A DNA stretch of 64,000 nucleotides from Candidatus Uhrbacteria bacterium (GTDB lineage Bacteria > Patescibacteriota > Patescibacteriia > UBA9934 > GWF2-40-263): the NCBI GenBank assembly GCA_016844925.1, contig JAERTI010000055.1, positions 1,459 to 65,458 on the forward strand, read 5' to 3'. Both the position numbers and the translations under genes were made by a program. The notes under the pieces are model-generated. The model was not told where the DNA came from and searched no databases. It saw only the letters and a program-made list of their open reading frames with translations. Below are positions 1-64,000 of the stretch, piece by piece (positions within the stretch are counted from its first letter, which is position 1; every line of letters starts with the position of its first letter).

Positions 1-1758
1 GAGTAAGAACGTGAAACTTAGTGACCCCGTCTGACCCGGCTCCACAGAGAGAAACCCTCCAAACGATGTCAGCCCAAGCTCCCCGACAACATCTGTCTCA
101 ACACTTGCTTGAAGAAGTTCAGAACCCTCTGGGACATACACCCGTGTATAGGTGCGGTAGCGCGTGGTCTTGTAATCAAATGTACCTGTGTGATTGTAAG
201 TGACAACAACTTCCCCCATCCACTGACCGAGGCTGTTGCGACTAATGTCATAAGCAATCGCTCTCTCGACAACAGGATCTGTTTTGAGCGCGGCAAGGTT
301 CGCATCCACTACCATAAGGGTATCCACCTCCCCTGGCTCTATAGCGCCACCCCAACCAACACGCTCAATCATCTCCTGTACTTGCTCATCCGTCGAAAAG
401 AGAAGAAGCTGCTTGGCATCAAGCGCTTCACGCGCGTAGACGAACACCGTCTCCCACTCAGCATAAGAAAGCTGGTACAGACGTGACTTCATCTCATCAA
501 TCAAATCAGCGAGAATCTCTTTTCGTTGCGATACGGGAATCCCCTCCGCCTTAAATCCAAACTGAACTTGATACTCCAGAGCATCGGCAACATTCTCTGC
601 CGTGAACGTCTGTCCACCAACGTCAATTGACCCGGTGACCTCTAACAACTTTGATGCAAAGGTCGGCGTGAGAGCTATCACATGATCGATCTGATCTGTG
701 TGTGGAACACTCGAACCCTCCTCAAGGTAGCTTGCCTCCTGCAAAAACAGCTCTATTCCCTTTTGTGTAGAGATAGCGAAGTCTGGCGACCAATTGCTAT
801 CTCTGAAAAACCACTGCGTTGCAGCATTGTAGTCCTTAAGGGGTGCTGGCGGTTCAGCGACCACCTGTTCTGCCACCGCATTATCAAGCGTGTAGACATC
901 AGCCGTCTCCATGTGCTCGATGTCACCACCGTCAACCTCAAGAACTCCATAGGACCCGATAAACCCACCCCCCGGACGGATCTCGTCATTGTTTAAAAAC
1001 AGGAGGAGGTTTGTTGACGACTCCTGCAGTCCCGCATAGGCCGGCAGTAGACGCGCCCCGATCGAAAGAAGATCCAGCTGCTCTTCCAACAGAGATAGCT
1101 GCTCACGCACAGGATCAAGCATGCTCACGATGGGATCGAGAGCCGTTGCTCCAGCAAGTAGATCAATCTCTTCTTGAGCAATGCTGATCTGCGCAATCAA
1201 CAAATCGATTTCATCCGCAGATGCCGCAAGGCGTGCAAGCACGGCGCGCTTGGTCTCAGTTGAGAGGTCGTCAAACGTCACCTCTGGCGACAATCCACTC
1301 TGCACACTGTCGAGATACTCTTGTGAAATCCCTGCAAGCTGCATCATGTCTTGCCCAAGATCAAAAAGTGGATCAAGCGCAACGGCAATAGCAGAGCTTG
1401 TCTGGATCAACTCCGAGATAGAGGCCACATAGGTACCAACGCGCGGTATCCAAGCAACGGTCACCAGGATGGGTAATCGTCTCTCAGCCATGCTCAGATT
1501 CTCTTGAGCGCCTGAGAGTGTCTCCCGAGCACGCTCAAAAGAAAAAGCCTGTGCCTCATCCTTGGCAACAAGCAACTGATCACGAGCGTCAGACACATGA
1601 GCAAATACCTGACTCGTCACGACAACGAGGCAGACCGTCCATGCAAGAACCAAAATCAATGTGGATACAAAAAGTGTTCGCAGGATGCGCCTACGCTTGT
1701 GCTGCCTCTGCTGCGCTTTAGGCTCGGCTCGATGGAGAAAATTGAGGCTGTGACTCAT
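1..1758 (-). CDS. DUF4012-domain membrane protein (N-terminal part; C-terminus lies beyond window start)
   Basis: Hand translation of the minus strand from ATG at 1758 (ATGA overlap with the upstream GT2 stop) gives MSHSLNFL.., an N-terminal TM helix, then ..LLLFLNNDEIRPGGGFIGSYGVLEVDGG.., the hallmark of DUF4012 proteins found in cell-wall polysaccharide loci. No in-frame stop before position 1. Not in the ORF track because it is truncated by the window edge. Confidence 0.65.
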   Translation of the reverse strand, partial: MSHSLNFLHRAEPKAQQRQHKRRRILRTLFVSTLILVLAWTVCLVVVTSQVFAHVSDARDQLLVAKDEAQAFSFERARETLSGAQENLSMAERRLPILVTVAWIPRVGTYVASISELIQTSSAIAVALDPLFDLGQDMMQLAGISQEYLDSVQSGLSPEVTFDDLSTETKRAVLARLAASADEIDLLIAQISIAQEEIDLLAGATALDPIVSMLDPVREQLSLLEEQLDLLSIGARLLPAYAGLQESSTNLLLFLNNDEIRPGGGFIGSYGVLEVDGGDIEHMETADVYTLDNAVAEQVVAEPPAPLKDYNAATQWFFRDSNWSPDFAISTQKGIELFLQEASYLEEGSSVPHTDQIDHVIALTPTFASKLLEVTGSIDVGGQTFTAENVADALEYQVQFGFKAEGIPVSQRKEILADLIDEMKSRLYQLSYAEWETVFVYAREALDAKQLLLFSTDEQVQEMIERVGWGGAIEPGEVDTLMVVDANLAALKTDPVVERAIAYDISRNSLGQWMGEVVVTYNHTGTFDYKTTRYRTYTRVYVPEGSELLQASVETDVVGELGLTSFGGFLSVEPGQTGSLSFTFLL

Positions 1759-2561
1759 GAACGCTCACGATACTTCTTATAGTAGTATAGCGCACTTTTA
1801 ATCTGTACCCGCGTCAGAGGGTTCAAAAGCTGCTTCACAAATCCCCCCTCAGCTGTTTCCCGACGATGGTAGTGAATTAATTCAACCTGCGGGTGATACA
1901 CTACACGCCAATCAGCTAGCCAGAACCGACGGCACCAATCCTGATCTTCAAAATAAACAAAAAAGTTTGGATCAAATCCCCCCACCTGCTCATAGGCCTC
2001 ACGACGGACAAACATCGCCGCGCCAAGAATATAGTCGACGTTCTGCGTTCGCGAGAGATCCGCGTCCGCACGCATATAATTCTCAACGGTCCTCTTGGCA
2101 AAACCCATCCCACGCAAGACGGGCACCCGGCGATACAAAATCACCTGCGGCTCCATGAAGTTGTAGGCACTGTACTGGAGCGAACCGTCTGGATTTGAAA
2201 GTCGTGGACCAACCATCCCAATATCAGGATGCTCTTCCATGAACGTTATGAGCTTCTCAAGCGCCCCATCGGTCAGGATCATGTCCGGATTAAAGATGAA
2301 CAAGAAACGTCCTAATGCCTGCTCCATGGCCATATTCATTCCACGACCAAAACCAACATTCTCGGGTGAAGTCAAAACCTTCACCTCAGGAAACTCGGAC
2401 AGGACCTTCTCTTTTACCCGCATGGCGGGGTTGTTGTCGACCACAATAATCTCAAACGAACACTCCGGTTTTGAACGGTAAATTCCCTTCAGCGTCTGAC
2501 GCAGAAGCCCTGGAGTGTTGTAGTGCACGATAAGAATCGAAACATCCGTCATACAAACCAT
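1755..2561 (-). CDS. family 2 glycosyltransferase
   Basis: 268 aa; N-terminal ..ILIVHYNTPGLLRQTL..FEIIVVDNN.. and a DxD-type GT-A fold pattern typical of GT2. Confidence 0.8.
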   Translation of the reverse strand: MVCMTDVSILIVHYNTPGLLRQTLKGIYRSKPECSFEIIVVDNNPAMRVKEKVLSEFPEVKVLTSPENVGFGRGMNMAMEQALGRFLFIFNPDMILTDGALEKLITFMEEHPDIGMVGPRLSNPDGSLQYSAYNFMEPQVILYRRVPVLRGMGFAKRTVENYMRADADLSRTQNVDYILGAAMFVRREAYEQVGGFDPNFFVYFEDQDWCRRFWLADWRVVYHPQVELIHYHRRETAEGGFVKQLLNPLTRVQIKSALYYYKKYRERS

Positions 2562-3637
2562 TTTCTCAAATCTCGAGCCCGAACCTCACTCGACTGAAGT
2601 GTTGCGCGTCGTTTAACCCACATCACCGGAATTAATCGAACGGCATCGAATATCGCCCTGAATCCACCCTTCTCAAATGCGAGCACGTACATAAACCGAA
2701 GCCCTTCATACACCACGATCCATGGAAGAGCCAATAGCAAGTTTGAGAAACGAAGATTTTTCACGAGGAGCAACCAGTGATTCCGTGTCGAGAAGTAATT
2801 CCTCACAGACGATTTAATCCGACGATTCCGAATGCGCTCCCAGAGACCCATCTTCTCCGGTCCATACATTCCACGATAGTGATATGCAACGGCACTTGGA
2901 ACGTACAGTGACGGCCACCCAGCGTGCTGCAATCTCCAGGCCAGGTCCACATCTTCCTTGTACGCAAAAAAATCTTGATCAAAAAATTCATCACCGTACC
3001 GTGTCTCCTGCAAGGCTCGTCCACGATAGAGTGTCAGGGCTCCACTGATACCAAACACCTGCTCCACTTCATCGTACTGACCACGATCAAGCTCCCCTGC
3101 CCCACGGTCCGCCACCGTACGATTGCGCCGCGGGTTCAATCCCGCAGAGTCAAAGCGATCTGATCGAATCGTCTCTCGCAACACCTCATCAGCCAGGTTC
3201 TCACCAAACGCTCGCAATAGCTTTCCACCAAAACTCCCCATCTCAGGATGAACCTGCACCACGGCCATGAGATTCTCTAAATACGTCTCAGACAAAATAA
3301 CGTCTGGATTTGTGACGAGAATGTAGCGCTCCTTCCCCCCCTCCCAGTGATCCAGTGCATAGCGAATCCCCTGGTTGTGAGCAGCAGAGAACCCTAAGTT
3401 TCTGGCATTTCGAATAACGGTCGTTTCCGGGTAGTTCTCCCGCAAAAACGCCTCTGCCCCATCGCTTGAACCATTGTCTATGACAAGCACGTTGAAATCC
3501 CTGTAGGTCTGACCCATAATGGACTTCATAAGGTCCGGAAGGAACTCCATGGAGTTCCAGACCACAATATTGATACTTATTGAGGGATCTGACATAACAG
3601 GGCTATGGTAGACAATCAAGAGCAACAAAACAACCAT
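2549..3637 (-). CDS. family 2 glycosyltransferase
   Basis: 362 aa; ISINIVVWNSMEFLPDLMKSIMGQTY.DFNVLVIDNGSSDG is a classic GT2 N-terminus. Overlaps the downstream GT2 by 13 nt (operon). Confidence 0.8.
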   Translation of the reverse strand: MVVLLLLIVYHSPVMSDPSISINIVVWNSMEFLPDLMKSIMGQTYRDFNVLVIDNGSSDGAEAFLRENYPETTVIRNARNLGFSAAHNQGIRYALDHWEGGKERYILVTNPDVILSETYLENLMAVVQVHPEMGSFGGKLLRAFGENLADEVLRETIRSDRFDSAGLNPRRNRTVADRGAGELDRGQYDEVEQVFGISGALTLYRGRALQETRYGDEFFDQDFFAYKEDVDLAWRLQHAGWPSLYVPSAVAYHYRGMYGPEKMGLWERIRNRRIKSSVRNYFSTRNHWLLLVKNLRFSNLLLALPWIVVYEGLRFMYVLAFEKGGFRAIFDAVRLIPVMWVKRRATLQSSEVRARDLRKWFV

Positions 3638-3898
3638 TGGTTCATACCCAAGCGTTATGGGTATGGCATAGAACCCGTCACTTGGCAGGGTTGGCTTATG
3701 ACATTGGTGTTTATTGGCATCGTTATTGGAGCAGCCATCGTCGATTTTCCCGTGAAAGACGAACCTTCTCCGAGACAGGTTGGGCGCTTTTTCATCGACC
3801 TCTTCCTGCTTACATCCCTCTTCCTCATAATCTCATTACCTAAAACGAAAGGTAAGATGCGCTGGCGTTGGGGTCAGCGTGATGAAGATGCACTATGA
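3605..3898 (+). CDS. small 2-TM membrane protein (hypothetical)
   Basis: 97 aa with two hydrophobic helices. Its stop overlaps the NUDIX start as ATGA (translational coupling). Overlaps the divergent GT2 start by ~30 nt, so uncertain. Confidence 0.4.
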
Positions 3899-4608
3899 AT
3901 ACACAAAGGCCAAAGGTTGGTGTGGGGGTACTGGTTGTAAAAGACGGCAAGGTTTTGCTTGGCAAGCGCAAGGGTGCGCATGGTGAGGGGACATGGCATT
4001 TCCCAGGGGGCCACTTGGAAGGTGGTGAATCCTGGGAAGATTGTGCGCGCAGAGAGACCATGGAAGAAGCCGGGATACAGATCAAGAACCTCAGGCTCTT
4101 TGCGACCATTAATGATGTTCACCCAAACTGGGGGCAGCACTACGTCACCTTGTTGATGCAGGCCGATCATGACCAGGGAGAGGCTCGTGTCTGCGAACCA
4201 AATAAATGTGAACAGTGGGACTGGTTCCGTTGGGAAGAAATGCCTGAGCCTCTCTTTGAACCAATACAAGCCGCTCTAAACCAAGGCCTACACCCACTCT
4301 CTCTCACGCACGACAAGCTCGTGCGCGACAAAATCCCAGAGATTATCGAGCTCAGCGGAGATGTGGCCGTGATTCATACGGCTGACGAAAAAGAGTATCG
4401 CTTGCGCCTTCGCGCAAAACTCATTGAAGAAGTGAACGAGTATTTGGAGTCAGGATCACCAGAAGAACTCGCTGACATTCTCGAGGTCATCCACTCCCTC
4501 ACCGCCCTCGACGGCGTATCTCGTGAGCAACTCCAACTCATCCAAACAAAAAAGCGCGATGAGCGCGGTGGGTTTACTCAGCGGATTGTCCTTGATGAAA
4601 CCCGGTGA
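3895..4608 (+). CDS. NUDIX hydrolase fused to MazG-like NTP pyrophosphohydrolase domain
   Basis: N-terminal Nudix box [25 protein letters not shown]-terminal [33 protein letters not shown] is typical of the MazG/HisE-like all-alpha NTP-PPase domain. Confidence 0.75.
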
Positions 4609-6093
4609 TCAACGTGCCTTCTTTGTCACATCAAACCCAAGATACTTTCCTACCATCAGACGTGTCTGTGCATCGATCGCCGGGAAAGACCCAAAGACAA
4701 TAAACGTAATCGGCAACAAGGCCCACTGCAAAAGCATCACCACCCAGGTGTGCTTTTTAATTTGCTTTGGTCGACGTGGAAGCAATGTAAGTGAAACCAG
4801 AGCAGAGATAAGGATTCCAATCATCGCCAGCTGCATCAGGTGCTGCAAGGTAAATGGTGCTGCCTGAATCAGTGCCTCACCACGGCCTGTTGCCACCCAC
4901 AAGGGCAACCAACCAAGAACAAACATAATGATCGGCGCTGTGGCCCACGTCCACATCCCTTCAAGGTGATTGAACAAGTAACGTATACGTATACCCAGAG
5001 GGATGCCCTTATGGCGCCGGAAGCCATCAATCATGTAAGGCAAGTGCTCTACCCCCCAAGCCCAACGGCGCATCTGTTTGTAGAGCGCTGCGAGTGACTC
5101 ACGATAGGTCTTTCCTGTGACAGCATCCATGGACACTGGTAGGAACATCGGTGTCACTCGGTAGTCACCGCGATAGTGCAGGAACGCTTGCATGAAAATA
5201 CGTGAATCCTCGCTCACAATATCCTTCTGCCAGAACCGAACATCTTTCAACATCTTCCACGGCATAGAATGCGATGAGAACGTCCAGAGCCTATCTGGAC
5301 GTGTCAGCTCGCCGAATAACCAGAACGTTGTACCAAAGGCTCCAATTCTCACCGGCGCAGAGGAAGTCCAGATATTGTTTGAAAAGAGCGCAATTGGCTG
5401 GAACGAGCTACGCGTTGGATCCTCCACGGTCGCATAAAGATATGTCAGGTAAGAGAAGTACTGCGGATGAGCGATCGTATCGACGTCAAACGCAGAGACA
5501 ACAATATCCTCGTCCTTAAGCTCTGGAAACTCTTGAGCAAGCACCTCTTCGAGTCGGTGCCCCATCCAGTTCAGGTTAGATCCCTTACCAGGGATCTCCC
5601 CAGGGAGTCCCTTGGGATGAATGGTCGAGATGAGCCGAAGGAATACGTTTCCAAACTCCTTTTGAGCCCGAACTGTGTGATTCTTAAATGCCTGCTCATC
5701 CGCCTGCTCACCTCCAAGCACCACAATCATCCGCTTACTTGGAAATGGACTCTCCTGCAAAGAGCGGAGCGTTGTACGAATAATGTCGTATCCCTCCTTG
5801 TACGTCGGAAGAAAAACCACGTGGTGAATACGCTCAACACCCTCCACATCAGCAAGCTTTTCCTGCCAATCGATCTGAGCTGTTCGCTTAAACTTTCGCC
5901 ATGAGATCAAGACGAAGATATTGAAATACAGCACCCGAAAGAGCCACAGGAGATCAAAGACGATAATGAATACAATCACCCAAAGAGGCTTGTAAAAAGA
6001 GAGGGACAGGGCGAGCAGAAAAGTTCCCCAAACCGTTAGGCCGGGGAACATCTCCCAAAAACGCATTTTTCCGTAAGTGTAGGGTTGCGACAT
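4609..6093 (-). CDS. processive family 2 glycosyltransferase (cellulose/chitin/hyaluronan-synthase-like), multi-TM
   Basis: 494 aa with N- and C-terminal TM helices around a GT2 core. QxxRW motif (..YKQMRRWAWG..) is diagnostic of processive beta-glycan synthases. Confidence 0.75.
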   Translation of the reverse strand: MSQPYTYGKMRFWEMFPGLTVWGTFLLALSLSFYKPLWVIVFIIVFDLLWLFRVLYFNIFVLISWRKFKRTAQIDWQEKLADVEGVERIHHVVFLPTYKEGYDIIRTTLRSLQESPFPSKRMIVVLGGEQADEQAFKNHTVRAQKEFGNVFLRLISTIHPKGLPGEIPGKGSNLNWMGHRLEEVLAQEFPELKDEDIVVSAFDVDTIAHPQYFSYLTYLYATVEDPTRSSFQPIALFSNNIWTSSAPVRIGAFGTTFWLFGELTRPDRLWTFSSHSMPWKMLKDVRFWQKDIVSEDSRIFMQAFLHYRGDYRVTPMFLPVSMDAVTGKTYRESLAALYKQMRRWAWGVEHLPYMIDGFRRHKGIPLGIRIRYLFNHLEGMWTWATAPIIMFVLGWLPLWVATGRGEALIQAAPFTLQHLMQLAMIGILISALVSLTLLPRRPKQIKKHTWVVMLLQWALLPITFIVFGSFPAIDAQTRLMVGKYLGFDVTKKAR

Positions 6094-6773
6094 TACTTCT
6101 CTGAAGAGATATCTCTCTTTAACCGATCAAGGAATTTATTGGCATGATCTTTTCCACCCAGACCAAACGCGAGCCCGCCAGCAAGAGCAAGCATGGCCAC
6201 AAGTCCGGTGAAGAGAACGCGAATCAGCTCTGGGGCAATCTGCAACTGAACCAGTGCTGCCATAAAGGTAAACACCAAGATGGCCCACTTTGCCACACCA
6301 GAAAGAAAATCTGCTGACTCAAGCTTTGCTGCCTCAACAGAGGACTTCACAACGTTCTGAACAAAATTTCCGAGTAAAATACCTGCAAGCAGAATGATGA
6401 CTGCGATAATCACGTTTGGAATGAAGAGCACCACCTGCCCGAGATAATCCGTCACCTGATCCCAACCGAGGATGTCCGTAGCGGCAATAAGGGCAATGAC
6501 GATGAAGAACCATTTCACGATCCACCCGAGCAAGCCACCGATGTGCAGACGCAGGCCAACACGATCGAACTGAGAGGTTATCTCAAGACGTTTTGCCAAC
6601 TCATCGATGCGCAAAAGTGTGACCACCTTAATGACCACCGTTCGTAGAACATGTGCCACGATGACACCGATAAGAAAAACGAGAATCGCTCCCAGCAGGT
6701 TTGGCAGGTAAGCAATCACTGTATCCCATAGCTCCAGTAGCGGCCCTTGAAGAATTTCTTCAGTAAAAGACAT
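6093..6773 (-). CDS. membrane protein with duplicated MscS-type conserved TM-helix repeats
   Basis: 226 aa, internally repeated hydrophobic helices (LLGAILVFLIGVIVAHVL.. / ..VIIAVIILLAGILLGNFVQNVV) resembling the 'conserved TM helix' unit of mechanosensitive channels. Start overlaps the stop of the downstream synthase. Confidence 0.5.
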   Translation of the reverse strand: MSFTEEILQGPLLELWDTVIAYLPNLLGAILVFLIGVIVAHVLRTVVIKVVTLLRIDELAKRLEITSQFDRVGLRLHIGGLLGWIVKWFFIVIALIAATDILGWDQVTDYLGQVVLFIPNVIIAVIILLAGILLGNFVQNVVKSSVEAAKLESADFLSGVAKWAILVFTFMAALVQLQIAPELIRVLFTGLVAMLALAGGLAFGLGGKDHANKFLDRLKRDISSEK

Positions 6774-6846
6774 ATGTTTTTAGGCTAATAATGTTGATTT
6801 TACAGTAGCATTTTCCCCCACCCCTTTCTACTTCTTATCCCCACAC

Positions 6847-7239
6847 CTAGGCACTCTTTGTAATCATAGGTGGCCGATCATAAGAAGGTAGAACAAATCC
6901 TTGTTCAGGCAGTTGCAGAAGATCCACTTCAGCAAGAAGATCACCCAGAGGTCTCTTGTCTGTATTCTCCAGGCCCCAGACTGGGATCTTCTGCGTCAGC
7001 GCCAGACTGTTGGCAAGCGTCACAGAGACTCGACTGGCGGTAAAAGACCCTGGGCCTGTCACCACAATCACCCCCTTTAAATCCTGAATCGAAAGCCCCC
7101 ACTTCTCTAGCGCCTTATCAAGAGAATCGAGATGCTGCTCCGGAGGAACCAAAAAAACCTCGCTTTGAACAATATTCTTTCCATCAAACAATGCGAGGAT
7201 TAACTCTGAAATGTCTTGTGAGGCAATAGCCAAGTGCAT
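6847..7239 (-). CDS. tsaB: tRNA threonylcarbamoyladenosine biosynthesis protein TsaB (short form)
   Basis: MHLAIASQD..ALFDGKNIV.......LDSLDKALEKWGLSIQDLKGVIVVTGPGSFTASRVSVTLANSLALTQKIPVWGL matches the TsaB/YeaZ N-terminal domain. Only 130 aa; the usual C-terminal half is absent. Confidence 0.7.
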   Translation of the reverse strand: MHLAIASQDISELILALFDGKNIVQSEVFLVPPEQHLDSLDKALEKWGLSIQDLKGVIVVTGPGSFTASRVSVTLANSLALTQKIPVWGLENTDKRPLGDLLAEVDLLQLPEQGFVLPSYDRPPMITKSA

Positions 7240-7240
7240 A

Positions 7241-7846
7241 TTACACTGTGAGATTATCGACCATCACCACCTTTTCTCCATTCAAAATTGAAAGCAAGAA
7301 TCGATCTGCCACCTGCCGTCGATCAAGAAACTCGTCCTTTGGCATCAAGGTGTAATTGATCTCATAAGGAATCTCCTCCTCAAACTTAGTGATCATCTTT
7401 TCAAGATCAGCCTGTTTAATCTTTCCTACGATCAGAATGTCCGTCGCGATCTCTGTCGCATCAACGAAACGTCCAGTGAACGCAAAATAGTCAATTTGCC
7501 CCTTCTCCTGAAGATCTTGGACAAAATTCTTCTTCAATAAGATTTGTACTTTCTGAAAGAGAGAACGTAGATCTTCAAAAAGAATAAAGTCTGTATTCAC
7601 CTGGTAATACTTCTTTTTCTCTGAAAGACGCTTGGTTTCCTTTGCAAGGCCTTTTTTCTCGATAATCAAGCCAAGTTCAATCAAATTACTGAGTTCTCTC
7701 CGCACGGAGTTCAACTGTGCATCGATTCTGCGCGTCAGTTCGCGAACAAAAAACGACTCATCTGGGTGCTGTAGAAATAGCGCCATCAAACGAGCTCGTG
7801 TCTTTGAGCCAAACATCTGCTCAATTTTAAAGGGGTTTTTACTCAT
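7241..7846 (-). CDS. winged-helix transcriptional regulator with C-terminal uncharacterised domain
   Basis: Real start taken at internal ATG (MSKNPFKIEQMFGSKTRARLMALFL..FFVRELTRRIDAQLNSVRRELSNLIELGLI). The longer ORF-track extension to 8305 is not protein-like and overlaps the convincing plus-strand gene. Confidence 0.55.
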   Translation of the reverse strand: MSKNPFKIEQMFGSKTRARLMALFLQHPDESFFVRELTRRIDAQLNSVRRELSNLIELGLIIEKKGLAKETKRLSEKKKYYQVNTDFILFEDLRSLFQKVQILLKKNFVQDLQEKGQIDYFAFTGRFVDATEIATDILIVGKIKQADLEKMITKFEEEIPYEINYTLMPKDEFLDRRQVADRFLLSILNGEKVVMVDNLTV

Positions 7847-7922
7847 ATGGATTTCGGTTGCACCTCCATCGCATCCGGGTATAATGTACACAAATGACAA
7901 ATGGAGGGCAAATGGAAATCGC

Positions 7923-10124
7923 ATGAATATCAAAGCATCCCAATACGAGCCCACGAGTCCAGAGGAAAAGATTCGAGGGACATCTGTCCTTCTCCCGGTC
8001 GCCGATCGAGGAGGATATGTGTTCATGTTGGCGTACACAAAGAAGGAAAATGCCGACACAGAACTCCTCCTTGAGACCCTCATAGACCAAATCCATCGCC
8101 TTGCCGATTCTTTTGGGAAAGAATCGAACCCACAGCACCGCTTTGAACAATTTCTTGGCGCATTGAATGAAACGCTCTCGAGCCATGTCAGAGAGGGGCG
8201 CTGGACCGTTCCCATCAATAACGTGCACGCTATTGTAGGCATTGTCTCCGGTGGGCAAATGTTTCTCTCTGGAACCGGAGAGCTCACAGCCCTGTTCTTG
8301 CACAAGAAACCTTCACAGCGCTACCAGATCTATAATCTCTTCCGTGGCATTCAAACAGAGCAATCGCTCCCGACCTGGGAAAAACCTTTCGCTGTGGTTC
8401 TTGACGGTGATCTCCACGAAGGAGACGTCTTCTGTGTTTCAGACAAAGACTTGCAGCAAGCCATCGAAACCGATGAGCTTAATGGCATACTTTCAACACT
8501 CCCCCCTGTAAGTGCCGTTGAAAAAATCCGACAGTATTTCTCCCACAAGGACCCTCTCCTTTTAGTGATCATCAAACTCGATGATGGCTCCACAGCAAGC
8601 ATTGCCCCAGAGAGCGGATCGCCCGCCGTTCAACGAGCAGATGTTTCTGTTGAAGAACTTCTCGACACAGAAACATCTACCAGTCGCTTCCTTGAGGACC
8701 AGCGCCCAAGCATCTCCTCTCTTTTTCGGGGAGTCCAGCAATGGGTAAAGACAAAAACACAGTCAAAGTCCCGAATTCTCCAGGACCTCAATACAGAACG
8801 ATCATTTGTCACAACGCTCAAACGCCTTGGTCGAACCCTCATGCGCGGAATCATCTTCCTTGCAAAACGCTCGGTGAAACACGCCAAACGTGCCGTGCTA
8901 GCCCTGAAGAAAAAAGAATCACGTGAGCACATCAAGCAACAGGTACTGACTGGCGGCGGAGCAAAGGACCGAGCTCGCGCCATCATGCAATCGGCACAAC
9001 GCGTGCCCCGCTCTACCCTCTTTCTTGTACTAGGCGTCCTCATCGCCGTCATTATCCTTGCTGTTGGTATTTCCACCATCTCAAAGTCGCAGGCTCGCTC
9101 AGCTGAAGAAGAAGCCTATGCCAAACGCCTTACCACCATTGAGGACACCATCGAGCGTGCAGCCAGTGCTGTCATTTACAAAGATGAGGATCAAGCGCGC
9201 ACACTCTATCTAAACGCCGAAACGCTCATCGAAGAGCTCCCAACCGACACACCAGAACGCACCCAGAAAGTCTCTGAACTCACAGCAGACATCCAAGCGG
9301 CCATGGATGATATTCGTCACCTAGTTACTATTCCTAACCCACCATTGCTTGGAGACCTTGCCACGGTTACAGATGGCGTCTTTGGAAACGCTTTGGTTCA
9401 GACGCCAGACTCACTTTACGTTTTTGGTTCCGATGGGCGCGCGTATGAACTGAATCGTTCACAAAAAAGCTTTGACGTCTCCAGTGAAGCCCCTGAATCA
9501 GGAAGTATCGCTCAGCTGGGAACCCAAGAGGACGGCCGTGTCTACACCATGGACTCCATCGGAGAGATCTACCAGGTCACTGACACTGGAGCCAACAGTG
9601 TGAACCTGATCGACCCAAGCTGGGTAGACCTACAGGCCTATGCCGATCGCCTCTACCTGCTGCGTCCATCTTCCTCTGACCAAGAAGGTCAGATTGTGCG
9701 CTACACCCGAAGCGGATCTGAGTTCACTTCAGAAACAAACTGGATTACCTCCCGCACCGTTTCCTTTGACAATGCTGTGTCACTCACCATCGACGGCACC
9801 GTCTACGTGCTCATGCGCGACGGAAGCATCTCCCGATTCAGCAGCGGAAGCGAGGACGGCTGGGCTGCCGGAGCGGTTGAACCACGCATCACAGGCGCCA
9901 CAAGCATTTGGACGGACGCGGATTCATCCTATGTCTACGTCCTTGAGCCAAGTACTCAACGATTGATTGTCTTTGATAAGACCTCTGGTGAATTCTTAGT
10001 CCAATATTCCTCAAGCACCTTCACAGATCTCACAGACTTCGTGGTTGACGAATCGGACTACACCATTTATCTTCTAGCCGGATCGAAGCTCTACAGCATC
10101 GCCACTTCACATATCGATGAATAA
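7923..10124 (+). CDS. transmembrane signalling protein: N-terminal PP2C-like (possibly catalytically divergent) domain, single TM, C-terminal beta-propeller-like repeats
   Basis: Start ATG 7923 is preceded by GGAGGG (7903-7908) and a TATAAT at 7880-7885. Residues ~30-230 show a PP2C-fold pattern (..ADRGGYVFMLAY.., ..AIVGIVSGGQMFLSGTGELTALFL.., ..DGDLHEGDVFCVSDKDL.., ..LLLVIIKLDD) but lack the canonical DGHGG. TM helix LFLVLGVLIAVIILAVGI. The C-terminal 300 aa have repeated G-x-x-Y/V-L beta-strand units. Confidence 0.55.
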   Translation: MNIKASQYEPTSPEEKIRGTSVLLPVADRGGYVFMLAYTKKENADTELLLETLIDQIHRLADSFGKESNPQHRFEQFLGALNETLSSHVREGRWTVPINNVHAIVGIVSGGQMFLSGTGELTALFLHKKPSQRYQIYNLFRGIQTEQSLPTWEKPFAVVLDGDLHEGDVFCVSDKDLQQAIETDELNGILSTLPPVSAVEKIRQYFSHKDPLLLVIIKLDDGSTASIAPESGSPAVQRADVSVEELLDTETSTSRFLEDQRPSISSLFRGVQQWVKTKTQSKSRILQDLNTERSFVTTLKRLGRTLMRGIIFLAKRSVKHAKRAVLALKKKESREHIKQQVLTGGGAKDRARAIMQSAQRVPRSTLFLVLGVLIAVIILAVGISTISKSQARSAEEEAYAKRLTTIEDTIERAASAVIYKDEDQARTLYLNAETLIEELPTDTPERTQKVSELTADIQAAMDDIRHLVTIPNPPLLGDLATVTDGVFGNALVQTPDSLYVFGSDGRAYELNRSQKSFDVSSEAPESGSIAQLGTQEDGRVYTMDSIGEIYQVTDTGANSVNLIDPSWVDLQAYADRLYLLRPSSSDQEGQIVRYTRSGSEFTSETNWITSRTVSFDNAVSLTIDGTVYVLMRDGSISRFSSGSEDGWAAGAVEPRITGATSIWTDADSSYVYVLEPSTQRLIVFDKTSGEFLVQYSSSTFTDLTDFVVDESDYTIYLLAGSKLYSIATSHIDE

Positions 10125-10527
10125 TATGAAAACAAAGTTACACCATTGGATCGTCATTGCCCTTGCCATTGTCGGCATTGCCCTGCTTGCCTTCTGGCCC
10201 CCAGCAGCTGGAAAGGACCTCACTCCCTCAACCTCTGACGACGGACTAACAGGAAGTTGGTACACAGAATGGGTTGGAGAAGAAGGAGAGTCCACCTGGA
10301 TGCAATACGACATTGATTACCCCAACTACATCGTCACAGCCTCACACAACTACTTCGAAGAAGGGACCTACGAGATCGTGAAGCAAGCCATTGATGGCTC
10401 AATCGTCATTGAAAAGACCTGGAATACCCCTCGCGGCCTCCAAACCTACGAGCTCACCATCATTAAAGACGACGAAGCTCAGACCATCTCGTTTGAAGGC
10501 GTAACGCTCAAACGTGTAGAGCAGTAA
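10117..10527 (+). CDS. small secreted/membrane-anchored protein (hypothetical)
   Basis: 136 aa, N-terminal signal/anchor (HHWIVIALAIVGIALLAFWPPAAG). Start overlaps the upstream stop by 8 nt (coupled). Confidence 0.55.
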   Translation: MNNMKTKLHHWIVIALAIVGIALLAFWPPAAGKDLTPSTSDDGLTGSWYTEWVGEEGESTWMQYDIDYPNYIVTASHNYFEEGTYEIVKQAIDGSIVIEKTWNTPRGLQTYELTIIKDDEAQTISFEGVTLKRVEQ

Positions 10528-10530
10528 AAC

Positions 10531-10559
10531 AAAACACCCACCGCTCAGCGATGGGTGTT
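10531..10559. terminator. bidirectional Rho-independent terminator between the 136-aa gene and rplL
   Basis: ACACCCACCGCTCAGCGATGGGTGT hairpin followed by TTTTT on the plus strand and an A-run on the other side. Confidence 0.6.
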
Positions 10560-10576
10560 TTTAATTTGCTTGTTGC

Positions 10577-11032
10577 TTACTTGAGGTTGACGGCTCCGCC
10601 AGCATCCTCAATATCCTTCTTCATCTGCTCGGCCTCTTCCTTAGCTACACCAGCCTTTACGACGGTTGGAGCAGCGTCAACGATAGCCTTTGCCTCCTTA
10701 AGTCCCTCACCTGTGATAGCTCGGACAGCCTTGATCACAGCGATCTTGTTGTCACCAGCGCTTGCCAGCTCAACGTCGAACTCGGACTTCTCCTCAGCTG
10801 CACCAGCGTCTCCGCCAGCACCACCAGCCATCATCATGGCAGGAGCAGCGGCACTTACACCGAACTTGTCCTCGAGTACCTTTACGAGCTCAGCGAGGTC
10901 CAAAACGGACATCTGCTCGATTCCCTCTACGAGGTCCTTGAACTTTGCAGGAACCTCTACGGCCTTCTCCTCTGCGGCAGGAGCTGCTGCAGCCTCTACC
11001 TTCTCCTCTGTTGCTGTTGCTTCTTCTGACAT
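10577..11032 (-). CDS. rplL: 50S ribosomal protein L7/L12 with ~28-aa acidic/Ala-rich N-terminal extension
   Basis: ..[32 protein letters not shown]..(Ala/Gly hinge)..[58 protein letters not shown] aligns along its whole length with L7/L12. Confidence 0.9.
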
Positions 11033-11057
11033 AGTATTGATTGATTCAATCGTTGGA

Positions 11058-11579
11058 TTAACTCTTTGCCTCCTTAATAGCGTTCAATGCGTAGACCAGG
11101 CCTCGTAGGTTGCCCGCGAGGACATTCACGAATCCAGATACTGGCGCATTGAGTGAGCCAACAACCTTGGCAAGCAACTCTTCCTTGCTTGGCAAGCTTG
11201 AAAGCTGGGTGACGGCAGCGGAGTCAACAAACTCCCCTTCCAAGATTCCACCGACAAGCTTGATGTCTTCGCGGTCCTTGGCATACTCAGCCATCAGCTT
11301 TGCAGCTGCGACCTCGTCGTCGTATCCGAAGCTGGTAAGGATGGATCCCTGTAGGTCATCTTTCCCGACCTTGAATCCATTCGCTTCCAACGCACGGATC
11401 AGAAGGGTCTTCTTGGCAACCAGGAGTTCTACCCCCTGCTCACGACCCTTGCTGCGAAGCTCGTTTGCGTCCTCCATGGTGTAGCCCGATACGGACGTAA
11501 ACACCGCGGATTTCATCTTTCCGAGCTTGTCGGAGAGATCAGCGATGATCTGCTCCTTCTCAGCACGTGTTTTTGGCAT
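11058..11579 (-). CDS. rplJ: 50S ribosomal protein L10
   Basis: 173 aa, [57 protein letters not shown] is a canonical L10 N-terminus. Immediately upstream of rplL. Confidence 0.9.
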
Positions 11580-11750
11580 AAAAATTGTTCGACCTTTAAT
11601 TAAAAACTGCAGACTTGCGCCGCAGTAGAAAAAGGTCGAAACCTTTCACCTCGACGGGACTTATGCGCTAGGCAACCCGTTGTCTACGGCAGATCTTCAG
11701 TTCGAGGAGATAATAGATCATTCATATTAGGCTGTCAACCGTTTACCAAA
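11580..11750 (-). promoter_or_regulatory. putative ribosomal protein L10 leader (autoregulatory 5' UTR of rplJL)
   Basis: ~170-nt ORF-free, structured-looking region directly 5' of rplJ and 3' of an upstream terminator. This is the position where the L10(L12)4-binding leader is conserved in bacteria. Not verified against the covariance model. Confidence 0.35.
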
Positions 11751-11751
11751 T

Positions 11752-11775
11752 AAAAAAACGAGTGGTCGTACACTC
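11752..11775 (-). terminator. Rho-independent terminator of the 11777..12154 gene
   Basis: Minus-strand CGAGTG-TACGAC-CACTCG hairpin followed by TTTTTTTATTT. Confidence 0.55.
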
Positions 11776-11776
11776 G

Positions 11777-12154
11777 TCAGGAAGCCTTGTTGAACACCTG
11801 ATCGCGCTCAAGGATCTCGACCCCCATCATCGGAGGGAGCAACGTCTTGAGGCCCAGCTCGTACTTGCGTGAGAATTCAGATGGGCCAGCAATTGACCGG
11901 CCAGAGAGCATGAGCACTCGCTTGTTCCCCAGACCCACATCGCCGATCACAGACAAGGACCAGTCGTTGTGTGTGCCCAGAACCCATCGCCCGAGACCAG
12001 CCTTACCTCCCTCAGGCTCCCACGTAGGGTCACCTGTTTCCCCCACGATGATCTGCTGAAGACGCCAGGCCAATGCTCGACCAGGATGATCACCCTCCTT
12101 GGCCATCCAGTACGAATCGTTTTCAGGAACAGCTATAAATACACTCACGTTCAC
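11777..12154 (-). CDS. hypothetical protein (GC-rich)
   Basis: 125-aa ORF with clearly higher GC than flanking ribosomal genes. Co-oriented with and immediately downstream of the PP2C gene. No recognisable motif. Confidence 0.4.
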   Translation of the reverse strand: MNVSVFIAVPENDSYWMAKEGDHPGRALAWRLQQIIVGETGDPTWEPEGGKAGLGRWVLGTHNDWSLSVIGDVGLGNKRVLMLSGRSIAGPSEFSRKYELGLKTLLPPMMGVEILERDQVFNKAS

Positions 12155-12231
12155 CTTCTTTCTGCCGGATAGAATCCAACGAAATTAAACTAAAGAAAAA
12201 ACAGCCCTGCGTCAAGGCTGTGCGTTGGGTG

Positions 12232-13098
12232 CTAGGGCACCACTCGGAAGTAAATGATCATGATGTCATCGTCAGGATCGATGCAGCGTGACGTGGTCAG
12301 AAGTTCGATCTCGTCCCAGGGCGTGACCCAGGCGCGGCCGCGGAGCTCCCTCATGACCTGCTCGACAATCTGGTTACCGCCGTCGACGCACAGGGCGAAT
12401 AGCTCGTGTTCTCCAACCTGTGAGAGCGGGAACGCGCGGCACTCGGGGATCGACGGAAGTAAATCTGCGAACTCCCAGTCACCGAAGGTGCGCGTTGGCT
12501 CGAGCCGAAGCGTGTGAGACTTGTCACTTGTGACGATCTTCAGGTACGTGATCGTTCCATTTCCGGACATTCGTTGATCCAAGGCGAACCGCTTCTGAGC
12601 CAGTGCGCCGGCGAGCCGACGTCGCTCAGCGCGATTGCTGTAGACATGATCGTCGGAAAGCCTCCTGTAGCCGACACCTCGATCCATCGAGACATAGAAA
12701 CGTCCATCCCCCACCTGAGACAGGTAAAACGTTTCATCAAGGAACGTGACACAACTCGCCACAGCCCCCACGAACCTCAGGCCTGCTCCAGGCTTCAGGC
12801 TTACGCGTTTGCGCCACGGCTCAAGAGACGTCGTCACCGCACTGAAGTTCCCATGCGCATGCACAGGTTCCGGCCGAGCCGTAAACCGATCGCGCAATCC
12901 CACAGCCACCTCGGCCGCAAAGTCAGCCACCTGGTGAGACTTGAGGATCTTGATGTTGTTGCGGTCTACTTCTGCCCCGTGACCATCGACCACGGCAGCA
13001 AAGAACGGTTCCCCCTCCTGGGAGTGCACCGCGCAAGCATCTTCGCTCGGACACCCCTCGTAGCGAGGGACGAACACGAACCGGTACTCAACCCGCAT
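12232..13098 (-). CDS. PP2C-family serine/threonine protein phosphatase
   Basis: ..FFAAVVDGHGAEV.. (DGHG metal-binding motif), ..LSDDHVYSN.AERRRL.., ..CVDGG.., C-terminal ..DDDIMIIYFRV (PP2C motifs 1, 5, 8, 11). GC-rich relative to backbone. Confidence 0.7.
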   Translation of the reverse strand: MRVEYRFVFVPRYEGCPSEDACAVHSQEGEPFFAAVVDGHGAEVDRNNIKILKSHQVADFAAEVAVGLRDRFTARPEPVHAHGNFSAVTTSLEPWRKRVSLKPGAGLRFVGAVASCVTFLDETFYLSQVGDGRFYVSMDRGVGYRRLSDDHVYSNRAERRRLAGALAQKRFALDQRMSGNGTITYLKIVTSDKSHTLRLEPTRTFGDWEFADLLPSIPECRAFPLSQVGEHELFALCVDGGNQIVEQVMRELRGRAWVTPWDEIELLTTSRCIDPDDDIMIIYFRVVP

Positions 13099-13177
13099 CG
13101 GGTCTCCCTTCTTCGCGCCTTATGCGCGAGAAACAAAAGATGCCTGTCTCCAGGCATCCTGTCAATCACTCAATGTG

Positions 13178-13888
13178 CTAGCCGCCAATCACGGTTCCCA
13201 AGAACCGCTTCCCTTTCAAAAGATTATCGAGATTCTCCATGTTCTTTCCGTTTAAGATTCCTACACGGATTCCGCTATGATGAGCCAATCGAGAGGCCAC
13301 GGGATCAAACGGTGCGCTCATGCCAGGGTCCCACTCATTCCCCACCATGGCACGAAAGTCTTTCCATGAAATGTCGCAGATCACCTCAGCGTCTTTATGC
13401 TTATTCGGATCTTTATCGTACACGTAATCAATGTTCGACAAGTTGATCACCACCTTAGCCTTCAAGCGCTTGGCAATACGCGTAGCCACGTAATCTGTTG
13501 ACCAGCCTGGCTTCCATCCTGCTGCAACCATCACTGGCTGCTTCCATCCACGGATTGGCCGACTTGGATCTTTGAGCATGACCGGGTGCGCAACCTCTCG
13601 CAGAACAGTCCTCATAAGATGTCCGTTCAAGCGTGTCGCATGAATCCCCAACCAGTCCAAGTCATCACGCGTAAGTTTTCCAACCTGCCGTGCGGCCTCT
13701 TGATAATGCCGCGCTGTTCCTCCTCCGCCTACAACGATAACAAATCGCCATCCGCGCTTGATATGTTTTTTGATCAACTTCTTCAGGTCCTTCAGGAACG
13801 CGTGATCAATGTTCCCATTAGGAACCACGAGAGAGCCACCGACAGAAATAACAAGCGTAGACGGTTCGAGCGAATTGGAGTGGGTCAT
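13178..13888 (-). CDS. pyrH: UMP kinase (archaeal-type amino-acid-kinase fold)
   Basis: ..LVISVGGSLVVPNG.ID..FLKDL...IK.....G.RFVIVVGGGGTARHY.EAAR.VG.L.RDDLDWLGIHATRLNGHLMRTVL.. fits the short archaeal/CPR-type UMP kinase. Confidence 0.7.
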   Translation of the reverse strand: MTHSNSLEPSTLVISVGGSLVVPNGNIDHAFLKDLKKLIKKHIKRGWRFVIVVGGGGTARHYQEAARQVGKLTRDDLDWLGIHATRLNGHLMRTVLREVAHPVMLKDPSRPIRGWKQPVMVAAGWKPGWSTDYVATRIAKRLKAKVVINLSNIDYVYDKDPNKHKDAEVICDISWKDFRAMVGNEWDPGMSAPFDPVASRLAHHSGIRVGILNGKNMENLDNLLKGKRFLGTVIGG

Positions 13889-13917
13889 AAAAAGAGCGCC
13901 GCTGGGGCGCTAATGGG

Positions 13918-14271
13918 TTACGAATGTTGAGATTGTTTAATAAGCCAGTTGGTGGCGAGTGAGATTGCCCACAACATAAGTGCTGCAAGCAATGCGGGCA
14001 CAAACCCCTCAACCACAAACCCTTCTACGATCGTGGAGACAAGCCAGATCATAAAAGCGTTAATGACAAAGGTGAATAGACCGAGTGTAAGAATCGTGAC
14101 AGGAAGCGTGAGAATAAAGAACAGTGGACGCACGAGAGCGTTGGCGAGTCCGAGCACCAAGGCAGCGATCAAGGCGTTGTAGAACGTCTCGACGCCAAAA
14201 CCTGGCACCACATTGGCAACAATGATGAGCGCGATTGCATTGATGATCCACCGGAAGAGGATATACGCCAT
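13918..14271 (-). CDS. holin-4_2 / YvlD-like small membrane protein
   Basis: 117 aa, four hydrophobic helices, MAYILFRWIINAIALIIVANVVPGF.. resembles Phage_holin_4_2 / DUF360 family proteins. Confidence 0.5.
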   Translation of the reverse strand: MAYILFRWIINAIALIIVANVVPGFGVETFYNALIAALVLGLANALVRPLFFILTLPVTILTLGLFTFVINAFMIWLVSTIVEGFVVEGFVPALLAALMLWAISLATNWLIKQSQHS

Positions 14272-14273
14272 AG

Positions 14274-14480
14274 CTACCCAGCAAACTTCTCTTTAATAGA
14301 CTCTACCTTGTTCTCCACCTCAGAAAGCTTTTTCTTGAGCTCACCTGCCAGCTCCAACCCTCGCTCAAACTGCTTCAAGCCCTTATCGAGATCAAGGTTC
14401 TCCTCGGAATCAAACCACTGCGTGATCTCCTCGAGCTCCTCAAAGGCTTTGGCAAAATTGATCTTTTTCTTTGCTGGCAT
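14274..14480 (-). CDS. xseB: exodeoxyribonuclease VII small subunit
   Basis: 68 aa, ..FEELEEITQWFDSEENLDLDKGLKQFERGLELAGELKKKL..VENKVE is the canonical XseB pattern. Directly downstream of xseA. Confidence 0.85.
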   Translation of the reverse strand: MPAKKKINFAKAFEELEEITQWFDSEENLDLDKGLKQFERGLELAGELKKKLSEVENKVESIKEKFAG

Positions 14481-14483
14481 AGG

Positions 14484-15692
14484 TTAAACAAGTTTCTGCT
14501 GTCCTTTACCGTCTACGCGCGTTACCTGCGCATCAAACGATCCTGCGGCCAATTGTACACCAACCTCCTGACCGACACCAACCTTTGAGGCATCCGCTAC
14601 AACAGCGCCATTGACGGTAACAATTGAGTACCCTCGAGCCAGGACCCGCTTTGGATCCACCTGCCTAAGCACACGTGCAAGCCCCTCGAGCTCAGATCGA
14701 ATCAGCGGCAACCAATCCTCTCCCGCCACCATAAGACGCTCATGAGCCGCACGGAAACGCTCTTTCTGCCGCTCCAAGATAAACGAGATAGATCCTGTTG
14801 CACGCTCAATAACCCGTGAACGCATCTCTATGTGGTCACGCATCCGCTCCTCCATATGCCGCGCCATGGTCTCGATCTCGTAGCTCACATCAGAGCGAGA
14901 CGGCACCACGCGCTCGGCTGCGTTCGATGGTGTCGACGCACGCACATCTGCGACAAAATCTGCCAATGACTCATCACGCTCATGCCCCACGGCACAGACA
15001 ACGGGAATGCTTGAAGAAAAAATCGCACGGGCAACCCCCTCATCATTAAACGCATGAAGATCTTCAAGACCACCCCCACCACGGGTAAGCACCAGTGCGT
15101 CAGGGCGCTCCGACTCGGACAGCGCGTTGAAATACTGAAACGCTCCCACAATCTCTTTCACTGCCTGACGCCCCTGCACATGCACATGCGCATGTTCAAC
15201 CACCACGCCTCCCCATCGATTATTCAAAATGCGCAAGAAGTCTCCGTACGCTGCTGCATCGCGAGATGTGATGAGTCCGATGCGTTCAGGGAACCGAGAC
15301 AGACTCCGTTTACGGGAAACATCAAATAATCCCTCAGCTTCCATTTTTTTCTTCAACAACTCATACGCCCGGCGCAGCGCCCCCTCTCCCACCGGAGCGA
15401 CTTCCTGCACATTCATCTTAAAACTCCCGAACCGCTCGTACACCTTTGGATACCCTTTCACCTGCACCCGCATACCGCTTTCGATCTGCACCTTCAGTTG
15501 CCAGGTCGTCATGAAACATTTGAGCACCGCCTCCTCTTGCTCATCTTTCAAATCAAAACTCACCCACTTTCCCTGGGCGATACGAAAGTCCGACACCTCC
15601 CCCTCCACCACCGTCTGATCAGAAGGAACCTGCCTGAGCGCCTGATTTACCAGGTCCAGATATTGTGCGACAGAAAGAACGTGAGGATCCAT
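14484..15692 (-). CDS. xseA: exodeoxyribonuclease VII large subunit
   Basis: 402 aa, N-terminal OB fold (..LSVAQYLDLVNQAL....VVEGEVSDFRIAQGKWVSFDLKDE..) and catalytic core (..IGLITSRDAAAYGDFLRIL..RW..V....AHV.VQG..A..EIV.A...FN...........DALVLTRGGGGLEDLHAFNDE..). Confidence 0.85.
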   Translation of the reverse strand: MDPHVLSVAQYLDLVNQALRQVPSDQTVVEGEVSDFRIAQGKWVSFDLKDEQEEAVLKCFMTTWQLKVQIESGMRVQVKGYPKVYERFGSFKMNVQEVAPVGEGALRRAYELLKKKMEAEGLFDVSRKRSLSRFPERIGLITSRDAAAYGDFLRILNNRWGGVVVEHAHVHVQGRQAVKEIVGAFQYFNALSESERPDALVLTRGGGGLEDLHAFNDEGVARAIFSSSIPVVCAVGHERDESLADFVADVRASTPSNAAERVVPSRSDVSYEIETMARHMEERMRDHIEMRSRVIERATGSISFILERQKERFRAAHERLMVAGEDWLPLIRSELEGLARVLRQVDPKRVLARGYSIVTVNGAVVADASKVGVGQEVGVQLAAGSFDAQVTRVDGKGQQKLV

Positions 15693-16168
15693 TACAGTGG
15701 GAGGTTAAAAAAATGTGGTTGATAAAACTGCACAAGGAGCCAAAGACTGACTCCCAAAATAAGATGCGAAACAATGGTCTCAAGCCAGACATGCTTCCCT
15801 TCTTTGAGACCAAATAGCCCTAAACCCAAAGCGGGGTACACCACAAATCCAGCGACAACCCAGCTGAGCACAGCAAACACGAGCAACGAATGAATGGTAT
15901 AGGGAGCGTTTGTGACAAAGAGCCACCCCTGCCTCACGAACAACACGTAAATGATCCCAAACAAGAATCCAAAGATGAGATGCAGAAGCAAGCCAATAAA
16001 AAATACTTCGTGCTTATGCTTGATCTTGATGCCAAAAATCGTCTTTACATCGATCAAAAGTGGAGCATTCTTCACATTCCCGCGCTCTGCGATCTCAAGC
16101 ACAATCGCAGGAAGTGCAAAAAAGAATGCCACCAATCCTCCCAATGCTCCGCCAAGTAAATAATCCAT
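15692..16168 (-). CDS. integral membrane protein (hypothetical, 4 TM)
   Basis: 158-aa hydrophobic ORF tightly packed between the C39-like peptidase gene and xseA. Confidence 0.45.
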   Translation of the reverse strand: MDYLLGGALGGLVAFFFALPAIVLEIAERGNVKNAPLLIDVKTIFGIKIKHKHEVFFIGLLLHLIFGFLFGIIYVLFVRQGWLFVTNAPYTIHSLLVFAVLSWVVAGFVVYPALGLGLFGLKEGKHVWLETIVSHLILGVSLWLLVQFYQPHFFNLPL

Positions 16169-16169
16169 A

Positions 16170-17156
16170 TTACGGGTAAATAACTAACGCCACTTTCCTT
16201 CCATCGGTAATCTCGTCTCCCCCATTCCAATCGTGCATCGCGTAGAGCAACGTGTCAAAGTCATAAAGATACGCCTCACCTCGATACGTTCCAGGGTCAT
16301 TCACGATGAACTGACCAGCTTCTGTATATCCACGCACCACCAACATGTGATAGATCGGTCCAGGTGCTGTGAAATGTGGGTTGTTAAGCAAGCGCCCGGC
16401 AGCCGGAATGATTACGGGACGCCCCTGTACCAGATGAGACTTTAGATCATCAACAGACGGATCTTCAATCAACTCGTACGTTCTTCCAAACATGAGCTCA
16501 GCAAACACTCCTGTCTGTTCTGCAGTCGTGTCCTCGTAGTAACCAAACAACTCATGCTCAAACGCCACAATGGTCTGAATCGCTTCATCTGCCTTTCCTG
16601 CCTCAATCAACCCCTCAGGTTCACCCTCATAGTACCGCTCCACCATGTACACACTTGCCTCCTCACAAGACTCCTTATAGGGCTCACCCCAGTCGGCATG
16701 CGGAGCCTGTGGTGTAAATGGCACAGCGAGATTAATCGACAGCGGGAGCTCGACAGCAGGCTCTGCTGCTACCTCTTCTCCATCTTCGACAACCTCCTCA
16801 CCATCGACAACTTCTTCCGTGTCATCGTCAAGAACCTCCCCCTCTTGCTCAGGCAACGCGACAATCTCCTCACCAGCTTCCACATCGTCCACATCAGCAG
16901 GGGCCTCTATCTCAACCTCCTCAACCTCTTGCTCATCGCCCGCCTCTTCGACAGGCTCGCCAAGCGCCTCCTCTACTTCTTCGACACCTTCCTCCACCAC
17001 CTGCTCAAACGTCACGGATACCGGCAGCTCTGGCAGGCTCGCTGTCCGCCACCACTCGGCTACGGCGCCACGATTCAAATACAACGCTGCTCCCAGCGCA
17101 ATCAGCAAGATAATAAATTCTGCAAAACGTTTTACGGCTTTCATAGGGCGATACAA
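16170..17156 (-). CDS. membrane-anchored C39-like (YvpB/BtrH-type) cysteine peptidase with acidic E/V/D-rich linker
   Basis: N-terminal TM anchor, ~100-aa acidic low-complexity linker, then a C-terminal domain with spaced Cys/His/Asp (..ESCEEASVYMVERYY.., ..HMLVVRGY.., ..NDPG..) resembling Peptidase_C39_2. Confidence 0.5.
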   Translation of the reverse strand: MYRPMKAVKRFAEFIILLIALGAALYLNRGAVAEWWRTASLPELPVSVTFEQVVEEGVEEVEEALGEPVEEAGDEQEVEEVEIEAPADVDDVEAGEEIVALPEQEGEVLDDDTEEVVDGEEVVEDGEEVAAEPAVELPLSINLAVPFTPQAPHADWGEPYKESCEEASVYMVERYYEGEPEGLIEAGKADEAIQTIVAFEHELFGYYEDTTAEQTGVFAELMFGRTYELIEDPSVDDLKSHLVQGRPVIIPAAGRLLNNPHFTAPGPIYHMLVVRGYTEAGQFIVNDPGTYRGEAYLYDFDTLLYAMHDWNGGDEITDGRKVALVIYP

Positions 17157-17434
17157 ACCCCCACATCATCAATAAATTCTCCGCAAGCAAACCCCTCGGG
17201 GCACTGCACATCAGATTCACACTCACAGTACTCCACACAAACATCAACACACACCTCGACATCTTCTCCACGACAAGCGCTCCCACAATCTTCCCACAAA
17301 CCCCCGGCCTCCTGACAAGATGCCTCTGTTAGTTCCCCCGCGGACCGTTCACGCACCTCAAGAACAGGTTCCTGTGTGGGAACACAACCTGTTCCCAGTA
17401 AAAGCACCGTCATTACTAGAGCGACGAACTTCAT
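17141..17434 (-). CDS. small acidic cysteine-rich lipoprotein
   Basis: 97 aa. Lipoprotein signal MKFVALVMTVLLLGTGC. Mature part is acidic with 10 further Cys in CxxC/CxC-like spacing (..CVDVCVEYCECESDVQCPEGFACGEF..). Overlaps both neighbours (operon). Confidence 0.55.
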   Translation of the reverse strand: MKFVALVMTVLLLGTGCVPTQEPVLEVRERSAGELTEASCQEAGGLWEDCGSACRGEDVEVCVDVCVEYCECESDVQCPEGFACGEFIDDVGVCIAL

Positions 17435-18831
17435 AACACGGCATGCTCACGTGCCCAGCGCTGCAGCTTGTACGTGGCGATTACATCATCCTCGTTGTAC
17501 TCCATAATCTTCTGCAGCAACTTCGGCTTCTTTGTCTTGAGCCATTCTTCAAACCACATCACCGAGTTTGCCCCTGAGGCGTCCTTTGCCCTCCACTGGA
17601 ACCCGATGTAGTTCGCAATATCTTTAAGTGAATAGAATGACAGTGGGAAAATCACCGCCGGTCGCACCACCGCGAGCAAGTCGATCATATTACGGTCAAG
17701 AGCCTCACGCGCGATCTCACTGATTCCATAACGCATCGCAAAGCGCTGCACAACTTCGTGCTCAAACCAACCGTAGTGATAAATAGGTGCATCTAGATGC
17801 CGCTCGATAAATTCAACAAACTCGGCCCACATGGCTCCCTCTTGCTCCGGACTCTCCGCAAAGAATGAGTGATACGTCTGCTCTCCCCCCTCCACGACCA
17901 ACACACCAAACAAATACTCAAAATCCCTTAAAGGATCTGCTTCGATATCAAAATATAATTCAATAGACGCTTCTGGCAACTCAACGCCATGACGAATCAT
18001 GTGCCGGTTCTCTGTAATCGCAATCGCCTGATCCCGCATGGTCTCCAGGCGCCCTGAGTGAACATCCGGAGCGATGGACTCAAGCTCAGAGACAGATTTC
18101 ACAGCCAACTGACGAATCGTTTCAATCCCCGCCTCAGAGAGACGCTTCACCTCTTCGCGCCAAACACGATTCAAGAGCGAAAGATCCTCACAGCTCTCCG
18201 ACTCACTTCGACACTCTGTAAACCATGGCGACTGCTTACACCCAGACGTCACAAAGTGCACCGGACGCTTTCCCGCAACAATCTTCTCAATCTCTGTCAG
18301 CGTAAGTTCGTACTGTGCTTCAAACTCTTCAATCGAATACGGCATCACCTCATTGTCCGCGCTCACAACATACCCCTTATAGGGCTTCGTCCCCTGCACG
18401 CGAGCCAGCAGCTCGGCATAAAAACATCCCTGGAACTTATGATCGTCTCGCACCTGTCGTGAACGTTTGATGTCTGCCGCGACATAATAGTGATCTCCGA
18501 GCTTGGACCGACCCTCAACTTTTTCCAAAATGTCTGGATGCCCCACCCAGTGCTTGTCTACAAGCACCCCATGAAAAATCGTCTGGCGCCCCTCGGCCAT
18601 AAAGGCGAGCGTCTGATTGAACGCCTCGTCAGGATCCTCAGCCGTCACCTCCACCAAATCCTCACGATCAGAAATAATGTCGCGTTCCTTATCCTCAATC
18701 ATCCCGTCATCTTGAAGCCGGTGCATGAGCGCCTCGTGGGGTCGCGCTGCCTGCGCGTGAGCATCAAAATACACCCAGTTTGGGCACTTGAGGTATTGAT
18801 AAAATGTCCGCTCTGTAATTTGACCTTGCAT
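17431..18831 (-). CDS. TM0106-family RecB-like nuclease (Cas4-like PD-(D/E)xK N-terminus + RNase-H-like C-terminal domain)
   Basis: 466 aa. N-terminal ..YQYLKCPNWVYFD.. and ..GCFYAELLA.. (Cas4/RecB-nuclease-like with Cys). C-terminal ..IELYFDIEADPLRDFEYLFGVLVV.. and ..YHYGWFE.. typical of the predicted exonuclease domain of COG2251/TIGR03491 proteins. Confidence 0.6.
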   Translation of the reverse strand: MQGQITERTFYQYLKCPNWVYFDAHAQAARPHEALMHRLQDDGMIEDKERDIISDREDLVEVTAEDPDEAFNQTLAFMAEGRQTIFHGVLVDKHWVGHPDILEKVEGRSKLGDHYYVAADIKRSRQVRDDHKFQGCFYAELLARVQGTKPYKGYVVSADNEVMPYSIEEFEAQYELTLTEIEKIVAGKRPVHFVTSGCKQSPWFTECRSESESCEDLSLLNRVWREEVKRLSEAGIETIRQLAVKSVSELESIAPDVHSGRLETMRDQAIAITENRHMIRHGVELPEASIELYFDIEADPLRDFEYLFGVLVVEGGEQTYHSFFAESPEQEGAMWAEFVEFIERHLDAPIYHYGWFEHEVVQRFAMRYGISEIAREALDRNMIDLLAVVRPAVIFPLSFYSLKDIANYIGFQWRAKDASGANSVMWFEEWLKTKKPKLLQKIMEYNEDDVIATYKLQRWAREHAVL

Positions 18832-18888
18832 GAGATAAGTATAACATGACCTGGCTCTTGATTGTGCTGCTTAAAGAAGGAGAGTCCC

Positions 18889-20058
18889 ATGCGCATTCGG
18901 AAGATTCCGTTCCCGCCCATCAACCTCCAGGCATGCCTGGATCCAGACCATCCCGATCACGAGGCTTCATGTACGGAGCTCAGGCGCCAAGCCTGCGACT
19001 ACGGTATTGCCATGCTGTCCGTCGAGGGCGTGACCCCCAGCAGCTACGCGCTGGTCCGTGCCATGATGGAGAGCTACTGGAGCCAGCCCAAGTCGGCACT
19101 GGACCTGGATGTCCGGCCCCAGCACCACCGGCAGGTGGGGCGCATGGAGGCCTACTGCGAAACGGCCATGCCCTACCCCGAGCGCCTCGCCGCGCTCGAG
19201 GAAGACCAGCAGCCGTACCCCCACGCGGGTCCGAACCCACTGGAGCGCTTCTTCTGGCGATTCGGTTCGCGCCCCAGCACGAGCCGCTTCCCCGAGCGTC
19301 ACGCTGACCCGGTCATCCCCGAGCGCTTCGAGCGCGAGTGGGAGCCGGTCATGAACAGCTGGGGCGAGATCGTCCTGGATACCCTGTTCGACCTGGCCGA
19401 GGCCTTGGAATTCGCGTTCCGTCTCCCGCCCGGCACCATGCTGAAGAAGCTGCAGGCGGGCCCCCACCTGATCTCGCCGACGGGCTGCAACCTCCTGGAG
19501 CTGCTGGCCAAGCGCTGCTACAAGCCCGTAGAAGAGCTGTCCTTCGCGCTCAGGCAAGCTGACAGCGAGAACAAGCTCCGTCAGATCAACCGCAACCTGA
19601 GCCTCACCGGCGCGGTCCTCTCTCACTACCACGACGACTTCAACCCCATCACCATCCACGGCCCGGCGAACATGCCCGGCCTGATCTGCTGGGCACGAAG
19701 TGGCGACCCGTTCACGCCCGAGATCCCGTCCGGCTGCCTGTTCGCCCAGTTCGGCGCACAGACCGAGCACCTGTTCGCCGGTGGCCTGCACGAAGATGGT
19801 CCCATGGCGGGCATGCACCAGGTGGTGGTGACCTGGGAGACGCTCCGTGCGCTCTGGATGCGCATCAGACTGGGCCTGCCGCCCATCCGCGTCTCCTCGA
19901 CCTTCTTCGGTCAGGGCAACGCAGACCAGCCCCTGGAGGTTCTGCCCCCGTTCCGTGTGGACGGCTGGCGCCAGCGCTACCCGAGCACCACCTTCGGCGC
20001 TCACTCGGCGGCCGTGATCGAGAAGATCGGTCTGGCCGCTCAGCAGATCGCTGGGTAA
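18889..20058 (+). CDS. 2-oxoglutarate/Fe(II)-dependent oxygenase superfamily protein (isopenicillin-N-synthase-like)
   Basis: Start ATG 18889 preceded by GAAGGAGAG. ..SHYHDDFNPITIHGP.. (HxD), ..GMHQVVV.. (distal His) and ..IRVSSTFF.. (RxS 2OG-binding) in the expected order. Markedly GC-rich, and the long antisense ORFs are GC artefacts. Confidence 0.55.
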   Translation: MRIRKIPFPPINLQACLDPDHPDHEASCTELRRQACDYGIAMLSVEGVTPSSYALVRAMMESYWSQPKSALDLDVRPQHHRQVGRMEAYCETAMPYPERLAALEEDQQPYPHAGPNPLERFFWRFGSRPSTSRFPERHADPVIPERFEREWEPVMNSWGEIVLDTLFDLAEALEFAFRLPPGTMLKKLQAGPHLISPTGCNLLELLAKRCYKPVEELSFALRQADSENKLRQINRNLSLTGAVLSHYHDDFNPITIHGPANMPGLICWARSGDPFTPEIPSGCLFAQFGAQTEHLFAGGLHEDGPMAGMHQVVVTWETLRALWMRIRLGLPPIRVSSTFFGQGNADQPLEVLPPFRVDGWRQRYPSTTFGAHSAAVIEKIGLAAQQIAG

Positions 20059-20065
20059 TCCCCAA

Positions 20066-20092
20066 CGCCCCGTCGTACCACGACGGGTTTTT
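20066..20092 (+). terminator. Rho-independent terminator after the oxygenase gene
   Basis: CCCGTCGT-ACCA-ACGACGGG followed by TTTTTTG. Confidence 0.55.
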
Positions 20093-20118
20093 TGTTACGA
20101 TAATCTCTAGGAGAATCC

Positions 20119-20607
20119 ATGGACGACGACCCAGCCCGCCGCGCGCAACGCTTTCCACTGCTGATCAAACTCGACGAAGACGGTATCGAGTTCACGCACT
20201 TCTTCAACCGCATGGGGCACGTTCGCCTCCCACCCCAGTTCCCCGACCCGCTCCAGAAGCGTGTCCTACAGCTGATCGAACGACTCATGGCTCTACAGAT
20301 CCAAGCCCTCCAGCTCATCCCCGATGAACTACCTCGCTACCAGATCAACGGCACCTGGTCCCCGCTCCCCGCCTCGCTCACCCCAGAGACAGAAGACACC
20401 CTCTTGCTGACTGCCTGGTGGATGGAGCTCGAGAGACGAAAGACCACCCGCCACGACGACTGGGACTGCCAGGAGTGCGGGAAGCTCGTCACACGCAAGC
20501 GTGGAATCTGCCAGAATCACGAATGTGTCTCGTGGGACATCCTCCACATCATCACGGGAGACCCTCATCTCCACCTCGTGCCCAAGACCGGCACAGACAA
20601 CGACTGA
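20119..20607 (+). CDS. hypothetical protein with C-terminal CxxC...CxxxxC zinc-ribbon-like motif (GC-rich)
   Basis: 162 aa, AGGAGA RBS. ..DWDCQECGKLVTRKRGICQNHEC.. No family recognised. Confidence 0.45.
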   Translation: MDDDPARRAQRFPLLIKLDEDGIEFTHFFNRMGHVRLPPQFPDPLQKRVLQLIERLMALQIQALQLIPDELPRYQINGTWSPLPASLTPETEDTLLLTAWWMELERRKTTRHDDWDCQECGKLVTRKRGICQNHECVSWDILHIITGDPHLHLVPKTGTDND

Positions 20608-20665
20608 CCCTCTTGAGGGTAACCTCTCCGATCTTACGTCGGAGTTTTTTCTTTATCCATTGACA
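20605..20665 (+). repeat. copy of the GACCCTC..GAGGGT terminator/-35 junction module (divergent copy)
   Basis: TGA-CCCTCTTGAGGGTA hairpin starting at the stop codon, a second hairpin CTCCG..CGGAG+T6, then TTGACA at 20660-20665. Same family as copies at 26907, 28507, 29149, 29526 and (minus strand) 41261-41291. Confidence 0.6.
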
Positions 20666-20767
20666 AAACACATAAAAAGCCCGTACGCTCCCATCGCTCA
20701 CACAAGAGGCAAGCAACTCCGCCCAACTCTTTGCACGCTCTAGGTGCTCGCGTGAGACAACAGGACC

Positions 20768-21901
20768 ATGGAACAGAGGCAGACCGCCTTGTTCGCCCCG
20801 CGGCTTCTCGTCGCATCCTTCATCATCCTCACGGGCGCTGCCTGCGGTGACCTCTCGGTCTCCGACACGGCGCTCAATGAGTTCGAGCACGCCGGTGGTG
20901 TGTGGGAAACGGACGATGGATTCAGCCACATCGTCTACGATGGCAACAGCTACGGCGACTCCATCACCGACTGCATGAGCACGGAGTACGACTTCGCCCT
21001 CATGTTCGGGGAGTGCTACGAGTACGCTTCCATCCCCTACGCCCTGGGCGCGGTGACGAGTGGCGGCACCATGGACGTGGAGAACCAGTCCACGGGCTCA
21101 TGGGCCACCATGGACGCCTCCAGCTTCCTGGACTTCAACGGCCTCACCCCCGGCATCGCCCGCGTGCTCTGCTACACGGACAAGCCGGAGGAGTACAAGG
21201 CCGACTGCGAGGTCGAGAACGACTACGACAGCTTCGCCCCGGACTTCTACATGGAGATCGACACGGGCGACTACAACACCATCACGGTCTACCGTGGCAG
21301 TGCCAGCAGCGGCCTGGGCGAAGTGTTCCTGGGCAAGGACGGCGACTACAACTGCGACGGCGTGGACACCCCGGACGCCACCGTGCGCCTGGTCCGCACC
21401 TCGCTGGCCTACGACAGCGCGATCATCGAGCTGCTGGGCGAAGGCGGTCACGTCACATGGCCCGAGTGCATGCCCGACGGCTGGTACGACGAGCCCGAGG
21501 ACACCGGCGGTGCCGGCGACACGGGTGGTGACACCGGCATGGCGGGAACCGGTGAGAGCGAGGAGGTTCAGAACTTCCAGTATCCACCGATGTTCTACAT
21601 CACGAAGATCAACGCCCTGTGGCAGGTGACGCCCCAGAGCCAGCAGGCCTACCAGGCCACGGCGGACAGCTTCTTCGAGGAGCACCACCCCGAGCTCTAC
21701 GGCAGCGACATCCACCTGTTCGTGATGCGCCGCATCGACGCGTACTTCACCGACGCCTCCACCCGCGTGTTCTACGACACCCTCCTGAACACCATGGACC
21801 TGGCCGTCGCGCTGGATCTGCAGGCCCCTGCGAACAAGATCTTCGGGCACTGGATCAAGAACTACCGCCACTGGGAAGCCAACCGACAGAACCCTTTCTA
21901 G
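20768..21901 (+). CDS. secreted lipoprotein (hypothetical, GC-rich)
   Basis: 377 aa. Signal peptide with lipobox (..ILTGAACG). Asp/Gly/Thr-rich. No known domain. Followed by terminator CCCTGACC-TACGAC-GGTCAGGG+TTTTTATTT (21907-21940). Confidence 0.5.
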   Translation: MEQRQTALFAPRLLVASFIILTGAACGDLSVSDTALNEFEHAGGVWETDDGFSHIVYDGNSYGDSITDCMSTEYDFALMFGECYEYASIPYALGAVTSGGTMDVENQSTGSWATMDASSFLDFNGLTPGIARVLCYTDKPEEYKADCEVENDYDSFAPDFYMEIDTGDYNTITVYRGSASSGLGEVFLGKDGDYNCDGVDTPDATVRLVRTSLAYDSAIIELLGEGGHVTWPECMPDGWYDEPEDTGGAGDTGGDTGMAGTGESEEVQNFQYPPMFYITKINALWQVTPQSQQAYQATADSFFEEHHPELYGSDIHLFVMRRIDAYFTDASTRVFYDTLLNTMDLAVALDLQAPANKIFGHWIKNYRHWEANRQNPF

Positions 21902-21984
21902 GAGGAACTCCCCCTGACCTACGACGGTCAGGGATTTTTATTTGTTTGGCATCAAAAAACTCAGGGAAAAACCCTGAGTGTTAC

Positions 21985-23115
21985 TTACCGATAATTAGCC
22001 GGCTCATACACATTCCGCGCATTCCACAGAATCCACCCACTCGCGCCCGCATCTCTTGCCGCCTGTATCTGCGCCTCGATCAAATCTGCTGTGTATACCG
22101 CTCCGATATCGAAATCCTGTAACCATGGCCGACTCCGCGCCGCCAGCTCTTCATCTGAGCACGCACACAACCCTCGTGTCAGGCGCAGCCCCTCGTCAAG
22201 CGACATCTTCACAATCTCATAGGGATGCTTGGCTGGATTCGCTAGCCCCTTAAATCCGTCTGGGTAGTGACTTGGATAGACCATCGGTGAAATGTAATCA
22301 GCGTACGGCAACACATCTACCAGGCGCTGACCAATGTTGTAATCGTTATAGGACCAATACGTCATCCCGAAAAGATCGAACGACACAGGAATCTCTTTCT
22401 CCTGCATGGCCCCTCCTACAGTTTTAAAAAACCGCTGCATCACATCCACCTTTGACTCGATGCCATCGTACACGGGATACACAATCGCATTGACTGCGCC
22501 ATCTGAAGCAAAGCGCACATAGTCATACTGAATCTCATCAAACCCGAGCTCATAGAGCGCCTCCCCAAGCTCAATCACCTCCTGGGCAACAATTGGCGCT
22601 GCGGGGTCAACCCAAATCGAGCCAATGCTGTCATACCAATAGCCTCCCCCCGCTGTCCTGAGGGCTACATTCGGCCAGACGCGAGCCATTTCTCCATTGC
22701 GCATCACAGCAATGCGCGCGATGCGATAGATCCCCGCCTCAGCAAGTTCTGAGAGCACTGGCGTAAATTCCTCAATGTCGACAATCGTCCCATCGTCCAG
22801 CTGCGCATCAATCACCACGGCGTTAAGTCCGGTCTCAGTTATATACCCAAGCAACTCATCGGCACGAGCCGAACGCGCTGTGACCGCTGTCCAGTAGATG
22901 CCGCGGACTTCATCGGGAATTGGCACACGTGTCGTGGTCGCCACTTCTGGGGCAACCTCTTCTTCCAGCACTTGCTCCTCAGCAACTTCTGATACTGGCA
23001 CCGTACGCTCCTCGTCTTGCTCAACAGAAACAATCCCTCCAACCAAAAACGGAATTCCTGCGAGCACAATCAAAAACACAGGCACCATCCAGGTGAACCT
23101 GTGTTTTGTTTCCAT
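21985..23115 (-). CDS. GHL10-type putative glycoside hydrolase (YngK-like TIM barrel), membrane-anchored
   Basis: 376 aa. TM anchor, then ..IRGIYWTAVTA....DELL.YI.ETGLNAVVIDA.. and a TIM-barrel-like pattern typical of the glycosyl-hydrolase-like 10 family. Confidence 0.5.
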   Translation of the reverse strand: METKHRFTWMVPVFLIVLAGIPFLVGGIVSVEQDEERTVPVSEVAEEQVLEEEVAPEVATTTRVPIPDEVRGIYWTAVTARSARADELLGYITETGLNAVVIDAQLDDGTIVDIEEFTPVLSELAEAGIYRIARIAVMRNGEMARVWPNVALRTAGGGYWYDSIGSIWVDPAAPIVAQEVIELGEALYELGFDEIQYDYVRFASDGAVNAIVYPVYDGIESKVDVMQRFFKTVGGAMQEKEIPVSFDLFGMTYWSYNDYNIGQRLVDVLPYADYISPMVYPSHYPDGFKGLANPAKHPYEIVKMSLDEGLRLTRGLCACSDEELAARSRPWLQDFDIGAVYTADLIEAQIQAARDAGASGWILWNARNVYEPANYR

Positions 23116-23116
23116 A

Positions 23117-23722
23117 TTACTGTTTGTCCTCCACGCTTACCGTTGTCATTACATCTCCGATAGCGATAGCGTCGACAATCTCGAGCCCTTCAGTCACGCG
23201 ACCAAAAATGCTGTAAGCCTTAGGGAGTGGTACGTCAGCCAACATGATGAAGAACTGAGAACCGTTGGTGTTAGGACCAGCGTTGGCCATGGCCACAATG
23301 CCACGCTCGTACTGATACTCATCCTGCAGCTCATCCTCAAAGCGGTAACCAGGACCACCGGTTCCGTTTCCATTTGGATCACCTCCCTGAATCACGAATC
23401 CTTCTTCGCGACGGTGGAATGTCAGGCCGTTGTAGTACTCACCCTCTGTCAGATAGACAAAGTTTGAGACGGTCTTAGGGGCCGTGTCGGCAAAGAGTTC
23501 AAAGACGATATCGCCTTTCTCTGTTGCAAGCCGAATCTGCTTTCCTTCAATCTTCTCAGCCTCCAGCACTCCAGGGAATGCCCATGCCTCCGGTGTTGTG
23601 TCTGCCACAATCTCTGTTTCGTTAATGGTTAGGTCTGTTTCCTCCTGTTCAGGCTGCGTCTGATTGCAGCCAGCCCCCATGAGCACGAGCAGTGCCAGGG
23701 GCACAAGTACAAATCGTTTCAT
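23117..23722 (-). CDS. ppiB: peptidyl-prolyl cis-trans isomerase, cyclophilin type (lipoprotein)
   Basis: Lipobox ..LMGAGC, then ..GDIVFELFADTAPKTVSNFVYLTEGEYYNGLTFHRREEGFVIQGGDPNGNGTGGPGY.F.DE......ERGIVAMANAGPNTNGSQFFIM is a textbook cyclophilin. Confidence 0.9.
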   Translation of the reverse strand: MKRFVLVPLALLVLMGAGCNQTQPEQEETDLTINETEIVADTTPEAWAFPGVLEAEKIEGKQIRLATEKGDIVFELFADTAPKTVSNFVYLTEGEYYNGLTFHRREEGFVIQGGDPNGNGTGGPGYRFEDELQDEYQYERGIVAMANAGPNTNGSQFFIMLADVPLPKAYSIFGRVTEGLEIVDAIAIGDVMTTVSVEDKQ

Positions 23723-23751
23723 ACGAGAATGAGATACTAAACCTTCTTTAG

Positions 23752-24315
23752 CTAAAATGCTAGTCCGAGCTGTGTCATGACCAGGTCAAATGACGGAGCT
23801 CCGAGAATCACGATCCCTGAAAGGATGGCGATCATGATGGAAAGCACAGCCACAAGCTTCTCTGCACGCATTGGAATGTGATCACAGTTTCGGCAAGTGC
23901 CAATGTACACAATCTTTCGATGCACCTCTACAGGCACAGGCTCGTGCGTCACCTTGCTCTCTGTGACAGAGACAATCGGTGCTTTCATCTCAATAGCCTC
24001 TTCCACAACCTGCTGTACCGTCTTTTCAATCTTTAACTCAACCGTCTGCTTTGCCACAGGCTTCTTGGCGACAGGTTTCTTAGCCGTCACCTTCTTAGCA
24101 ACAGGCTTTTTCTTCGCAACGGCCTTCTTCTTCGCCGCAGGTTTCTTTGCGGCGGTCTTTTTTGCGACCGGCTTCTTCGCAACCGTCTTTTTCTTTGCGA
24201 CAGGCTTCTTTGCTGTCACCTTCTTTTTTGCTGCAGCAGGTTTTTTTGCCGCAGGCTTTTTTGCAGCCGTCTTTTTCTTGGCAGCTGCCGATGGCGCCTT
24301 CTTTTTTGTCGGCAT
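23752..24315 (-). CDS. lysine/alanine-rich histone-H1-like protein with C-terminal TM anchor
   Basis: N-terminal ~100 aa of AKKPAAKKPVAKK tandem repeats, a short domain with ..CRNCDH.., then a C-terminal hydrophobic helix. Confidence 0.5.
   Translation of the reverse strand: MPTKKKAPSAAAKKKTAAKKPAAKKPAAAKKKVTAKKPVAKKKTVAKKPVAKKTAAKKPAAKKKAVAKKKPVAKKVTAKKPVAKKPVAKQTVELKIEKTVQQVVEEAIEMKAPIVSVTESKVTHEPVPVEVHRKIVYIGTCRNCDHIPMRAEKLVAVLSIMIAILSGIVILGAPSFDLVMTQLGLAF
24060..24300 (-). repeat. imperfect ~21-24-nt tandem DNA repeats encoding the KKPVAKK low-complexity tail
   Basis: Visible periodic ggcttcttcgc/ggcttttttgc units within the CDS. Confidence 0.6.
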
Positions 24316-24429
24316 AATGTTTCTCTCCCCGAGTCCCCCCGAGAAATAATGAACGAAAGACTGACATCGCGAGCACCCCTATGGCACATTCACTCCTGTC
24401 AGTCTCGAGAATTATGATTGTTGATGTCA

Positions 24430-24882
24430 TTATAGCACACGGCTCACGGCCGTCACTAGTGTGGATCCGGAAAACTCGATCACCGCACTCACTGATCCGT
24501 CCGTCAGATCAAAACTTGTCGCAAGCGGAAGCCAGGTAAGCGTGTCTCGATCGAATTCATAGAGCACCACCTCTGTCACATCCACTCCACCGCTCACCAC
24601 CACCGTCAACTCCCCCTGCTCGAGCAATCCACGGTCGAGTGTTAACTCATACACGGGCCCAAGCGCTCCCTCAACTCCAACCTCTACTCCCTGAAGCCGC
24701 TCTACCGTAAGCGAGGCCGCACTACGCGTAAGCCCACTCACTTGCACAGCCCCATCCGGTGACCCAGCCACCATCTCCTCCGGTGCTGGCGACCACACAA
24801 GCGCAAGCGTGCCGATCAAAACCATGGCCACCATCGCCGCCACAGCCCAATTAGGTTTTTCCCGTCTCTTCTTCCCCGCCAT
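24430..24882 (-). CDS. membrane-anchored hypothetical protein
   Basis: 150 aa, N-terminal basic stretch plus TM helix, rest is a beta-rich exported domain. No family recognised. Confidence 0.4.
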   Translation of the reverse strand: MAGKKRREKPNWAVAAMVAMVLIGTLALVWSPAPEEMVAGSPDGAVQVSGLTRSAASLTVERLQGVEVGVEGALGPVYELTLDRGLLEQGELTVVVSGGVDVTEVVLYEFDRDTLTWLPLATSFDLTDGSVSAVIEFSGSTLVTAVSRVL

Positions 24883-25146
24883 ATACCCCCAGTATATCAG
24901 GAAACAAAAAATAGGGGGCTCGATGCCCTCTATTTTTTACTCCTCACCACCTCACCTTCCATTCGGTCCACCACGGCGAACGAGCGCTGGGACAATTTTG
25001 AGTCGGACAGTGTCCCTATAGATCTCAAAATTCGTACCAGCGATCGGTTCGCCCAGCCATAGCGAGACTACACGCCCCCATCTCGACAGGCTCGATGAGT
25101 ATTTGTCGAAGCAATCGAAAAGCCTCAAGTGTCTGCTTCACGAGCA

Positions 25147-26238
25147 CTAGAACAGCTTCCCTTCCTCTGCATCTGGCTGCATTTTCTCTCGCTCACGAGT
25201 AGGCCCCTCCCACGGGAATCCCTCTCGACCAAAATGCCCGTAGCTCGCTGTCGCCTGATACACAGGCTTGAGCAAATCTAGTCGCTCCACAATCGCCTCA
25301 GGCCGAAAATCAAACTTCTCTTTAATCAAATTTGTCAGGTCCATCTTAGCCCCCTTGGACTTCACGCCTATCCCAGCCGCATGAATATGCACGGGTTCAG
25401 CGCGACCCATCGAATACACCAGGTTCACCATCGCTGCAGACGCCAGGCCCTCTGAAACAATGTAGCGCGCGGCGTGCCGAGCCATGTACGAACCAGCACG
25501 ATCCACTTTCCCTGGATTTTTTCCAGAAAGTGCACAGTCCCCATGTGGAATCAGACCCCCATAGGTATCCACGTTCGACTTGCGCCCACTGGCACCAGAG
25601 TCTGCGCGGAATCCCACCTCTGTGAAACTTCCAATGGGATTAATGTAAAGCTGCGCGCCCTGCTCTCCCACAATCGGTACGAGCAACCGCTCCAGAAGTG
25701 CTGTCTGTACATCCTTGTCAGCCACGCTCACCTGGTGCGATGCACACACGGTCACGCCCACCACCTTGTCGCGGTCCATGACCACCTGCACTTTTCCATC
25801 AGGCTTGAGCCAAGAGAACGCAGGATCTGTCTTGCGCAAGTCATCAAGCCGTCGAGAAAGGTTGTGTGCGTAGACCACTGCCCGCGGCAGAAGCTCGCGC
25901 GTCTCACTCGTCGCGTACCCGTTAATCACCACGTTATCCGTCGTGCCGTTTTTAATGCGCTTCATTTCATCGGACTGCGCCTCGATGTTTACAAACACCT
26001 CCACATCATCTCGGTAGCCGATGTCCTTATACACCTTCTGTGCGAGCGCCCCGATATCAAAGTCCGCCGTTGAGGTCACCTCCCCACCAATCATCATCAT
26101 TCCGTGACTCCCCATTACATTGAGATCCACCTGGGCCTGTGGGTCTCGGCGCAAATATTCATCAACAATAGCATCGGCAATCTGGTCACAAACCTTATCC
26201 GGATGCCCCTGTGTAACAGATTCAACAGTCTTTTTCAT
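25147..26238 (-). CDS. metK: S-adenosylmethionine synthetase
   Basis: ..VESVTQGHPDKVCDQIADAIVDEYL..DP.A.V........G...IGGE.T... is the bacterial MetK signature. Start taken at internal ATG (MKKTVES..). The ORF-track N-terminal extension begins at a TTG. Confidence 0.9.
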   Translation of the reverse strand: MKKTVESVTQGHPDKVCDQIADAIVDEYLRRDPQAQVDLNVMGSHGMMMIGGEVTSTADFDIGALAQKVYKDIGYRDDVEVFVNIEAQSDEMKRIKNGTTDNVVINGYATSETRELLPRAVVYAHNLSRRLDDLRKTDPAFSWLKPDGKVQVVMDRDKVVGVTVCASHQVSVADKDVQTALLERLLVPIVGEQGAQLYINPIGSFTEVGFRADSGASGRKSNVDTYGGLIPHGDCALSGKNPGKVDRAGSYMARHAARYIVSEGLASAAMVNLVYSMGRAEPVHIHAAGIGVKSKGAKMDLTNLIKEKFDFRPEAIVERLDLLKPVYQATASYGHFGREGFPWEGPTREREKMQPDAEEGKLF

Positions 26239-26348
26239 AGCGACGACAGGATAACAGATGAGTACCCTACCTTCAATTGTTGACAACTCACAGGGAGCAA
26301 GGTGAAATGCCTCAGCCGCACACGATGTGACGGTAGAAAGGCCTCTCG

Positions 26349-26891
26349 ATGCCCCCTGCTCCTGCTCCCCCGTTCCTGACTCGACTCGACGCCTACAGCC
26401 TCTCCCAAGCCGAGAACATCCTCTTCCTGGGAAGCCTCTGGTTCCTGTTCATGAGCTTCCTCATGTTCGTGCAGCCGGGCCCTCTGGATCCGAAGCTGCT
26501 AATCGGCATGACCATCACGCTTCTGGCCGGCGTTGGACTTGGGTGCTGGAGCATCTGGTACCAGCTCACCGGCGAGCACAACGTGTACAAGAAGTTCATC
26601 ACCCTGTGTGAGGAGCAAAGGCTCCTGCAGCAAGGTGAAGAGCTCGCCGCCAGCTACGCGCAGATCAACAGACTCCGACGCATCTACAAGGAAGACACGA
26701 GCCTGTCTGAGACCATGGTGGCGCGCATGCTCAAGGACCTCGACCTCGAGGAAGAACTCCTCCGCGAAACGCAGGTGGCCCTCCACCTCAAGCAGGCGCC
26801 GCTCCTGCAACGAGCCTTCGAGGCAAGCCGCCACGCGTTCCCCTGGGAGAACTTCACCGAGACGGCCAAGCAACCCGCTGTGAGCACCTAG
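26349..26891 (+). CDS. 2-TM membrane protein with C-terminal coiled-coil (island cassette 1)
   Basis: 180 aa. RBS AGAAAGG 7 nt upstream. Two hydrophobic helices then a charged helical tail. GC-rich. Confidence 0.5.
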   Translation: MPPAPAPPFLTRLDAYSLSQAENILFLGSLWFLFMSFLMFVQPGPLDPKLLIGMTITLLAGVGLGCWSIWYQLTGEHNVYKKFITLCEEQRLLQQGEELAASYAQINRLRRIYKEDTSLSETMVARMLKDLDLEEELLRETQVALHLKQAPLLQRAFEASRHAFPWENFTETAKQPAVST

Positions 26892-26906
26892 CTCACGACG
26901 CCCACC

Positions 26907-26939
26907 GACCCTCACGCGAAGGGTCTTTTTCTTTTGACA
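26907..26939 (+). repeat. terminator/-35 junction module copy
   Basis: GACCC-tcacgcgaa-GGGTC, T5, CTTTTGACAA (TTGACA 26934-26939). 17 nt later TAACGT. Confidence 0.65.
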
Positions 26940-26991
26940 AAAGCTCTCAAAACTCCTAACGTCACCCCCTGCTCTTTCAAAGGAGACGCGG

Positions 26992-28509
26992 ATGGCAACG
27001 ACCAGACTCCGGTGGCTCAGCCGGTACCCAATCCCGGGAACAACTGGCCAGCTCATCGGTTCCAAAACAAACGGACTACGCCCTGCAGCAAACGCCTCAG
27101 GTGTGCTTTCAGAGCACATGTCCAACCACGTCCTGAAGAAAATCAATGGCGACCCAGAAGTTCTCGAAGAGATCCTCAGGGCCGTGGTCAACTACTCGGT
27201 GGCCGATTTCCAATGTGCCGCGCATGCGCGCACGGCCATCTTCCGGTGCCTGGTGCAAACGGGTGACAAGTACCTCACTCAACTAGACAGCCTGCTCACC
27301 AAAGCCCACAGGACCTTCTCCAGAATCCCCTACGCTCTGAACATGATCGGCTTCACTGAAGCATGCGGGTTCCGCTACGATCGCGTCGAGCACTACCTCA
27401 TGCTCATCGAAACCCTCGATACCTTCATGGCACGTGAGGTGGGGCCCTGGCTGCCACACGACGACAGACGGAAGCGACCTGCTTACGTTAGCGGTGCGGC
27501 CAAAGGCCTGTCAGAACAACTCGGTCTCGAACCAGGTTCTCTGAAAGCGCTCGGTAAGCCTCCGCTCAGACTTAGACCACGAACTCTCGCTCTAAGCTGC
27601 GAGCTTCACCTCACAGCGCCGGGCGTGAACGAGCTCATGCAGTACACCACGGCCGGCGGAATCGCCCTCACCCTCGGGGCCCTCTGGAGGACCGTCGATG
27701 CCATGCTCCACGCGGGCATGTCTTCCGGATCATTACGCAAGTTCGTCGAACGACTGAACGTCCCCATGCTTCGCTGGGCGCACCAATGCCTCCAAGCAGG
27801 CTCCATCGATCTCAAGATGGTTCGTGCACTACCCCAGCAGCCACTGGACTGGTACATCGCACAGAAAGACCTAAACCTAGACGTTCTCCCTGTGCTGAAA
27901 GCCTGGTCCGATGAAGGCCACCCCTGTGGGTGGAGTGAGTGGATCAAGTTGGGTGGTACCACAGACGCCTGGCAACAAGAGGCCAAAAGGCAGGAGCAGC
28001 GCAAACTCGAACGAGAAGCGCACTTCGCTCAAAAGCAGGCAGGGACAAAGCCGCCATCGCCGCGACCCAAACCAATCCCTACGGTGTCACCTGCGAATCA
28101 AACCCCCACGGGAAGAAAGCGACACCATCCTGGCCACAAAGCACAAGAGCAGACGCAGGAAATCAACTGGGGGGAGACTCTCGTGAATCTCGTAGAGATG
28201 GTTCAAAGCCACCTAGACGATGTTGATGACAATCTCTCCGCTGGAATCCTCCTCTCGCTCATCCGCTCGGGTGATCGCCTCATGCCACGGTCCCGCTGGC
28301 CCAAGATGAAACTCAACAAGCTTCGTCGAGAAGTGAAGCGGCTGGTCGACGGCGCAAGCAACCGTGAGATCAATGCCGCGCTTGGATCCCTAGAGGCCAT
28401 CCGCCTTGTCCGGCAGACCGCTGGCAAGTACCACATCTCCGAAACCACGCCGCGCCACACGGGCGCAGCCGAAATCCGCAAAAGGCTCATCAGCCTCTGC
28501 AGCTCCTGA
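26992..28509 (+). CDS. 505-aa hypothetical soluble protein (island cassette 2)
   Basis: RBS AAAGGAGA. No recognisable motif. Pro/basic-rich linker (..KPPSPRPKPIPTVSP..) between two helical halves. Confidence 0.5.
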   Translation: MATTRLRWLSRYPIPGTTGQLIGSKTNGLRPAANASGVLSEHMSNHVLKKINGDPEVLEEILRAVVNYSVADFQCAAHARTAIFRCLVQTGDKYLTQLDSLLTKAHRTFSRIPYALNMIGFTEACGFRYDRVEHYLMLIETLDTFMAREVGPWLPHDDRRKRPAYVSGAAKGLSEQLGLEPGSLKALGKPPLRLRPRTLALSCELHLTAPGVNELMQYTTAGGIALTLGALWRTVDAMLHAGMSSGSLRKFVERLNVPMLRWAHQCLQAGSIDLKMVRALPQQPLDWYIAQKDLNLDVLPVLKAWSDEGHPCGWSEWIKLGGTTDAWQQEAKRQEQRKLEREAHFAQKQAGTKPPSPRPKPIPTVSPANQTPTGRKRHHPGHKAQEQTQEINWGETLVNLVEMVQSHLDDVDDNLSAGILLSLIRSGDRLMPRSRWPKMKLNKLRREVKRLVDGASNREINAALGSLEAIRLVRQTAGKYHISETTPRHTGAAEIRKRLISLCSS

Positions 28510-28536
28510 CCCTCCTGAGGGTCTTTTTTCTTGACC
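28507..28536 (+). repeat. terminator/-35 junction module copy (stop codon included)
   Basis: TGA-CCCTCCTGAGGGTC-TTTTTT-C-TTGACC. -10 TACGGT 17 nt downstream. Confidence 0.7.
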
Positions 28537-28593
28537 AAGCCCTCCATCTCCCCTACGGTGGCCCTCCGGCGTACGCTGGTAAAGGAACGTACC

Positions 28594-29151
28594 GTGTCAC
28601 CACACCACACCCCTTTCGAGCAAAGAAAGGGGCCCACCTACTTCACCTACGACGAAGTGCTCGCAAAGAGCGACGTGCAGATCATTGCCCTGAGCCTGCT
28701 GATCCCCGTGATGTTTGGCGCTCTGGCAGCGGCCTGGATCTACTTCCCCATCCCAACCACCGCCCAAGACAACATCCCGCTCTTGGTGACCGCTGGCTTG
28801 ATCTCCTCGCTCTGCGCCGGAGGCATCGGCGTCTCGCGCCTCCTGCGCTTCGACCGCACGCTTCACGCCGTGCGAACAAGCGACGAGGGAAAGAGGCTCT
28901 TCAACCGAGGGAGCACCTTGGCCACACTCCACCAGGCAATCCTGAAGGAGGAGGAAGATAACCACTTTCCTCGAACCAAAGATTCCTTTGAAAAGCGCGC
29001 ACAACGCTACCTTGACCGCTGGACGTACTACATCTCGCAGGCCGAGGCGCTCCACCGAGAGCAGCACAACCTCCTCAAGCTCTTCTACCGAAACGAAAAG
29101 CAGCCCGATCCCTGGAAGGATCGATGCAACTGCCCCAAGTTCGGACTCTGA
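28594..29151 (+). CDS. 2-TM membrane protein with charged C-terminal tail (island cassette 3)
   Basis: GTG start 6 nt after AAAGGAA. ..IIALSLLIPVMFGALAAAWIYFPIP.. and ..LLVTAGLISSLCAGGIGV.. helices. Confidence 0.5.
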   Translation: MSPHHTPFEQRKGPTYFTYDEVLAKSDVQIIALSLLIPVMFGALAAAWIYFPIPTTAQDNIPLLVTAGLISSLCAGGIGVSRLLRFDRTLHAVRTSDEGKRLFNRGSTLATLHQAILKEEEDNHFPRTKDSFEKRAQRYLDRWTYYISQAEALHREQHNLLKLFYRNEKQPDPWKDRCNCPKFGL

Positions 29152-29179
29152 CCCTCCTGAGGGTCTTTTTTCTTTGACA
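29149..29179 (+). repeat. terminator/-35 junction module copy (stop codon included)
   Basis: TGA-CCCTCCTGAGGGTC-TTTTTT-CTTTGACAA. -10 TTAGAT 17 nt downstream. Confidence 0.7.
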
Positions 29180-29239
29180 ATTCAACAAATCAACGCTTAG
29201 ATACCGACGTCACAGCACGCGTGACAGAAAGGATGCTTC

Positions 29240-29518
29240 GTGAGCGAACAGAAGATTACCCCAGCTGCCCTGCGCACGGCCTTCAAGCAGTCCATCAGAA
29301 ACTCTCTGGTGGTGGCACTCATCCTGGTCATCTCCATGGCCGTTCTGAGATTCGGCGTCTCACCGGAACCCAACGCAGAGGCCCATGCAATCGTCCTGGG
29401 CTTTGCTGCGCTCCTGCTGGTGATCGTCCTCTGGCACATGATCGGCAACATCTTCTTCTACTGGACCCACCCCGTCCGACGCGCAGCACTCCCAGACCAC
29501 CAGGAACCCTCCTCCTGA
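29240..29518 (+). CDS. small 2-TM membrane protein (island cassette 4)
   Basis: 92 aa. GTG start 6 nt after AAAGGA (same RBS-to-start geometry as cassette 3). The overlapping 135-aa ORF in another frame reads through the terminator and is rejected. Confidence 0.45.
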   Translation: MSEQKITPAALRTAFKQSIRNSLVVALILVISMAVLRFGVSPEPNAEAHAIVLGFAALLLVIVLWHMIGNIFFYWTHPVRRAALPDHQEPSS

Positions 29519-29525
29519 CCACGCC

Positions 29526-29569
29526 GACCCTCCTGAGGGTCTTTTTTCTTTTCCGCAGAACCATTGACA
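29526..29569 (+). repeat. terminator/-35 junction module copy
   Basis: GACCCTCCTGAGGGTC-TTTTTT-CTTTTCC...TTGACA (29564-29569), 17 nt, TATATT (29587-29592). Confidence 0.7.
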
Positions 29570-29651
29570 TTTCAGTTAAAATGAACTATATTCTCGCTCT
29601 GCTTCATTTGTCATGGTGGAGCGGATGAACCCTACTGAAAGGAGACATGAC

Positions 29652-30491
29652 GTGAGGAAAATCCTCTTTCCCCTGCTGGTCGCGGCGGCCACGCTGCTCA
29701 CCGGCTGCTACGGAACGAACGTGGTCATCAACCCGGCGGAAGTCGGACGCGAGCTGAACCCCAGCGGGCTCAGCGAGACGATCCTCCAGCCGAGTTCCTT
29801 CAACCTCGACTGGTGCATGTACACCTGTCCGAAGCTGGTCCGCCTCGAGGTCGCCAAGGCCACCCGCGAGATCACCATCGAGCGCGTGTTCCTGCCCAAG
29901 AGCAACGTGGACCTCAGCGACGTCGAGATCGCGATGCAGTTCCGCGTCCGCCAGGACCAAGACTCCATCAACACGGTGTTCTCCGAGGTCACCCCGCAGC
30001 CCGCGGGTGTCGAGGACACCATGCTCATCTCCAACGAGATGATCTACGCCACCTACCTCGAGCGCATCGGCCCGGAGGCCGTGATCGAGGCGCTGCGTGA
30101 GTACACCGTCGAGGACGTGCTCTCCAACGTGGGCGAGATCGGCGCGCACTCGCGCGACATGGTCAACCAGCGACTGGGCGACAGCCCCGTCGAGGTGACC
30201 GAGCTCTCCTTCCCCAACGGCATCGGCGACCCGCCCGAAGAGGTCCTGGTGGCCAAGCGGCTGCTGTACGCGGTCGACGAGGAGAAGGCACGCGAGGTCA
30301 AGGCCCTGGAGGCCGAGCTCGCCGTGGAGGAGCAGCGCCAGGCCGTGCAGATGGCCCGCGCCAAGAACGACCTGGCCGTGGCCAAGGTGGTGGGCGTCCG
30401 CTACGACGTCTACACCGAGCTCAAGATCATGGAGCGCTTCGCCGAAGAAGAAGTGCCCCTGGGCTACATCCCCGGCGCCAGCGGCCGATAG
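29652..30491 (+). CDS. SPFH/band-7 (stomatin/prohibitin/flotillin/HflK-like) domain lipoprotein
   Basis: GTG start 7 nt after AAAGGAG. Signal peptide with lipobox LLTGC. ..SDVEIAMQFRVRQ.. and especially ..FPNGIGDPPEEVLVAKRLLYA.DEEKAREVKALEAELAVEEQRQAVQMA.. match the SPFH core including the DPPEEV hallmark. Confidence 0.7.
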   Translation: MRKILFPLLVAAATLLTGCYGTNVVINPAEVGRELNPSGLSETILQPSSFNLDWCMYTCPKLVRLEVAKATREITIERVFLPKSNVDLSDVEIAMQFRVRQDQDSINTVFSEVTPQPAGVEDTMLISNEMIYATYLERIGPEAVIEALREYTVEDVLSNVGEIGAHSRDMVNQRLGDSPVEVTELSFPNGIGDPPEEVLVAKRLLYAVDEEKAREVKALEAELAVEEQRQAVQMARAKNDLAVAKVVGVRYDVYTELKIMERFAEEEVPLGYIPGASGR

Positions 30492-30503
30492 AAGGAGAAC
30501 GAC

Positions 30504-30887
30504 ATGAACTTCCTCGGACTGATTTCCTTCCTGGTCTTCGTCGCCCTCCTGATCGGCGGCGGTCTCTGGGCGATCCGTCACTCCATCACCCGTGAGGAGG
30601 AGGACGAGCGGAAGATCTTCAAGTACGGTGGCTGGGTGGCCATCGCCCTGGGGGTGTTCATCACCCTGGGCGTGCTCAACAGCTACGGCAAGATCGACGC
30701 CCCCAACCCCCTATCCGCTCCCGAAGCCGAGATCTCCTCGGTTCCCGCGGAGCGCGCCGAACCCCGAGCCCCCACCTTCGAAGAGGACACCACTCCCTCG
30801 GAGATGGAGAAGGCGCGGGAGGATCAGCGCAAGTCGGTGGACGAGTTCACCGAGCACACGAGCAAGGACGACGCGACCGACGAGTAG
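30504..30887 (+). CDS. small 2-TM membrane protein, likely SPFH-partner (NfeD/YqiJ-like role)
   Basis: 127 aa. RBS GAAGGAGA. Two TM helices then an acidic tail. Starts 13 nt after the SPFH gene (operon). Confidence 0.5.
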   Translation: MNFLGLISFLVFVALLIGGGLWAIRHSITREEEDERKIFKYGGWVAIALGVFITLGVLNSYGKIDAPNPLSAPEAEISSVPAERAEPRAPTFEEDTTPSEMEKAREDQRKSVDEFTEHTSKDDATDE

Positions 30888-30902
30888 TCGCGCCCCTGCA
30901 CC

Positions 30903-30928
30903 CCTGGCCACACCGGTCAGGGTTTTTA
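30903..30928 (+). terminator. terminator after SPFH operon, with an adjacent convergent terminator for the minus-strand hydroxylase gene at ~30940-30965
   Basis: CCCTGG-CCACACCGGT-CAGGG+TTTTT. The second hairpin is CACCGC-tgcgt-GCGGTG with an A-run on the plus strand. Confidence 0.5.
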
Positions 30929-30966
30929 CATACAAAAAAATCACCGCTGCGTGCGGTGAGTTGCGT

Positions 30967-31851
30967 CTAGCCAGCGTCGGCGCGCTGGAAGGTTGCCCAG
31001 CGCCAGGGCGTGAGCCAGTGGGCGGTGAGCGTGGGCGGTATCTCGACGTCCTGCAAGCCAACTTGCTCGAGCTCTCGATCCTTGGGCAAGAACCGAGTGC
31101 CAAACACGATGTCCCACAGAATCAGGTTGCTGGAGAAGTTGGTGTTGGACTCCCCCATGACCTCACTGTGATGCCAGCGGTGCAAGTCGCACGTCGCCAA
31201 GATCCAGTTGAGCGGACCGAGGATCACGCGGATGTTGGCGTGCTGCATGCCACCGTTAATGGCCGTGAAGACACTGAACAGCACCAACGTCTGCGAACTC
31301 GCTCCCAGCAGGACCAGCGGCGCCACGGGCGCGAGGTACGTTGCCAGGAAGTTGATCGGGTGCAGGCGCGTGGCCGAGAAGAAGTACAGCTTGTCCGAGC
31401 TGTGATGCACCGCATGGATGCGCCAGAGCCAGTCCCACTTGTGCAGCGCGCGGTGCGCCCAGTAGAACCCGAAGTCGCCGATGACCAGCGCGAGCAAGAG
31501 CTCGAGCGAGAGTGGCCAGTGGTGTGGCCACAGGCTGCTGCCCGCCATCGCGGCCGCCTTCATGGATCCCCAGACCAGTGCACTGAAGCACACGGCCTGC
31601 ACTAGCGGCGGAAAGATCACCGCCGTGAAGATGAGATGCCAGAGATCCACCTTCACTTCACGGCGCCCTACGCGCCAGTCCTCTCGGTGCGGCATGCACA
31701 CCTGCACGATCATCACCGCCACCCCCGCCACAATGGTCGTGGCAAAGGTGATCAGCGTCTCGTCCACCCCCAACGTCAGCAGCGATCCAGCTGTGACCAG
31801 GGCGATCAGCAGAACTCCCGGGTACAGCGCGTGTTCAATCAGCTTCATCAT
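30967..31851 (-). CDS. fatty-acid hydroxylase superfamily protein (sterol desaturase / C-4 methyl-sterol oxidase-like), multi-TM
   Basis: Three histidine boxes in canonical order: HRALH, HAVHH, HRWHH. Four or more TM helices. GC-rich. Confidence 0.7.
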   Translation of the reverse strand: MMKLIEHALYPGVLLIALVTAGSLLTLGVDETLITFATTIVAGVAVMIVQVCMPHREDWRVGRREVKVDLWHLIFTAVIFPPLVQAVCFSALVWGSMKAAAMAGSSLWPHHWPLSLELLLALVIGDFGFYWAHRALHKWDWLWRIHAVHHSSDKLYFFSATRLHPINFLATYLAPVAPLVLLGASSQTLVLFSVFTAINGGMQHANIRVILGPLNWILATCDLHRWHHSEVMGESNTNFSSNLILWDIVFGTRFLPKDRELEQVGLQDVEIPPTLTAHWLTPWRWATFQRADAG

Positions 31852-31975
31852 TACCCCCTATCCGAGCCCGAGCGGCTCGAAGCCAGATTGTCACGCACAT
31901 GCGTGAGTGTCAATAAAGAGTTGACAAGCCCCCCTTGGGGCCCTAACCTCCAATCACCTGCGACTGGAGATTGAC

Positions 31976-32803
31976 ATGCAGAGAATCTTGGAGATTGCGC
32001 AGAAGGCCGCCAAGGCCGGCGGGCAAGAACTCGCCCGATTCCGTGGTGAGAGGATCGCCCTGGAGAAACGCACCAAGCTGGACGGCTCGGTGGTCACCGC
32101 CGCCGACGGTGCGGCTTCCGTCGTGATCCGAGATGTCATCCTGGCCCACGACCGCGACGCGTTCATCGTGGACGAAGAAGACCCGACCTCGCACGATCGC
32201 GAGCGCCCGGACCGCATGTGGGTCGTGGACCCCCTCGACGGAACCCGCACCTTCGCCAGCGGCAGGGATGGCTACTGCACCCTCGTCGGCTACGTGGTAG
32301 ATGGTGTCCCCCGCGTGGGAGTCATCTACTTCCCGGACACGAAGATCATCGTCTACGGCGGCAAGGGTCTCGGCGCGTGGATCGACGCCCCGTCGCTCAC
32401 CAGGCCCACCCGTCTTGCGGGATGGTCGCCTGAGGCCCTCGAGAACAGCAGGCTGTTCATCCCGGACAAGCCCGAGGCGCGTGAGCTCTACAAGCGCCTG
32501 ACCACCGCGCTGGGCACCAACCAGCTGGAAGGTCAGAACATCGCAGGGGCCATGTACCTGGCCCTGCTGCGCAACGCCTGCGAGTTCGTCATCACCCGCA
32601 TGGACAACCCGTTCATCTGGGACATCGCGGCCCCGCACGCCCTCCTGCTCGCCATCGGTGGCGACATCGTGAACCTACGCGGAGAGCCCATCGACTACCA
32701 GAGAACCACCCTGCTGGAGCACGGCACGATCGGAATGATCCACCCGCACCTCCTCCCCCAGATCCTCGAGCGTCTTCCCCCACTGGAACAGATGCGGATC
32801 TGA
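31976..32803 (+). CDS. inositol-monophosphatase family phosphatase (CysQ/SuhB-like)
   Basis: ..DGSVVTAADGAASVVIRDVI........FIVDEEDP.. and ..WVVDPLDGTRTFASG.. (WxxDP(I/L)DGT motif). Terminator CCGCCT..AGGCGG+ATTTTTG follows. Confidence 0.7.
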   Translation: MQRILEIAQKAAKAGGQELARFRGERIALEKRTKLDGSVVTAADGAASVVIRDVILAHDRDAFIVDEEDPTSHDRERPDRMWVVDPLDGTRTFASGRDGYCTLVGYVVDGVPRVGVIYFPDTKIIVYGGKGLGAWIDAPSLTRPTRLAGWSPEALENSRLFIPDKPEARELYKRLTTALGTNQLEGQNIAGAMYLALLRNACEFVITRMDNPFIWDIAAPHALLLAIGGDIVNLRGEPIDYQRTTLLEHGTIGMIHPHLLPQILERLPPLEQMRI

Positions 32804-32863
32804 ACGCCCCGCCTAAGGCCTAAAACCAAAGGCGGATTTTTGTTATCCACACCCAACCCTTGC

Positions 32864-32905
32864 GTTCGGTTTTTGTTCGGTGCACAATGCGAACAGAAAG
32901 CGAAC
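32864..32905. promoter_or_regulatory. candidate LexA operator: 16-nt-arm imperfect palindrome GTTCGGTTTTTGTTCG-N10-CGAACAGAAAGCGAAC, 10 nt upstream of lexA
   Basis: Seen directly in sequence. Each arm is itself a GTTCG/CGAAC direct repeat. GAAC/GTTC half-sites are the core of Gram-positive-type SOS boxes. Confidence 0.45.
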
Positions 32906-32914
32906 AGCAAATCT

Positions 32915-33529
32915 ATGTCCAATCTCACAAAGAAACAATCAGAAGTGCTCAAGATCATTCGCCAGCACCTCGACACCGAAGGCTACGCCCCTTCGTACCG
33001 AGAGATCGCCGATGCTCTCGGCCTCTCCTCCCCCTCCACCATCCACGCGCATGTTCAAGCACTCGTGGAGAAAGGCCTGATCGCCACCGGTGAGGATGGT
33101 CGCGCACGCTCCATCGAGCTCGTCGACGAATCTCCTAAGGGACCTTCCGTCATGCTACCGCTTATGGGCATCATCACCGCTGGTCAACCTATTGAGGCTG
33201 TGGAGGACAATGAAGCCATGGCCGTGCCAGCAGACTTTGTCCTGGACGGCTCCAACTCATTCGTCCTGCGGGTAAAGGGCCGCTCCATGATTGAAGACGG
33301 CATCCTTGATGGAGACTTCGTCGTCATCGAGCGCAACCCTTCACCACGCAACGGTGAAGTCGTCGTCGCGCTGATGGACAATGCTTTTGCCACACTGAAA
33401 CGATTTTACCGAGAAAGAAACCGTATCAGACTTCAACCCGCAAACAGCACCATGGAACCAATCTACGTCCAAGATTGCATCATCCAAGGCGTTGTCCGAG
33501 CTGTCATACGAAAATTCCAACCAGTGTAG
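32915..33529 (+). CDS. lexA: LexA repressor
   Basis: N-terminal winged HTH (..LTKKQSEVLKIIRQHLDTEGYAPSYREIADALGLSSPSTIHAHVQALVEKGLI..). Cleavage-site region ..ITAGQPI.. C-terminal S24 peptidase (..VKGRSM......DGD.VVIE........GEVVVAL.D..ATLKRF). Start taken at internal ATG 32915. Confidence 0.9.
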   Translation: MSNLTKKQSEVLKIIRQHLDTEGYAPSYREIADALGLSSPSTIHAHVQALVEKGLIATGEDGRARSIELVDESPKGPSVMLPLMGIITAGQPIEAVEDNEAMAVPADFVLDGSNSFVLRVKGRSMIEDGILDGDFVVIERNPSPRNGEVVVALMDNAFATLKRFYRERNRIRLQPANSTMEPIYVQDCIIQGVVRAVIRKFQPV

Positions 33530-34182
33530 TGAGACGTTTGGCCTGATTCGATAGCGAAGGGATCACGCAATCGAATCAACACAAACGAAAAAGCGCTCCG
33601 TCCGGCAAGACATTGAAGCGCTTCTCAGGAACTACCTAGTTACGCCACGGGACGATTCCCGCGCGTATGGCAGCTTTTGAATTGTAAACACAGGAGGGCT
33701 TGGAGAGCAAATGTCGGGATGCTCTCTAGGCCTAACCTCATCTAGTCCGGAGGTTCCGCTGCAAGGCTGGGGACAGGAAAGACCACACTCTGCTGGGTGC
33801 CAGAGTCGTCACGTCCGAGATCCTCTTTGCGGCCGAACCTTCGTCCTAGACGACGATGATCCCTTAATTCACAAAAAATATAGACTGTTTCAAAAATCGA
33901 TGAGATTGCCTTGAATGGGCTGCCAACCCTGAAGATGTACTAACAGGTACATTGAAGGGATGGCTGGGCGCCCATGAAAGGCAAGATCGCTATTTTTGGA
34001 AGAGTCATCCATGCTTATGTCTTCTGCAGCTTTACGCCACACGGCCATCACCCTCTCGTTCCTTCCCTACAAACGGGACCGTCGTCTTACAAAAAACATA
34101 CGTTCCCTCCGTCTCCGTGCCTCTCGCCGGCGTGCGAAGCAGGCCATGCGTCACGTTCTTACTCGCATGAAAACCGCTGGCT

Positions 34183-34431
34183 ATGCACGAACTTCTTAAT
34201 GACCCTGTGGACGTGATGGTCTCATTTGCAGACAATCGCGTCCTTCCACGCACCATGCGCTGGAATCAGAAAGACTACAAGATCGAGAACATTAACCTGG
34301 TTCACACCGTCCGTGAGGGTCGTAAGAAAGTCTTCTACTTCTCTGTCTCAGACCTCAACAACTATTTCAAACTCAAACTTGATCCAGAGAATCTCGATTG
34401 GAGACTGGTGGAGTTGTATACGGATGGATAA
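34183..34431 (+). CDS. hypothetical small protein
   Basis: 82-aa ORF with protein-like composition (..VREGRKKVFYFSVSDLNNYFKLKLDPENLDWRLVEL..). Overlaps a preceding 67-aa Arg-rich ORF. No RBS seen. Confidence 0.3.
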   Translation: MHELLNDPVDVMVSFADNRVLPRTMRWNQKDYKIENINLVHTVREGRKKVFYFSVSDLNNYFKLKLDPENLDWRLVELYTDG

Positions 34432-34451
34432 GAAAAAAGCATCCGTAGATG

Positions 34452-34937
34452 CTAGTGATGGAGCCGAAGCTCGAAGTGTCGATCTGAGCCGTCGACTAGC
34501 GTGAAGCCGAGCTTCTGGTAGAGAGACCGTGCGGCTTCGTGCCAGGGCTCGCTTACGAGCCTGATGACCGCAAGCCGTGGCCGAACCTCACGGGCTTGCG
34601 CCAGCAAGTCCTCCATGACCACACGCCCAAGGCCGCAGCCTCGGAAGTCGGTGTCGACCAGAACGTACTCAACGCTGCCGACACCCTTGCGCCAGTCGTA
34701 ACTCACCATGAGCAGGGCCACCGCGACCATCTGGCGGGTCTCTCGCTCACGAATGATCGAGATGCGTGTCCGCGTGCGGTCCATGAGCCTGGCCTGGAAC
34801 AATGCGTCGCGATACTCCAGATCTCCAGAGCGAAGCAGATCCTGCCCACGTTCGTTCAGAAACGTCAGGCAATCTCGGTAGTCTTCCAGCCGAGCGGCTG
34901 CGATTCTGAAACGATCATCGTCAAAGGGCATGATCAC
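34452..34937 (-). CDS. GNAT-family N-acetyltransferase
   Basis: 161 aa. ..VDTDFRGCGLGRVVMEDLLAQAR.. (acetyl-CoA-binding motif A, Q/RxxGxG/A). GC-rich. Confidence 0.7.
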   Translation of the reverse strand: MIMPFDDDRFRIAAARLEDYRDCLTFLNERGQDLLRSGDLEYRDALFQARLMDRTRTRISIIRERETRQMVAVALLMVSYDWRKGVGSVEYVLVDTDFRGCGLGRVVMEDLLAQAREVRPRLAVIRLVSEPWHEAARSLYQKLGFTLVDGSDRHFELRLHH

Positions 34938-34983
34938 CTCCTTAGAAAAGACCCTACCAGACCCTCATGACCCGTCAATCACC

Positions 34984-36216
34984 ATGAACCGCATCATCCT
35001 CCATATCGATTTTAATTCTTACTTCGCCTCTGTTGAACAGCAGGCGAATCCTTTTTTACGGGGAAAGCCCATCGGCATCACGGGCAAGCAAGTAGAGCGT
35101 TCTGTCATTACGACGGCGTCGATTGAAGCCAAAGCTCTCGGGGTAAAAACCGCCATGAGCACCTGGGAGGCAAAGAAGATTTGCCCCTCCCTCATGCTCT
35201 GGCCCGGGGACCCAAAAAAATACGCCGCCATCACAGAACGTTTCAATTGCATCCTTAAGGAGTTTAGCCCCAACGTCTCTCAGTTCAGCGTGGACGAAAG
35301 TTTTTTAGATATTACAAACGAGGCTGAAGACTATTTTGGCGCCACCTGCCTTGCGCAGGCTCTACGTAAGCGACTCCAAGAAGAGTGCGGTGAACACATC
35401 ACCGCTTCCATTGGCATTGCTCCAAACAAGCTCATGGCAAAACTTGCCTGTGAATCCGTGAAACCAAACGGACTCACCGTTGTGCGCTCAGAGGATCTCA
35501 TTTCTTTTATCGACACAAGACCACTTCCCGCACTCTGCGGCATCGGCAGGCGCATCGAGGCTCGCTTAAACGCCTTGGGCATCGAGACGTTCAAACAACT
35601 TCGTGAGTTCCCTCTGGAGGACCTGCAAACTGAGTTCAATAGCTACGGCACCTGGCTCCACGAAGCCGCCCATGGCCGCGACTCATCGGCTGTTGTCTCC
35701 TCAACCCAAAAAGGCATTCGCAACATGCACTCTGAAGATGTGAAGTCGTACGGCCACTCGTACACCCTCCCCCAAGACACCTACGACCCCCTCGTTCTCA
35801 AACGTTACCTTCTGGGTCTAGCGGACAAAGTTGCCTGGCGCATGAGACGTGACGGTATTGTCTCTCGCCGTGTGAGTGCCTTTGTACGCTTCGGTGATTT
35901 CTCAAGCCACGGCGAACAACGAACCTTTCACGCCCCTACCGCCAACGGACTCAAACTTTTTCAAATCGCCTGGAACATTATCCAGCCCCACCTTGGGTAC
36001 ACTCCCGTCAGACTTGTCGGTCTCTCCGCCTCACAGCTCACGCAAGGCCCCGAACAACCACCTCTATTTAAAAAAGACCGAAAGATCCTTTCCGTCTTCT
36101 CTTCTCTTGATACCCTCCAGCACCGCTACGGCTCCGGCGTCTGGCAACGCGCCTCAACCCTCTCCGCAAAGTTCAAAACTCGCTCCAGCGGGTTTCACTA
36201 TGATCATGAAGTCTAA
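34984..36216 (+). CDS. dinB: Y-family DNA polymerase (DinB/Pol IV-like)
   Basis: ..MNRIILHIDFNSYFASVEQQ.NP.LRGKPIGI.......SVITTASIEAKALGVKTAMSTWEAKKICP.L.. and ..IASIGIAPNKLMAKLA...KPNGLTVV.. are canonical Y-family palm/finger motifs. Start at internal ATG 34984. Confidence 0.85.
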   Translation: MNRIILHIDFNSYFASVEQQANPFLRGKPIGITGKQVERSVITTASIEAKALGVKTAMSTWEAKKICPSLMLWPGDPKKYAAITERFNCILKEFSPNVSQFSVDESFLDITNEAEDYFGATCLAQALRKRLQEECGEHITASIGIAPNKLMAKLACESVKPNGLTVVRSEDLISFIDTRPLPALCGIGRRIEARLNALGIETFKQLREFPLEDLQTEFNSYGTWLHEAAHGRDSSAVVSSTQKGIRNMHSEDVKSYGHSYTLPQDTYDPLVLKRYLLGLADKVAWRMRRDGIVSRRVSAFVRFGDFSSHGEQRTFHAPTANGLKLFQIAWNIIQPHLGYTPVRLVGLSASQLTQGPEQPPLFKKDRKILSVFSSLDTLQHRYGSGVWQRASTLSAKFKTRSSGFHYDHEV

Positions 36217-36310
36217 TCCCTTATCATTGACATAAGGGATGAATTCCTCTATATTCACCAGCCTCTCACCCCAGTCGAGAGGTCCCGTTAACCCTAACCA
36301 AGGAGGTGCC

Positions 36311-36328
36311 ATGACGACCATAAAGTAA
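36311..36328 (+). other. 5-codon leader mini-ORF (MTTIK) with its own AGGAGG RBS; its stop abuts the RBS of the ParB-like gene
   Basis: AGGAGGtgccATGACGACCATAAAGTAAGGAGGtcgcATG. Upstream: TATATT (36250-36255) and a CCTCTC..GAGAGG hairpin (36262-36284). Confidence 0.4.
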
Positions 36329-36337
36329 GGAGGTCGC

Positions 36338-36661
36338 ATGGTGAGAACCGCTTGGCTCTCGATCGAGCACATCGCTGTTTCTTCCAAGCAGCGCAAGAAG
36401 GTGTCCCCCAAGAAGGTGGAGAAGCACCGCAAGGCGTTTGAGGAAGACCGATTCGTCGAGCCCATCGACGTCGTGTCCTGCAGGACCGATGAGAAGGAGC
36501 GCTACCGCATCCTCGGCAACGGCCGTCACCGCTACTTCGGCGCGCTGGAAGCCGGCATGCCGCTCATCGAGTGCAAGATCCACGACTCGAGACACGAAGA
36601 CTGGGATACGCACAACCACCCCTCCGCCCCCCAGGGCGAGCGGGTGTTTTTCTTTTTTTAA
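36338..36661 (+). CDS. ParB/sulfiredoxin-like nuclease-domain protein
   Basis: 107 aa. ..VEPIDVVSCRTDEKERYRILGNGRHRYFGALEAGMP.. contains the ParB N-domain GxGRxR-type motif. GC-rich. The 3' end runs into a terminator hairpin plus TTTTTCTTTTTTT. Confidence 0.55.
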   Translation: MVRTAWLSIEHIAVSSKQRKKVSPKKVEKHRKAFEEDRFVEPIDVVSCRTDEKERYRILGNGRHRYFGALEAGMPLIECKIHDSRHEDWDTHNHPSAPQGERVFFFF

Positions 36662-36666
36662 AAATC

Positions 36667-37443
36667 CTACTCACCACCCACCTTCTTTATCCAGTTATCT
36701 AAATAAACTTTCACCTGATCCAGGCATCCTTGCTCTCGATATGAGTGACCAGCACCTGAAATAACATGAAGCTCTTTCTCTCCAGGAAGAACATCAAATA
36801 ATTTTTGTTGGTGCCTGGGGGGCGTACCTTCGTCTATCTCCCCAACAATAAGCAAAACGGGCATCGTGAGTTTCTTTGCGTCTTTCAGCAGGTCGTACTT
36901 AAGACGGTCTTCCATATGCGACCACGGGAGCCGCAGCTCAACACCAGGTTTTGATCTGCTCATCCGCGTCTGCCATCCTGTTTGCTTCCATTTATCGTCA
37001 TCCTCAGGGCGATGTGCCTCCTGAGACAACGCTCCGGAAATCACTGACGATATGGGGGCCAAGCCCATGATCTCTTCTGGGTGCTGCTCGGCATAGAGCG
37101 CCGTCGAGATACCTCCCAAACTATGCCCCACCAAAAAGAATGGAGCGCTGTACCAGTCTTGTGACTTCGACCAACTGATGACATCTTCAAGGTCGCGATA
37201 ATAACTCGTAATGGTCGCATCCTCATATCGTCCACCACTCTCGCCGATTGTATCTGCTGTGTCGAATCGAACTGTTGTAAACCCGTTATCTACAAAACAA
37301 CGTGCAAACATCTCGACATGCACCTGCTCCTTAAACCCACCAAGCCCATGCATCACAAAAGCAAGTCCACGAGATGCTTCGGGTTGCTCGATCACCACCG
37401 CAATCTTCTGACCTCTTCGATTCTCAATAAAAACCTTCTCCAT
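36667..37443 (-). CDS. alpha/beta-fold hydrolase
   Basis: ..FVMHGLGG.. (oxyanion HGxxG), nucleophile elbow GHSLGG, later Asp/His. Confidence 0.75.
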   Translation of the reverse strand: MEKVFIENRRGQKIAVVIEQPEASRGLAFVMHGLGGFKEQVHVEMFARCFVDNGFTTVRFDTADTIGESGGRYEDATITSYYRDLEDVISWSKSQDWYSAPFFLVGHSLGGISTALYAEQHPEEIMGLAPISSVISGALSQEAHRPEDDDKWKQTGWQTRMSRSKPGVELRLPWSHMEDRLKYDLLKDAKKLTMPVLLIVGEIDEGTPPRHQQKLFDVLPGEKELHVISGAGHSYREQGCLDQVKVYLDNWIKKVGGE

Positions 37444-37445
37444 AC

Positions 37446-38000
37446 CTACTTCCCAAACGTTCCCTCCACCAAATGCTCACCTGGGTCAGCGCTCCCCTCA
37501 AACTGGTTCACCGTAATCACCAGATCTGTATAGGCAAAGTAATCCTCGTTGTCTGGCGCGTCCCATTCCAAAACGAACTCTCCATCATCGTTGGTCAACA
37601 TCTGACCGGCAGAGAAAAAGTCGTACGGGATCTTACGTACCATCCATACCTGGTAGTAATGAATCTCCCGGTCGATGTCTGGCAGTAGTGTATTGATCTC
37701 AAGATAGTACTGTCCGTCTTTGTCACCACGCTCTGCCTTTCCAAGTTCTTCTCCTGTACTCACCCAGCGCAACACGGCCTCACGTGCCTCTGTATCGATC
37801 GCTCCGTTGATGATTGCCTGTGAGATTGGGTCTGGTGTAAGAATGTTCACGATGGAATCGACTTCTGCCTCCTCTTGAGGTGGCTCAGAGCGAAACCATG
37901 TCACTGCCAAAACAAATACTCCAAACAATACCAATACGATCAATACGGTCCCAAGCGTAGACCCTAGTCGAAGTTTCTTTTTTTGTTGCCCGTACACCAT
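37446..38000 (-). CDS. membrane-anchored hypothetical protein (possible anti-sigma RskA-C-like ectodomain)
   Basis: 184 aa. N-terminal TM helix. The extracytoplasmic domain (..YYQVWMVRK...DFFSAGQ....DGEFVLEW..) loosely resembles anti-sigma-K C-terminal domains. Weak. Confidence 0.35.
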   Translation of the reverse strand: MVYGQQKKKLRLGSTLGTVLIVLVLFGVFVLAVTWFRSEPPQEEAEVDSIVNILTPDPISQAIINGAIDTEAREAVLRWVSTGEELGKAERGDKDGQYYLEINTLLPDIDREIHYYQVWMVRKIPYDFFSAGQMLTNDDGEFVLEWDAPDNEDYFAYTDLVITVNQFEGSADPGEHLVEGTFGK

Positions 38001-38002
38001 AG

Positions 38003-39145
38003 CTAAGCCGCACGCTTTACAGCCTCGGCAACAACATCTGCCACTCCTTCATCAAACGGAGACGGAAGGATCTTGTGCACCGTTGGCTCTGGCACCATTT
38101 TTGAAAGTGCCGATGCTGCAGCTACCCGCATGGCAGGTGTAATTGTTTGTATCCGGGCCTCAAGTGCTCCTTTGAATATTCCAGGAAATGCCAGCACGTT
38201 ATTCACCTGATTCGGAAAATCGGATCGCCCCGTTGCCACCACCGCCGCTCCAGCCGCTTCGGCAACGTCAGGCATAATCTCAGGTACAGGATTTGAAAGC
38301 GCAAAAATAATCGGCTGTGCCGCCATGGACCGCACCATCTCTTCATCAACAAGCCCTGGCTGACTCACGCCAATAAAGACATCCGCCCCTTTAAGAGCCT
38401 CCGCCAATGTTCCCGTTCTGCCTTCTGGATTGATATGCGCCGCCAACTCATCCTTATATGGATTCATGCCCCCGCGCCCAACAGCAATCATGCCGCGGGA
38501 ATCCACCATGGCCATGTGCTTGAGCCCTGCATCGAACAATAAGTTTGCAATTCCCATACCACCGGCACCAGCACCGGCCACCACCACACAGACATCCTCA
38601 ATCTTCTTCCCCACAACCTTCAACGCATTCATGAGGCCAGCGAGTACCACGATAGCCGTCCCATGCTGATCATCGTGCATTACAGGAATGTTGAGCTCTT
38701 CCTCGAGCCGACGCTCTATTTCAAAACAACGTGGAGCAGAGATGTCCTCGAGATTGATCCCCCCGAAGCCGGGAGCGATCCACTTCACCGCCTGAACAAT
38801 CTCATCAACATCCTGCGTGTCCAGACAAATCGGATACGCATCAACGTTTGCAAAATGTTTAAACAAAATCGCTTTCCCCTCCATAACGGGCAACCCCGCC
38901 TCAGGGCCAATATTCCCTAAGCCTAATACCGCAGACCCATCCGTAACCACAGCCACAGACCGTCCCTTAATCGTCAGATCCCACGCCTGAGACTGATCCG
39001 CTGCAATCAACCGACACGGCTCAGCCACGCCAGGGGTGTAGGCAATAGATAAGTCATCACTGTTCTCCATTGGAAACGTCGACTGGATTTCCAGCTTCCC
39101 CTGCTTCTTCCGATGAAGATCGGCGGATTGATCTGCGTAGCTCAT
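38003..39145 (-). CDS. NAD(P)-dependent malic enzyme (short, MaeB-N-domain type)
   Basis: ..LSIAYTPGVAEPC..IA........DLT.KG..VAVVTDGSAVLGLGNIGPEAGLPVMEGKAILFK.FA.VDA.PI.L.......EIV..VK.IAP.FGGINLEDI.AP.CFEIE..L.. and the AGAGAGG Rossmann motif. Confidence 0.85.
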   Translation of the reverse strand: MSYADQSADLHRKKQGKLEIQSTFPMENSDDLSIAYTPGVAEPCRLIAADQSQAWDLTIKGRSVAVVTDGSAVLGLGNIGPEAGLPVMEGKAILFKHFANVDAYPICLDTQDVDEIVQAVKWIAPGFGGINLEDISAPRCFEIERRLEEELNIPVMHDDQHGTAIVVLAGLMNALKVVGKKIEDVCVVVAGAGAGGMGIANLLFDAGLKHMAMVDSRGMIAVGRGGMNPYKDELAAHINPEGRTGTLAEALKGADVFIGVSQPGLVDEEMVRSMAAQPIIFALSNPVPEIMPDVAEAAGAAVVATGRSDFPNQVNNVLAFPGIFKGALEARIQTITPAMRVAAASALSKMVPEPTVHKILPSPFDEGVADVVAEAVKRAA

Positions 39146-41238
39146 AAGTCGTTTACATCTCTTAGAAAGCTCATGCCACTAATATCTTTTTTCACACGCT
39201 CCCCCATTTCATCGAGCACGATCGTGGGGCCGTCATCACTACGATCATTCCAACGAGAGCGACTCGGTGATGCGCTGTAGGCCGCCTTCAGTCGGACTTC
39301 TTCCAGAAGACCTGTTGGAAGCTCCTGCAAAAACTGTGAGGGCTGGCTTATCATGAGCGTATCATAGCCGGCAGTGATGGGATATGTGTAAAACAAGTGC
39401 TTTCGTGCGCGCGTGGTCGCTACGTAAAACAAGCGACGTTCCTCCTCAAGTCCGCCTTTCTCCTCCAGCGCACGACCGATTGGAAACTTCCCGTCGATCA
39501 GATGCATCACAAACACCGCATCCCACTCAAGTCCCTTGGCCTGGTGAATCGTTGAAAGAACCATCTTCTCATCATCCTCTCGTCCACCTTGCTCACGTAC
39601 AGATCCATAATCCGCACTTAACGAAACTTCGTCTAGGAACGTCGTGAGACTCTTATATCCCTCAGCAAACAACGCGAACTGTTCCAGATCGTCTAGACGA
39701 TCCATAAAATCTGGATACTCAGCCTCGACGTAATCCCGGTAGTCACCCCCGGTCACCGCTCGGATCAAATCTGCCGGGAGCTCTTCAGCTGACATCTTTG
39801 TGAGCGTACGCACAAGCATGGCCCAACTGGCCTGTGCCCTCTTAGGCACTTTAATCTCTCGGGTCAGCACATCCTGCAGAGCTTCTATGTCTCGTATTTG
39901 TCCGATAATTTTTTGTGCGGTCACGATACCGATCCCGTTCATGAGCCCGAGCACACGCATCCATGCCATCTCATCACGTGGATTCTGCTTAATGCGCAAG
40001 TGCGCCACGATGTCTTTTACGTGAGCACGCTCAAAAAACTTCAGACCGCCGCGATACTCATATGGGATATCACGCTTCATGAGCTCGAACTCGAGCGTCT
40101 GTGAATGAAAGGCTGCGCGGAACAAGACCGCGATCTCATTAAGAGGAACACCCTCATCTCGCAGCGCCAGAATACGCTGAGCAATAAACTGCGCCTCTTG
40201 AGAACTATTCGATGCCGGCACAAGATTCGGTCGCTCCATCTCACCGCGCACAGCCGTCAGTTCTTTTTTAAACTGATCTTTATTTTGTGTAATCGATGCA
40301 TTCGCCACAGCCAAAATATCTGGTGTAGATCGATAGTTGGTCGTGAGCCGAAATGTCTTTGTCTGATCGTACGTCTGTGGGAAGCCAAGAATATTCCTGA
40401 TCTCAGCTGCGCGGAACGAATAAATCGACTGAGCATCATCCCCCACGACCAAAATGTTTCCATGCTCGGATGCCAGCTGCCTGACAATCTCTGCCTGCAC
40501 AACGTTCGTGTCCTGGTACTCGTCGACCAAGATAAACTCAAACTGTTGTGCGAGCTTACGCCGCACCCCCTCATGGCTCTGCAAGAGCTTCCGCAGGTTG
40601 AGAAGCAAGTCGTCAAAGTCCATGCTGTCCGCCTCCCGCTTACGTACCTGGTACAGCTCGCCAATTCGTTCGATGATCGGCGCAATCTCTGTGAATGACG
40701 GATACTTCTGTTCAATCACTTGAGGAATCGTCTTCCCAGAGTTCATGCCGTAGCTAATCATGCCATGCAGCTTTGCTGGTGAAGGAAATCGCCGTGCACT
40801 CGTGTCGACGTTCAATGCCTTGATACAGACCTTCACCAAACTCTTTGCGTCCTCCTGATCTAGAATCGTAAAGCTTGGTGAGTAGCCAAGCTCACGGCCA
40901 TAGATACGAAGCAGACGATTCGCGATCGAGTGAAATGTCCCTCCCCAGAGCCCGACTGGGTAGCGTCCCAGGAGACCTTCGACTCGAGAGAGCATTTCTT
41001 TTGCTGCCTTGTTCGTAAACGTAACGAGCAGGATGTTGTCCGCACTCACGCCACGCTCAAGAAGATACGCCACACGATAGGTAATTGTCCGGGTCTTTCC
41101 AGATCCAGCTCCGGCGAGCACCAGGGCAGGGCCATCTCCATGAAGCACCACATCCAGCTGCTCAGGGTTTAATTCTGCTTTAAAATCAATCGTTGAGCGC
41201 GAAAGATCAAAGTCATCTTGTAAAACAAATTCTTTCAT
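39142..41238 (-). CDS. uvrD: ATP-dependent DNA helicase UvrD/PcrA
   Basis: Walker A ..AGAGSGKT.., motif II ..ILVDEYQDTN.., motif ..YRST.. and a C-terminal UvrD_C region. Confidence 0.9.
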   Translation of the reverse strand: MKEFVLQDDFDLSRSTIDFKAELNPEQLDVVLHGDGPALVLAGAGSGKTRTITYRVAYLLERGVSADNILLVTFTNKAAKEMLSRVEGLLGRYPVGLWGGTFHSIANRLLRIYGRELGYSPSFTILDQEDAKSLVKVCIKALNVDTSARRFPSPAKLHGMISYGMNSGKTIPQVIEQKYPSFTEIAPIIERIGELYQVRKREADSMDFDDLLLNLRKLLQSHEGVRRKLAQQFEFILVDEYQDTNVVQAEIVRQLASEHGNILVVGDDAQSIYSFRAAEIRNILGFPQTYDQTKTFRLTTNYRSTPDILAVANASITQNKDQFKKELTAVRGEMERPNLVPASNSSQEAQFIAQRILALRDEGVPLNEIAVLFRAAFHSQTLEFELMKRDIPYEYRGGLKFFERAHVKDIVAHLRIKQNPRDEMAWMRVLGLMNGIGIVTAQKIIGQIRDIEALQDVLTREIKVPKRAQASWAMLVRTLTKMSAEELPADLIRAVTGGDYRDYVEAEYPDFMDRLDDLEQFALFAEGYKSLTTFLDEVSLSADYGSVREQGGREDDEKMVLSTIHQAKGLEWDAVFVMHLIDGKFPIGRALEEKGGLEEERRLFYVATTRARKHLFYTYPITAGYDTLMISQPSQFLQELPTGLLEEVRLKAAYSASPSRSRWNDRSDDGPTIVLDEMGERVKKDISGMSFLRDVNDL

Positions 41239-41260
41239 AACGGGGCCATAGTATCATACG

Positions 41261-41291
41261 AGTCAAAAGAAAAAGACCCTCGTCAAGGGTC
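41261..41291 (-). repeat. terminator/-35 junction module copy (minus-strand orientation)
   Basis: Minus strand reads GACCCT-TGACGA-GGGTC-TTTTTCTTTTGACT directly after the stop of the 461-aa GC-rich gene and 22 nt before uvrD. Confidence 0.6.
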
Positions 41292-41303
41292 TCGTGTGTG
41301 CAC

Positions 41304-42689
41304 CTAGAGCGGTGCGCAGGCCTTACGGAGCTCGTCCGTCATGCCCTCAAGGTCAGGCCCTCCGTCTGAGAGCTTGCGCATGAGATGCACGTCCGCCAGG
41401 TGAACGTGAGGGAACACGCTGGCACGGACCTTTCGTGCGAACCCGTCGTCCAGGAACGCCCTGGTCTCGGGAACCCGACGCGTGAGGCGTCGGTGGATGG
41501 CACGCAGATCATCATGCCAGGCGATCTGGCGAGAGTCGGCGACATCCTCTCTGCGATCGATGAGAATGGCCGCTTGCAGCAGAAGCTCTTCGAGCTGCCA
41601 GTGCAGATCTCGCAGCACCATGCCGTGGTAGCTCTGCATCAGCACGTCGCGTGAGCGGAGCATCACTGCGGCGGCAGCGTCTGCCCCCTCGCTTTTGGCC
41701 ACGTCAGCAGCCTCGCGCATGATCGCGGCAGCTTGGCGCATATTGCGCACGGAGTGCCGGAGCGACCGCACGAACGGCCGGGTCACGATCTGCTCGAGCT
41801 GACGTGCGTACTGCTCGAGTCGATCCGCCTCACGGCGGACCGTTGCGGTCGAGCGTACAGCTCCGTCGCCACCTGAGCGTCCACGCACCGGCAGCAGACG
41901 ATCATCGCCGAACAGCACCCTGGACTGCAGCCGGTGCAGCTGTGAGTTGCCGATCTGTCGACAGATGATGCGCAGGCGGTCGATGTAGACCTCCAGCACC
42001 ACCTCGCGGAAACTGATACGACGCGTGATGCCTCGCACCGTCTGGATCCGCTCAGCGAGATCCTTCTGCCCAGCGAAGATGATGAGCGGAATGCGCCCCG
42101 GGTTGAACCGGCCCAAGGAGTCCTTGAGCTTGCCAGCCTGGATCGCACGCGCCAGCGCTGCCACCTTGTTCTCGTCGATGACGCGACCATGAGCATCCAG
42201 CAGCGCAGCGGCCACCAGGACGTACTCTTCACGCCCATCTTCCTCCAGGAGATGAAGCGTCCAGGACGTCTTGACCATCCAGTCGAAGGTCTCGTCCCAG
42301 CTCGCGAGAGCCGGAAGCTCGACGTGCTTGCCACGCGTTTGCGCATGCGCCATCCCGCGGCGCGCCTTGTAGACGCTCTCGTACGAGATGAAACACTGCT
42401 GCGCGTAGGTCACCTTCTCTACGCCATTGAGGCGCTCGGACACCCTGAGGTTCCGAGAGAGAATGCGACCGGGCTCCAGCTCCTTGATGCCCTTGAGGGC
42501 CTCGATGCTGTGCGCCGGCACCTCGTAGAGGCAGTGCGGCACGAGCTCGATCAGAGCGAAGTCCTTCACCTCGAGCGGCGGCGGCTTCTTGCCCTTGCTG
42601 GGCCTCTTGCGCAGAAGCTTGAAGCTGCGCTTGATGACGACCAGGTTGAGTGGATCCGGCCACTCGAACGGGTCACGGTAATGAGCCAC
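41304..42689 (-). CDS. 461-aa hypothetical protein (GC-rich insertion upstream of uvrD)
   Basis: GTG start 7 nt after AGAGGAG. A TTGACA-17-TATTTT promoter sits upstream. No family recognised. Arg-rich helical C-terminal half. Confidence 0.5.
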   Translation of the reverse strand: MAHYRDPFEWPDPLNLVVIKRSFKLLRKRPSKGKKPPPLEVKDFALIELVPHCLYEVPAHSIEALKGIKELEPGRILSRNLRVSERLNGVEKVTYAQQCFISYESVYKARRGMAHAQTRGKHVELPALASWDETFDWMVKTSWTLHLLEEDGREEYVLVAAALLDAHGRVIDENKVAALARAIQAGKLKDSLGRFNPGRIPLIIFAGQKDLAERIQTVRGITRRISFREVVLEVYIDRLRIICRQIGNSQLHRLQSRVLFGDDRLLPVRGRSGGDGAVRSTATVRREADRLEQYARQLEQIVTRPFVRSLRHSVRNMRQAAAIMREAADVAKSEGADAAAAVMLRSRDVLMQSYHGMVLRDLHWQLEELLLQAAILIDRREDVADSRQIAWHDDLRAIHRRLTRRVPETRAFLDDGFARKVRASVFPHVHLADVHLMRKLSDGGPDLEGMTDELRKACAPL

Positions 42690-42804
42690 GATTCATCTCC
42701 TCTGTATCTGTAGAATTCTCGGTGAATCGGCACTATAAAATAATAAAAAAACCCCTGAATGTCAATCCAGAAGCCTTCTTTTTTTAACAACGACGTACCC
42801 TTAC

Positions 42805-43827
42805 CTACTTAAGGTATCGATACTTGTTATCAATGTGCTGATCAAATGTTGCGGAGTAAATCGCCACTCCCTCAGGAGTCGTCAAGAAGTACAAATACTC
42901 AGAATCTTGTGGGTTCAGCACGGCATTGATCGCATTCATACCAGGGTTACTGATGGGCCCTGGTGGCAATCCAAGATTCTTATACGTATTGTAAGGCGAG
43001 TTCACCCGAGAGTCCTCGAGGGTGACACCAGGATCATTCTTTCCTGTGATGTAGTTCACCGTCGAGTCGGCCTGCAGGGCCATCCCAATTCTCAGGCGGC
43101 TAAAGAAGATCCCTGCCACAAGAGCCATATCCTCAGGATCACGCACCTCACGTTCAACGATGGACGCGAGCGTGATCACCTCATGAAGCGTCATACCATT
43201 TTCAAACACGAGCGTATCAGGAATCACGATATTGTTTTCAGCCATGCGACGCTTGAGTGTGAGCACCATGGTGTCCGCAACTGTCTCAGCATTTGCTCCT
43301 TCGGCAAAACGATAGGTGTCAGGAAACAAGTACCCCTCAAGACCCTGCCCCTGTGGAATACCACCAAGCACATCCGTCGAGGTAAGCATCCACTTACCAT
43401 TCTCCCCGCTCACTGTTGCCCACTCTTCATCCGTCACCTGTGCAAGAGCCTCGACAACTGTTTCTCCAATCTGCGCACGTGTATACCCCTCAGGAATCGT
43501 GACCTCAACTTCATTGGCTTCTGCAAACGCCAGCTCTGAGACCACCGAGGAGAGACTCATGCCTGGCGTTAGTTCAAAGCTCCCCGCCTGAAGTGTTGCG
43601 TTATTCAGCTTGACGTAAACTTTGAAAAACAATGGACTCGTAATGAGCTCCGCCTCCTGAAGCGCTGCGCCAATAGTCTCGACAGAAGCACCTGCCTCGA
43701 CATCAAACGCCACCGCCTCAGCGTCAGCAGCGGGACTTATCATGTACGCATCGTACAAATACGACCCGCCCATGAGGCTTCCAAGCACTAAACAGATTCC
43801 CAGGAATAAAAGAATAGCTCGAATCAT
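42805..43827 (-). CDS. mltG: endolytic murein transglycosylase MltG (YceG-like)
   Basis: N-terminal TM anchor, ..GASVETIGAALQEA.LI......F........AT.LQAGSFEL.PGMS.... and the YceG C-terminal pattern ..GLPPGPISNPG..A.NAVLNP. Confidence 0.8.
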   Translation of the reverse strand: MIRAILLFLGICLVLGSLMGGSYLYDAYMISPAADAEAVAFDVEAGASVETIGAALQEAELITSPLFFKVYVKLNNATLQAGSFELTPGMSLSSVVSELAFAEANEVEVTIPEGYTRAQIGETVVEALAQVTDEEWATVSGENGKWMLTSTDVLGGIPQGQGLEGYLFPDTYRFAEGANAETVADTMVLTLKRRMAENNIVIPDTLVFENGMTLHEVITLASIVEREVRDPEDMALVAGIFFSRLRIGMALQADSTVNYITGKNDPGVTLEDSRVNSPYNTYKNLGLPPGPISNPGMNAINAVLNPQDSEYLYFLTTPEGVAIYSATFDQHIDNKYRYLK

Positions 43828-43829
43828 AC

Positions 43830-44315
43830 TTATGCCCCATGGCAGTCAACGTATTTTTTTTCTGCTCCGCAAAAACACTCTCGATCTGATCGGTCCTCTG
43901 CTGTAAGCCAAGAGCTCGACTGCACCTTCCCTCCCCGACCAATGTTAAAGACCGTTTGAATATTCATCTCCTTAGCTAAGATCGCCTCTGGAATATTATC
44001 AGCAAACCGGTCACCGCCATTGGCAAAGACGTGTGGCTGAATCTCCCGAAGCGCATCACACACGCTCATATCCTCACAATCAGGCTCATGACCAGTCAAC
44101 ACAACACGTGCCACGCCCGCCATCGCCTCAATAATCTCTTTACGTTGCTCTTGAGGCATGAACACATACCCCTTCTTTTTTGTGAGCCAGTTGTCATTGT
44201 TAATAATCACAACCAACTCGTCTCCAAGCGCGGCCGCTTCTTGAATCATTCGAACATGACCCACATGAATAGGATCGAACCCACCTGAAACTGTGACAAT
44301 AATGTTCTCTGACAT
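43830..44315 (-). CDS. cytidylyltransferase-fold nucleotidyltransferase (RfaE-II/TagD/NadD-like)
   Basis: ..VTVSGGFDPIHVGHVRMIQEA.. (HxGH nucleotidyltransferase motif). C-terminal Cys cluster ..CFCG....YVDCHG. Confidence 0.65.
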   Translation of the reverse strand: MSENIIVTVSGGFDPIHVGHVRMIQEAAALGDELVVIINNDNWLTKKKGYVFMPQEQRKEIIEAMAGVARVVLTGHEPDCEDMSVCDALREIQPHVFANGGDRFADNIPEAILAKEMNIQTVFNIGRGGKVQSSSWLTAEDRSDRECFCGAEKKYVDCHGA

Positions 44316-44320
44316 AACGT

Positions 44321-44860
44321 CTAGATAAATAGATGGTCAAATTTTGTAAGCGTTATCAATGAAAGTATCAGCGGAAACGCCGCTCCACCAACAAGGCCGA
44401 TGAGCATACCAACCAGAACATCGGATACATAATGTACACCAACAGCCACGCGCCCAAAAGCCACAATGACAGCACCTACCAAAAACCAGGCAAAAAACTC
44501 GCCCACCAGAACTTGCGACATCAGCGCCAGACAAAACACAAACGTTGCATGAGATGAAGGAAAGGACCTAGTCTCGATGAAAGGCTTAATCGTTGGCTGG
44601 TACCCCTGCTTGGCATACGGCCGCTCTCTTTGCACAAAACGAGAGATCAGAGCCGTTACAAGCCAAGGTAAAAACAAACCCATCCCGATAACTAACGCTA
44701 GAAGAATTGGACTCCGCTGGTTCAAAAGGGTCATGCCGTAAACAACACCAATCATGAGCCAAATCAAATCGTCAGCACAAAATACCGCCAGATGCCTGAG
44801 TACCCACGAGCGTTTCGTGAACTCATGAATAGATCGAGATAGTTTTTGATCAACACTCAT
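44321..44860 (-). CDS. PAP2-family phosphatase (undecaprenyl-diphosphatase-like)
   Basis: ..KQGYQPTIK.., ..FPSSHATFVF.. (PSGH motif) and ..GVHYVSDVLVGMLIG.. (SRxxxxxHxxxD motif). Multi-TM. Confidence 0.7.
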   Translation of the reverse strand: MSVDQKLSRSIHEFTKRSWVLRHLAVFCADDLIWLMIGVVYGMTLLNQRSPILLALVIGMGLFLPWLVTALISRFVQRERPYAKQGYQPTIKPFIETRSFPSSHATFVFCLALMSQVLVGEFFAWFLVGAVIVAFGRVAVGVHYVSDVLVGMLIGLVGGAAFPLILSLITLTKFDHLFI

Positions 44861-45564
44861 ACCGCTTGTTCTCTTAACGCTTCAAGAATAGTTTCGCGAC
44901 GTTCGATGTCTTCCAGAATCGCCTCTGCATTTTTTGGAGGCTCCAAGTTCTTCTCTTTAAATGCGCATTGGTCTGCCACCGGACATGCCCAGCAACGCGG
45001 CTTGCGAATACACAGATACCGCCCATGTTTCACGAAGACCTGATTCACTGTCTTCTTACTTTTGTCTGGAATGATTTTCAAAAGAGCCTCTTCTGTCTTC
45101 TCCGGTGTCTTGGCCTTCACCCAGCCAAGACGATTTGTGACGCGGTGCACGTGCGTATCAACCGCAATGGCTGGTGTGTTGAATGAGGCGACCAGCACGA
45201 CTGACGCCGTCTTGCGACCAACGCCCGCGAGCGACACGAGCTTTTCCATCGTCTGCGGAATTTCTCCACCGAACTTCTCAACCACGTCCGTCGCCATCGA
45301 CTTAAGGTTCTTCGCCTTCTGTCTGAACATCCCTATCGTGTTGATCTTGCTCTCAATCTTATCGACGGGCGCGGCTGCCAACTTCTCTGGAGTCGGGAAC
45401 GCTTTAAAAAACCCTGGCATCAACTTGAGCACCTGTTCATCCCGCGTCCTTGCAGACAACAATACCCCCACAAGATTCTGATACGGATTCCCAATCTCCA
45501 TCGCCCCAGGGTTGGGCCAACGTTTCTTGAGTGTCTTCAACATCGCAATAAGATCGTTTGTCAT
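44857..45564 (-). CDS. nth: endonuclease III
   Basis: HhH-GPD (..LVSLAGVGRKTASVVL..) and 4Fe-4S cluster CIRKPRCWACPVADQC. Confidence 0.9.
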   Translation of the reverse strand: MTNDLIAMLKTLKKRWPNPGAMEIGNPYQNLVGVLLSARTRDEQVLKLMPGFFKAFPTPEKLAAAPVDKIESKINTIGMFRQKAKNLKSMATDVVEKFGGEIPQTMEKLVSLAGVGRKTASVVLVASFNTPAIAVDTHVHRVTNRLGWVKAKTPEKTEEALLKIIPDKSKKTVNQVFVKHGRYLCIRKPRCWACPVADQCAFKEKNLEPPKNAEAILEDIERRETILEALREQAV

Positions 45565-45565
45565 G

Positions 45566-47143
45566 CTACATGAGGGGCTGCCCTGTCATCTCTGGGGGCT
45601 GCGGGATTCCCATCTGAGAGAGAATCGTTGGTGCCACATCAGCCAACATTCCTACCGCCGGCATAAGCGACGGATCCCCCTCAGGTACCTCTCCTGCAAT
45701 GGACGGCTGCCCCTGTAGACGATTAGAAATAATCAAAAATGGAACAGGATTCGTGGCGTGCTCCTTGTTAATGTCTCCCGTTCGCAGGTTCATGAGCTCC
45801 TCCGCGTTTCCATGATCGGCCGTGATAAATACCTGACCGTCGCGAGCAAGGGTCTCTTCGACAATTTTTCCAAGCGCACTATCAACAGCCTCCACCCCCT
45901 TCTTTGCCGCCTCAAGATCCCCCGTATGCCCCACCATGTCGGGATTCGCAAAGTTCATGACAATAAAGTCATACTTATTCTCACGCATCTCTTGGACAAC
46001 ACGATCGGCGATCGCTTTCGCACTCATCTCCGGCGCCTCGTTATACGAAGCCACTTTCGGCGACGGGATGATCACACGATCCTCACCTGGGAACGGCTTC
46101 TCTTTTGTTCCATTCAAAAAGAATGTTACGTGCGCATACTTCTCGGTCTCAGCGATGTGCAACTGTGTCAGCCCAGCATCAGAAATCACTTCACCTAGGC
46201 ACTTCTCGATTGTTTCTGGAGGAAATGCTATCTCAACTGGAAGCCCTTTCTCGTACTCAGCCATTGTGATTGGAAAAATGTTCTCAAGTTTGCGACGCTC
46301 AAACCCATCGAAGTCAGACATCACAAATGCTTTTGCCAGCTGTCGCATGCGATCCGGACGGAAGTTGAAAAAGACAACCGCATCATTATCCTGAATCGTT
46401 CCCACTGGTTCACCTCCTTTGGCAACCACCATTGGCGGGAACTCTTCGTCATAAACCTCTTTCTGGTAGGACGCCTTAATCGCCTCTAGTGGACTCTCCG
46501 TCTGCTCACCCTGCCCGAGCACCATCGCGTTGTAGGCCTTGCCTGTACGATCCCAACGATTATCTCGATCCATGGCGTAGTAACGTCCACTGAGTGATGC
46601 CACCTTTCCGATTCCCAACTCTTTCATCTTGGCGTCGAGCGTGGTGAAGAAATCAATTCCAACGTTATAAACCGTATCGCGACCATCTAAAATACCGTGC
46701 ACGAACACCTCCGTGACCCCCTGATCTTTTGCAAGCTTCAAAAGGGCGTGACAGTGCGCATCCATCGAGTGCACTCCCCCCTCGGAAATCATCCCAATGA
46801 GATGCAGGCGGCTCTTGTAATATTGCGCATGCTGAATGGCATGTAAGAATGCCTCATTTGAAAAAAACTCGCCCGAGTCGATCGCCCGGTTAATGCGAGG
46901 AAACATTTGGTAGTACACGCGCCCAGCACCAATCGCCAAGTGCCCCACCTCTGAGTTCCCCATCTCCCCCCATGAAAGCCCCACCTCTTCACCAGAGGCG
47001 CGCAGGGTCATGGTTGGGTAGGTGCGAACAAAACGATCGTAATTTGGTGTATTGGCGCGAGAAATCGCATTTCCATCTGAATCAGGAGCCACACCAAAGC
47101 CATCGATCACAATAAGAACCGTTGGTTTTTTGATATCAGCCAT
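45566..47143 (-). CDS. gpmI: 2,3-bisphosphoglycerate-independent phosphoglycerate mutase
   Basis: ..PTVLIVIDGFGVAPDSDGNAISRANTPNYD.. and full-length iPGM. Confidence 0.9.
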   Translation of the reverse strand: MADIKKPTVLIVIDGFGVAPDSDGNAISRANTPNYDRFVRTYPTMTLRASGEEVGLSWGEMGNSEVGHLAIGAGRVYYQMFPRINRAIDSGEFFSNEAFLHAIQHAQYYKSRLHLIGMISEGGVHSMDAHCHALLKLAKDQGVTEVFVHGILDGRDTVYNVGIDFFTTLDAKMKELGIGKVASLSGRYYAMDRDNRWDRTGKAYNAMVLGQGEQTESPLEAIKASYQKEVYDEEFPPMVVAKGGEPVGTIQDNDAVVFFNFRPDRMRQLAKAFVMSDFDGFERRKLENIFPITMAEYEKGLPVEIAFPPETIEKCLGEVISDAGLTQLHIAETEKYAHVTFFLNGTKEKPFPGEDRVIIPSPKVASYNEAPEMSAKAIADRVVQEMRENKYDFIVMNFANPDMVGHTGDLEAAKKGVEAVDSALGKIVEETLARDGQVFITADHGNAEELMNLRTGDINKEHATNPVPFLIISNRLQGQPSIAGEVPEGDPSLMPAVGMLADVAPTILSQMGIPQPPEMTGQPLM

Positions 47144-47146
47144 AGC

Positions 47147-48400
47147 TTATCCAAGCTCCTCCTCAATCTCCATTAATCGATTATATTTTGCCAGCCGCTC
47201 TGATCGAGAAAGCGACCCCGTCTTGATGTAATCCGCATTCACAGCCACAGCCAAATCCGCAATCGTGGTGTCTGCTGTCTCACCCGATCGATGCGAGACA
47301 CTCACTTTATACTTGTACTGCTTGGCGAGCATGATCGCATCGACGGCCTCTGAGAGGCTACCGATCTGGTTCACCTTAATCAAGATCGCATTGGCCGCCT
47401 TGAGCTCGATGGCTTTGCGCAAGCGCTCAACATTCGTCACAAGGAAGTCGTCACCCACAAGAGCCACCTTCTTACCAAGACGCCTATTCATCTCTACCCA
47501 ACCATCCCAGTCATCCTGATCGAGTCCATCTTCCAGCGAAATGATTGGATACTTCTTGAGCCATCGCTCCCACATCGCAATCATCTGCGTACTTGTCAGA
47601 CTCTTACCATCTACGTTCAATTTATAACGCTTCGTTTTCTTGTCGTACACCTCGCTCACCGCAGGGTCCATAGCGAGCTGCACATCCTTCCCTGGCGTAT
47701 ACCCAGCCTTCTTAATCGCCTGCATGATCAACTTAAACGCATCTTCATTCTTCTTGAGCGGCGCCGCATAGCCACCCTCATCTCCCTTCAACGTTGAGTG
47801 ACCTTTTTTCTTCAGCAGATCTCCGAGCGCGTGAAAGACCTCCGATCCACAACGCACCTTCTCCTTAAACTTGCGCTGACGTGGAACAATCATGAACTCC
47901 TGAAAATCCAGAATCCATCCAGCATGAGCCCCACCGTTAAGCACGTTCATTGTTGGAATGGGCATGCGAAAACGATCGAACGGAAGATCGAACGTTTGCC
48001 GGAGATACACGTACAGCGGCATTTTCTTTGCACGAGCAGCTGCGTGTGCACACGCAAGACTCACACCCAAAATGGCATTAGCCCCCAGCTTCGATTTGTT
48101 TGGCGTGCCGTCCAGCTGAATCATGGCTGCATCAATATCTCGCTGCCGGGTAACGCGCATCCCATAAAGAGCCGGTGCAATCTTTTTGTGAACATTCGCT
48201 GCCGCCTTAAGCACTCCCTTGCCCCGATAGCGTTTTTTATCACCATCACGCAATTCCAAAGCTTCATGTACACCTGTTGATGCTCCGCTTGGCACGCTCG
48301 ACGAGCCTGTCACACCATTTTTTAAAAGAACCGTAACATTCAATGTTGGATTCCCTCGGGAATCAAGAATCTCGTGCGCGTGAATGGATTCAATCTTCAT
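47147..48400 (-). CDS. eno: enolase
   Basis: MKIESIHAHEILDSRGNPT..V.V.L.NG..G...VPSGASTG..EALELRDGD.. Confidence 0.95.
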   Translation of the reverse strand: MKIESIHAHEILDSRGNPTLNVTVLLKNGVTGSSSVPSGASTGVHEALELRDGDKKRYRGKGVLKAAANVHKKIAPALYGMRVTRQRDIDAAMIQLDGTPNKSKLGANAILGVSLACAHAAARAKKMPLYVYLRQTFDLPFDRFRMPIPTMNVLNGGAHAGWILDFQEFMIVPRQRKFKEKVRCGSEVFHALGDLLKKKGHSTLKGDEGGYAAPLKKNEDAFKLIMQAIKKAGYTPGKDVQLAMDPAVSEVYDKKTKRYKLNVDGKSLTSTQMIAMWERWLKKYPIISLEDGLDQDDWDGWVEMNRRLGKKVALVGDDFLVTNVERLRKAIELKAANAILIKVNQIGSLSEAVDAIMLAKQYKYKVSVSHRSGETADTTIADLAVAVNADYIKTGSLSRSERLAKYNRLMEIEEELG

Positions 48401-49581
48401 AGTTTTAAAGCTTCAATGCCAGGAAGTTTCTCCCCAGCTAAAAATTGTAAAAGAGCACCTCCGCCTGTAGAGAGCAACGTATACTGATCAGCTAAACCTA
48501 ATTTTTCGATGACTGGCATCGTGTCTCCCCCACCGACAATCGTCGTAGCCTTTCCCGTCCGATCGGCAATCGCCCCGGCAATAGATCGCGTTGCTCCACA
48601 GAATTCAGAAATCTCGCAATAGCCCAACGGTCCATTCCACACGATGGTCTTTGCCTCACCAATGAGTTCTTTGTAACGAGCAATCGTATTTGGACCCAAG
48701 TCCACAATCCTCTGTGTTGGCTTCACGGCATCGATAGGCACCACCTCTTGCCTCGCATCTTTTCGTAACGCTTTTACAACTACAACGTCTGTGGGAAGCA
48801 GAAGCTTGCTCTCATATCTAGCAAGAACCTTCTTAGCCTCACTAACCGCCTCATGTTCATAAGCAGACCTGCCAACCTCAAGCCCCTTAGCCACCAAAAA
48901 CGCTGTAGCAATAGCTCCGCCAACCAACACCTTGTCTACACGAGAAGCAAAGTGCTTCATGATAGGAATCTTCGTACTCATCTTAAGCCCACCAATGGTG
49001 AGCACAAAAGGATTACGCGCCTTGGCTTCGAGTTTAGAAAGGACAGAAATCTCATTAGCCAAAAGCGGACCTGCATACGACGGAAGCTCTGAGGTGATGG
49101 CATCGAGACTTGTGTGTGCACGGTGCGAGACAGCAAACGCATCATTTACGTACAAGTCCGCAAGTTTCGCCAGAGCAGAAGCGTACGACGGTGCATTCTC
49201 TTTTTCTCGAGAATCAAAACGGACATTCTCCAACATCAACACGTCTCCATCCTTAAGCTGCTCAACGAGTTTGTGTACATCTGGTCCCACAACTGATCGT
49301 GCGACCTTTACTTTTCCTCCCAGCAAACCTGAAAGGCGCTTGGCGACCGGCTTAACGGTGTAGGCGCTCACACGTCGACCATTCGGTCGACCCAAGTGCG
49401 TCATCACAATCACCCTGGCCCCACGTTGAAGGAGCCAGTTAATCCCTACGGCACTTCGAGCAATCCTTCCGTGAGGACCATCGATGGCCTTTCCTTTTTT
49501 AATTGGAACATTTGCGTCAATCCGAACAAGCACCCGCTTACCCTTGAGCTTCATGTCGGAACGCAATTTTCGCAGTCGCAT
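48397..49581 (-). CDS. pgk: phosphoglycerate kinase
   Basis: ..GKRVLVRIDANVPI..GK.ID....RI.......I..LL..GARVI.M.HLGRP.G.. Confidence 0.95.
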   Translation of the reverse strand: MRLRKLRSDMKLKGKRVLVRIDANVPIKKGKAIDGPHGRIARSAVGINWLLQRGARVIVMTHLGRPNGRRVSAYTVKPVAKRLSGLLGGKVKVARSVVGPDVHKLVEQLKDGDVLMLENVRFDSREKENAPSYASALAKLADLYVNDAFAVSHRAHTSLDAITSELPSYAGPLLANEISVLSKLEAKARNPFVLTIGGLKMSTKIPIMKHFASRVDKVLVGGAIATAFLVAKGLEVGRSAYEHEAVSEAKKVLARYESKLLLPTDVVVVKALRKDARQEVVPIDAVKPTQRIVDLGPNTIARYKELIGEAKTIVWNGPLGYCEISEFCGATRSIAGAIADRTGKATTIVGGGDTMPVIEKLGLADQYTLLSTGGGALLQFLAGEKLPGIEALKL

Positions 49582-49609
49582 AACGAACCCATCCTATCAC
49601 GGACAAGCC

Positions 49610-50113
49610 CTAGCCAAACAGCCAACTTGTCCACCCACCAGACTTTCTGAACTGCCTCTTCAAAAAGGCGTCCACTCCCCAAATATGACCGAAGCCACCT
49701 GTCATAAACAGCAAGAACACCATTGAATACATGATGTGCTCATTGAGAAGTCCATGCATCGTATTCATCTCGAAACCAGAGAAGTAATAAAGCAACATCA
49801 AAATAATAGCCAGCAACGATGCGAGTCTCATAAAAGCACCTAGAAGAAATGCTAGCCCAATCAACAAGAGTCCCCAGATGTTTAGTTGATCCACCAACAC
49901 GCTTCCGGCCATAGACTGGAACCATTCAGCAAATGGTCCCGTAGATGCAGAGAGATAACCAGCCGCACTCCACCCTCCTTCAGCCGTGAGCTTTGACCAA
50001 CCCGCCATAAAGAAAAGAAGGCCGAATCCTAGGCGTAAAAGAAGCGCTGCCCAAGAAAATGCGTCTGTAAATGCCGCTTTTGAAAAAAGAGAAAATGATG
50101 TTGATTTACGCAT
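49610..50113 (-). CDS. DoxX-family membrane protein
   Basis: ..LLLRLGFGLLFFMAGWSKL.. four-helix DoxX pattern. Confidence 0.5.
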   Translation of the reverse strand: MRKSTSFSLFSKAAFTDAFSWAALLLRLGFGLLFFMAGWSKLTAEGGWSAAGYLSASTGPFAEWFQSMAGSVLVDQLNIWGLLLIGLAFLLGAFMRLASLLAIILMLLYYFSGFEMNTMHGLLNEHIMYSMVFLLFMTGGFGHIWGVDAFLKRQFRKSGGWTSWLFG

Positions 50114-50114
50114 A

Positions 50115-51020
50115 CTAGTATCGAACAGTTAAGAGATTGATTTCTGGAGGATTAAACAATCTGGCACGTGGCCCTGTCTCTCCCAAACCTGCTGTTATAA
50201 ACAATTGCTGACGACCGTAAGTGAATAGACCCTTATCGTAATCATTTCCAAGCTTCGTCGGCACCTGTGCCAGTGAGCCTATCCATGGAAGACGAATTTG
50301 GCCTCCATGCGTATGACCAGCAATAACCAAGTCCGCAACTTCGACACTTGAATACAATATAGCGTCAGGATTATGAGACAATAGGATCACCGTCTGCTCT
50401 TCCGTAAGTCCCTCCATAGTCTCCTGAGGCTGCCCCGCAAACCAGATATCTGAGACACCTGCAAGCGTTATGAATCTTCCTTGAATATCCAGCTGGACAG
50501 ATTCGTTCTCTAGCACCGTAATCCCCAACCGAGTGAGTGTCTCGATTACCTCCTGCTGAGCATCATCGAGGTAATCATGATTTCCCGTGACGGCATACAC
50601 ACCGAGCGGGGCCTCAAGGCCCTCCAGTGGCTCAAGAAACCTTACCTGATTTACCTTTGAAAAAATGAAATCGCCTGGAAGAACAATCACCTCTGCCTGA
50701 AGCTGCATGGTTTGATCAACTACCTTCTGTGTCCAGGCCTCATCTTTGTATGGACCCAAGTGCAGATCTGCCACAACAGCCACACGCACGCTCGCTTCAG
50801 GTGTTTCATCTAGAACGATCTCCTGAGTTCGAACAACCAATGTTCTCGGCTCGATGAAACTTCCATAAAAAATCGTCACCCACCCGACCAGGAGCACCAA
50901 TCCAATCGACATCACCACAGGTTTTCGGCAAAAACGTTTCCACGAGGTAAGCATGTCGATCAAAAGCGCGCCGGCAAAGATCAAGTAACCAAAGATGGTG
51001 ATTTCAAACAGCCAGGCCAT
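50115..51020 (-). CDS. membrane-anchored calcineurin-like metallophosphoesterase (YkuE-like)
   Basis: ..VADLHLG.., ..LPGDFIF.., ..GNHDY.., ..GHTHGGQ.. Confidence 0.75.
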   Translation of the reverse strand: MAWLFEITIFGYLIFAGALLIDMLTSWKRFCRKPVVMSIGLVLLVGWVTIFYGSFIEPRTLVVRTQEIVLDETPEASVRVAVVADLHLGPYKDEAWTQKVVDQTMQLQAEVIVLPGDFIFSKVNQVRFLEPLEGLEAPLGVYAVTGNHDYLDDAQQEVIETLTRLGITVLENESVQLDIQGRFITLAGVSDIWFAGQPQETMEGLTEEQTVILLSHNPDAILYSSVEVADLVIAGHTHGGQIRLPWIGSLAQVPTKLGNDYDKGLFTYGRQQLFITAGLGETGPRARLFNPPEINLLTVRY

Positions 51021-51023
51021 AAC

Positions 51024-52061
51024 TTAGAGATTCCCTACGTGCTCAGCCATGTCGAGCAAGCGCTGGGTATATCCCCATTCATTATCATACCAAGCAAGTA
51101 CTTTCACCAGGTCACCGTCTACCACACGTGTCATACCCAGGTCGACGACAGACCCGTAAGGCGTCTGGATAAAGTCCGTGGAAACCAACGGCTCTTCCGT
51201 TACACCCAGAATCCCCTTCCATCGAGCGCTACGAGCGGCTTTTTTGAACAAGCTATTGATCTCCTTAGCGGTCGTTTTCTTTTTAAGGACAAACGTAAAA
51301 TCGGTAAGTGATACATCCAACGAAGGTACACGCACAGAGATTCCATCAAACTTCCCTGTAAGCTCTGGCATCACCTGCGTGGTTGCTTTCGCTGCTCCAG
51401 TCGTCGTCGGGATGATGTTGGTCAGAGCAGAGCGCGCACGTCGAAGATCTCCTTTCCGCGCCAATCCATCCACAATGTTCTGCTGTGCGGTCACCGAGTG
51501 AATCGTCGTCAACATGGCCTTCTTAATCCCCATGGCATCTTGCAAAATCTGAGCCACAGGAGCCACAGAGTTCGTCGTGCACGAGGCATTGCTCACAATA
51601 TTCTGATTGCGTTTACAGGCACGATGATTCACTCCCATTAAAAACGAAGGCGCATCTCCAGACGGTGCAGAGATAACCACCTTACGAGCACCCGCTGTAA
51701 TATGACCACCAGCTCCCTCAAGTGTTCGGAAGAAACCCGTTGATTCAATGACTACGTCCACCTTGTGCTTTGCCCATGGAAGGTCTGCTGGATTGCGCTC
51801 GCTGTAGACGGGAATCTTTTTAGAGCCAATCTTAATGAAGTCCTTTCCTGCCGTGATCTCCTTATCCCATGTACGAAACACCGAATCGTACTTGAGCAAA
51901 TGCGCAAGTTCCTTTGGATCGGTTAAATCGTTGACCGCCACAAAGTTTAAATCTTTGCGCTTCCAACCCGCACGAAGGGTCGTGCGGCCGATGCGACCAA
52001 ACCCATTAATAGCAACTCGAATCATAAAAAATGTAAGTGATGAAAATAAGTTTATCTTCAT
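51024..52061 (-). CDS. gap: glyceraldehyde-3-phosphate dehydrogenase
   Basis: ..RVAINGFGRIGR.., ..ASCTTN.. catalytic Cys. Confidence 0.95.
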   Translation of the reverse strand: MKINLFSSLTFFMIRVAINGFGRIGRTTLRAGWKRKDLNFVAVNDLTDPKELAHLLKYDSVFRTWDKEITAGKDFIKIGSKKIPVYSERNPADLPWAKHKVDVVIESTGFFRTLEGAGGHITAGARKVVISAPSGDAPSFLMGVNHRACKRNQNIVSNASCTTNSVAPVAQILQDAMGIKKAMLTTIHSVTAQQNIVDGLARKGDLRRARSALTNIIPTTTGAAKATTQVMPELTGKFDGISVRVPSLDVSLTDFTFVLKKKTTAKEINSLFKKAARSARWKGILGVTEEPLVSTDFIQTPYGSVVDLGMTRVVDGDLVKVLAWYDNEWGYTQRLLDMAEHVGNL

Positions 52062-52163
52062 TCTACCACTTACCTCCGTTGACTTCGAGGTGTTTCTGAG
52101 CTATTTTATCGGCGTCACCAAAGTGAGAGTGGCACCAATACCCCACTGGGAGGATAGAAGGAC

Positions 52164-52538
52164 ATGGAGCAGATGACGCTGATCGAACGCCTCTGGAAGG
52201 AGTTCCGCGAGAACACCCTGGAGGAGCTGAAGTTGCTGCTGTTGAACAAGCTCTGTCCCGACGGCGCCACCAACGCTGCCGTCGGCAAGGTCTGGACGAT
52301 CCTGTCCAGCATGCGCGCCCGCATCAAGGGCAACGCCCTGATCGTCACCATCCTCGGCGTCGAACAGAGCGTCGTCCACGCCGCGCTCTGCGACGAGGAG
52401 TTCTGCTACTGCCACCCCGATGGCGAGATCAAGCTCCCCCCGGAGCCCGGCGCCGCGCGCCTGGCCATCCACTTCCCGCTCCCGAGCTCGGACACCCCCA
52501 TCTTCACGGACTTCCTCACCGGCGCCACGCCCGCCTGA
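52164..52538 (+). CDS. hypothetical 124-aa protein (small GC-rich insertion)
   Basis: GC-rich ORF between gap and the giant gene. Followed by hairpin GCCCCGCC..GGCGGG+TATTTCTTTT and by a bidirectional AACAACAGG-ttcaca-CCTGTTGTT terminator. Confidence 0.4.
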   Translation: MEQMTLIERLWKEFRENTLEELKLLLLNKLCPDGATNAAVGKVWTILSSMRARIKGNALIVTILGVEQSVVHAALCDEEFCYCHPDGEIKLPPEPGAARLAIHFPLPSSDTPIFTDFLTGATPA

Positions 52539-52625
52539 GGACCTCGCCCCGCCACCGACCAACGTCGGCCCGGCGGGTATTTCTTTTCCAAACAAAACAA
52601 CAGGTTCACACCTGTTGTTTTATTA

Positions 52626-55600
52626 TCACTCTGGCCAATTTATCTTCCCCTGCTCTTTCGTCCAAATGACCACACACCCAAACGGACCACTAGCGTTCCA
52701 ATTATCATAGCCATTGAACTGCATCTCAGGTGTTGCTCGCAATTCCTGTCGCTTATGTTTCCCAAAGAACTTTTGATACACGCTCGAGACCCCTTGCCTG
52801 TTAGATGACGACTGCGACGCGTCATCGATCGGCACAAGCACCTGTTCAATTCCTCGACGCTGAGCTGTTTCAATAGCTTTCTCAAGCGACTGAAGCACGA
52901 ACGATTCATTATCAACGGACTGGATCAAGTTCTCACGTGGATTATTTGCACGCACCAAGAGCGCAGACGTCTTTCCGTCTGCAAGCTGTCCCTCACAAAA
53001 CAACACAGAACCAGCAAACCGCTCCTGCGCTGTGTCTCGCCCCAGCACATACGTAAACGCGTGCAAATCTGGATACCCACCTTTGGCAAGCGTGTCTCGC
53101 TTGGATGTATAGCACGCATCCCCCGTGTCGCCACTCATGATCTTTGGTAGCCCTTCTCCTGGCACCATGGCAACAGACATAGTCTTTTTTGAAACTTCCC
53201 CAGGTCCATTAATCTCAGCGATCTTTTTCTTCGCGGCAACAAAAGGGTTCTTCTCAACACCTTTTTCCACGCGCCAAACTTTCTTGAGCACCCGTATAAG
53301 TTCATCAGAGAACGGTCTGTGGTTTGTATGCTTAGGATCTTGATCGGGATGAAGATAATGTTCTGTTAAAACCTGCTCAATAAACTCAGCCGCCAATCCC
53401 ACCTGCTCGAGGGCACCCAATTCTTCTCCATCCTTCTTTCCATCGTGGAACCATTCTTCATATTCAGGCCCACCCGGAGGTTGAAGAATGGTGTTATGAA
53501 CGGCAGAGAGTCGTTGTATAACACGTTCATACAATGGCCCCTTGCCTCCAAGCTGAACCCACTGCTCCATCAGAGCAGCATGATTCGTTTTCACGACACT
53601 TTTCTGAGATGATACACGATCAAACTCCTCATACCCCATCACCTGCTCACGCATCTGCGCCACACGTTTTTTCAACCCTTCCTGAGCCTTTCCATGCAAA
53701 CTACCAACCCGCTCTTCAAGTTCTCTTAATCGTTCTTTTGTTGTTGCCACCAGCTCACCAATAAACGCAGAGAGGGTCTTATCTGGTTGGTACGGTGGAT
53801 ATGGATCAAATACCTCAAAGTACGCTTGCCGCTCCACCTCCAGAGGCTTACCGGCCAGCACACGTCGAACCTGCTCTTTCTGTTTCTCCTGCTTCCCTTT
53901 GGTGGAGCGCTCGCGTACCCCAACAACGATTTCTTCTTCTTGATACCCCTCAGGAAGCTTTGCGAGCTCTGGAGTTTCGGTCACCACCTGCTCCCAAGTA
54001 TCGATCACTTCTCTCACTTCGCCAGGACGAGCCCACTGACCAGACCCAACGGCAGCCGCAAAAATTTCGGAACCTAGTTTCGTCTTCAGTACGGACGGAA
54101 CCTCATCGCGAAGAAAATCCGAAACAGCTGCCGACCTCACTTCTCTAAGTTCACTTAACAGCAGTGGAGCTGTGAGTCTGTCTATGCGACCCTCTTGGTA
54201 AAGCTGCCTTATAAATCGTTGCTCACCTTGCTTGTATACATATACCTGAAGCGTTCGCTTACCTGTTTCTGGATCAATAGGTGCAACCTTCTCAAGAATC
54301 TCCTTAGCCCAAGACCAAGAAAGATCCCGCTCAGGGACACTTTCCAAAGCTTTTATGGCCCTCTTTTGCGTAATCTGTGGCGTAATTTCCATAAGCGCCT
54401 CAACAACAGAATCCCTCTGAACCCCACGAAGCTCCGATGCTCCCCCATGACGCTCAATACGAATAACAATATCTGCAAGCCTTGGCGCATTGATCATCCC
54501 GTACTCTTCAACAAACTTTAACAGAAGCTCTCCATCTTCTGGAGCGTCATAAGAAAGCAAGCCACCTTCTACAAGACCATGAACAAGCGGACCCAAATCC
54601 GTCTTCCAAGGATCGTGTGCGGCATTGGCCGTGTGCGCCTGAAGCTTCTCAAGTTTTTTCAACGTCGGTGCCCAGGGGATATGTTCAGCAAGTTCAGGGT
54701 AATCTCGAATCAATTGCTCAACAACAAGCAAATGTATTCCCTGCTCTTGCATGATCCCTGCAATAACCTTCCAATCAGGCTTCACTTCAGTGTAGTTCTC
54801 AATATCGGAGAGAAATTCCGGATGATCCTGCTCTGGATCCAGGAGCCAAAAATAGGCTCGTTGTACAGCCACATGATCAAACACATGCCCTTCCTTTGGA
54901 TACGCCTCAATATTGGCCAACATACGAACAGGATTCATGGCCACCATGGCATCCATTAAATCTCCCCGTAGTCCACCTGGAAGCTCAAAATCCTTATCCT
55001 CTTCTTTTTTATTGAGACACACTTCATGAACCTTAAAGGGCTTCTTTTGAATCAATTGCCTCAGGACCTCCTCCTGCGACATCTCCACCACATCATAAAA
55101 ACCCCGATGCTTGTCACCTAGAAATTCTCGAATCCTTGATCCATTGTTCGCCATCTGAGCGAGCAACTTCTCTAAGTCTCCAGATGTTAAACGCAAACCG
55201 CCCTCGACCGCTCCCACCATTTTTTCTGGAACCTTACTTATCCCACGTGTGATAGCTTGCTCCTTTCTCTTAGGGTCCAGGCCCTCAACCAGATCACCAA
55301 ACGCATCAATGTTTTTCAAAAACACGTTATTCATATTCAAGGCCCCACCAGAAATTTCTGTCTCGAGTAATATGGATTGAGCATCAAAAAGTACCTTCCT
55401 CAACTCATGATATTCCTCCGAAGTACGAAACTCAGCATCACCTGGAAGCGCATCAAGCTCAACGAGCTGCAACGTTTGTTGACGACGATCACGATTCGCC
55501 AGAAGTCCCCTCGTCATGTTTAACATCACCTCAGGATTGGTTGGAATCTTTTTTGAAGGAGCAATGATAATCAACTCCTCTGCGCCGGCAAACACCTCAC

Positions 55601-56858
55601 CCACCACCTGCGCCTTCAGCTCATCCTTACCCTTGCGAATTTCCGGAACGGTGCCCTTAATCTGCCCAGGAGTGTATCGATTCTTAAAACGCTCCCCCAC
55701 CTCAAACTGAAGCTGAGACTGAAGCCCCTTAGAAACCCCCTCAAACCCAGGCATGTCATCTGAAAGCTCACGATAGACGGCTTTTGCCCTCACATACTCA
55801 ACCCCCTCCGCCTCAGACTCAAAATCAAACTCTCGATCATCCTCTCGCCAGGCGAGACGGAAGCGTTCTTGTACTTCTTTTTTAAAATGAAACTTAAACG
55901 CTCCCTTGTCCTGACGGACCTTACTATTCTCTGAGCTACCCAATTGTCTAAATGCTCCCCATGCCCCTTCCAAGTCACCTTCTTTTGCTTGTTGCAATAA
56001 CCGATAGATATTTAAACGTTCTGCAAAAACACTCTTAGTGCCTTCAGAAAACGATGGGTTCGTAAACGCTCGATGAACAAAAAGCTCATGCATGCGCTCA
56101 GCAACATCAGGGTTAATTGTTAAAAACACCTCGGATGCCTTCTTTGTGAAAGTCCTCTTTGCTTCTCTTGCCACCTCCTCGACATCTGCCCCCTCAAGAT
56201 GGTTAATAACCTCAAAGGCCCGTAACCCAGCCTGAGGATTTCTTTCCAAAATATTCACTGCCCCCCACATCATGCTTCGAACAAGAGCCCTTTGACTGGC
56301 ATCCTTTTCACTCTCCCCAGCCCGAACAACATAACGACGGTAATGCTCGATAGCGCGCTCAGGATCAACTTCCAACACACGTATCGCCGCATCACGCATC
56401 ATCCATTCCACAGCCGTATCTAAATTCTCTTCAGGAGTATGCTCTTGTGTCCAACCACTCACGTCCACATGCTCTCTATAAAACTCCTCTGCTGATCGTT
56501 CATCTTGTACGACCAATTCAGCGAGGGCCTCCCTCTCAATAGCACTTTGAAAAAACTCTGGAAATTCCTCACGGTGCAATAAAGCTTCCTTGGGAAACTT
56601 CCGCACAAACTCACGCAAGGCTTGCACCTCTCTTTTTTCGCGATCCCCCTTAACAGCGGCAAATACATCGTCATCTGGTGACAGATCTGAAACCGAACGA
56701 ATCCTCCACAACTCTCCATACCCCCCCTGCTTAAACCGATCCATCCCACGCTCAAAATCTTTCTGTCGTTTTTCTTTTTCCTGTTCCAACTCTTGTGAAA
56801 CGCGCACCTTCTCTTGCGCCGGCATCTCTGCCCGTGGTTGTTTACGAAACTCGACCAT
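52626..56858 (-). CDS. giant (~1410 aa) helical hypothetical protein
   Basis: Single uninterrupted ORF with low GC and charged/helical composition. Start uncertain (ATG 56858 with TATACT 9 nt upstream, or ATG 56825). The ORF-track TTG start at 56882 lies inside the tsf terminator hairpin. Confidence 0.55.
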   Translation of the reverse strand: MVEFRKQPRAEMPAQEKVRVSQELEQEKEKRQKDFERGMDRFKQGGYGELWRIRSVSDLSPDDDVFAAVKGDREKREVQALREFVRKFPKEALLHREEFPEFFQSAIEREALAELVVQDERSAEEFYREHVDVSGWTQEHTPEENLDTAVEWMMRDAAIRVLEVDPERAIEHYRRYVVRAGESEKDASQRALVRSMMWGAVNILERNPQAGLRAFEVINHLEGADVEEVAREAKRTFTKKASEVFLTINPDVAERMHELFVHRAFTNPSFSEGTKSVFAERLNIYRLLQQAKEGDLEGAWGAFRQLGSSENSKVRQDKGAFKFHFKKEVQERFRLAWREDDREFDFESEAEGVEYVRAKAVYRELSDDMPGFEGVSKGLQSQLQFEVGERFKNRYTPGQIKGTVPEIRKGKDELKAQVVGEVFAGAEELIIIAPSKKIPTNPEVMLNMTRGLLANRDRRQQTLQLVELDALPGDAEFRTSEEYHELRKVLFDAQSILLETEISGGALNMNNVFLKNIDAFGDLVEGLDPKRKEQAITRGISKVPEKMVGAVEGGLRLTSGDLEKLLAQMANNGSRIREFLGDKHRGFYDVVEMSQEEVLRQLIQKKPFKVHEVCLNKKEEDKDFELPGGLRGDLMDAMVAMNPVRMLANIEAYPKEGHVFDHVAVQRAYFWLLDPEQDHPEFLSDIENYTEVKPDWKVIAGIMQEQGIHLLVVEQLIRDYPELAEHIPWAPTLKKLEKLQAHTANAAHDPWKTDLGPLVHGLVEGGLLSYDAPEDGELLLKFVEEYGMINAPRLADIVIRIERHGGASELRGVQRDSVVEALMEITPQITQKRAIKALESVPERDLSWSWAKEILEKVAPIDPETGKRTLQVYVYKQGEQRFIRQLYQEGRIDRLTAPLLLSELREVRSAAVSDFLRDEVPSVLKTKLGSEIFAAAVGSGQWARPGEVREVIDTWEQVVTETPELAKLPEGYQEEEIVVGVRERSTKGKQEKQKEQVRRVLAGKPLEVERQAYFEVFDPYPPYQPDKTLSAFIGELVATTKERLRELEERVGSLHGKAQEGLKKRVAQMREQVMGYEEFDRVSSQKSVVKTNHAALMEQWVQLGGKGPLYERVIQRLSAVHNTILQPPGGPEYEEWFHDGKKDGEELGALEQVGLAAEFIEQVLTEHYLHPDQDPKHTNHRPFSDELIRVLKKVWRVEKGVEKNPFVAAKKKIAEINGPGEVSKKTMSVAMVPGEGLPKIMSGDTGDACYTSKRDTLAKGGYPDLHAFTYVLGRDTAQERFAGSVLFCEGQLADGKTSALLVRANNPRENLIQSVDNESFVLQSLEKAIETAQRRGIEQVLVPIDDASQSSSNRQGVSSVYQKFFGKHKRQELRATPEMQFNGYDNWNASGPFGCVVIWTKEQGKINWPE

Positions 56859-56915
56859 ACGCAGACAAGTATAACAAAACAACGGGCCTAAGCCCGTTGT
56901 TTTTTCTGGATAAGT

Positions 56916-57503
56916 TTAGATAGAGAATCGTGCGAAGCTCTTGATCTGCATGTTCTCTCCCAATGACGCAATCGTGCTCTTCACGAATCCATCAATGGTC
57001 ATGTCCTCGTCCTTGATAAACGGCTGTTCCATCAAGACGACTTCTGAGAACCACTTGTTCATCTTTCCTTCGACGATCTTCTCAATCACGTCAGCTGGCT
57101 TGTTCTGTGCCTCCATCTCCTTGGTGTAAATCTCCTTCTCCTTTGCAACAATGTCCTCAGGGACATCCTCACGTACCAAGTACTTTGGATCTGCAGCACT
57201 CACATGGAGTGCAATGTCGTTACAGAATTCGATGAACGCCTCGTTGCGAGCGACAAAGTCTGTCTCACAGAGAACGGATACCATGGCACCCAACTTTCCT
57301 GTTGAGTGAAGATACGCGTGCACGCGTCCCTCAGTTGTGGCGCGATCAGCCTTCTTCGCAGCCTTAGCGAGCCCCTTCTCACGAAGAAGTTCAACGGCCT
57401 TAGGAATGTCTCCCCCTGCTTCCTCGAGGGCTTTCTTTGCGGCCATCATGCCCGCACCAGTTTGTGAACGAAGCTCAGCAACTTGTGATGCTGTAATGCT
57501 CAT
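56916..57503 (-). CDS. tsf: elongation factor Ts
   Basis: MSITASQVAELR..TGAGMM..KKAL.EA.GD..KA.E.LREKG.. and EF-Ts dimerisation domain. Downstream of rpsB. Confidence 0.9.
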   Translation of the reverse strand: MSITASQVAELRSQTGAGMMAAKKALEEAGGDIPKAVELLREKGLAKAAKKADRATTEGRVHAYLHSTGKLGAMVSVLCETDFVARNEAFIEFCNDIALHVSAADPKYLVREDVPEDIVAKEKEIYTKEMEAQNKPADVIEKIVEGKMNKWFSEVVLMEQPFIKDEDMTIDGFVKSTIASLGENMQIKSFARFSI

Positions 57504-57518
57504 AAAGAACGGTTTACG

Positions 57519-58265
57519 TTATTTTGATTGTTTTGTCTGCTGCACAGCCTTTGCTCGAATGTTGGCTGCGTCTTTGATAGCGTTTGCCTTTCCTTCTTTG
57601 ATCGCGTCGCACATCAACTTAGAAATAAGTTCGATGGACTTCACGGCATCATCGTTTCCAGGAATGATCTTGCTCACGCCACCAGGGTTTACGTTGGTGT
57701 CGCACAAAGCGATCACAGGGATACCTGTTACGTTTGCTTCTTTCAACGCCGTCTTCTCCGTACGGACGTCGATGATAAACATGGCGTCAGGTACCTTGGT
57801 AACCTCCTGCATTCCACCGAGCTTGTGCTCCATGTCCTCGATCTCGCGAGAAATCATGAGGCGCTCCTTCTTGGTGTACTTGTTGAGCTCACCCTTGTCG
57901 CGCTGATCCTTGAGCATCTTCATGCGCTTAAGGGTCTTCTTGATCTGTTCAAAGTTTGTCAGTGTTCCACCGAGCCATCGGTGAATCACGTATGGCATGC
58001 CACAGGCGTCAGCGTACTTCTTTACGATGTCCTGTGCCTGTACCTTTGTACCGACAAACAAAATGACACCACCGCGAGCGGCAATGCCCTTAGCTGTCTC
58101 AAGAGCAGACTCCAACATCTTGTTGGTCTCCTCAAGATTAATAATGTGAACGCCCTGACGTGCACCAAAGATGTAGTCTTTCATCTTAGGATGCCACCGG
58201 GACGTCTTGTGACCAAAGTGCATGCCCGCTTTGAGCATGTCGGTCAACGACGGAAGATTTGGCAT
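57519..58265 (-). CDS. rpsB: 30S ribosomal protein S2
   Basis: ..MLKAGMHFGHKTSRW.P.M..YIFG.R.G..IINLE.T.. Confidence 0.95.
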   Translation of the reverse strand: MPNLPSLTDMLKAGMHFGHKTSRWHPKMKDYIFGARQGVHIINLEETNKMLESALETAKGIAARGGVILFVGTKVQAQDIVKKYADACGMPYVIHRWLGGTLTNFEQIKKTLKRMKMLKDQRDKGELNKYTKKERLMISREIEDMEHKLGGMQEVTKVPDAMFIIDVRTEKTALKEANVTGIPVIALCDTNVNPGGVSKIIPGNDDAVKSIELISKLMCDAIKEGKANAIKDAANIRAKAVQQTKQSK

Positions 58266-58336
58266 AAAATTCCTTTTTACATCGGTGGCAGTGCCGGGCC
58301 CGTTTTACGGGAGGATCCGGTCATCTGTTTGCCCCA

Positions 58337-58379
58337 CCTGTAGGGTTAATTACGCGGCGGAGTATAGGAAATACGCGTA
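58337..58379 (-). promoter_or_regulatory. rpsB-tsf promoter (TTGACA-17-TATACT) bracketed by a perfect 10-bp inverted repeat TAATTACGCG/CGCGTAATTA
   Basis: Minus-strand -35 TTGACA = 58379..58374. -10 TATACT = 58356..58351. IR arms at 58337-58346 and 58364-58373 flank the -10 box. An ~85-nt 5' UTR with CCCGT-aaa-ACGGG hairpin follows. Confidence 0.55.
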
Positions 58380-58391
58380 ATTATGTCAATG

Positions 58392-60521
58392 TTAGGCGGC
58401 TTTCTTAGCATCTTTAGAAACGACGTTAAACACATAATGGGCGTTCCAAGACCTTGGCAATTCTCTCCCCTTTTTTTGCGCCGCCTCACGCTTCTTACTC
58501 AAAAACTCAAGCTCGGGATACATTCGTGAATCAACTGAATCACTTATCGAAGTCCGACCAGCACCTTTTAATTCATCAGAAATAACATCCAGTACATCTC
58601 CCAACCTTACTTTCTTTTTACTTTCCTGACCCAATCGCCTCAAGACGTTCCCTAGCAGATCCCCACCAACCTCTTGTCCAACTCGATTGAGCATCTGCAC
58701 CAATCGATGATCCATACGGTGCTTTCCAGTGACCAAAATATCATTCACTTCTTCACGCACCTCAACAACATCCGGCTGTACACGCAAAGACTCAGTACCA
58801 ATCTTAGCATCAGAAGAACCCTTGCTTTGATCTGCAAACTTACGATCTACCAAGTCTGGATCAAGCACCTCCTTAAATTGCCGTCTAGCTGGAAAAAGGC
58901 GTGACATCACATATATCTCGCGTTGCTGATCATCCATCCCTTTTGGACCCCCTTTCAGATAGACACCAAGAACATCTGTTACATCAGATGTACCCAATGG
59001 TGAAATGGGGCTTATCTTATTAACTTCCAGCACCTCATTGAGAATACGAAACATGTCTTGATATGTATCTACCTCTTCCTGATCAGCACGTTCAATAAAC
59101 TCCCCCAGCATATCCTTTCCAACTGTCTCCCCTGCCTGTCTTAATTGATCGTATAAAACCGGAGCCACAATACGATCACCTTTAAATTTACGATAGATAT
59201 CTTCAAGATTCTCTTGATTAATCCTTTTGAAATAAGCCTTGCCATATACAGGCTTGGTTTCTTTAGGTGTTTTCTTTTTAACTTCAACCTTCTGCCTCGC
59301 TCTACCTGACTCTCTCCTCTTTTCCCTTCTTTTCTTCAATGCACCCAAAGAAATCTCAGGGGACCCCTTACCCTCCTCGGGAAGCTCTGCCCACATTCGA
59401 TCTAGCTCATCTTGTTCAAACACCCCATCGAGAACCCCCTTGAAGACATACTCTTTTACCTCCTCAGGCCAATACTGCTCCGGTCCACCTGGTGGACGAC
59501 CCGCTTTAAACCACGCCTTATACTGTTTTGTAATTCCAACGATCGGCACAGACACGAGAACAATGTCATCAATACGATCTTTCTCAACCAACTTCTTTTT
59601 TGCGCGTTTAATTTGAGATTGCTTTTTCCCTATGCCATGAGCATCAGCACGAAGGGTAAATTGAACCCCCAAGTTCTTCGTGTCTGTTGTCTCCACACCT
59701 ACACCGCGACGATGACGAGAACGACTCACCACAAAATCAATCTTCTGCACCATGTCTTGCATCAAGTCCCCCATCTGAACAGCAATCTCAACACCAAGAT
59801 CCAACTGAAGTTTTTTAAAGAAGTTCTCAACCATCACCTCAGCCACGTGACCCTCATTCATCTTCTGAATCTCGGGAGACATCAATTTCTCTCGACCTTC
59901 CAAGAGCTCTCCTGAGATCATTCTGAACATCTGGCGTCTTTCTTCTGTTTTATCCATCCTTGCCCCCTCCTCCTCCGTAATCTGCCGATTCAACAAATCC
60001 ATGAGCTCCCCCTTCGTTCTCTCAATCGCCATCATCTTATGGGCGCGCCTGGGAACGGTTGCTGGATCAAGGGAATACGAAAGTCCCCACGCCATATCAG
60101 TAACCATGTCACCGAGCGTGAGTCGTGTCTCTATTGTTCCGTCCTCCACCTCTTGTTTCCAAATGTATTCCCCGTCTCGATATTCAACAGGACGCTCCCC
60201 CTCACGAGGCTTCCACTCGCGTTCTGGATTATCAATCTCTCGAAGTTGCTGGCGGAGCTCTAGCATCAACTCCTGCTTACGACGCTGAATATCCACCACT
60301 TTCTCCTGCACTGCTTTCTCCGTATGTGAACGCTCCATGGCCTTGGTCATGCGGTAATCCACAACCACCGCCAACTTGTTCAGCTCTCCACGGTCCACTT
60401 CCTGCTCCTCGGGTTCATACTCTCCAGATCGCTCTTTTTCTTTCATCGATGCCTTAAGCTTCGCTTCATCACGAAGCACCTCGCTATACCCTTCTAATGA
60501 TCGTCGCATCGATGGTCTCAT
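58392..60521 (-). CDS. 709-aa charged/helical hypothetical protein
   Basis: Single long ORF, Lys/Glu/Arg-rich, with no recognisable catalytic motif. Confidence 0.5.
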   Translation of the reverse strand: MRPSMRRSLEGYSEVLRDEAKLKASMKEKERSGEYEPEEQEVDRGELNKLAVVVDYRMTKAMERSHTEKAVQEKVVDIQRRKQELMLELRQQLREIDNPEREWKPREGERPVEYRDGEYIWKQEVEDGTIETRLTLGDMVTDMAWGLSYSLDPATVPRRAHKMMAIERTKGELMDLLNRQITEEEGARMDKTEERRQMFRMISGELLEGREKLMSPEIQKMNEGHVAEVMVENFFKKLQLDLGVEIAVQMGDLMQDMVQKIDFVVSRSRHRRGVGVETTDTKNLGVQFTLRADAHGIGKKQSQIKRAKKKLVEKDRIDDIVLVSVPIVGITKQYKAWFKAGRPPGGPEQYWPEEVKEYVFKGVLDGVFEQDELDRMWAELPEEGKGSPEISLGALKKRREKRRESGRARQKVEVKKKTPKETKPVYGKAYFKRINQENLEDIYRKFKGDRIVAPVLYDQLRQAGETVGKDMLGEFIERADQEEVDTYQDMFRILNEVLEVNKISPISPLGTSDVTDVLGVYLKGGPKGMDDQQREIYVMSRLFPARRQFKEVLDPDLVDRKFADQSKGSSDAKIGTESLRVQPDVVEVREEVNDILVTGKHRMDHRLVQMLNRVGQEVGGDLLGNVLRRLGQESKKKVRLGDVLDVISDELKGAGRTSISDSVDSRMYPELEFLSKKREAAQKKGRELPRSWNAHYVFNVVSKDAKKAA

Positions 60522-60533
60522 AGTGAGACTAGT

Positions 60534-61556
60534 TTATCTGATAAACATCGCGTCGCCAAAAGAGAAGAACCTAAACTCACCTTGCACGGCCTGGTCATAT
60601 GCACTTAAGACATGCTCTCTCCCAGCAAACGCGCTCACCAGCACGAGCAGTGTCGACTTAGGAAGGTGAAAGTTTGTAATGAGCGCATCGATGACGTTAA
60701 ACGTGAAACCTGGGGTGATGAAGAGATTCACGTCGCCAGAGAAACCTTCTGCTGGCAAAGACCACTCGTGATCTGCGGCGACCCCCTCAAGCGTCCGCAC
60801 TGTCGTCGTGCCTACTGCTATAACACGTCGCCCCTCCCGCTTGGTCGCATTGATCCGCTGAGCCACCTCCGGCGCGATCGTCACGTACTCTGCGTGCATC
60901 TTGTGTTCTTCAAGCGTATCCGTCTTCACCGGACGGAACGTGCCAATCCCCACATGGAGGGTGACGTACTCGATGCTCACACCCTTTGCACGAATCTTCT
61001 CAAGAAGCTCTTCTGTGAAATGAAAACCTGCCGTGGGCGCAGCTACCGAACCTGTCTGCTCGGCGTACACCGTCTGGTACTTCTCGATGGAGTCTGGCAC
61101 CTCACTCACGTACGGAGGAATCGGAATCTCTCCGTGTGCGTTCGCATAATCAATAAGCTGCTGATCCGACAGATCGAATTGCACAGACATCACATCACTC
61201 TTGCTCACCACTTCTCCAGACACATCCCCGATCTTCATCGTGTCGCCGACCGACACACGCCGCCCAGGCCGAACCAGCACATCCCAAGCGTCACCACGTG
61301 GCCGCAATAAAAATACTTCGAGCTCGTGCTCGCCAACGCTCCCTCGCAACCGTGCGCGGAACACTTTTGTATTATTCATCACGAGCACATCCCCCTCATG
61401 GAGCTCATCGATAATCCCAAAGAACTGTTTCTCCTGTGTAACGCCACTCTCCCGATCCAAAAGCATGAGCCGGGAATGATCGCGGGGTTCTACAGAGTGC
61501 TGTGCAATGAGCTCTGGTGGAAGTTCATAATCGAACAGTTCGATAGGTGTAGGCAT
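60534..61556 (-). CDS. queA: S-adenosylmethionine:tRNA ribosyltransferase-isomerase
   Basis: ..FDYELP.ELIAQ...PRD.SRL....R......F..I...L..GD.LV.NNTKV..ARL.G matches QueA. Start at ATG 61556 (MPTPIELF..). Confidence 0.85.
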   Translation of the reverse strand: MPTPIELFDYELPPELIAQHSVEPRDHSRLMLLDRESGVTQEKQFFGIIDELHEGDVLVMNNTKVFRARLRGSVGEHELEVFLLRPRGDAWDVLVRPGRRVSVGDTMKIGDVSGEVVSKSDVMSVQFDLSDQQLIDYANAHGEIPIPPYVSEVPDSIEKYQTVYAEQTGSVAAPTAGFHFTEELLEKIRAKGVSIEYVTLHVGIGTFRPVKTDTLEEHKMHAEYVTIAPEVAQRINATKREGRRVIAVGTTTVRTLEGVAADHEWSLPAEGFSGDVNLFITPGFTFNVIDALITNFHLPKSTLLVLVSAFAGREHVLSAYDQAVQGEFRFFSFGDAMFIR

Positions 61557-61564
61557 ATGGCCCC

Positions 61565-61608
61565 TATTCTGCCTGAGGCCTAGGCGATTGACAAAATAGG
61601 GGCTCATT
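61565..61608. promoter_or_regulatory. divergent queA/rpmE control region: 9-bp-stem hairpin GCCCCTATT..AATAGGGGC enclosing the rpmE -35 TTGACA (61592-61597), -10 TATTCT 17 nt downstream
   Basis: Seen directly in sequence. Confidence 0.45.
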
Positions 61609-61655
61609 GCTATTCTCCCCGCGAATTAAATGTACGTATTAAGCGTGCGAAACCT

Positions 61656-61949
61656 ATGAAAAAAGACATTCATCCAACTTATCACTCAGACGCCAAGATC
61701 TCTTGCGCCTGTGGAAACACCCTCGACGTTGGTTCAACTATCGAGGCAATCTCTGTAGAGCTTTGCTCACAGTGCCACCCGTTCTACACCGGTAAGCAGA
61801 AGATTATCGATACAGCTCGACGTGTTGAGAAGTTCCAGGCCCGTGCTTCTAAGAAAGCTGAGAAGGTCACTGGAAAGAAGGCTAAGCAGGCCAAGCGCAC
61901 AGCGCAGAAGATTGCGAAGCGTGAGGAAGCCGAGAAAGCTGAGGCTTAA
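61656..61949 (+). CDS. rpmE: 50S ribosomal protein L31 (Zn-ribbon type) with K/A-rich C-terminal extension
   Basis: MKKDIHP.Y.......C.CGN.......... and [10 protein letters not shown]. Confidence 0.9.
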
Positions 61950-61994
61950 CTGTTATAATGAAAAGCGTCCTTTATCCTGGACGCTTTTTAGTTT

Positions 61995-63068
61995 ATGAAC
62001 TTGATCGAACAACTACAGGCCCATCGTGACCGACTCAAAGACCTTGAATCCAAGCTCAGTGCTCCGGACGTACTTTCTGATCCGCGAAAGATCAAACAAG
62101 TAAACCAGGATTACGCGGCCGAGCGCGAGATCGTTGAGATTGGTGGACGCTACGACAGCGCTGTGAAGAATCTCCAGAACGCAAAAAGTGCCCTTGAGGA
62201 GACAGCGGAAGATGAGATGAAAGAGTTGGCCCAGATGGAGATCGACGAACTAGAAGCAGCACTCCCTGGTCTTGAGCACGCCTTCACCGTTGCCCTCATT
62301 CCACCGGACCCGATGGACAACAAAAACATCATTGTGGAAATCCGTGCAGGAGCCGGTGGTGACGAGTCTTCCCTATTCGCCGGTGAGCTCATGCGCAGCT
62401 ACAGCATGTACGCTGACACGCAGGGCTGGAAGACAGAGCTTATCTCCGCGAGCCGCACCGACGTCGGTGGGTTTAAGGAAGTTGTCTTTAGCATCAAGGG
62501 GCTCGGTGCCTATAGCGCTCTCAAGTACGAAAGTGGCGTGCACCGCGTGCAGCGCGTTCCAGAGACAGAGAAGCAGGGGCGCGTGCACACCTCGACCGTG
62601 ACGGTTGCCATCATGCCTGAGGCGGAAGAAGTGGACGTAAAAATCGAACAAAAAGATTTGATCATCGAAGCCACTACCTCTACTGGAGCTGGCGGACAGA
62701 GTGTAAACACCACCTACAGCGCTGTGCGTGTCACCCACGTCCCTAGCGGCATCATGGTGTACTGCCAAGAGGAACGTTCACAGAAACAAAACAAGGAGCG
62801 CGCGCTGCAGATTATTCGTGCGCGTGTGTATGCCATGGAGCAAGAGAAGGCGCGGTTGGAACGCGAGGAAGCTCGCCGTGGTCAGATTGGAACGGGAGGG
62901 CGATCCGAAAAAATCCGCACGTACAACTTCCCCCAGGACCGTGTGACAGACCACCGCATCAACAAAAACTTTCACAACCTTCCAGGTGTCATGAATGGCG
63001 GTTTCGAAGAGATCGTTGGAGCCTTGAAGGCGGCAGAAATTGAAGAGCGACTTCAGGAGCTGAGTTAA
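61995..63068 (+). CDS. prfA: peptide chain release factor 1
   Basis: GGQ motif (..TSTGAGGQSVNTT..) and RF1-type tripeptide PET in ..RVQRVPETEKQGRVHTS.. Confidence 0.9.
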   Translation: MNLIEQLQAHRDRLKDLESKLSAPDVLSDPRKIKQVNQDYAAEREIVEIGGRYDSAVKNLQNAKSALEETAEDEMKELAQMEIDELEAALPGLEHAFTVALIPPDPMDNKNIIVEIRAGAGGDESSLFAGELMRSYSMYADTQGWKTELISASRTDVGGFKEVVFSIKGLGAYSALKYESGVHRVQRVPETEKQGRVHTSTVTVAIMPEAEEVDVKIEQKDLIIEATTSTGAGGQSVNTTYSAVRVTHVPSGIMVYCQEERSQKQNKERALQIIRARVYAMEQEKARLEREEARRGQIGTGGRSEKIRTYNFPQDRVTDHRINKNFHNLPGVMNGGFEEIVGALKAAEIEERLQELS

Positions 63069-63069
63069 T

Positions 63070-63741
63070 ATGCAAGCCGTTATCCTGGCAGCAGGAAAAG
63101 GAGCGCGCCTACGCCCGCTCACTCACACCACCCCAAAACCACTCATTGATCTGTGTGGCAAACCGCTTATTGAGCACGTGCTCGATGTGTTGCCTCCGCA
63201 GGTTGATGAGATTTTTGTTGTCGTGAATCACCTACGTGAACAAATCATCGAGCGACTTGGAGACAGCTGGAACACTGTGCCGATCAAGTACGTCATTCAA
63301 GAGCCACTCACTGGAACTGCCGGTGCCGTACACCTGCTCCGAGAACATCTGCAGAGCTCGTTCCTCGTTGTGAATGCCGACGATTTGTACGAAGCAAATG
63401 ATCTCGCGCAGCTCGCTAAGCACTCCATGGCGATACTCTTCCATGCATCAGACTCAGAAAAACGATCCGGCGCCCTCGTGCAGTCCAGTCGATTCATTGG
63501 TCTGGGCCCAGGACGCAATGCCGTGTGCGGGGCGTACGTCCTAGACCAGAGATTCTTCTCTGTCGACCCTGTTGAGATCCACGTGAGTCAATACAAAGAA
63601 CTCGGCCTGCCACAGACGCTTGCTGTACTCGCCGAGCGCGAAACCGTCGCTGCTGTCCCAGCCACATCCTGGCTCCCGGTCGGAAATCCGGACCAGCTCG
63701 CGCAAGCTGTCCACCATTTTTCTGGAGAAGTCTGTGGATAA
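63070..63741 (+). CDS. sugar-phosphate nucleotidyltransferase (RmlA/ManC-like)
   Basis: MQAVILAAGKGARLRPLT...PKPLI.L.GKPLIEH.L is the NTP_transferase G-loop. Terminator AAAAAAGGGCC-taatgt-GGGCCC follows (63768-63795). Confidence 0.8.
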   Translation: MQAVILAAGKGARLRPLTHTTPKPLIDLCGKPLIEHVLDVLPPQVDEIFVVVNHLREQIIERLGDSWNTVPIKYVIQEPLTGTAGAVHLLREHLQSSFLVVNADDLYEANDLAQLAKHSMAILFHASDSEKRSGALVQSSRFIGLGPGRNAVCGAYVLDQRFFSVDPVEIHVSQYKELGLPQTLAVLAERETVAAVPATSWLPVGNPDQLAQAVHHFSGEVCG

Positions 63742-64000
63742 GTTTTGTACAAAAATCAAAAAGATCGAAAAAAGGGCCTAATGTGGGCCCTTGACTTATT
63801 TATTCGCCAAGGTATCGTAGGTGTTACCGTCGACTGAACGGAGCGCTGGAATACGAGGACGAGCTTGCTCGATCTCAGACGTCAGTGAGCCAACTCGGTC
63901 GAACTAGCAGCAAGCAAATGGATGAGGAGCCCTCGCGGTTCCGTGATCCTCTGGAAGGCGACCCACTCCTCACGGAGCCCCCCGCTCTCCTAAAGCGCCC

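Follow-up and report, generated by a model that had tools for sequence, protein, structure and literature searches.

The window, that is, the whole stretch of DNA analysed (64,000 nucleotides of a Candidatus Uhrbacteria contig), contains a tight unit of eight co-directional genes: a recB-like nuclease gene, a gene for a small Cys-rich protein, a Peptidase_C39_2 (C39_2) gene, a DUF2938 gene, xseA, xseB, a Phage_holin_4_2 gene and pyrH (Table 1). The first four are the open reading frames of the original prediction and were all found on the minus strand at the positions listed. Their operon-like packing, in which stop and start codons overlap or adjoin, proved correct, whereas the proposed overlaps of 1–16 nt hold only in part. 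The recB/Cys-rich junction, read from the sequence, is an ATGA with a 4-nt overlap, and the same is true for the Cys-rich/C39_2 junction if the C39_2 start is placed at ATG 17144. The DUF2938/xseA junction reads TAATG and overlaps the DUF2938 stop codon by 1 nt, but C39_2 and DUF2938 are separated by a 1-nt spacer. The 16-nt value results from taking the C39_2 start at the upstream TTG 17156. The start at ATG 17144 is supported, because an identical database protein of 324 residues (P0011) uses it. Likewise, the nuclease orthologues have mostly 464–466 residues, which supports the start at 18831.

Table 1. Genes and hairpins of the eight-gene unit, in the direction of transcription, followed by the two terminator-like hairpins.
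Feature	Position	Strand	Remarks
TM0106-family RecB-like nuclease	17431..18831	-	466 aa; first gene of the unit; predicted cytoplasmic
Small acidic exported Cys-rich protein	17141..17434	-	97 aa; lipobox signal (Cys17), then 10-Cys domain
Membrane-anchored Peptidase_C39_2 papain-like cysteine hydrolase	16170..17144	-	324 aa (328 aa from 17156)
DUF2938-family small integral membrane protein	15692..16168	-	158 aa
xseA, exonuclease VII large subunit	14484..15692	-	TIGR00237
xseB, exonuclease VII small subunit	14274..14480	-	TIGR01280, PF02609
Phage_holin_4_2-family small membrane protein	13918..14271	-	117 aa; PF04020
pyrH, archaeal-type UMP kinase	13178..13888	-	TIGR02076; closes the conserved tight unit
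Terminator-like hairpin between holin-family gene and pyrH	13895..13911	-	consensus scan only; not in itself indicative of function
Terminator-like hairpin just 3' of pyrH	13137..13160	-	10-bp stem and T-run; consensus scan only

As predicted, the four genes run directly into xseA and xseB, which lie 3 nt apart. The tight packing does not end there, but goes on through the Phage_holin_4_2 gene to pyrH. Since the genes are co-directional and their stop and start codons overlap or abut, all eight are probably co-transcribed and translationally coupled, as far as spacing and a consensus terminator scan can indicate. The hairpin 3' of pyrH is likely the end of the transcription unit.

The assignment of the first gene to the TM0106/Cas4-like RecB nucleases was borne out by the profile search. 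TIGR03491 matches with 349.6 bits (cutoff 97.45) and covers residues 6–459 of 466. The protein combines an N-terminal Cas4-like PD-(D/E)xK domain with a C-terminal RNase_H_2/DEDDy-like exonuclease domain (Pfam RNase_H_2, 136 bits). In 55 orthologues of 42–85% identity, residues D100, D120, K122, Q134 and Y138 are at least 97% conserved, as are C16, C214, D295, E297, D384, Y445 and D449. At the sequence level, both the PD-(D/E)xK and the DEDDy-like sites are intact. The full-length TIGR03491 match, the Cas4-like PD-(D/E)xK core, the QxxxY motif and the conserved Cys residues are features of the TM0106 family and of its likeness to Cas4, from which the nuclease differs by the additional C-terminal RNase_H_2 exonuclease domain. 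A CRISPR-associated Cas4 identity was rejected: TIGR00372 reaches 36.2 bits (cutoff 65), Pfam Cas_Cas4 stays below its cutoff (18.3 versus 22.7 bits), and the Cas4 models of PADLOC-DB 2.0 score at most 36 bits, a weak Cas4-domain similarity. A literature search found no experimental study of the TM0106 family (TIGR03491).

The proposed C39-like peptidase was likewise verified. Peptidase_C39_2 (PF13529) matches residues 143–288 with 40.3 bits (gathering score 24) and is spanned as a whole model; among the matches listed, all homologues carry a precomputed PF13529 assignment. An N-terminal transmembrane (TM) helix leads into a disordered, acidic linker (about 90 residues, with 40 Asp and Glu and neither Lys nor Arg), and the catalytic domain forms the C-terminal part. 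In the AF2 model the domain has pLDDT values mostly above 80 and the linker (residues 54–126) values below 50. The prediction places the catalytic domain outside the membrane, behind its TM anchor and acidic linker. All 14 sequences compared (46–72% identity) share residues Q146, C160, H266, N282 and D283, and the catalytic residues are invariant whether or not a Cys-rich gene is present at the locus. A Foldseek search with the model returned 2bu3, 3erv (the second-best match) and 8z4n with E-values from 2e-6 to 8e-5; staphopain was also matched. As modelled, the fold of the domain is papain-like, and its Cys/His catalytic pair is conserved. The protein further matches the PHROG endolysin family phrog_10051 (E 1.7e-7), and Peptidase_C39_2 is listed among the catalytic domains of phage lysins (PMC8223927). 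The bacteriocin-processing C39 model PF03412 gave no match to the protein.

The small protein between nuclease and hydrolase has 11 Cys, 20 Asp and Glu versus 4 Lys and Arg, and a hydrophobic N-terminus. The PROSITE PS51257-type pattern, which asks for a lipobox with its Cys at position 15–35 and a basic residue within the first seven residues, matches at MKFVALVMTVLLLGTG↓C. An exported Cys-rich lipoprotein had been proposed, and both an N-terminal signal and a lipobox are indeed predicted. The lipobox is found in 3 of 39 distinct family members from the loci; almost all of the remainder begin with a hydrophobic anchor instead. The domain follows the pattern C..AGG.W..CGSACR..C...CVEYCEC.SD.QCP.G..C..GVC, and the family alignment has 22 invariant columns, among them all ten domain Cys and a Gly-Gly pair (G44, G45) just past the first domain Cys and inside the Cys domain.

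No Pfam or NCBIfam model matches the Cys-rich protein, and a sequence and fold search of the PDB found nothing significant. Its AF2 model is poor (pLDDT 57.5), and the best Foldseek matches of this model, cystine-knot mini-proteins including a trypsin inhibitor, are not significant (E at least 0.38). The ten Cys with their CGSxC and CxxxCxxxCxC spacing are reminiscent of TIL domains, which we take to be a lead only. The fourth Cys of TIL is absent and there is one more Cys before PxG. Membership in TIL (PF01826) was rejected, given noise-level values (E 0.16 in 1 of 11 and E 2.5 in 2 of 14 members) and no significant structural match.

The domain family comprises 354 clusters at 50% identity, for which Pfam and NCBIfam hold no model. 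In proteins otherwise unrelated to one another, all exported, it is also fused with Gmad2/Germane and with GH32N-like domains and occurs inside ZnuA. None of C39_2, recB, DUF2938 and xseA was found within 5 kb of a distant subfamily in 80 loci. Judged by sequence, this is a general exported module, which is extracytoplasmic, disulfide-bearing and widespread. In Uhrbacteria, the gene occurs only directly upstream of C39_2, between recB and C39_2, and the stop and start codons usually overlap. Other species have a second, divergent form in this slot; one locus (L076) carries both forms. The gene is dispensable, because 24 of 56 recB–C39_2 loci lack it; decayed remnants are found in L044, L061 and L038.

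The predicted membrane protein belongs to the DUF2938 family (PF11158), with a score marginally above the gathering score (32.0 versus 31.4 bits); its relatives are flagged as weak in the precomputed matches. It has about four hydrophobic segments by hydropathy and no Cys, and its gene directly follows C39_2 in 48 of 56 recB-positive loci. Exonuclease VII is encoded with both subunits side by side, as annotated from xseA (TIGR00237, 363.6 bits, cutoff 180) and xseB (TIGR01280, 41.8 bits, cutoff 35; PF02609, 39.7 bits). The holin-family gene and pyrH were assigned by PF04020 (112.7 bits) and TIGR02076 (186.9 bits, cutoff 158), respectively.

For the gene order in relatives, 80 species-level genome loci holding a C39_2 orthologue were compared. 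The organism names on the homologues are Uhrbacteria, Parcubacteria or Patescibacteria, and the membrane-tethered C39_2 hydrolase is, by sequence annotation, nearly universal in Uhrbacteria and relatives. The nuclease lies directly upstream of C39_2 in 56 of the 80 loci, in 32 of them with the Cys-rich gene in between. Dozens of genomes thus share the gene order. In the remaining 24 loci, which come from other CPR lineages, C39_2 is accompanied by neither recB, Cys-rich nor DUF2938, and has no conserved neighbours and no nuclease nearby; four loci keep the PPIase gene, C39_2 and xseA, without recB. The recB–C39_2 adjacency is restricted to one lineage, in which the whole eight-gene string is collinear. 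There it is kept in every recB-bearing Uhrbacteria locus, at nuclease identities of 42–85% and often with overlapping codons. The junctions from recB to pyrH are about equally tight, each being at most 150 nt in 72–97% of loci (xseB/holin in 35 of 38, holin/pyrH in 37 of 38). The junctions on either side of the eight-gene unit vary; their gaps have medians of 1129 nt for DUF4015/recB and 963 nt for pyrH/L10. A literature search found no published description of this eight-gene operon.

We consider the unit to be a mixed-function operon conserved in Candidatus Uhrbacteria (Patescibacteria/CPR), in which nuclease and envelope genes share a transcript but not a pathway, and give this reading a probability of about 60%. 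Against it speaks the persistence of the recB–C39_2 adjacency, which could reflect selection for more than co-expression. On this reading, a streamlined CPR genome shows operon synteny that extends through its lineage, with cytoplasmic nucleases interleaved with the envelope trio. The combination called unusual in the original prediction would then be accounted for by a single lineage-wide operon that interleaves DNA-repair, nucleotide and envelope genes. The cytoplasmic group would provide nucleases for DNA ends and single-stranded DNA (TM0106; ExoVII) together with UMP kinase. The products of the envelope group would reside on the outside of the membrane and be unrelated to the cytoplasmic ones. 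There, the TM-anchored C39_2 hydrolase on its long acidic linker would most likely trim cell-wall peptides or surface proteins, a role suggested by its endolysin-type relatives and by folds like those of isopeptidase and gamma-glutamyl-cleaving enzymes. The Cys-rich protein may be an anchored or lipidated, disulfide-rich and dispensable accessory, that is, a binding, regulating or shielding partner and no bacteriocin precursor. DUF2938 and Phage_holin_4_2 would contribute two small multi-pass membrane proteins to the envelope set. The envelope trio probably represents a wall or surface cysteine hydrolase with its accessories.

A closer relationship between hydrolase and Cys-rich protein is conceivable, though unlikely. 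The latter would be an extracytoplasmic inhibitor, regulator or substrate adaptor of C39_2, by analogy with staphopain and staphostatin, with DUF2938 as a membrane platform and the nuclease as a mere transcriptional neighbour. Such a pairing is suggested by the exclusive position of the Cys-rich gene in Uhrbacteria, by the divergent second form in the same slot and by the common layout of both proteins (N-terminal anchor, acidic linker, outward domain). The structural neighbours of the C39_2 model include staphopain, whose inhibitor is co-transcribed with it, and the weak, non-significant cystine-knot and trypsin-inhibitor matches of the poor Cys-rich model point in the same direction. However, C39_2 is conserved and catalytically intact in the 24 of 56 loci without the gene, the Cys-rich domain occurs in many other architectures and away from C39_2 in the 80 distant loci, and the protein has no significant similarity to inhibitor families, with TIL at noise level. 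Somewhat speculatively, the ten-Cys CGSACR...CVEYCEC module may be an undescribed extracytoplasmic, disulfide-rich domain family of ultra-small prokaryotes (CPR and organisms with archaeal-looking neighbourhoods); in Uhrbacteria a stand-alone copy, tethered to the membrane, could then have been recruited as a dedicated inhibitor, regulator or substrate adaptor of C39_2, forming with DUF2938 a lineage-specific module for wall or surface remodelling, but we regard this as improbable.

The nuclease-linked envelope function of the original prediction fares worse and is very unlikely. In an extended form, it would be a single system, for instance one for nuclease-based defence or one that takes up DNA and salvages nucleotides; in the latter, DNA would enter by way of the membrane proteins and be degraded by TM0106 and ExoVII, and PyrH would phosphorylate the product. 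CPR bacteria are commonly regarded as dependent on salvaged nucleotides, which would suit an uptake pathway. The string of three nuclease genes, a nucleotide kinase gene and four envelope protein genes is kept across Uhrbacteria, and the two nuclease sites are intact as judged above. However, the Pfam/NCBIfam profile scan found no ComEC, ComEA or pilins in the unit, no anti-phage defence system of PADLOC-DB 2.0 was matched (weak Cas4-domain hits for the nuclease, none for the Cys-rich, C39_2, DUF2938 and holin-family proteins), and it is not evident what a peptidase would do in such a pathway. The nuclease–C39_2 adjacency belongs to one lineage and lies inside a collinear string with xseAB, the holin-family protein and UMP kinase, where its junction is no tighter than the others. 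Both the 24 CPR C39_2 loci without these partners and the four loci without recB argue against a single system.

The other proposal made for the locus, a bacteriocin-like or peptide-maturation unit, is highly improbable. The Cys-rich ORF would be a precursor processed by the C39-like peptidase, and the membrane protein would serve export or immunity. In its favour, a peptidase of the C39 clan and a small membrane protein adjoin a small exported Cys-rich protein, and an invariant Gly-Gly closely follows the first domain Cys. However, the N-terminus is a Sec/lipoprotein signal or TM anchor without a double-glycine leader, the number of domain Cys remaining after cleavage behind the Gly-Gly would be odd, the peptidase domain has a predicted outward orientation and no fused or adjoining ABC transporter (neither PF03412 nor an ABC transporter was found among ten genes scanned around the locus or in the conserved block of relatives), the gene lies in a core housekeeping operon of the entire lineage and not in a variable island, it is missing from 24 of 56 loci, and its domain is also built into large multidomain exported proteins.

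The locus serves mainly as a caution: where CPR genomes are streamlined, neither overlap between co-directional genes nor an order kept in many species is by itself an indication of a shared pathway. For annotators, the membrane-tethered C39_2 hydrolase is a candidate wall-remodelling enzyme in a group whose envelope biology is poorly known, and the Cys-rich proteins represent a family of considerable size, made up of small exported domains rich in disulfides, for which Pfam and NCBIfam have no model.

Several known systems share single features with the locus. Its hydrolase resembles single-domain C39_2 peptidases, such as the C39-like protein of B. anthracis (3ERV), and endolysin domains of Gram-positive phages in the Gln/Cys/His/Asn-Asp residues and the papain-like fold (PMC8223927, PMC10318531), but differs in its tether of an N-terminal TM helix and acidic linker and in being chromosomal and lineage-conserved. 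In class II bacteriocin systems, a double-glycine leader peptide is paired with an ABC transporter that carries a fused C39 peptidase domain (PF03412). Here, too, a small Cys-containing exported protein lies beside a peptidase of the same clan, but the small protein is dispensable and has a Sec/lipobox signal, and the peptidase is predicted to face outward. As in staphopain–staphostatin operons, a small adjacent protein is encoded with a papain-like protease, presumably on the same transcript. Staphostatins are cytoplasmic beta-barrel lipocalin-like proteins, whereas the partner here is an exported disulfide-rich mini-protein that is often absent and would be a putative inhibitor at most. The rpsU-dnaG-rpoD macromolecular-synthesis operon is a conserved mixed-function operon, and compact genomes show 'uber-operon' synteny. 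As in these, housekeeping genes of unrelated function have kept a common direction and close spacing across wide evolutionary divergence in the unit described here, but its gene content is specific to Uhrbacteria.

The four minus-strand reading frames of the original prediction, coding for a RecB-like nuclease, a Cys-rich lipoprotein, a C39-like peptidase (C39_2) and a membrane protein, are present and run without a break into xseA and xseB. Profile searches agree with the family labels assigned to these genes (TIGR03491, Peptidase_C39_2, DUF2938, xseA and xseB). The tight packing was likewise recovered, but the proposed 16-nt overlap between the Cys-rich and C39_2 genes is the product of an upstream TTG. 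If ATG 17144 is the start, which is also used by an identical 324-aa database protein, the junction is an ATGA overlap. In the window sequence, an ATGA overlap also joins the nuclease (recB) and Cys-rich genes, a 1-nt spacer separates C39_2 from DUF2938, and DUF2938 and xseA overlap in TAATG. Terminator-like hairpins (consensus matches only) follow the holin-family gene and pyrH.

Coordinates and profile matches of the genes at the locus
Feature	Position	Strand	Description
Nuclease	18831-17431	minus	466 aa; TIGR03491 TM0106 RecB-like, 349.6 bits vs cutoff 97.45; C-terminal RNase_H_2, 136 bits
Cys-rich protein	17434-17141	minus	97 aa; no Pfam or NCBIfam match
C39_2	17156/17144-16170	minus	328 or 324 aa; Peptidase_C39_2, 40.3 bits vs 24
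DUF2938	16168-15692	minus	158 aa; DUF2938, 32.0 bits vs 31.4
xseA	15692-14484	minus	363.6 bits
xseB	14480-14274	minus	41.8 bits
Phage_holin_4_2 membrane protein	14271-13918	minus	112.7 bits
UMP kinase, archaeal-type (pyrH)	13888-13178	minus	TIGR02076, 186.9 bits

The UMP kinase exceeds the TIGR02076 cutoff of 158 bits, whereas the bacterial model TIGR02075 yields only 61 bits against a cutoff of 244. The nuclease has an identical database counterpart, P0131, which is listed with 431 aa from a start 35 codons downstream. Since nearly all orthologues have 464-466 aa and the shorter version leaves out the conserved Cys16, the public gene call has probably lost its 5' end.

The nuclease, Cys-rich, C39_2 and DUF2938 genes make up the first four of eight genes in an operon-like unit, which continues through xseA, xseB and the holin-family gene to pyrH. 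Expressed as the share of gaps of ≤150 nt over the recB-positive loci, the tightness is 80% for recB/[Cys-rich]/C39_2, 90% for C39_2/DUF2938, 72% for DUF2938/xseA, 90% for xseA/xseB, 92% for xseB/holin and 97% for holin/pyrH. Variable junctions bound this tight string, namely DUF4015/recB (median 1129 nt) and pyrH/L10 (median 963 nt). Judged from the spacing only, the unit is presumably co-transcribed. Because the nuclease/peptidase junction is no better conserved than, for example, that between the holin-family and UMP-kinase genes, conservation of the order is no evidence for a pathway linking nuclease and envelope, and the nuclease-linked envelope function suggested originally is considered improbable.

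Immediately upstream of the nuclease gene, and divergent from it, are ORFs of 398, 162 and 377 aa (18862-21901, plus strand). Their GC content is 57-68%, compared with ~47-58% in most neighbouring sequence, they have no match in Pfam, PADLOC or PHROG, and terminator-like hairpins follow at 20069 and 21912. The same genes are present in the close relatives L002 and L004 (L-numbers denote the genome loci compared) and absent in L006, L007 and L014. The stretch has the look of foreign DNA inserted at the DUF4015/recB junction, which is variable.

Neither outcome named beforehand as refuting the prediction was observed: the gene order recurs in related genomes, and the Cys-rich ORF carries a signal-type N-terminus. 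Named homologues of peptidase and nuclease belong to Candidatus Uhrbacteria, the Parcubacteria group or Patescibacteria, and the 120 listed matches of the nuclease search are close Uhrbacteria orthologues only. A word-indexed search retrieved 10 relatives of the Cys-rich protein, whose gene lies between nuclease and C39_2 in all six of the relatives' contigs examined, usually with 4-nt overlaps. An alignment scan for C39_2 in one genome per GTDB species gave 80 loci, which were annotated with HMMs from the window proteins. The nuclease gene is directly upstream of C39_2 on the same strand in 56 of the 80; among these 56, the HMM places a Cys-rich gene between the two in 31, and a divergent copy was recognized by eye in L043. 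DUF2938 directly follows C39_2 at 48 of the nuclease-positive loci, and xseA is present at 46. At L050 a gene for a 338-aa multi-pass membrane protein (6982-7998) and at L070 a 178-aa soluble ORF (1464-2000) are inserted between nuclease and C39_2; hence, this junction can be broken.

The remaining 24 loci, from Kerfeld-, Terry-, Andersen-, Peregrinibacteria and others, carry a C39_2 orthologue with no nuclease nearby, and 20 of them have none of the block's neighbouring genes. At L077, L079, L084 and L089, all lacking the nuclease, a PPIase gene adjoins C39_2, and xseA is kept downstream in three of the four. Neighbour clustering over the 24 loci revealed no recurrent C39_2 partner outside Uhrbacteria beyond a convergent gene of ~450 aa in six and the PPIase in four.

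We favour, with a probability of roughly 0.6, a lineage-wide mixed operon whose members share a transcript and not a pathway. The cytoplasmic nucleases (TM0106 and ExoVII) and UMP kinase would form one group on the transcript, and an anchored C39_2 hydrolase, an optional Cys-rich accessory, DUF2938 and the holin-family membrane protein would form an envelope set. On this reading, the combination that had been called unusual amounts to ordinary conservation of operon order in a compact CPR genome.

The 97-aa Cys-rich protein contains 11 Cys, 20 acidic and 4 basic residues. The proposed export signal holds in so far as a hydrophobic N-terminus and a PS51257-type lipobox (LLLGTG/C) are present. 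Among the 39 distinct family members at the loci, however, no more than three have a lipobox, and nearly all others possess an N-terminal membrane anchor; going by these sequences, export or tethering is conserved and lipidation is not. All ten domain Cys, G44, G45, W47, GSACR, VE, P79 and GV are invariant in the 11 closest sequences. In some Uhrbacteria the slot between nuclease and C39_2 is filled by a second form, which has 130-170 aa, 10-13 Cys and the motif C.CE.D.QCP.GY.C and is more divergent (L039, L040, L043, L045, L046, L049, L054, L057, and L076 at 1669-2145); L076 has the two forms in tandem. Membership in the TIL domain family, considered for the similar Cys spacing, was rejected, as Pfam TIL scores were noise. 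The AF2 model is poor (pLDDT 57.5) and gave no Foldseek match at E ≤0.001, the best being cystine-knot mini-proteins at E 0.38-1.

With its gene placed next to that of the hydrolase, the Cys-rich protein might serve C39_2 alone, as its partner or inhibitor, which we consider rather unlikely. Nuclease and peptidase genes abut directly at ~20 loci, and ORFs at L044 (7552-7758), L061 (7889-8002) and L038 (7282-7482) are reduced to the N-terminal anchor or a 2-Cys stub, apparently through gene decay. Consequently, the Cys-rich gene is best read as an ancestral one that has been lost several times over, and the peptidase as independent of it.

A domain-only Cys-rich profile, searched against 1.84 billion representatives clustered at 50% identity, matched 354 clusters at E ≤0.001, and 80 of these reach ≤1e-10; the family includes the database proteins P0251-P0399 (e.g. 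P0285, P0289, P0385, P0298 and P0306). The module stands alone, is repeated three to four times in tandem, or is fused to Gmad2/Germane or GH32N-like domains; in one case it interrupts a metal-binding protein of the ZnuA type, so that a role connected with metals is conceivable. Eighty metagenome loci (L092-L171) encode a distant subfamily, 'CGGIAGF', whose members stand alone and frequently have lipoboxes; 20 of these loci contain a tandem duplication. C39_2, nuclease, DUF2938 and xseA are all absent within 5 kb of them. The genes nearby, among them PAC2-family, integrase-family, TPR and S49-peptidase genes, suggest that the hosts are archaeal, possibly DPANN-like. From these varied fusions and repeats, and from the 'CGGIAGF' loci devoid of C39_2, it follows that the Cys-rich module is a general exported domain, presumably disulfide-bonded, and not a bacteriocin core.

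In the nuclease, the PD-(D/E)xK residues D100, D120 and K122, the QxxxY motif (Q134, Y138), C16 and C214, and a DEDDy-like set (D295, E297, D384, Y445, D449) are each at least 97% conserved over 55 orthologues of 42-85% identity. It has no convincing transmembrane segment, and assignment as a bona fide Cas4 was rejected at 36 bits against a cutoff of 65. A single system for DNA uptake and salvage, or one for defence, would bring the nuclease and its neighbours into one function; we regard this as improbable, and against defence PADLOC was negative save for weak Cas4-domain similarity. The originally suggested bacteriocin-like peptide-maturation unit is most improbable, given a small Cys-rich gene that is dispensable, a peptidase predicted to face outward, and no PF03412 match, ABC transporter or double-glycine leader.

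Within the favoured mixed operon, the DUF2938 protein has about four hydrophobic segments; with no Cys it is ruled out as a thiol/disulfide oxidoreductase for the Cys-rich protein. PDB sequence searches returned no significant match for the Cys-rich profile and no meaningful one for the C39_2 profile or the nuclease, and literature searches on Uhrbacteria plus C39, on DUF2938 and on TIGR03491/TM0106 found nothing relevant.

C39_2 begins with an N-terminal transmembrane helix, followed by a linker of ~90 aa (40 Asp+Glu, no Lys/Arg); Q146, C160, H266, N282 and D283 are invariant in its catalytic domain. In the AF2 model the domain has pLDDT mostly >80 and the linker is disordered. The most economical reading is an outward-facing hydrolase of wall peptides or surface proteins. 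The residual novelty is modest, namely a conserved membrane-tethered C39_2 hydrolase and an unmodelled family of Cys-rich exported domains. Foldseek places the catalytic domain among papain-like enzymes, with matches to the primitive phytochelatin synthase Alr0975 from Nostoc (E 2e-6), the C39-like 3ERV from B. anthracis, the pseudomurein endoisopeptidase PeiR, staphopain and SpeB, and the protein also matches an endolysin PHROG (E 1.7e-7). A catalogue of lysins from phages of Gram-positive bacteria lists Peptidase_C39_2 among the catalytic domains (PMC8223927), and in a survey of papain-like enzymes the C39_2 peptidases are described as having a single domain and as separate from the ABC-fused C39 (PMC10318531).

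Follow-up and report, generated by a model that had tools for sequence, protein, structure and literature searches.

How did three GC-rich genes come to lie between conserved neighbors on the chromosome of a Candidatus Uhrbacteria (Patescibacteria/CPR), an uncultured groundwater bacterium? The genes are located in a 64,000-nt stretch of DNA, referred to here as the window. Calculated in 1-kb steps, GC content is 0.60 to 0.67 over 18.5 to 22 kb, compared to about 0.50 in the surrounding DNA. The initial annotation described an inserted islet and regarded it as part of one acquisition system, together with an array at 26 to 33 kb. We examined genes, junctions, base composition, and the corresponding site in relatives.

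Genes of the islet and its native flanks

The islet lies, as annotated, between a RecB-like nuclease and a GHL10-type hydrolase. Its native left flank is a gene for a Cas4/RecB-like nuclease with an RNase_H_2 fold (17431 to 18831, − strand; PF13482, E=1.2e-39), which is transcribed away from the islet and whose TATACT box ends 6 nt upstream of its ATG. The Cas4 match was weak in a Pfam-type scan, and PADLOC Cas4 models reached 1e-9. Nuclease orthologues in Uhrbacteria MAGs share 69 to 98% identity; of those at 69 to 85%, most come from MAGs of Uhrbacteria or Patescibacteria, and a few carry other labels. The native right flank, syntenic in relatives, is a DUF4015 gene encoding a GHL10-type putative glycosyl hydrolase (21985 to 23115, − strand; PF13200, E=1.1e-72), for which a hairpin scan identified its own convergent terminator (21959 to 21979, − strand). 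Among relatives, the conserved order is LexA-(site B)-MetK-p150-HC2-PPIase-DUF4015-(site A)-nuclease-p97-C39-DUF2938-ExoVII, where site A, from DUF4015 to the nuclease, is the islet slot and site B is the LexA/MetK site. The three islet genes, ORF1 to ORF3, are on the + strand, opposed to the surrounding − strand genes.

ORF1 (18889 to 20058, + strand, 389 amino acids) starts with an ATG following AGGAG (18878 to 18882); the mechanically called reading frame begins at a TTG at 18862. ORF1 itself remained below Pfam thresholds, with DIOX_N (E=0.08) as its single match. A profile search collected 678 representatives at E<=1e-3. Among 50 relatives, 27 matched PF03171 and 24 matched PF14226, and their database name is "isopenicillin N synthase-like dioxygenase." Compared to the PDB, the family profile matched, as the closest solved structures, 3oox, a putative 2OG-Fe(II) oxygenase (1.3e-27), and thymine dioxygenase 5c3p (1.4e-16), while a narrow three-sequence profile did not match solved oxygenases. 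The motifs H248-x-D250, H310, and R334-x-S336 are invariant in two close homologues; among 50 family members, H248, D250, H310, and R334 show complete or at least 90% conservation. The annotated 2OG/Fe(II) oxygenase with HxD...H...RxS motifs is thus confirmed at the family level, through transitive profile evidence, as a predicted divergent, isopenicillin N synthase (IPNS)-like dioxygenase (DIOX_N plus 2OG-FeII_Oxy). It shares HxD...H and RxS with IPNS-like enzymes (PF14226 plus PF03171) but differs from them in its subthreshold Pfam score, in an insertion of ~30 residues (about 205 to 236) that separates two conserved halves, and in being encoded by a CPR bacterium. Because of its HxD...H metal triad and RxS 2OG site, the enzyme should need O2. 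The two structure predictions of this analysis had low pLDDT values (37 and 33).

ORF2 (20119 to 20607, + strand, 162 amino acids) is preceded by a −10-like TACGAT (20096 to 20101) and AGGAG (20109 to 20113). It had no significant match in Pfam or PDB. Across ten homologues, C117, C120, C131, C136, and an L-T-x-W-W motif are invariant. The annotated Zn-ribbon protein is therefore retained as a lineage-specific, fast-evolving protein with a predicted four-cysteine zinc ribbon.

ORF3 (20768 to 21901, + strand, 377 amino acids) has the lipobox LTGAAC with cysteine 26, in agreement with its annotation as a secreted lipoprotein. Its N-terminal domain contains six conserved cysteines, and a D/T/G-rich linker leads from it to a C-terminal domain that is helical. 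Searches of Pfam, NCBIfam, PHROG, PADLOC, and PDB returned no match, and three homologues were found (one identical, one with 65% identity, and one with 61% identity), all of them on Uhrbacteria contigs. The latter two mapped to a slot corresponding to that of ORF3 itself. ORF3 is a predicted cysteine-rich surface lipoprotein.

Content of the slot in relatives and in a sister strain

Across about 14 relatives, site A is either empty or filled with varying subsets of the islet genes. It is empty in L010 (33 nt) and near-empty in L011 (99 nt, without DUF4015). An ORF2 homologue is the sole gene in L009 and L012, is accompanied by other genes in L013 to L016, and is also present in L017, where the contig ends. 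A JGI contig carries ORF2 and ORF3 without ORF1; L049, which also lacks ORF1, has the series ORF2, a 168-amino-acid gene, ORF3, and a 165-amino-acid gene. An ORF1 homologue occupies the site alone in L062, as does the homologue of a 476-amino-acid gene in L007. Identities of the islet-gene homologues at site A of other Uhrbacteria species range from 42 to 65%.

ORF2 adjoins the nuclease gene in ten Uhrbacteria genomes and is directly divergent from it in L009, L012 to L017, and L049. Its identity to homologues correlates with that of the nuclease (r=0.85). ORF2 and the nuclease gene have evidently been passed on together by vertical descent throughout the family, and their adjacency, taken by itself, would suggest a functional tie. 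The description of the islet as inserted was not upheld by these comparisons, as there was no single or recent insertion.

The sister strain (L001 to L006) is about 92% identical at the DNA level and has ORF1 and ORF2 in common with the strain studied here. In place of ORF3, it carries an unrelated, cytoplasmic-looking ORF of 476 amino acids. The alignment of the two strains stops at position 20620, within the ORF2 terminator hairpin, and resumes at 21980. The right breakpoint coincides with the end of the native gene, where there is no junction module. Reciprocal loss from an ancestor with both ORF3 and the 476-amino-acid gene is an alternative to replacement. The ORF1-ORF2 arrangement was present in eight contigs, of which six were retrieved, from six different metagenome assemblies. 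Between strains, dN/dS is 0.17 for ORF1 (dS 0.18) and 0.12 for ORF2 (dS 0.16). Recurrence and low dN/dS values argue that the islet is not an artifact, and the dS values place ORF1 and ORF2 before the sister-strain split. Identity between the strains is mosaic, varying from 75 to 100% in 300-nt segments, and dS ranges from 0.09 to 0.60, which is consistent with frequent recombination.

Junctions and the question of a cassette system

The initial annotation gave three co-oriented genes with their own terminators, and a hairpin followed by a T-run was found after each. For ORF1, a consensus scan identified the promoter-like site TTGACC, 16 nt, TAACAT (18820 to 18847, + strand), a sequence match at 9 of 12 positions that overlaps the start codon of the nuclease gene. 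The ORF1 terminator-like hairpin (20069 to 20087, + strand) has an 8-bp stem followed by TTTTTTG. The ORF2/ORF3 junction (20606 to 20665, + strand) consists of a hairpin, GACCCTCTTGAGGGT, overlapping the TGA stop codon, a second hairpin (20626 to 20644), TTTTTTCTTTATCCA, and TTGACA (20660 to 20665). This TTGACA begins a promoter-like site read from the sequence (18 nt, then TACGCT at 20684 to 20689), with a 5′ leader of ~70 nt (20660 to 20767 in total, + strand) whose sequence is also conserved ahead of the ORF3 homologue in L049. The ORF3 terminator hairpin (21912 to 21933, + strand) is followed by ATTTTTATTT. Each islet gene thus appears to form a separate transcription unit, in which a predicted sigma-70-like promoter and ribosome-binding site precede the gene and a predicted intrinsic terminator follows it.

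The array at 26 to 33 kb contains a canonical terminator-promoter module, copy A1, at 26907 to 26940 (+ strand), and further copies at 28508 to 28538, 29150 to 29180, and 29526 to 29556. Another canonical copy (41255 to 41299, − strand) follows a single-gene GC-rich islet at 41304 to 42689. Like the islet, the array consists of strain-variable, GC3-rich single-gene units on the + strand with TTGACA promoters and GACCCT-type terminators. The annotated kinship of islet and array junctions held for one of three junctions: the interval from 20598 to 20664 matches the array module GACCCTC-loop-GAGGGTC TTTTTTCTTTGACAA but is broken by the 23-nt second hairpin, and in the sister strain an intact module, TGACCCTCTTGAGGGTCTTTTTCATTGACA, follows ORF2. 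It did not hold for the ORF1/ORF2 junction, which is outside the module family and missing from the list of matches to the module model, or for the ORF3 terminator (11.9 bits, E=0.66).

These similarities could be explained if the islet, the array, and the gene at 41.3 to 42.7 kb formed one dedicated, integron-like cassette system that imports GC-rich foreign genes, with GACCCTC...GAGGGTC-T-run-TTGACA as its recombination site. Six modules occur in the 64 kb, in GC-rich segments only, versus 0.02 expected by chance. Three array copies share an identical 16-nt hairpin, a closer likeness than independent terminators would require. Array differences between strains comprise whole, module-bounded cassettes (26940 to 28505 replaced, 29561 to 30935 present or absent), and the ORF3 exchange has its left breakpoint within the ORF2 hairpin. 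As in integron arrays, cassettes are co-oriented single genes, mostly ORFans, with short palindromic junctions and strain-variable content. However, no integrase, transposase, or recombinase was found in the window or in the variable sites of relatives, IntI is absent, and, unlike in integrons, every cassette has its own promoter. The junctions are plain terminators, 16- to 19-nt perfect hairpins with T-runs, in contrast to the 57- to 141-nt attC sites of integrons with their GTTRRRY core. Moreover, unrelated low-GC phages and metagenome contigs also have the module hairpin with its T-run, as a generic terminator. In the sister strain, the canonical module is carried by ORF2; this gene is apparently inherited vertically, and its terminator in L049 shows compensatory stem changes, as in an ordinary orthologous terminator.

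The five genes separating islet and array (DUF4015, PPIase, HC2, p150, and MetK) are syntenic in relatives. L010 retains this block with neither flanking site filled, and L013, L015, and L016 retain it with an empty LexA/MetK site. It is evidently ancestral, and islet and array represent two separate hot spots, contrary to the annotated single system split by native genes. Overall, we consider a dedicated cassette system unlikely.

Base composition and turnover of the slot

The GC deviation of the islet was verified by codon position. GC3 values are 0.867, 0.773, and 0.910 for ORF1, ORF2, and ORF3, respectively, compared to a mean of 0.551 (standard deviation, 0.058) for 47 native genes, yielding z values of 5.4, 3.8, and 6.2. 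As GC1 and GC2 are only slightly raised and the spacers between the genes have a GC content of 0.44 to 0.52, nearly all of the excess resides at third codon positions. In all genomes checked, the ORF2 homologue has a higher GC3 than the nuclease gene beside it (e.g., 0.68 versus 0.47, 0.74 versus 0.62, and 0.42 versus 0.27). Homologues of ORF1, ORF3, and the 476-amino-acid gene in L062, L049, and L007, respectively, have high GC3 as well. High GC3 would accordingly be a long-standing trait of an accessory gene pool, with no sign of fresh arrival. The values for ORF1 (0.87) and ORF3 (0.91) exceed those of the GC-richest Uhrbacteria loci seen in this analysis (0.71 to 0.78). The trait may be maintained through GC-biased gene conversion at a recombination hot spot or through exchange with relatives of higher GC content.

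Alternatively, the islet could be a recent horizontal gain from a donor of ~65% GC outside Uhrbacteria, with a composition not yet ameliorated. The GC1, GC2, and GC3 values of ORF1 (0.65, 0.46, and about 0.86) are those of such a genome, a word-indexed protein search returned very few homologues, and the genes are oriented opposite to native ones. This origin is nevertheless quite unlikely. All three genes have homologues at site A of other Uhrbacteria species, ORF2 codiverges with the nuclease, and the dS values of ORF1 and ORF2 place these genes before the sister-strain split. In addition, the + strand GC skew continues unaltered across the islet, and no close homologue of ORF2 or ORF3 was seen in any non-Patescibacteria source.

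It is very unlikely that ORF1 to ORF3 constitute one functional unit in defense or surface modification, in which the Zn-ribbon protein and the nuclease would control an oxygenase acting on the lipoprotein or on a nucleic acid. The genes are co-oriented and closely spaced, ORF2 is always found beside the Cas4-like nuclease, and both proteins and nucleic acids can be substrates of 2OG oxygenases. However, ORF1 and ORF2 each occur alone, ORF2 and ORF3 occur without ORF1, ORF3 is exchanged for an unrelated protein in the sister strain, each gene has a separate terminator, and PADLOC reported no defense hits. The remaining proposal, true phage morons left behind by a prophage or another integrated mobile element, would fit the promoter-gene-terminator build and deviant GC but is extremely improbable, since the islet genes had no PHROG matches, an IMG/VR search found no ORF3 relative and no module copy, no integrase, tRNA gene, or direct-repeat boundary was found at the islet, no mobility, phage, or defense genes were among more than 40 proteins scanned, and the flanks are conserved housekeeping genes.

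The interval is probably a small flexible genomic islet, a lineage-variable chromosomal slot bounded by the DUF4015 gene and the nuclease promoter, in which moron-like cassettes are turned over by ordinary recombination. Its three functionally unrelated genes, antiparallel to their surroundings, would not be one recent import; each would stem from a gene pool that recurs at site A in other Uhrbacteria, with genomes differing in the cassettes kept. As judged from the breakpoints of one strain pair, turnover most likely proceeds through DNA uptake followed by ordinary homologous recombination. Homology would come from the conserved genes on either side, and microhomology from the short repeated terminator-promoter junctions of the array and of the islet's left breakpoint; no dedicated recombinase would be involved.

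The moron concept of Hendrix and Juhala reportedly refers to autonomous promoter-gene-terminator insertions of deviant base composition. The islet resembles morons in its single genes with sigma-70-like promoters and intrinsic terminators, their placement between neighboring genes, its deviant GC, and its variability among relatives, but it is located in a cellular chromosome among housekeeping genes and without phage genes. Flexible genomic islands, replacement or additive, are said by Rodriguez-Valera and Lopez-Perez to occupy conserved chromosomal hot spots. Similarly, the islet has a constant position between core genes in all strains and species, content that differs even at about 92% strain identity and includes a surface protein and ORFans, no integrase, and mosaic divergence in neighboring core genes. 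Unlike such islands, it is very small (3 kb, three genes), every gene is insulated by promoter and terminator, GC3 is raised by 0.2 to 0.35 even for a vertically inherited gene, and a repeated terminator-promoter sequence is common to part of the junctions. Genomic islands and mostly intraphylum transfer have been described for Patescibacteria (PMC12455944). The islet is best read as an ordinary strain-variable accessory slot of this lineage, which would hold three unrelated, self-contained genes and operate without a dedicated gene-capture system.

The islet and its base composition

Three co-oriented genes, each followed by its own predicted terminator, occupy window positions 18889 to 21901, a locus that we call site A. 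ORF1 (18889-20058, + strand, 389 aa) begins with an ATG six bases 3' of an AGGAG sequence and is followed by ORF2 (20119-20607, + strand, 162 aa) and ORF3 (20768-21901, + strand, 377 aa). One G+C-rich hairpin with a T-run lies 3' of each gene, at 20069-20087, 20626-20644, and 21912-21933, respectively. The left neighbor encodes a Cas4-like/RNase_H_2 nuclease (17431-18831, - strand), and the right neighbor encodes a DUF4015 putative glycosyl hydrolase (21985-23115, - strand). This layout, including the nuclease and GHL10 hydrolase flanks, is as the initial annotation described it.

GC content is 0.60 to 0.67 over the islet versus approximately 0.50 on both sides. Nearly all of the excess resides in third codon positions. 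The GC3 values of ORF1, ORF2, and ORF3 are 0.87, 0.77, and 0.91, compared with 0.551 ± 0.058 for 47 native genes (z = 5.4, 3.8, and 6.2), so that the claimed deviation in base composition was borne out by GC and codon analysis. The spacers between the islet genes have a GC content of 0.44 to 0.52. Besides the islet, the window contains two GC3-rich stretches, at 26.3 to 32.8 kb and at 41.3 to 42.7 kb. Neither tRNA genes nor Rfam families were detected across the window.

On the left border, the nuclease gene lacks a Shine-Dalgarno sequence, and a TATACT box (TATAAT in relatives) ends approximately 6 to 8 nt 5' of its ATG (window 18832-18850, complement). A TATACT/TATAAT-type box is also located upstream of this gene in relatives' contigs L009 and L012 to L016. 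This arrangement suggests that the nuclease mRNA may be leaderless and that its promoter would overlap the beginning of the islet gene transcribed in the opposite direction.

Predicted products of the islet genes

ORF1 alone stayed below every Pfam threshold, with DIOX_N as the best match (E=0.08, 14.1 bits, cutoff 27.3) and no match to PF03171. Searched on its own against PDB sequences, it returned nothing meaningful, and a narrow three-sequence profile matched no solved oxygenase in the PDB. A word-indexed protein search yielded only two relatives, and an exhaustive profile search recovered 678 cluster representatives at E<=1e-3 and 314 at E<=1e-10. Pfam analysis of 50 aligned relatives identified PF03171 (2OG-FeII_Oxy) in 27 and PF14226 (DIOX_N) in 24, and several relatives are labeled "isopenicillin N synthase-like dioxygenase" by their source databases. 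The profile built from these 50 sequences matched 43 solved 2OG oxygenases in the PDB; the top match was 3oox (1.3e-27), and thymine dioxygenase (1.4e-16), ethylene-forming enzyme, ANS, ACC oxidase, and IPNS were also among the matches.

The candidate catalytic residues H248, D250, H310, R334, and S336 do not change in the close homologues of ORF1 and align with HGD, HRV, and RYS of 3oox. Across the 50 family sequences, D250 never varies, and conservation reaches at least 90% at H248, H310, and R334. The oxygenase with HxD...H...RxS motifs that had been proposed from sequence inspection is therefore upheld by family-profile matches and conserved motif residues. By homology to recognized members, which is transitive evidence, ORF1 is a predicted member of the 2OG-Fe(II) oxygenase superfamily. 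An AlphaFold2 model, calculated from a three-sequence alignment only, had a mean pLDDT of 37.2, too low to be used in judging whether ORF1 has the double-stranded beta-helix (jelly-roll) fold of the superfamily.

In ORF2, C117-x2-C120 and C131-x4-C136 are invariant across ten homologues that are otherwise 24 to 47% identical, and so is an LTxWW motif. A search for a described family in Pfam gave weak matches only (CoiA_N, 0.014; Zn_ribbon_9, 0.064), and a PDB profile search for a solved zinc-ribbon structure gave zinc-finger matches that were weak (0.0011) and contained no passing stretch. The earlier designation as a Zn-ribbon protein is thus carried by two conserved cysteine knuckles and not by a significant family or structure match. 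Between the window and a sister strain, dN/dS was 0.17 for ORF1 and 0.12 for ORF2, which marks both as real genes under selection.

Nuclease identity and ORF2 identity correlate across genomes (r=0.85), although ORF2 diverges much faster, with nuclease identities of 95% and 92% corresponding to ORF2 identities of 73% and 42%, respectively. Because the two identities track each other, the comparison indicates that ORF2 and the nuclease have been vertically co-inherited over a long time. The constant pairing with a Cas4-like nuclease suggests that ORF2 may be an uncharacterized partner protein.

The N terminus of ORF3, MEQRQTALFAPRLLVASFIILTGAAC(26), judged by eye against a PROSITE PS51257-type rule, is a predicted signal peptide that ends in a lipobox cysteine. 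In the homologues, the corresponding region reads ...SMIGC and ...LLIAC, the latter being canonical. In addition, ORF3 has six cysteines that are invariant, a linker rich in D, T, and G, and a C-terminal part that is helical. Both the signal peptide and the linker agree with its first description as a secreted D/G/T-rich lipoprotein. ORF3 has only two homologues, plus one identical database copy; no relatives were found in a viral collection, and its profile matched nothing meaningful in the PDB. The AlphaFold2 model, from a three-sequence alignment, had a pLDDT of 33, likewise too low for use. No match, and hence no sign of phage or defense genes, was obtained for ORF1 to ORF3 in NCBIfam, PHROGs, or PADLOC, nor for ORF1, ORF3, and the nuclease in exact-sequence look-ups.

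Junction modules and variable sites in Uhrbacteria

The GC-rich 26- to 33-kb region of the window, referred to as the array, contains a recurrent junction of the form GACCCT(C)-loop-(G)AGGGTC TTTTT(T)CTTT(T)GAC(A)A. Copies of this module are located at 26907, 28508, 29150, and 29526 on the + strand, and one of the same form is at 41291 (41255-41299) on the - strand; the chance expectation is about 0.02 copies. The module can be read as an intrinsic terminator that would run straight into the downstream gene's -35 box, with a TAnnnT -10 box 17 to 18 nt beyond TTGACA. In most copies, the TGA stop of the upstream ORF lies within the terminator hairpin (cTGACCCT...), as at window 20605-20607, 28507-28509, and 29149-29151 and at 5864-5866 of sister-strain contig L001, among others. 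ORF ends and terminators are therefore physically fused.

The ORF2/ORF3 junction is the one islet junction of the module family, and a second hairpin of 23 nt interrupts it; in the sister strain, the junction at the end of ORF2 has the intact module form. A covariance model built from 13 module copies did not recover the ORF1 terminator and scored the ORF3 terminator at 11.9 bits (E=0.66). Hence, the proposed kinship of the islet with the array through shared junctions applies to the ORF2/ORF3 junction and not to the other two terminators. Related copies are present in relatives L007 and L049. The ORF2 terminator of L049 carries compensatory stem changes (GACCTCT/AGAGGTC), as expected of an ordinary orthologous terminator.

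The exact module had no match in IMG/VR. A degenerate version retrieved six unrelated low-GC phage terminators from that collection, and in a metagenome collection the scan hit six generic terminators, all unrelated, that share this hairpin. Since both scans returned only unrelated generic terminators, the hairpin is not diagnostic of a system; these scans showed that it arises convergently. They also lent no support to a mobile-element origin.

The array (26349-32803) also holds an OlsE-like fatty-acid hydroxylase gene and an inositol-monophosphatase/CysQ-like gene, each with a GC3 of 0.85. A lone 461-aa ORFan without a family match makes up a third GC-rich unit (41304-42689, - strand, GC3 0.79), which ends in a canonical module immediately upstream of uvrD (39142-41238). 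The MetK/p150 spacer contains a conserved element of approximately 200 nt (24895-25110, - strand), which matches no Rfam family; its fold is a long stem with a terminator at the end (MFE -84 kcal/mol, z=-3.9). Sister-strain copies are at L001 10691-10903 and 7410-7608; the second (87% identity) lies directly 3' of a 476-aa gene, and a copy in L007 (8074-8232) has the same position relative to that gene. This element may represent an sRNA gene or else a small repeat that moves together with the 476-aa gene.

Nuclease orthologues (69 to 85% identity) derive mostly from Candidatus Uhrbacteria or Patescibacteria metagenome-assembled genomes, with a few records labeled otherwise. The conserved gene order is LexA-[site B]-MetK-p150-HC2-PPIase-DUF4015-[site A]-nuclease-p97-C39 peptidase-DUF2938-ExoVII. 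For site A, the comparison covered about 14 genomes. The site is empty in L010 (33 nt) and near-empty in L011 (99 nt), where DUF4015 is absent. An ORF2 homologue and nothing else occupies it in L009 and L012; L017 likewise has an ORF2 homologue, at which point the contig ends, and L013 to L016 combine one with 3 to 4.5 kb of other genes. ORF2 and ORF3 (65% identity) are present in a further Uhrbacteria relative, the JGI contig, and L049 carries ORF2, a 168-aa gene, ORF3 (61% identity), and a 165-aa gene. The site contains only a homologue of the 476-aa gene in L007 and only an ORF1 homologue (42% identity) in L062. Each of the three islet genes thus has relatives at site A elsewhere, in different subsets of genomes. 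In L062, a more distant relative, the stretch that separates the nuclease from the ORF1 homologue (7640-7960) also contains tandem repeats of approximately 29 nt, ACGCGTGTGTCATCCTGAGGARCATCG, and an inverted set, GGATGACACGGGAA, in three copies around a masked N run.

Site B, the LexA/MetK gap, is empty in L010, L013, L015, and L016; therefore, the genes between sites A and B are ancestral. The islet and the array are separate hot spots, not a single insertion, contrary to the suggestion of one acquisition system split by native genes. The variable sites are surrounded by a cluster of genes for DNA repair and the SOS response (window 14484-45564), namely xseA/xseB, the Cas4/RNase-H-fold nuclease gene, lexA, dinB (IMS family), uvrD, and a gene for an HhH-GPD glycosylase. 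GC skew on the + strand is strongly negative all through this interval, where almost all native genes lie on the - strand.

The sister strain, represented by six independent assemblies (L001 to L006), has approximately 92% DNA identity to the window and keeps both ORF1 and ORF2 at the same place, with amino acid identities of 94% and 96%, respectively. Homology ends at window 20620, within the ORF2 terminator hairpin, and restarts at 21980, the DUF4015 end. The sister-strain sequence between these breakpoints contains the unrelated 476-aa gene and, 3' of it, a copy of the 200-nt structured element. Similarly, whole module-bounded cassettes differ in the array: a 181-aa ORF replaces 26940-28505 (505-aa ORF, 26992-28509), and 29561-30935 (SPFH-like lipoprotein and 127-aa ORF, 29613-30887) is missing from the sister strain. 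The shared DNA is a mosaic, with 75 to 100% identity per 300 nt. Values of dS range from 0.09 to 0.60, and those of ORF1 (0.18) and ORF2 (0.16) are lower than those of the flanking nuclease (0.60) and DUF4015 (0.43) genes. Such mosaic identity and dS spread form a pattern that would be expected from frequent homologous recombination. Another strain-variable site is the rplJ/amino-acid kinase gap (11717-12767), where sister-strain contig L002 lacks approximately 1 kb that holds a 125-aa ORF and a portion of a PP2C phosphatase gene; a weak module-like terminator match is located at 12182-12228 (- strand, 16.7 bits, E=0.025).

Turnover of the islet and its persistently high GC3

Overall, what the initial annotation observed was confirmed, and its interpretation was partly supported. 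The best-supported reading is that of a small flexible genomic islet of three independent, putatively moron-like transcription units, which would be drawn from an accessory gene pool old within Uhrbacteria. Turnover would most likely proceed by ordinary homologous recombination, for which the flanking genes and the repeated junctions could supply homology; the mosaic identity, the dS values, and the breakpoints at the ORF2 hairpin and the DUF4015 end form the indirect basis of this view.

Integron arrays have an adjacent IntI tyrosine recombinase, whereas no recombinase or transposase domain was found by Pfam in more than 40 proteins from the window, including the islet and array, and from the variable sites of relatives, a scan that covered ORFs of approximately 100 aa and longer. 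The attC sites of integrons are imperfect palindromes of 57 to 141 nt with a GTTRRRY core and their cassettes are promoterless, in contrast to the window junctions, which are 16- to 19-nt hairpins with a T-run that lead into TTGACA, 17 to 18 nt, and TAnnnT. Similarly to phage morons, the islet genes appear to have their own promoter and terminator and a deviant base composition. Unlike morons, they have no PHROG matches, a search for viral contigs related through ORF3 or the module found none, and the flanks are conserved cellular genes. The islet shares with flexible genomic islands a fixed position between core genes and a gene content that differs among strains and species. Patescibacteria are reported to have abundant genomic islands, with mostly intra-phylum transfer (PMC12455944); the literature retrieved on such islands contains no description of this locus or module. 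The islet fits the known patterns of flexible genomic islands and moron-like cassettes and reveals no new mechanism.

Regardless of host GC content, ORF2 homologues have a higher GC3 than the adjacent nuclease gene in every genome checked, and those of ORF1, ORF3, and the 476-aa gene behave likewise. Two explanations remain candidates for this behavior: the genes could be exchanged within an accessory pool of higher GC content, or they could undergo GC-biased gene conversion at a hot spot of recombination. A recent foreign origin, which the deviant composition might otherwise suggest, is unlikely because the GC3 of the homologues stays above that of the host across genomes. A general strand effect was rejected, as GC3 did not differ between + and - strands in other Uhrbacteria loci.

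A bolder reading, to which we give little credence, would treat these loci as dedicated chromosomal "cassette bays" of Uhrbacteria, where strains swap autonomous, GC3-rich cassettes of one gene each at a terminator-promoter junction that is conserved, without an integrase, as a functional analogue of integrons. Natural transformation might be the driver, and the neighboring Cas4/RNase-H-fold nuclease, together with ORF2 as its co-inherited zinc-ribbon partner, may assist. If this were true, GC-biased gene conversion at the bays would explain the lasting high GC3.

Returning to the flexible islet, ORF2, inherited vertically and with a GC3 well above that of the host in all genomes examined, offers a possible test case for distinguishing GC-biased gene conversion from repeated exchange. 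The locus provides a concrete, delimited case of variation in tiny CPR genomes, in which fixed hot spots between housekeeping genes hold insulated single-gene units, such as those for a predicted O2-dependent dioxygenase and a putative surface lipoprotein, that differ between strains at approximately 92% identity.

Follow-up and report, generated by a model that had tools for sequence, protein, structure and literature searches.

The window, a 64-kb stretch of a contig of at least 132 kb from Candidatus Uhrbacteria, a CPR bacterium, contains GC-rich genes (GC3 of 0.67-0.92) alongside backbone genes (GC3 of 0.45-0.63). A GC-rich accessory island separates metK (25147-26286, minus strand) from lexA (32913-33529, plus strand), two genes that are adjacent in the more distant Uhrbacteria L121 and L122, where the island is absent. 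The genes considered here are the following.

26349-32803, unstranded: GC-rich accessory island between metK and lexA
26349-26891, plus strand: gene for a 180-aa small membrane protein (GC3 0.82) that may head a local paralogue family
26992-28509, plus strand: 505-aa gene without a Pfam match; in sister strains its slot holds a 181-aa paralogue
28594-29151, plus strand: gene for a 185-aa small membrane protein, paralogous to the 181-aa protein of sister strains (BLASTP E = 4e-7)
29240-29518, plus strand: 92-aa two-TM protein gene, GC3 0.76
41304-42689, minus strand: 461-aa Uhrbacteria-specific gene, syntenic (YceG / X / UvrD) and fast-evolving

The 180-aa and 181-aa proteins have only a C-terminal motif in common (BLASTP E = 1.2), and on this motif alone the 180-aa protein would possibly belong to the 181/185-aa paralogue family. 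For the 461-aa protein, structure prediction gave no fold match.

A short module, GACCCT-N4-7-AGGGTC-T5-6-CTT in its strict form, recurs at the 3' ends of five GC-rich genes, and a truncated version follows a sixth.

20606-20621, plus strand: truncated module (M0), GACCCTCTTGAGGGTA, without a T-run; overlaps the TGA stop of a 162-aa gene
20626-20665, plus strand: unrelated terminator hairpin, CTCCGA..TCGGAG, T6CTTTATCCA, TTGACA; opens the window-specific 377-aa unit
26907-26939, plus strand: M1, GACCCT-cacgcga-AGGGTC (26907-26925), T5, CTT, TTGACA (26934-26939); 3' of the 180-aa gene
28508-28536, plus strand: M2, hairpin GACCCTCCTGAGGGTC, T6, C, TTGACC; its 5' arm overlaps the TGA stop of the 505-aa gene
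29150-29179, plus strand: M3, hairpin GACCCTCCTGAGGGTC, T6, CT, TTGACA; its 5' arm overlaps the TGA stop of the 185-aa gene
29526-29592, plus strand: M4, hairpin GACCCTCCTGAGGGTC, T6, CTTTT; the Band7 unit has its promoter-like site at TTGACA-17-TATATT (29564-29592)
41261-41291, minus strand: M5, GACCCT-tgacg-AGGGTC, T5, CTT, TTGACT; between the 461-aa gene and uvrD (start at 41238)

The strict pattern occurs five times in the 64-kb window, at 26907, 28508, 29150 and 29526 on the plus strand and at 41291-41261 on the minus strand. A looser pattern, GACCCY-N3-12-GGGTC, finds five sites (26907, 28508, 29150, 29526 and 41275), giving 10 strand-matches where shuffled sequences would give 0.43, and the 20-mer GAGGGTCTTTTTTCTTTGAC, allowing up to 3 mismatches, returns the same five module sites against 0.02 expected. 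These results support the view that the GACCCT/AGGGTC modules form a small repeat family. Four of the five strict copies are clustered within 2.7 kb, and the 5-6 copies span 21 kb. Across three copies, 25 of 25 bases are identical (GACCCTCCTGAGGGTCTTTTTTCTT), although these copies lie behind three different ORFs. Such identity exceeds what function alone needs, from which we infer that duplication or conversion lies behind it. The dispersed repeat of hairpin, T-run and TTGAC described in the initial annotation is thus real, but it is smaller than was claimed, with five strict copies and a truncated one at 20606. The copy placed at 20605-20665 does have the hairpin GACCCTCTTGAGGGTA and a TTGACA at 20660, but it lacks the T-run, and the T6CTTT tail belongs to a separate hairpin, CTCCGAtcttacgTCGGAG (20626-20644). 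The minus-strand copy between the 461-aa gene and uvrD is as had been described.

The stems of the five strict copies are perfect, 6-9 bp long, with predicted energies of -9.1 to -12.2 kcal/mol, and are followed by T5-6, a tract that a C interrupts; the common core GACCCT(C)/(G)AGGGTC accounts for 6-7 bp. At all copies the hairpin begins 0-15 nt past the stop codon or overlaps the TGA, and its orientation is that of the upstream gene in every case. The five strict copies accordingly have the hallmarks of an intrinsic terminator, namely a GC-rich stem-loop with a T-tract, located just 3' of the stop and on the strand of the gene; the hairpin at 20606, which has no T-tract, does not. An upstream A-tract is absent from all copies in the window. 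The T-tract is followed by TTGAC(A/C/T) in 5/5 strict copies and in the M0 of the sister strains, where this site is intact and reads GACCCTCTTGAGGGTC-T5-CA-TTGACA (L159, 1812); the spacing to TTGAC(A) is 2-3 nt in four strict copies and 16 nt at 29526. Every copy agrees with the -35 consensus at 5 or 6 of the six positions. In M1-M4, a TAnnnT hexamer lies 17-18 nt beyond TTGAC and is followed by a ribosome-binding site and a start codon, although this -10 hexamer is weak in M1-M3 and the only strong one is at 29587, where the M4 promoter matches at 11/12 positions. In M5, TTGACT is only 7 nt from the -10-like TACTAT of uvrD and, because of this spacing, is not a working -35 box. This anatomy, together with the position and strand of each copy relative to its gene, is directly observed, and it suggests that the module is probably a compact Rho-independent terminator to which the next promoter contributes its -35 box. 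On these features, the module would be predicted to stop transcription, and to help start it, in the living cell.

Orthologous sites in related genomes provide further evidence on what is conserved. In sister strains, the ortholog of M1 has a stem of entirely different sequence, ACGCCC/GGGCGT, but keeps the architecture of hairpin and T-tract, which indicates that the structure, and not a recognition sequence, would be under selection. A different terminator of the sister strains has the stem GACCCC/GGGGTC. M5 is identical in the 97% relative L124, and at the orthologous sites in L123 and L121 there are longer hairpins, with the base GACCCC/GGGGTC or GAGGGTCGG, plus a T-run.

The module was said to follow every GC-rich, acquired-looking gene. 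We found it behind 5 of the 15 GC-rich genes (6 of 15 including the truncated copy), other GC-rich genes ending in unrelated hairpins (20069, 21912, 30902, 30959 on the minus strand and 34453 on the minus strand), and behind 0 of the 50 backbone genes. The enrichment at GC-anomalous genes that had been proposed as a check is therefore present (Fisher p = 3.6e-4 by gene), but only 2-3 independent loci stand behind this value because four of the five carriers are adjacent. With this restriction to 2-3 independent loci, the data support the module as a mark of the 3' ends of GC-rich genes. The companion claim, that backbone genes use different terminators, holds within the window: none of the nine credible backbone terminators has the module stem or a T5-6CTT tail, compared to 8 of the 12 terminators of GC-rich genes that have this tail. 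A terminator of their own is found for 12/15 GC-rich genes and 9/50 backbone genes (p = 2e-5), and the GC-rich genes are mostly monocistronic.

Comparison with ten sister-strain contigs (L159-L168, that is, eight plus L167 and L168), whose flanks show 92-94% DNA identity, reveals three variable segments.

20621-21979, plus strand: segment (a), the 377-aa unit; sister strains have a 476-aa gene and a 205-bp repeat
26898-28505, plus strand: segment (b), the M1 hairpin, promoter-like region and 505-aa ORF; sister strains have a different hairpin and the 181-aa ORF
29561-30935, plus strand: segment (c), promoter, Band7/SPFH gene (29613-30491), 127-aa gene and terminator (30902-30927)

The breakpoints between the window and the sister strains are at 20620/20621, about 26898-26939, 28506, 29560/30936 and 36654/36655. 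To the left of segment (a), homology breaks between the M0 stem and the position of the T-run; to the right of segment (b), it resumes at 28506, beside M2, and the junction by M4 is at 29560. The complete Band7 and 127-aa unit of segment (c) is missing from at least ten sister-strain contigs. At 36655-37441, a hydrolase gene stands in place of a methyltransferase gene; here the left-hand join falls at another hairpin, one that ends in T5CTT, and no GACCCT modules flank the replacement. At the three variable segments, the junctions lie in or beside the terminators, an arrangement that recalls flexible islands and the minimal mobile elements of Neisseria. The replacements and their junctions are plain observations, and the part of the earlier cassette idea that stands is that the genes separated by the modules behave as exchangeable cassettes between sister strains; the modules, however, are not recombination sites of the attC type.

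That the hairpins could be attC-type single-strand recombination sites, with the co-oriented ORFs as cassettes moved by a tyrosine recombinase, is suggested by the four short co-oriented ORFs with a palindrome after each and by the variation of cassette content among strains. Nevertheless, an integron-like array is refuted on its defining features. The attC core sites are R'' (RYYYAAC) and R' (GTTRRRY) (PMC5027507), and no RYYYAAC/GTTRRRY pairs occur within 40-160 nt at the six sites on either strand. The palindromes, of 16-19 nt, are perfect and have no extrahelical bases, unpaired central spacer or variable terminal structure. The proposed folding check for a bulged hairpin on one strand only gave perfect stems of 6-7 bp, both DNA strands folding alike, with the 71-nt contexts showing no stability beyond that of shuffled sequences (z = -0.7 to -1.4). 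No integrase or transposase was detected when 59 of the approximately 65 window proteins were scanned against Pfam, or in the precomputed Pfam assignments available for most others. Moreover, the orthologous M1 site does not keep its stem sequence, and the units bear promoter-like sites of their own. We therefore consider attC-type sites extremely improbable; as far as sequence can tell, the repeat is an ordinary predicted transcription stop signal combined with the next gene's start signal. A 30-nt REP- or MITE-like palindrome, spread by a RAYT or IS200-type transposase and secondarily used as a terminator, would account for near-identical copies behind unrelated genes and for the ACGCC(C) remnant that M1 and M4 carry immediately on the 5' side of their hairpins, which could reflect insertion behind an older terminator arm. 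However, this remnant amounts to 5 nt, the copies number only 5-6 in 64 kb, with four clustered in 2.7 kb, every copy is co-oriented with its upstream gene, the exact 25-mer has no match in the JGI metagenomes scanned, and the window proteins include no Y1 transposase (RAYT), so that such an origin is very unlikely. Transfer of the GC-rich genes from a single GC-rich organism or element, with retention of the donor's terminators, would be in accord with their GC3, with the absence of the metK-lexA island from L121 and L122 and with the distribution of the T5-6CTT tail. The common foreign donor nonetheless fails for the testable genes. The 461-aa gene is conserved and syntenic, and its GC is elevated in three lineages whose backbone GC is about 0.46, 0.51 and 0.55, so that it is not a recent import; this carrier is vertically inherited, and hairpins of the GACCC/GGGTC type, related to its terminator, occupy the orthologous site. 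Furthermore, the distant homologues of the 505-aa protein include one named Parcubacteria, the small membrane proteins are restricted to the species cluster of the window strain, phage and plasmid records yielded no DNA match, and PHROG and PADLOC gave no signal save a lipoprotein-type match for Band7. A common donor appears improbable on these grounds.

Another possibility is that near-identical modules serve as crossover points, the 25-33 nt of identity or the hairpin anchoring RecA-dependent or homology-facilitated illegitimate recombination, such that ORFs are shuffled between fixed regulatory frames; this would be compatible with the modules being terminators. Five informative window/sister junctions fall within a hairpin or T-tract or no more than about 12 nt away; the unrelated 505-aa and 181-aa ORFs both stop at the TGA with which one and the same module begins; the window M1 retains the sister-type 5' arm ACGCCC ahead of a new GACCCT hairpin; in M0, the cut separates the stem from the T-run; and the loop of the window M2 resembles those of M3 and M4 rather than that of its own ortholog. 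Yet whole-gene swaps must break between genes, and the intergenic DNA here is almost all terminator and promoter. Because swaps in such short spaces nearly always break at terminators, the junctions are not evidence that the module itself favours recombination. The right side of the Band7 indel and the replacement at 36655-37441 also lack GACCCT modules. On balance, we regard a role as crossover points as rather unlikely, although far from negligible. The stronger proposal, that the modules are preferred joints of recombinase-independent cassette exchange in this CPR bacterium, with incoming ORFs slotted between a ready-made promoter and a stop-plus-terminator, we consider doubtful. If true, it would explain the 25-nt identity, the ORFs that stop on the module TGA and the breakpoints within hairpins.

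Under the terminator-promoter reading, which we favour, the modules divide short, co-oriented, single-gene transcription units, the genes of which are GC3-rich, lineage-specific and strain-variable, and the T-tract may double as a UP-like element for the downstream promoter. The copies might be alike for two causes. Terminators could have been duplicated together with genes, because tandem paralogy is demonstrable for two or more of the small membrane-protein genes upstream of modules; in addition, recurrent recombination joining DNA within the junctions might homogenise them. Genes in the slots between modules are replaced or lost whole among sister strains, most likely by homologous or homology-facilitated recombination after DNA uptake, and the terminator-promoter junctions are the sole non-coding sequence where joining keeps both neighbours functional.

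Individually, the modules resemble intrinsic terminators abutting sigma-70 promoters, with a perfect GC-rich stem, a short loop and a T-tract after the stop on the coding strand, and then a -35-like TTGACA. The hairpin shape is generic, occurring at no fewer than 118 loci as single copies in many phyla; the GACCCT...AGGGTC-T5 shape, sometimes with TTGAC, is likewise found as single copies in many unrelated bacteria, and 33 metagenome loci have the hairpin shape plus TTGAC. An upstream A-tract accompanies many of these copies from other phyla, in contrast to those in the window. What sets the window apart from these intrinsic terminators is the presence of 5-6 copies within 21 kb with a common stem, three of which share 25 identical bases behind unrelated ORFs. 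REP and BIME elements are short palindromes repeated at gene 3' ends that can terminate transcription or stabilise mRNA; REP families served by a RAYT (Y1 transposase) gene number tens to hundreds of copies per genome, often as inverted pairs. The window module similarly recurs at gene 3' ends but, in the 64 kb scanned, is very low in copy number and strictly gene-oriented, has a T-tract within the unit and is accompanied by no RAYT gene in the window. Integron attC arrays also consist of co-oriented ORFs, each with a 3' palindrome, and are strain-variable in content; however, attC is a bulged structure of 55-140 nt serving promoterless cassettes, whereas the window modules lack core sites, asymmetry and an integrase, and their units have promoters.

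In overall organisation, the region parallels neisserial minimal mobile elements and replacement-type flexible islands, in which conserved flanks (here metK...lexA and the 162-aa gene...DUF4015) surround strain-specific whole-gene cassettes with no mobility genes. What is new here is that sister strains fill the same slots with different genes (505 versus 181 aa, 377 versus 476 aa, and the Band7 and 127-aa pair present or absent), which, together with the adjacency of metK and lexA in L121 and L122, agrees with the published definition of such elements (PMC3082526). The differences are that the host is a CPR bacterium, for which uptake and homologous recombination are assumed, and that one island holds several slots, divided by a repeated terminator-promoter module.

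A pattern search of the window for GACCCY-N3-12-GGGTC returned five palindromic sites, at 26907, 28508, 29150, 29526 and 41275 (10 strand-matches; expectation from shuffled sequence, 0.43), and the 20-mer GAGGGTCTTTTTTCTTTGAC, with up to 3 mismatches, returned the identical five (0.02 expected). These are copies of one module, a GACCCT..AGGGTC hairpin followed by T5-6, CTT and TTGAC(A); 25 bases (GACCCTCCTGAGGGTCTTTTTTCTT) are identical in three of them, and AGGGTCTTTTTCTTTTGAC is common to the copies at 26907 and 41291 (-). The initial annotation had listed a further copy at 20605. Half a copy, GACCCTCTTGAGGGTA, does stand there, but without a T-run, and the tail ascribed to it belongs to an unrelated hairpin.

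Modules, the genes that they follow, and the unrelated hairpin
26907, +: strict module after the 180-aa gene (26349..26891)
28508, +: strict module after the 505-aa gene (26992..28509)
29150, +: strict module after the 185-aa gene (28594..29151)
29526, +: strict module after the 92-aa gene (29240..29518)
41291-41261, -: strict module after the 461-aa gene (41304..42689), beside uvrD
20606..20621: truncated module after the 162-aa gene
20626-20644, +: unrelated hairpin CTCCGA..TCGGAG, bearing the T6CTTT tail; TTGACA at 20660

After correction for the hairpins, the GACCCTC 7-mer is not in excess (18 on the two strands together; 95th percentile, 17), and the idea of a DNA uptake sequence was rejected on this ground. 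When one genome per species was scanned for GACCCT-N4-7-AGGGTC-T5-(N)-CTT, at least 118 loci were found; among those listed, nearly all were present in one copy per genome, the phyla represented were numerous, and an A-tract was often present upstream. The longer pattern with TTGAC matched 33 metagenome loci, unrelated and in single copy, and one locus in viral contigs, and the exact 24/25-mer of the window had no match in JGI metagenomes. Because the shape is generic, the stem alone is undiagnostic, and only the local near-identity of the copies needs explanation.

As read from sequence and folding, the module is a predicted intrinsic terminator fused to the putative -35 box of the next promoter, in agreement with the termination role proposed for it initially. 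The strict copies begin 0-15 nt past a stop codon, in the orientation of the upstream gene, and fold into a perfect stem of 6-9 bp (-9.1 to -12.2 kcal/mol, no bulges) followed by T5-6; in three copies, the stem opens with the GA of the TGA stop codon. The gap between the T-tract and TTGAC(A/C/T) is 2-3 nt in four copies and 16 nt in the fifth. Each of the four copies in the array has, 17-18 nt beyond TTGAC, a TAnnnT hexamer and then a purine-rich ribosome-binding site (RBS) and a start codon, with a strong promoter match only at 29564-29592 (11/12). At 41261, TTGACT is 7 nt from the conserved -10-like TACTAT of uvrD, too close to serve as a -35 box. The sequence upstream of uvrD (41239-41262, -) carries an extended -10-like TGaTACTAT, and more distant Uhrbacteria have TGaTAGAAT (L123) and TGcTAAAAT (L121) at the matching position; only 9 nt separate the end of the hexamer from the ATG, too few to hold an RBS, and the uvrD mRNA may lack a leader or carry only a very short one.

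Backbone genes of the window have a GC content of about 0.45-0.55 (GC3 0.45-0.63) and are mostly arranged in tight operons; in about 15 others, the GC content is at least 0.58 (GC3 0.60-0.92). A terminator of their own follows 12/15 of these GC-rich genes compared to 9/50 backbone genes (p = 2e-5). The module itself follows 5/15 and 0/50, respectively (p = 3.6e-4), with the qualification that four of these five genes lie side by side, which leaves only two or three independent loci. It does not, as had been claimed, follow every GC-rich gene, the remaining ones using other hairpins. Among these, CCCTGACC..GGTCAGGG at 21912-21933 and CCCTGGCC..GGTCAGGG at 30902-30922 represent a second stem type and hint at a possible second small terminator family. 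The T5-6CTT tail occurs in 8 of the 12 terminators of GC-rich genes versus none of the nine of backbone genes (p = 0.002). Tails of the form T5-6CTT(T)(ATCC) stand behind unrelated stems at 20645-20654, 34438-34429 (-) and 36650-36657 in the window and at 3341 and 12217 in the sister contig L159.

High GC3 creates long shadow open reading frames around 28597-29067, where the Logan gene call is a 156-aa ORF (-) antisense to the 185-aa ORF at 28594-29151 (+). Codon-position GC, the RBS, terminator orientation and paralogy all favor the plus strand, so the 185-aa membrane-protein gene is more likely to be the real one. The gene at 23752-24315 (-) of this CPR genome specifies a histone H1-like (HC2-type) protein rich in lysine and alanine, scoring 42 bits against a Pfam cut-off of 40 and falling under the NCBIfam cut-offs. 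Directly beside the first GC-rich strain-variable cluster (18862-21901) lies the gene for a RecB-like nuclease of the TM0106 family, which has a Cas4-like domain (17431-18831, -).

A foreign origin alone does not account for the GC-rich genes. The homologues of the 461-aa protein are labelled Candidatus Uhrbacteria or Patescibacteria, and a chlamydial origin, which the HC2-type Pfam hit had suggested, was rejected for this reason. The order yceG - 461-aa gene - uvrD is found in the window, in one relative at 66% (for which only gene order was compared) and in another at 47% (L121, L122); in L123 (67%), uvrD lies downstream of the orthologue. The gene, which is conserved and specific to Uhrbacteria, is GC-elevated over its neighbours in each lineage compared.

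GC content and GC3 of the 461-aa gene and its neighbours
Window, 41304-42689 (-): 0.64/0.79; neighbours about 0.51/0.55
L123 orthologue, 215-1600: 0.57/0.62; neighbours about 0.46/0.38-0.46
L121 orthologue, 10001-11335: 0.66/0.82; neighbours about 0.55/0.56-0.70

The protein also evolves faster than its neighbours (amino acid identity of 67% versus 84-88%, and 47% versus 62-78%). At the orthologous site, the relatives have longer hairpins, the base being GACCCC/GGGGTC for L123 and GAGGGTCGG for L121, and a T-run comes after either hairpin; this type of terminator is therefore old and native at the locus. Recent transfer does not explain the elevated GC content of the gene; one possibility is GC-biased gene conversion at a hot spot of recombination. 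That the elevation persists in three Uhrbacteria lineages is a separate puzzle, with a potential bearing on GC-biased gene conversion in bacteria. The AlphaFold model of the protein (pLDDT 74.6) combines a mixed alpha/beta N-terminal part with a long helical bundle; it has no fold match in PDB at E <= 0.001, and a profile search against PDB sequences gave no match.

The 505-aa protein appeared orphan-like in a word-indexed search, and an exhaustive search yielded 19 distant homologues, which are similar to it in length and include one named Parcubacteria. Its family and that of the 461-aa protein are unrelated. Within the window, the module-bearing proteins show no significant paralogy among themselves; only when the 181-aa protein of the sister strains is included does paralogy appear, with the neighbouring 185-aa protein (E = 4e-7). 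The distribution of the small membrane proteins is restricted to the species cluster of this Uhrbacteria; speculatively, they may matter for an episymbiotic lifestyle. No function was assigned to the GC-rich hypothetical proteins by Pfam, NCBIfam, PHROGs or PADLOC, the island DNA had no match among phage and plasmid records, and nothing in the PHROG, PADLOC, phage and plasmid searches pointed to an imported element.

Comparison with sister strains bears out the cassette-like behaviour suggested by the initial annotation, the strains differing by whole genes. The sister set comprises ten contigs from other samples, found by exact-protein look-ups and 92-94% identical to the window in DNA; comparisons cover the 64-kb window and relative contigs of about 20 kb, and the differences are alike in 10/10 sister contigs. 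The first junction falls at 20620/20621, within the truncated hairpin, where the sister strains have an intact module, then a 476-aa gene ending in GACCCC..GGGGTC-T6CTTTATCC and the 205-bp repeat; the window has a 377-aa unit. After the 180-aa gene, the sister terminator, ACGCCC-cacacga-GGGCGT-T6-A-TTTGACA, has a similar shape on another stem and is followed by the 181-aa gene. The window retains ACGCCCAC, followed by the GACCCT hairpin, a promoter-like region and the 505-aa ORF. Homology restarts at 28506, at the common CTGACCCTC, so that two unrelated ORFs terminate on one module. Given the paralogy of the 181-aa and 185-aa proteins, the sister arrangement is probably the older. The Band7 + 127-aa unit (29561-30935), with its own predicted promoter and terminator, is missing from every sister contig. 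The hydrolase gene at 36667-37443 (-) is replaced gene for gene by a SAM-methyltransferase in the sister contigs reaching 36655-37441, its left junction lying immediately past another type of hairpin, one that has a T5CTT tail; this alpha/beta-hydrolase/SAM-methyltransferase swap shows whole-gene replacement beyond the GC-rich island. Because metK and lexA are adjacent in more distant Uhrbacteria, the entire 26349-32803 segment constitutes an accessory island. Repeated GTTCGG / GCGAACAG motifs upstream of lexA (32855-32905), conserved in L159, may be SOS-box-like operator repeats.

A dispersed element of about 205 bp occurs once in the window and three times in the sister strain, the sister copies in the same orientation and with 87-91% identity.

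Copies of the 205-bp element
24901-25105: window
3356-3554: L159
6637-6844: L159
12237-12439: L159

Two of the three sister copies occupy sites that are empty in the window. The element opens with a predicted bidirectional terminator, A6-yAGrGGGCTCGATGCCCyCT-AT6, followed by a near-perfect hairpin of about 80 nt, GGCGAACGAGCGCTGGGACAATTTTGAGTC...CTCAAAATTCGTmCCAG...TCGCC. It has no Rfam match and looks MITE-like or like a structured RNA.

The analogy with attC fails. No core sites, as defined in PMC5027507, were found at the modules, the stems have no bulges, and the two DNA strands fold alike, with the stability of the 71-nt context not above that of shuffled sequence. No recombinase was detected in Pfam scans of 59 of the approximately 65 window proteins, nor in precomputed Pfam calls covering most of the others. 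Furthermore, the stem sequence is replaceable at the orthologous site (GACCCT versus ACGCCC type), and the cassettes bear promoter-like sites of their own. The strain junctions do coincide with modules, but the intergenic spaces, 80-160 nt long, consist almost entirely of terminator and promoter, so that the breaks of a viable swap could scarcely fall elsewhere. We consider it rather unlikely that the modules actively favor recombination.

Taken together, these results provide, at the level of annotation, a clear example of terminator-promoter junctions separating the lineage-specific genes of a small island that varies among strains, in an uncultured member of the CPR. If such junctions channel gene exchange, they would offer a reduced genome a simple, enzyme-free way of swapping accessory genes. 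Among known systems, the locus comes closest to a replacement-type flexible island or neisserial minimal mobile element, which it resembles in that conserved genes enclose whole-gene cassettes that differ by strain (PMC3082526).
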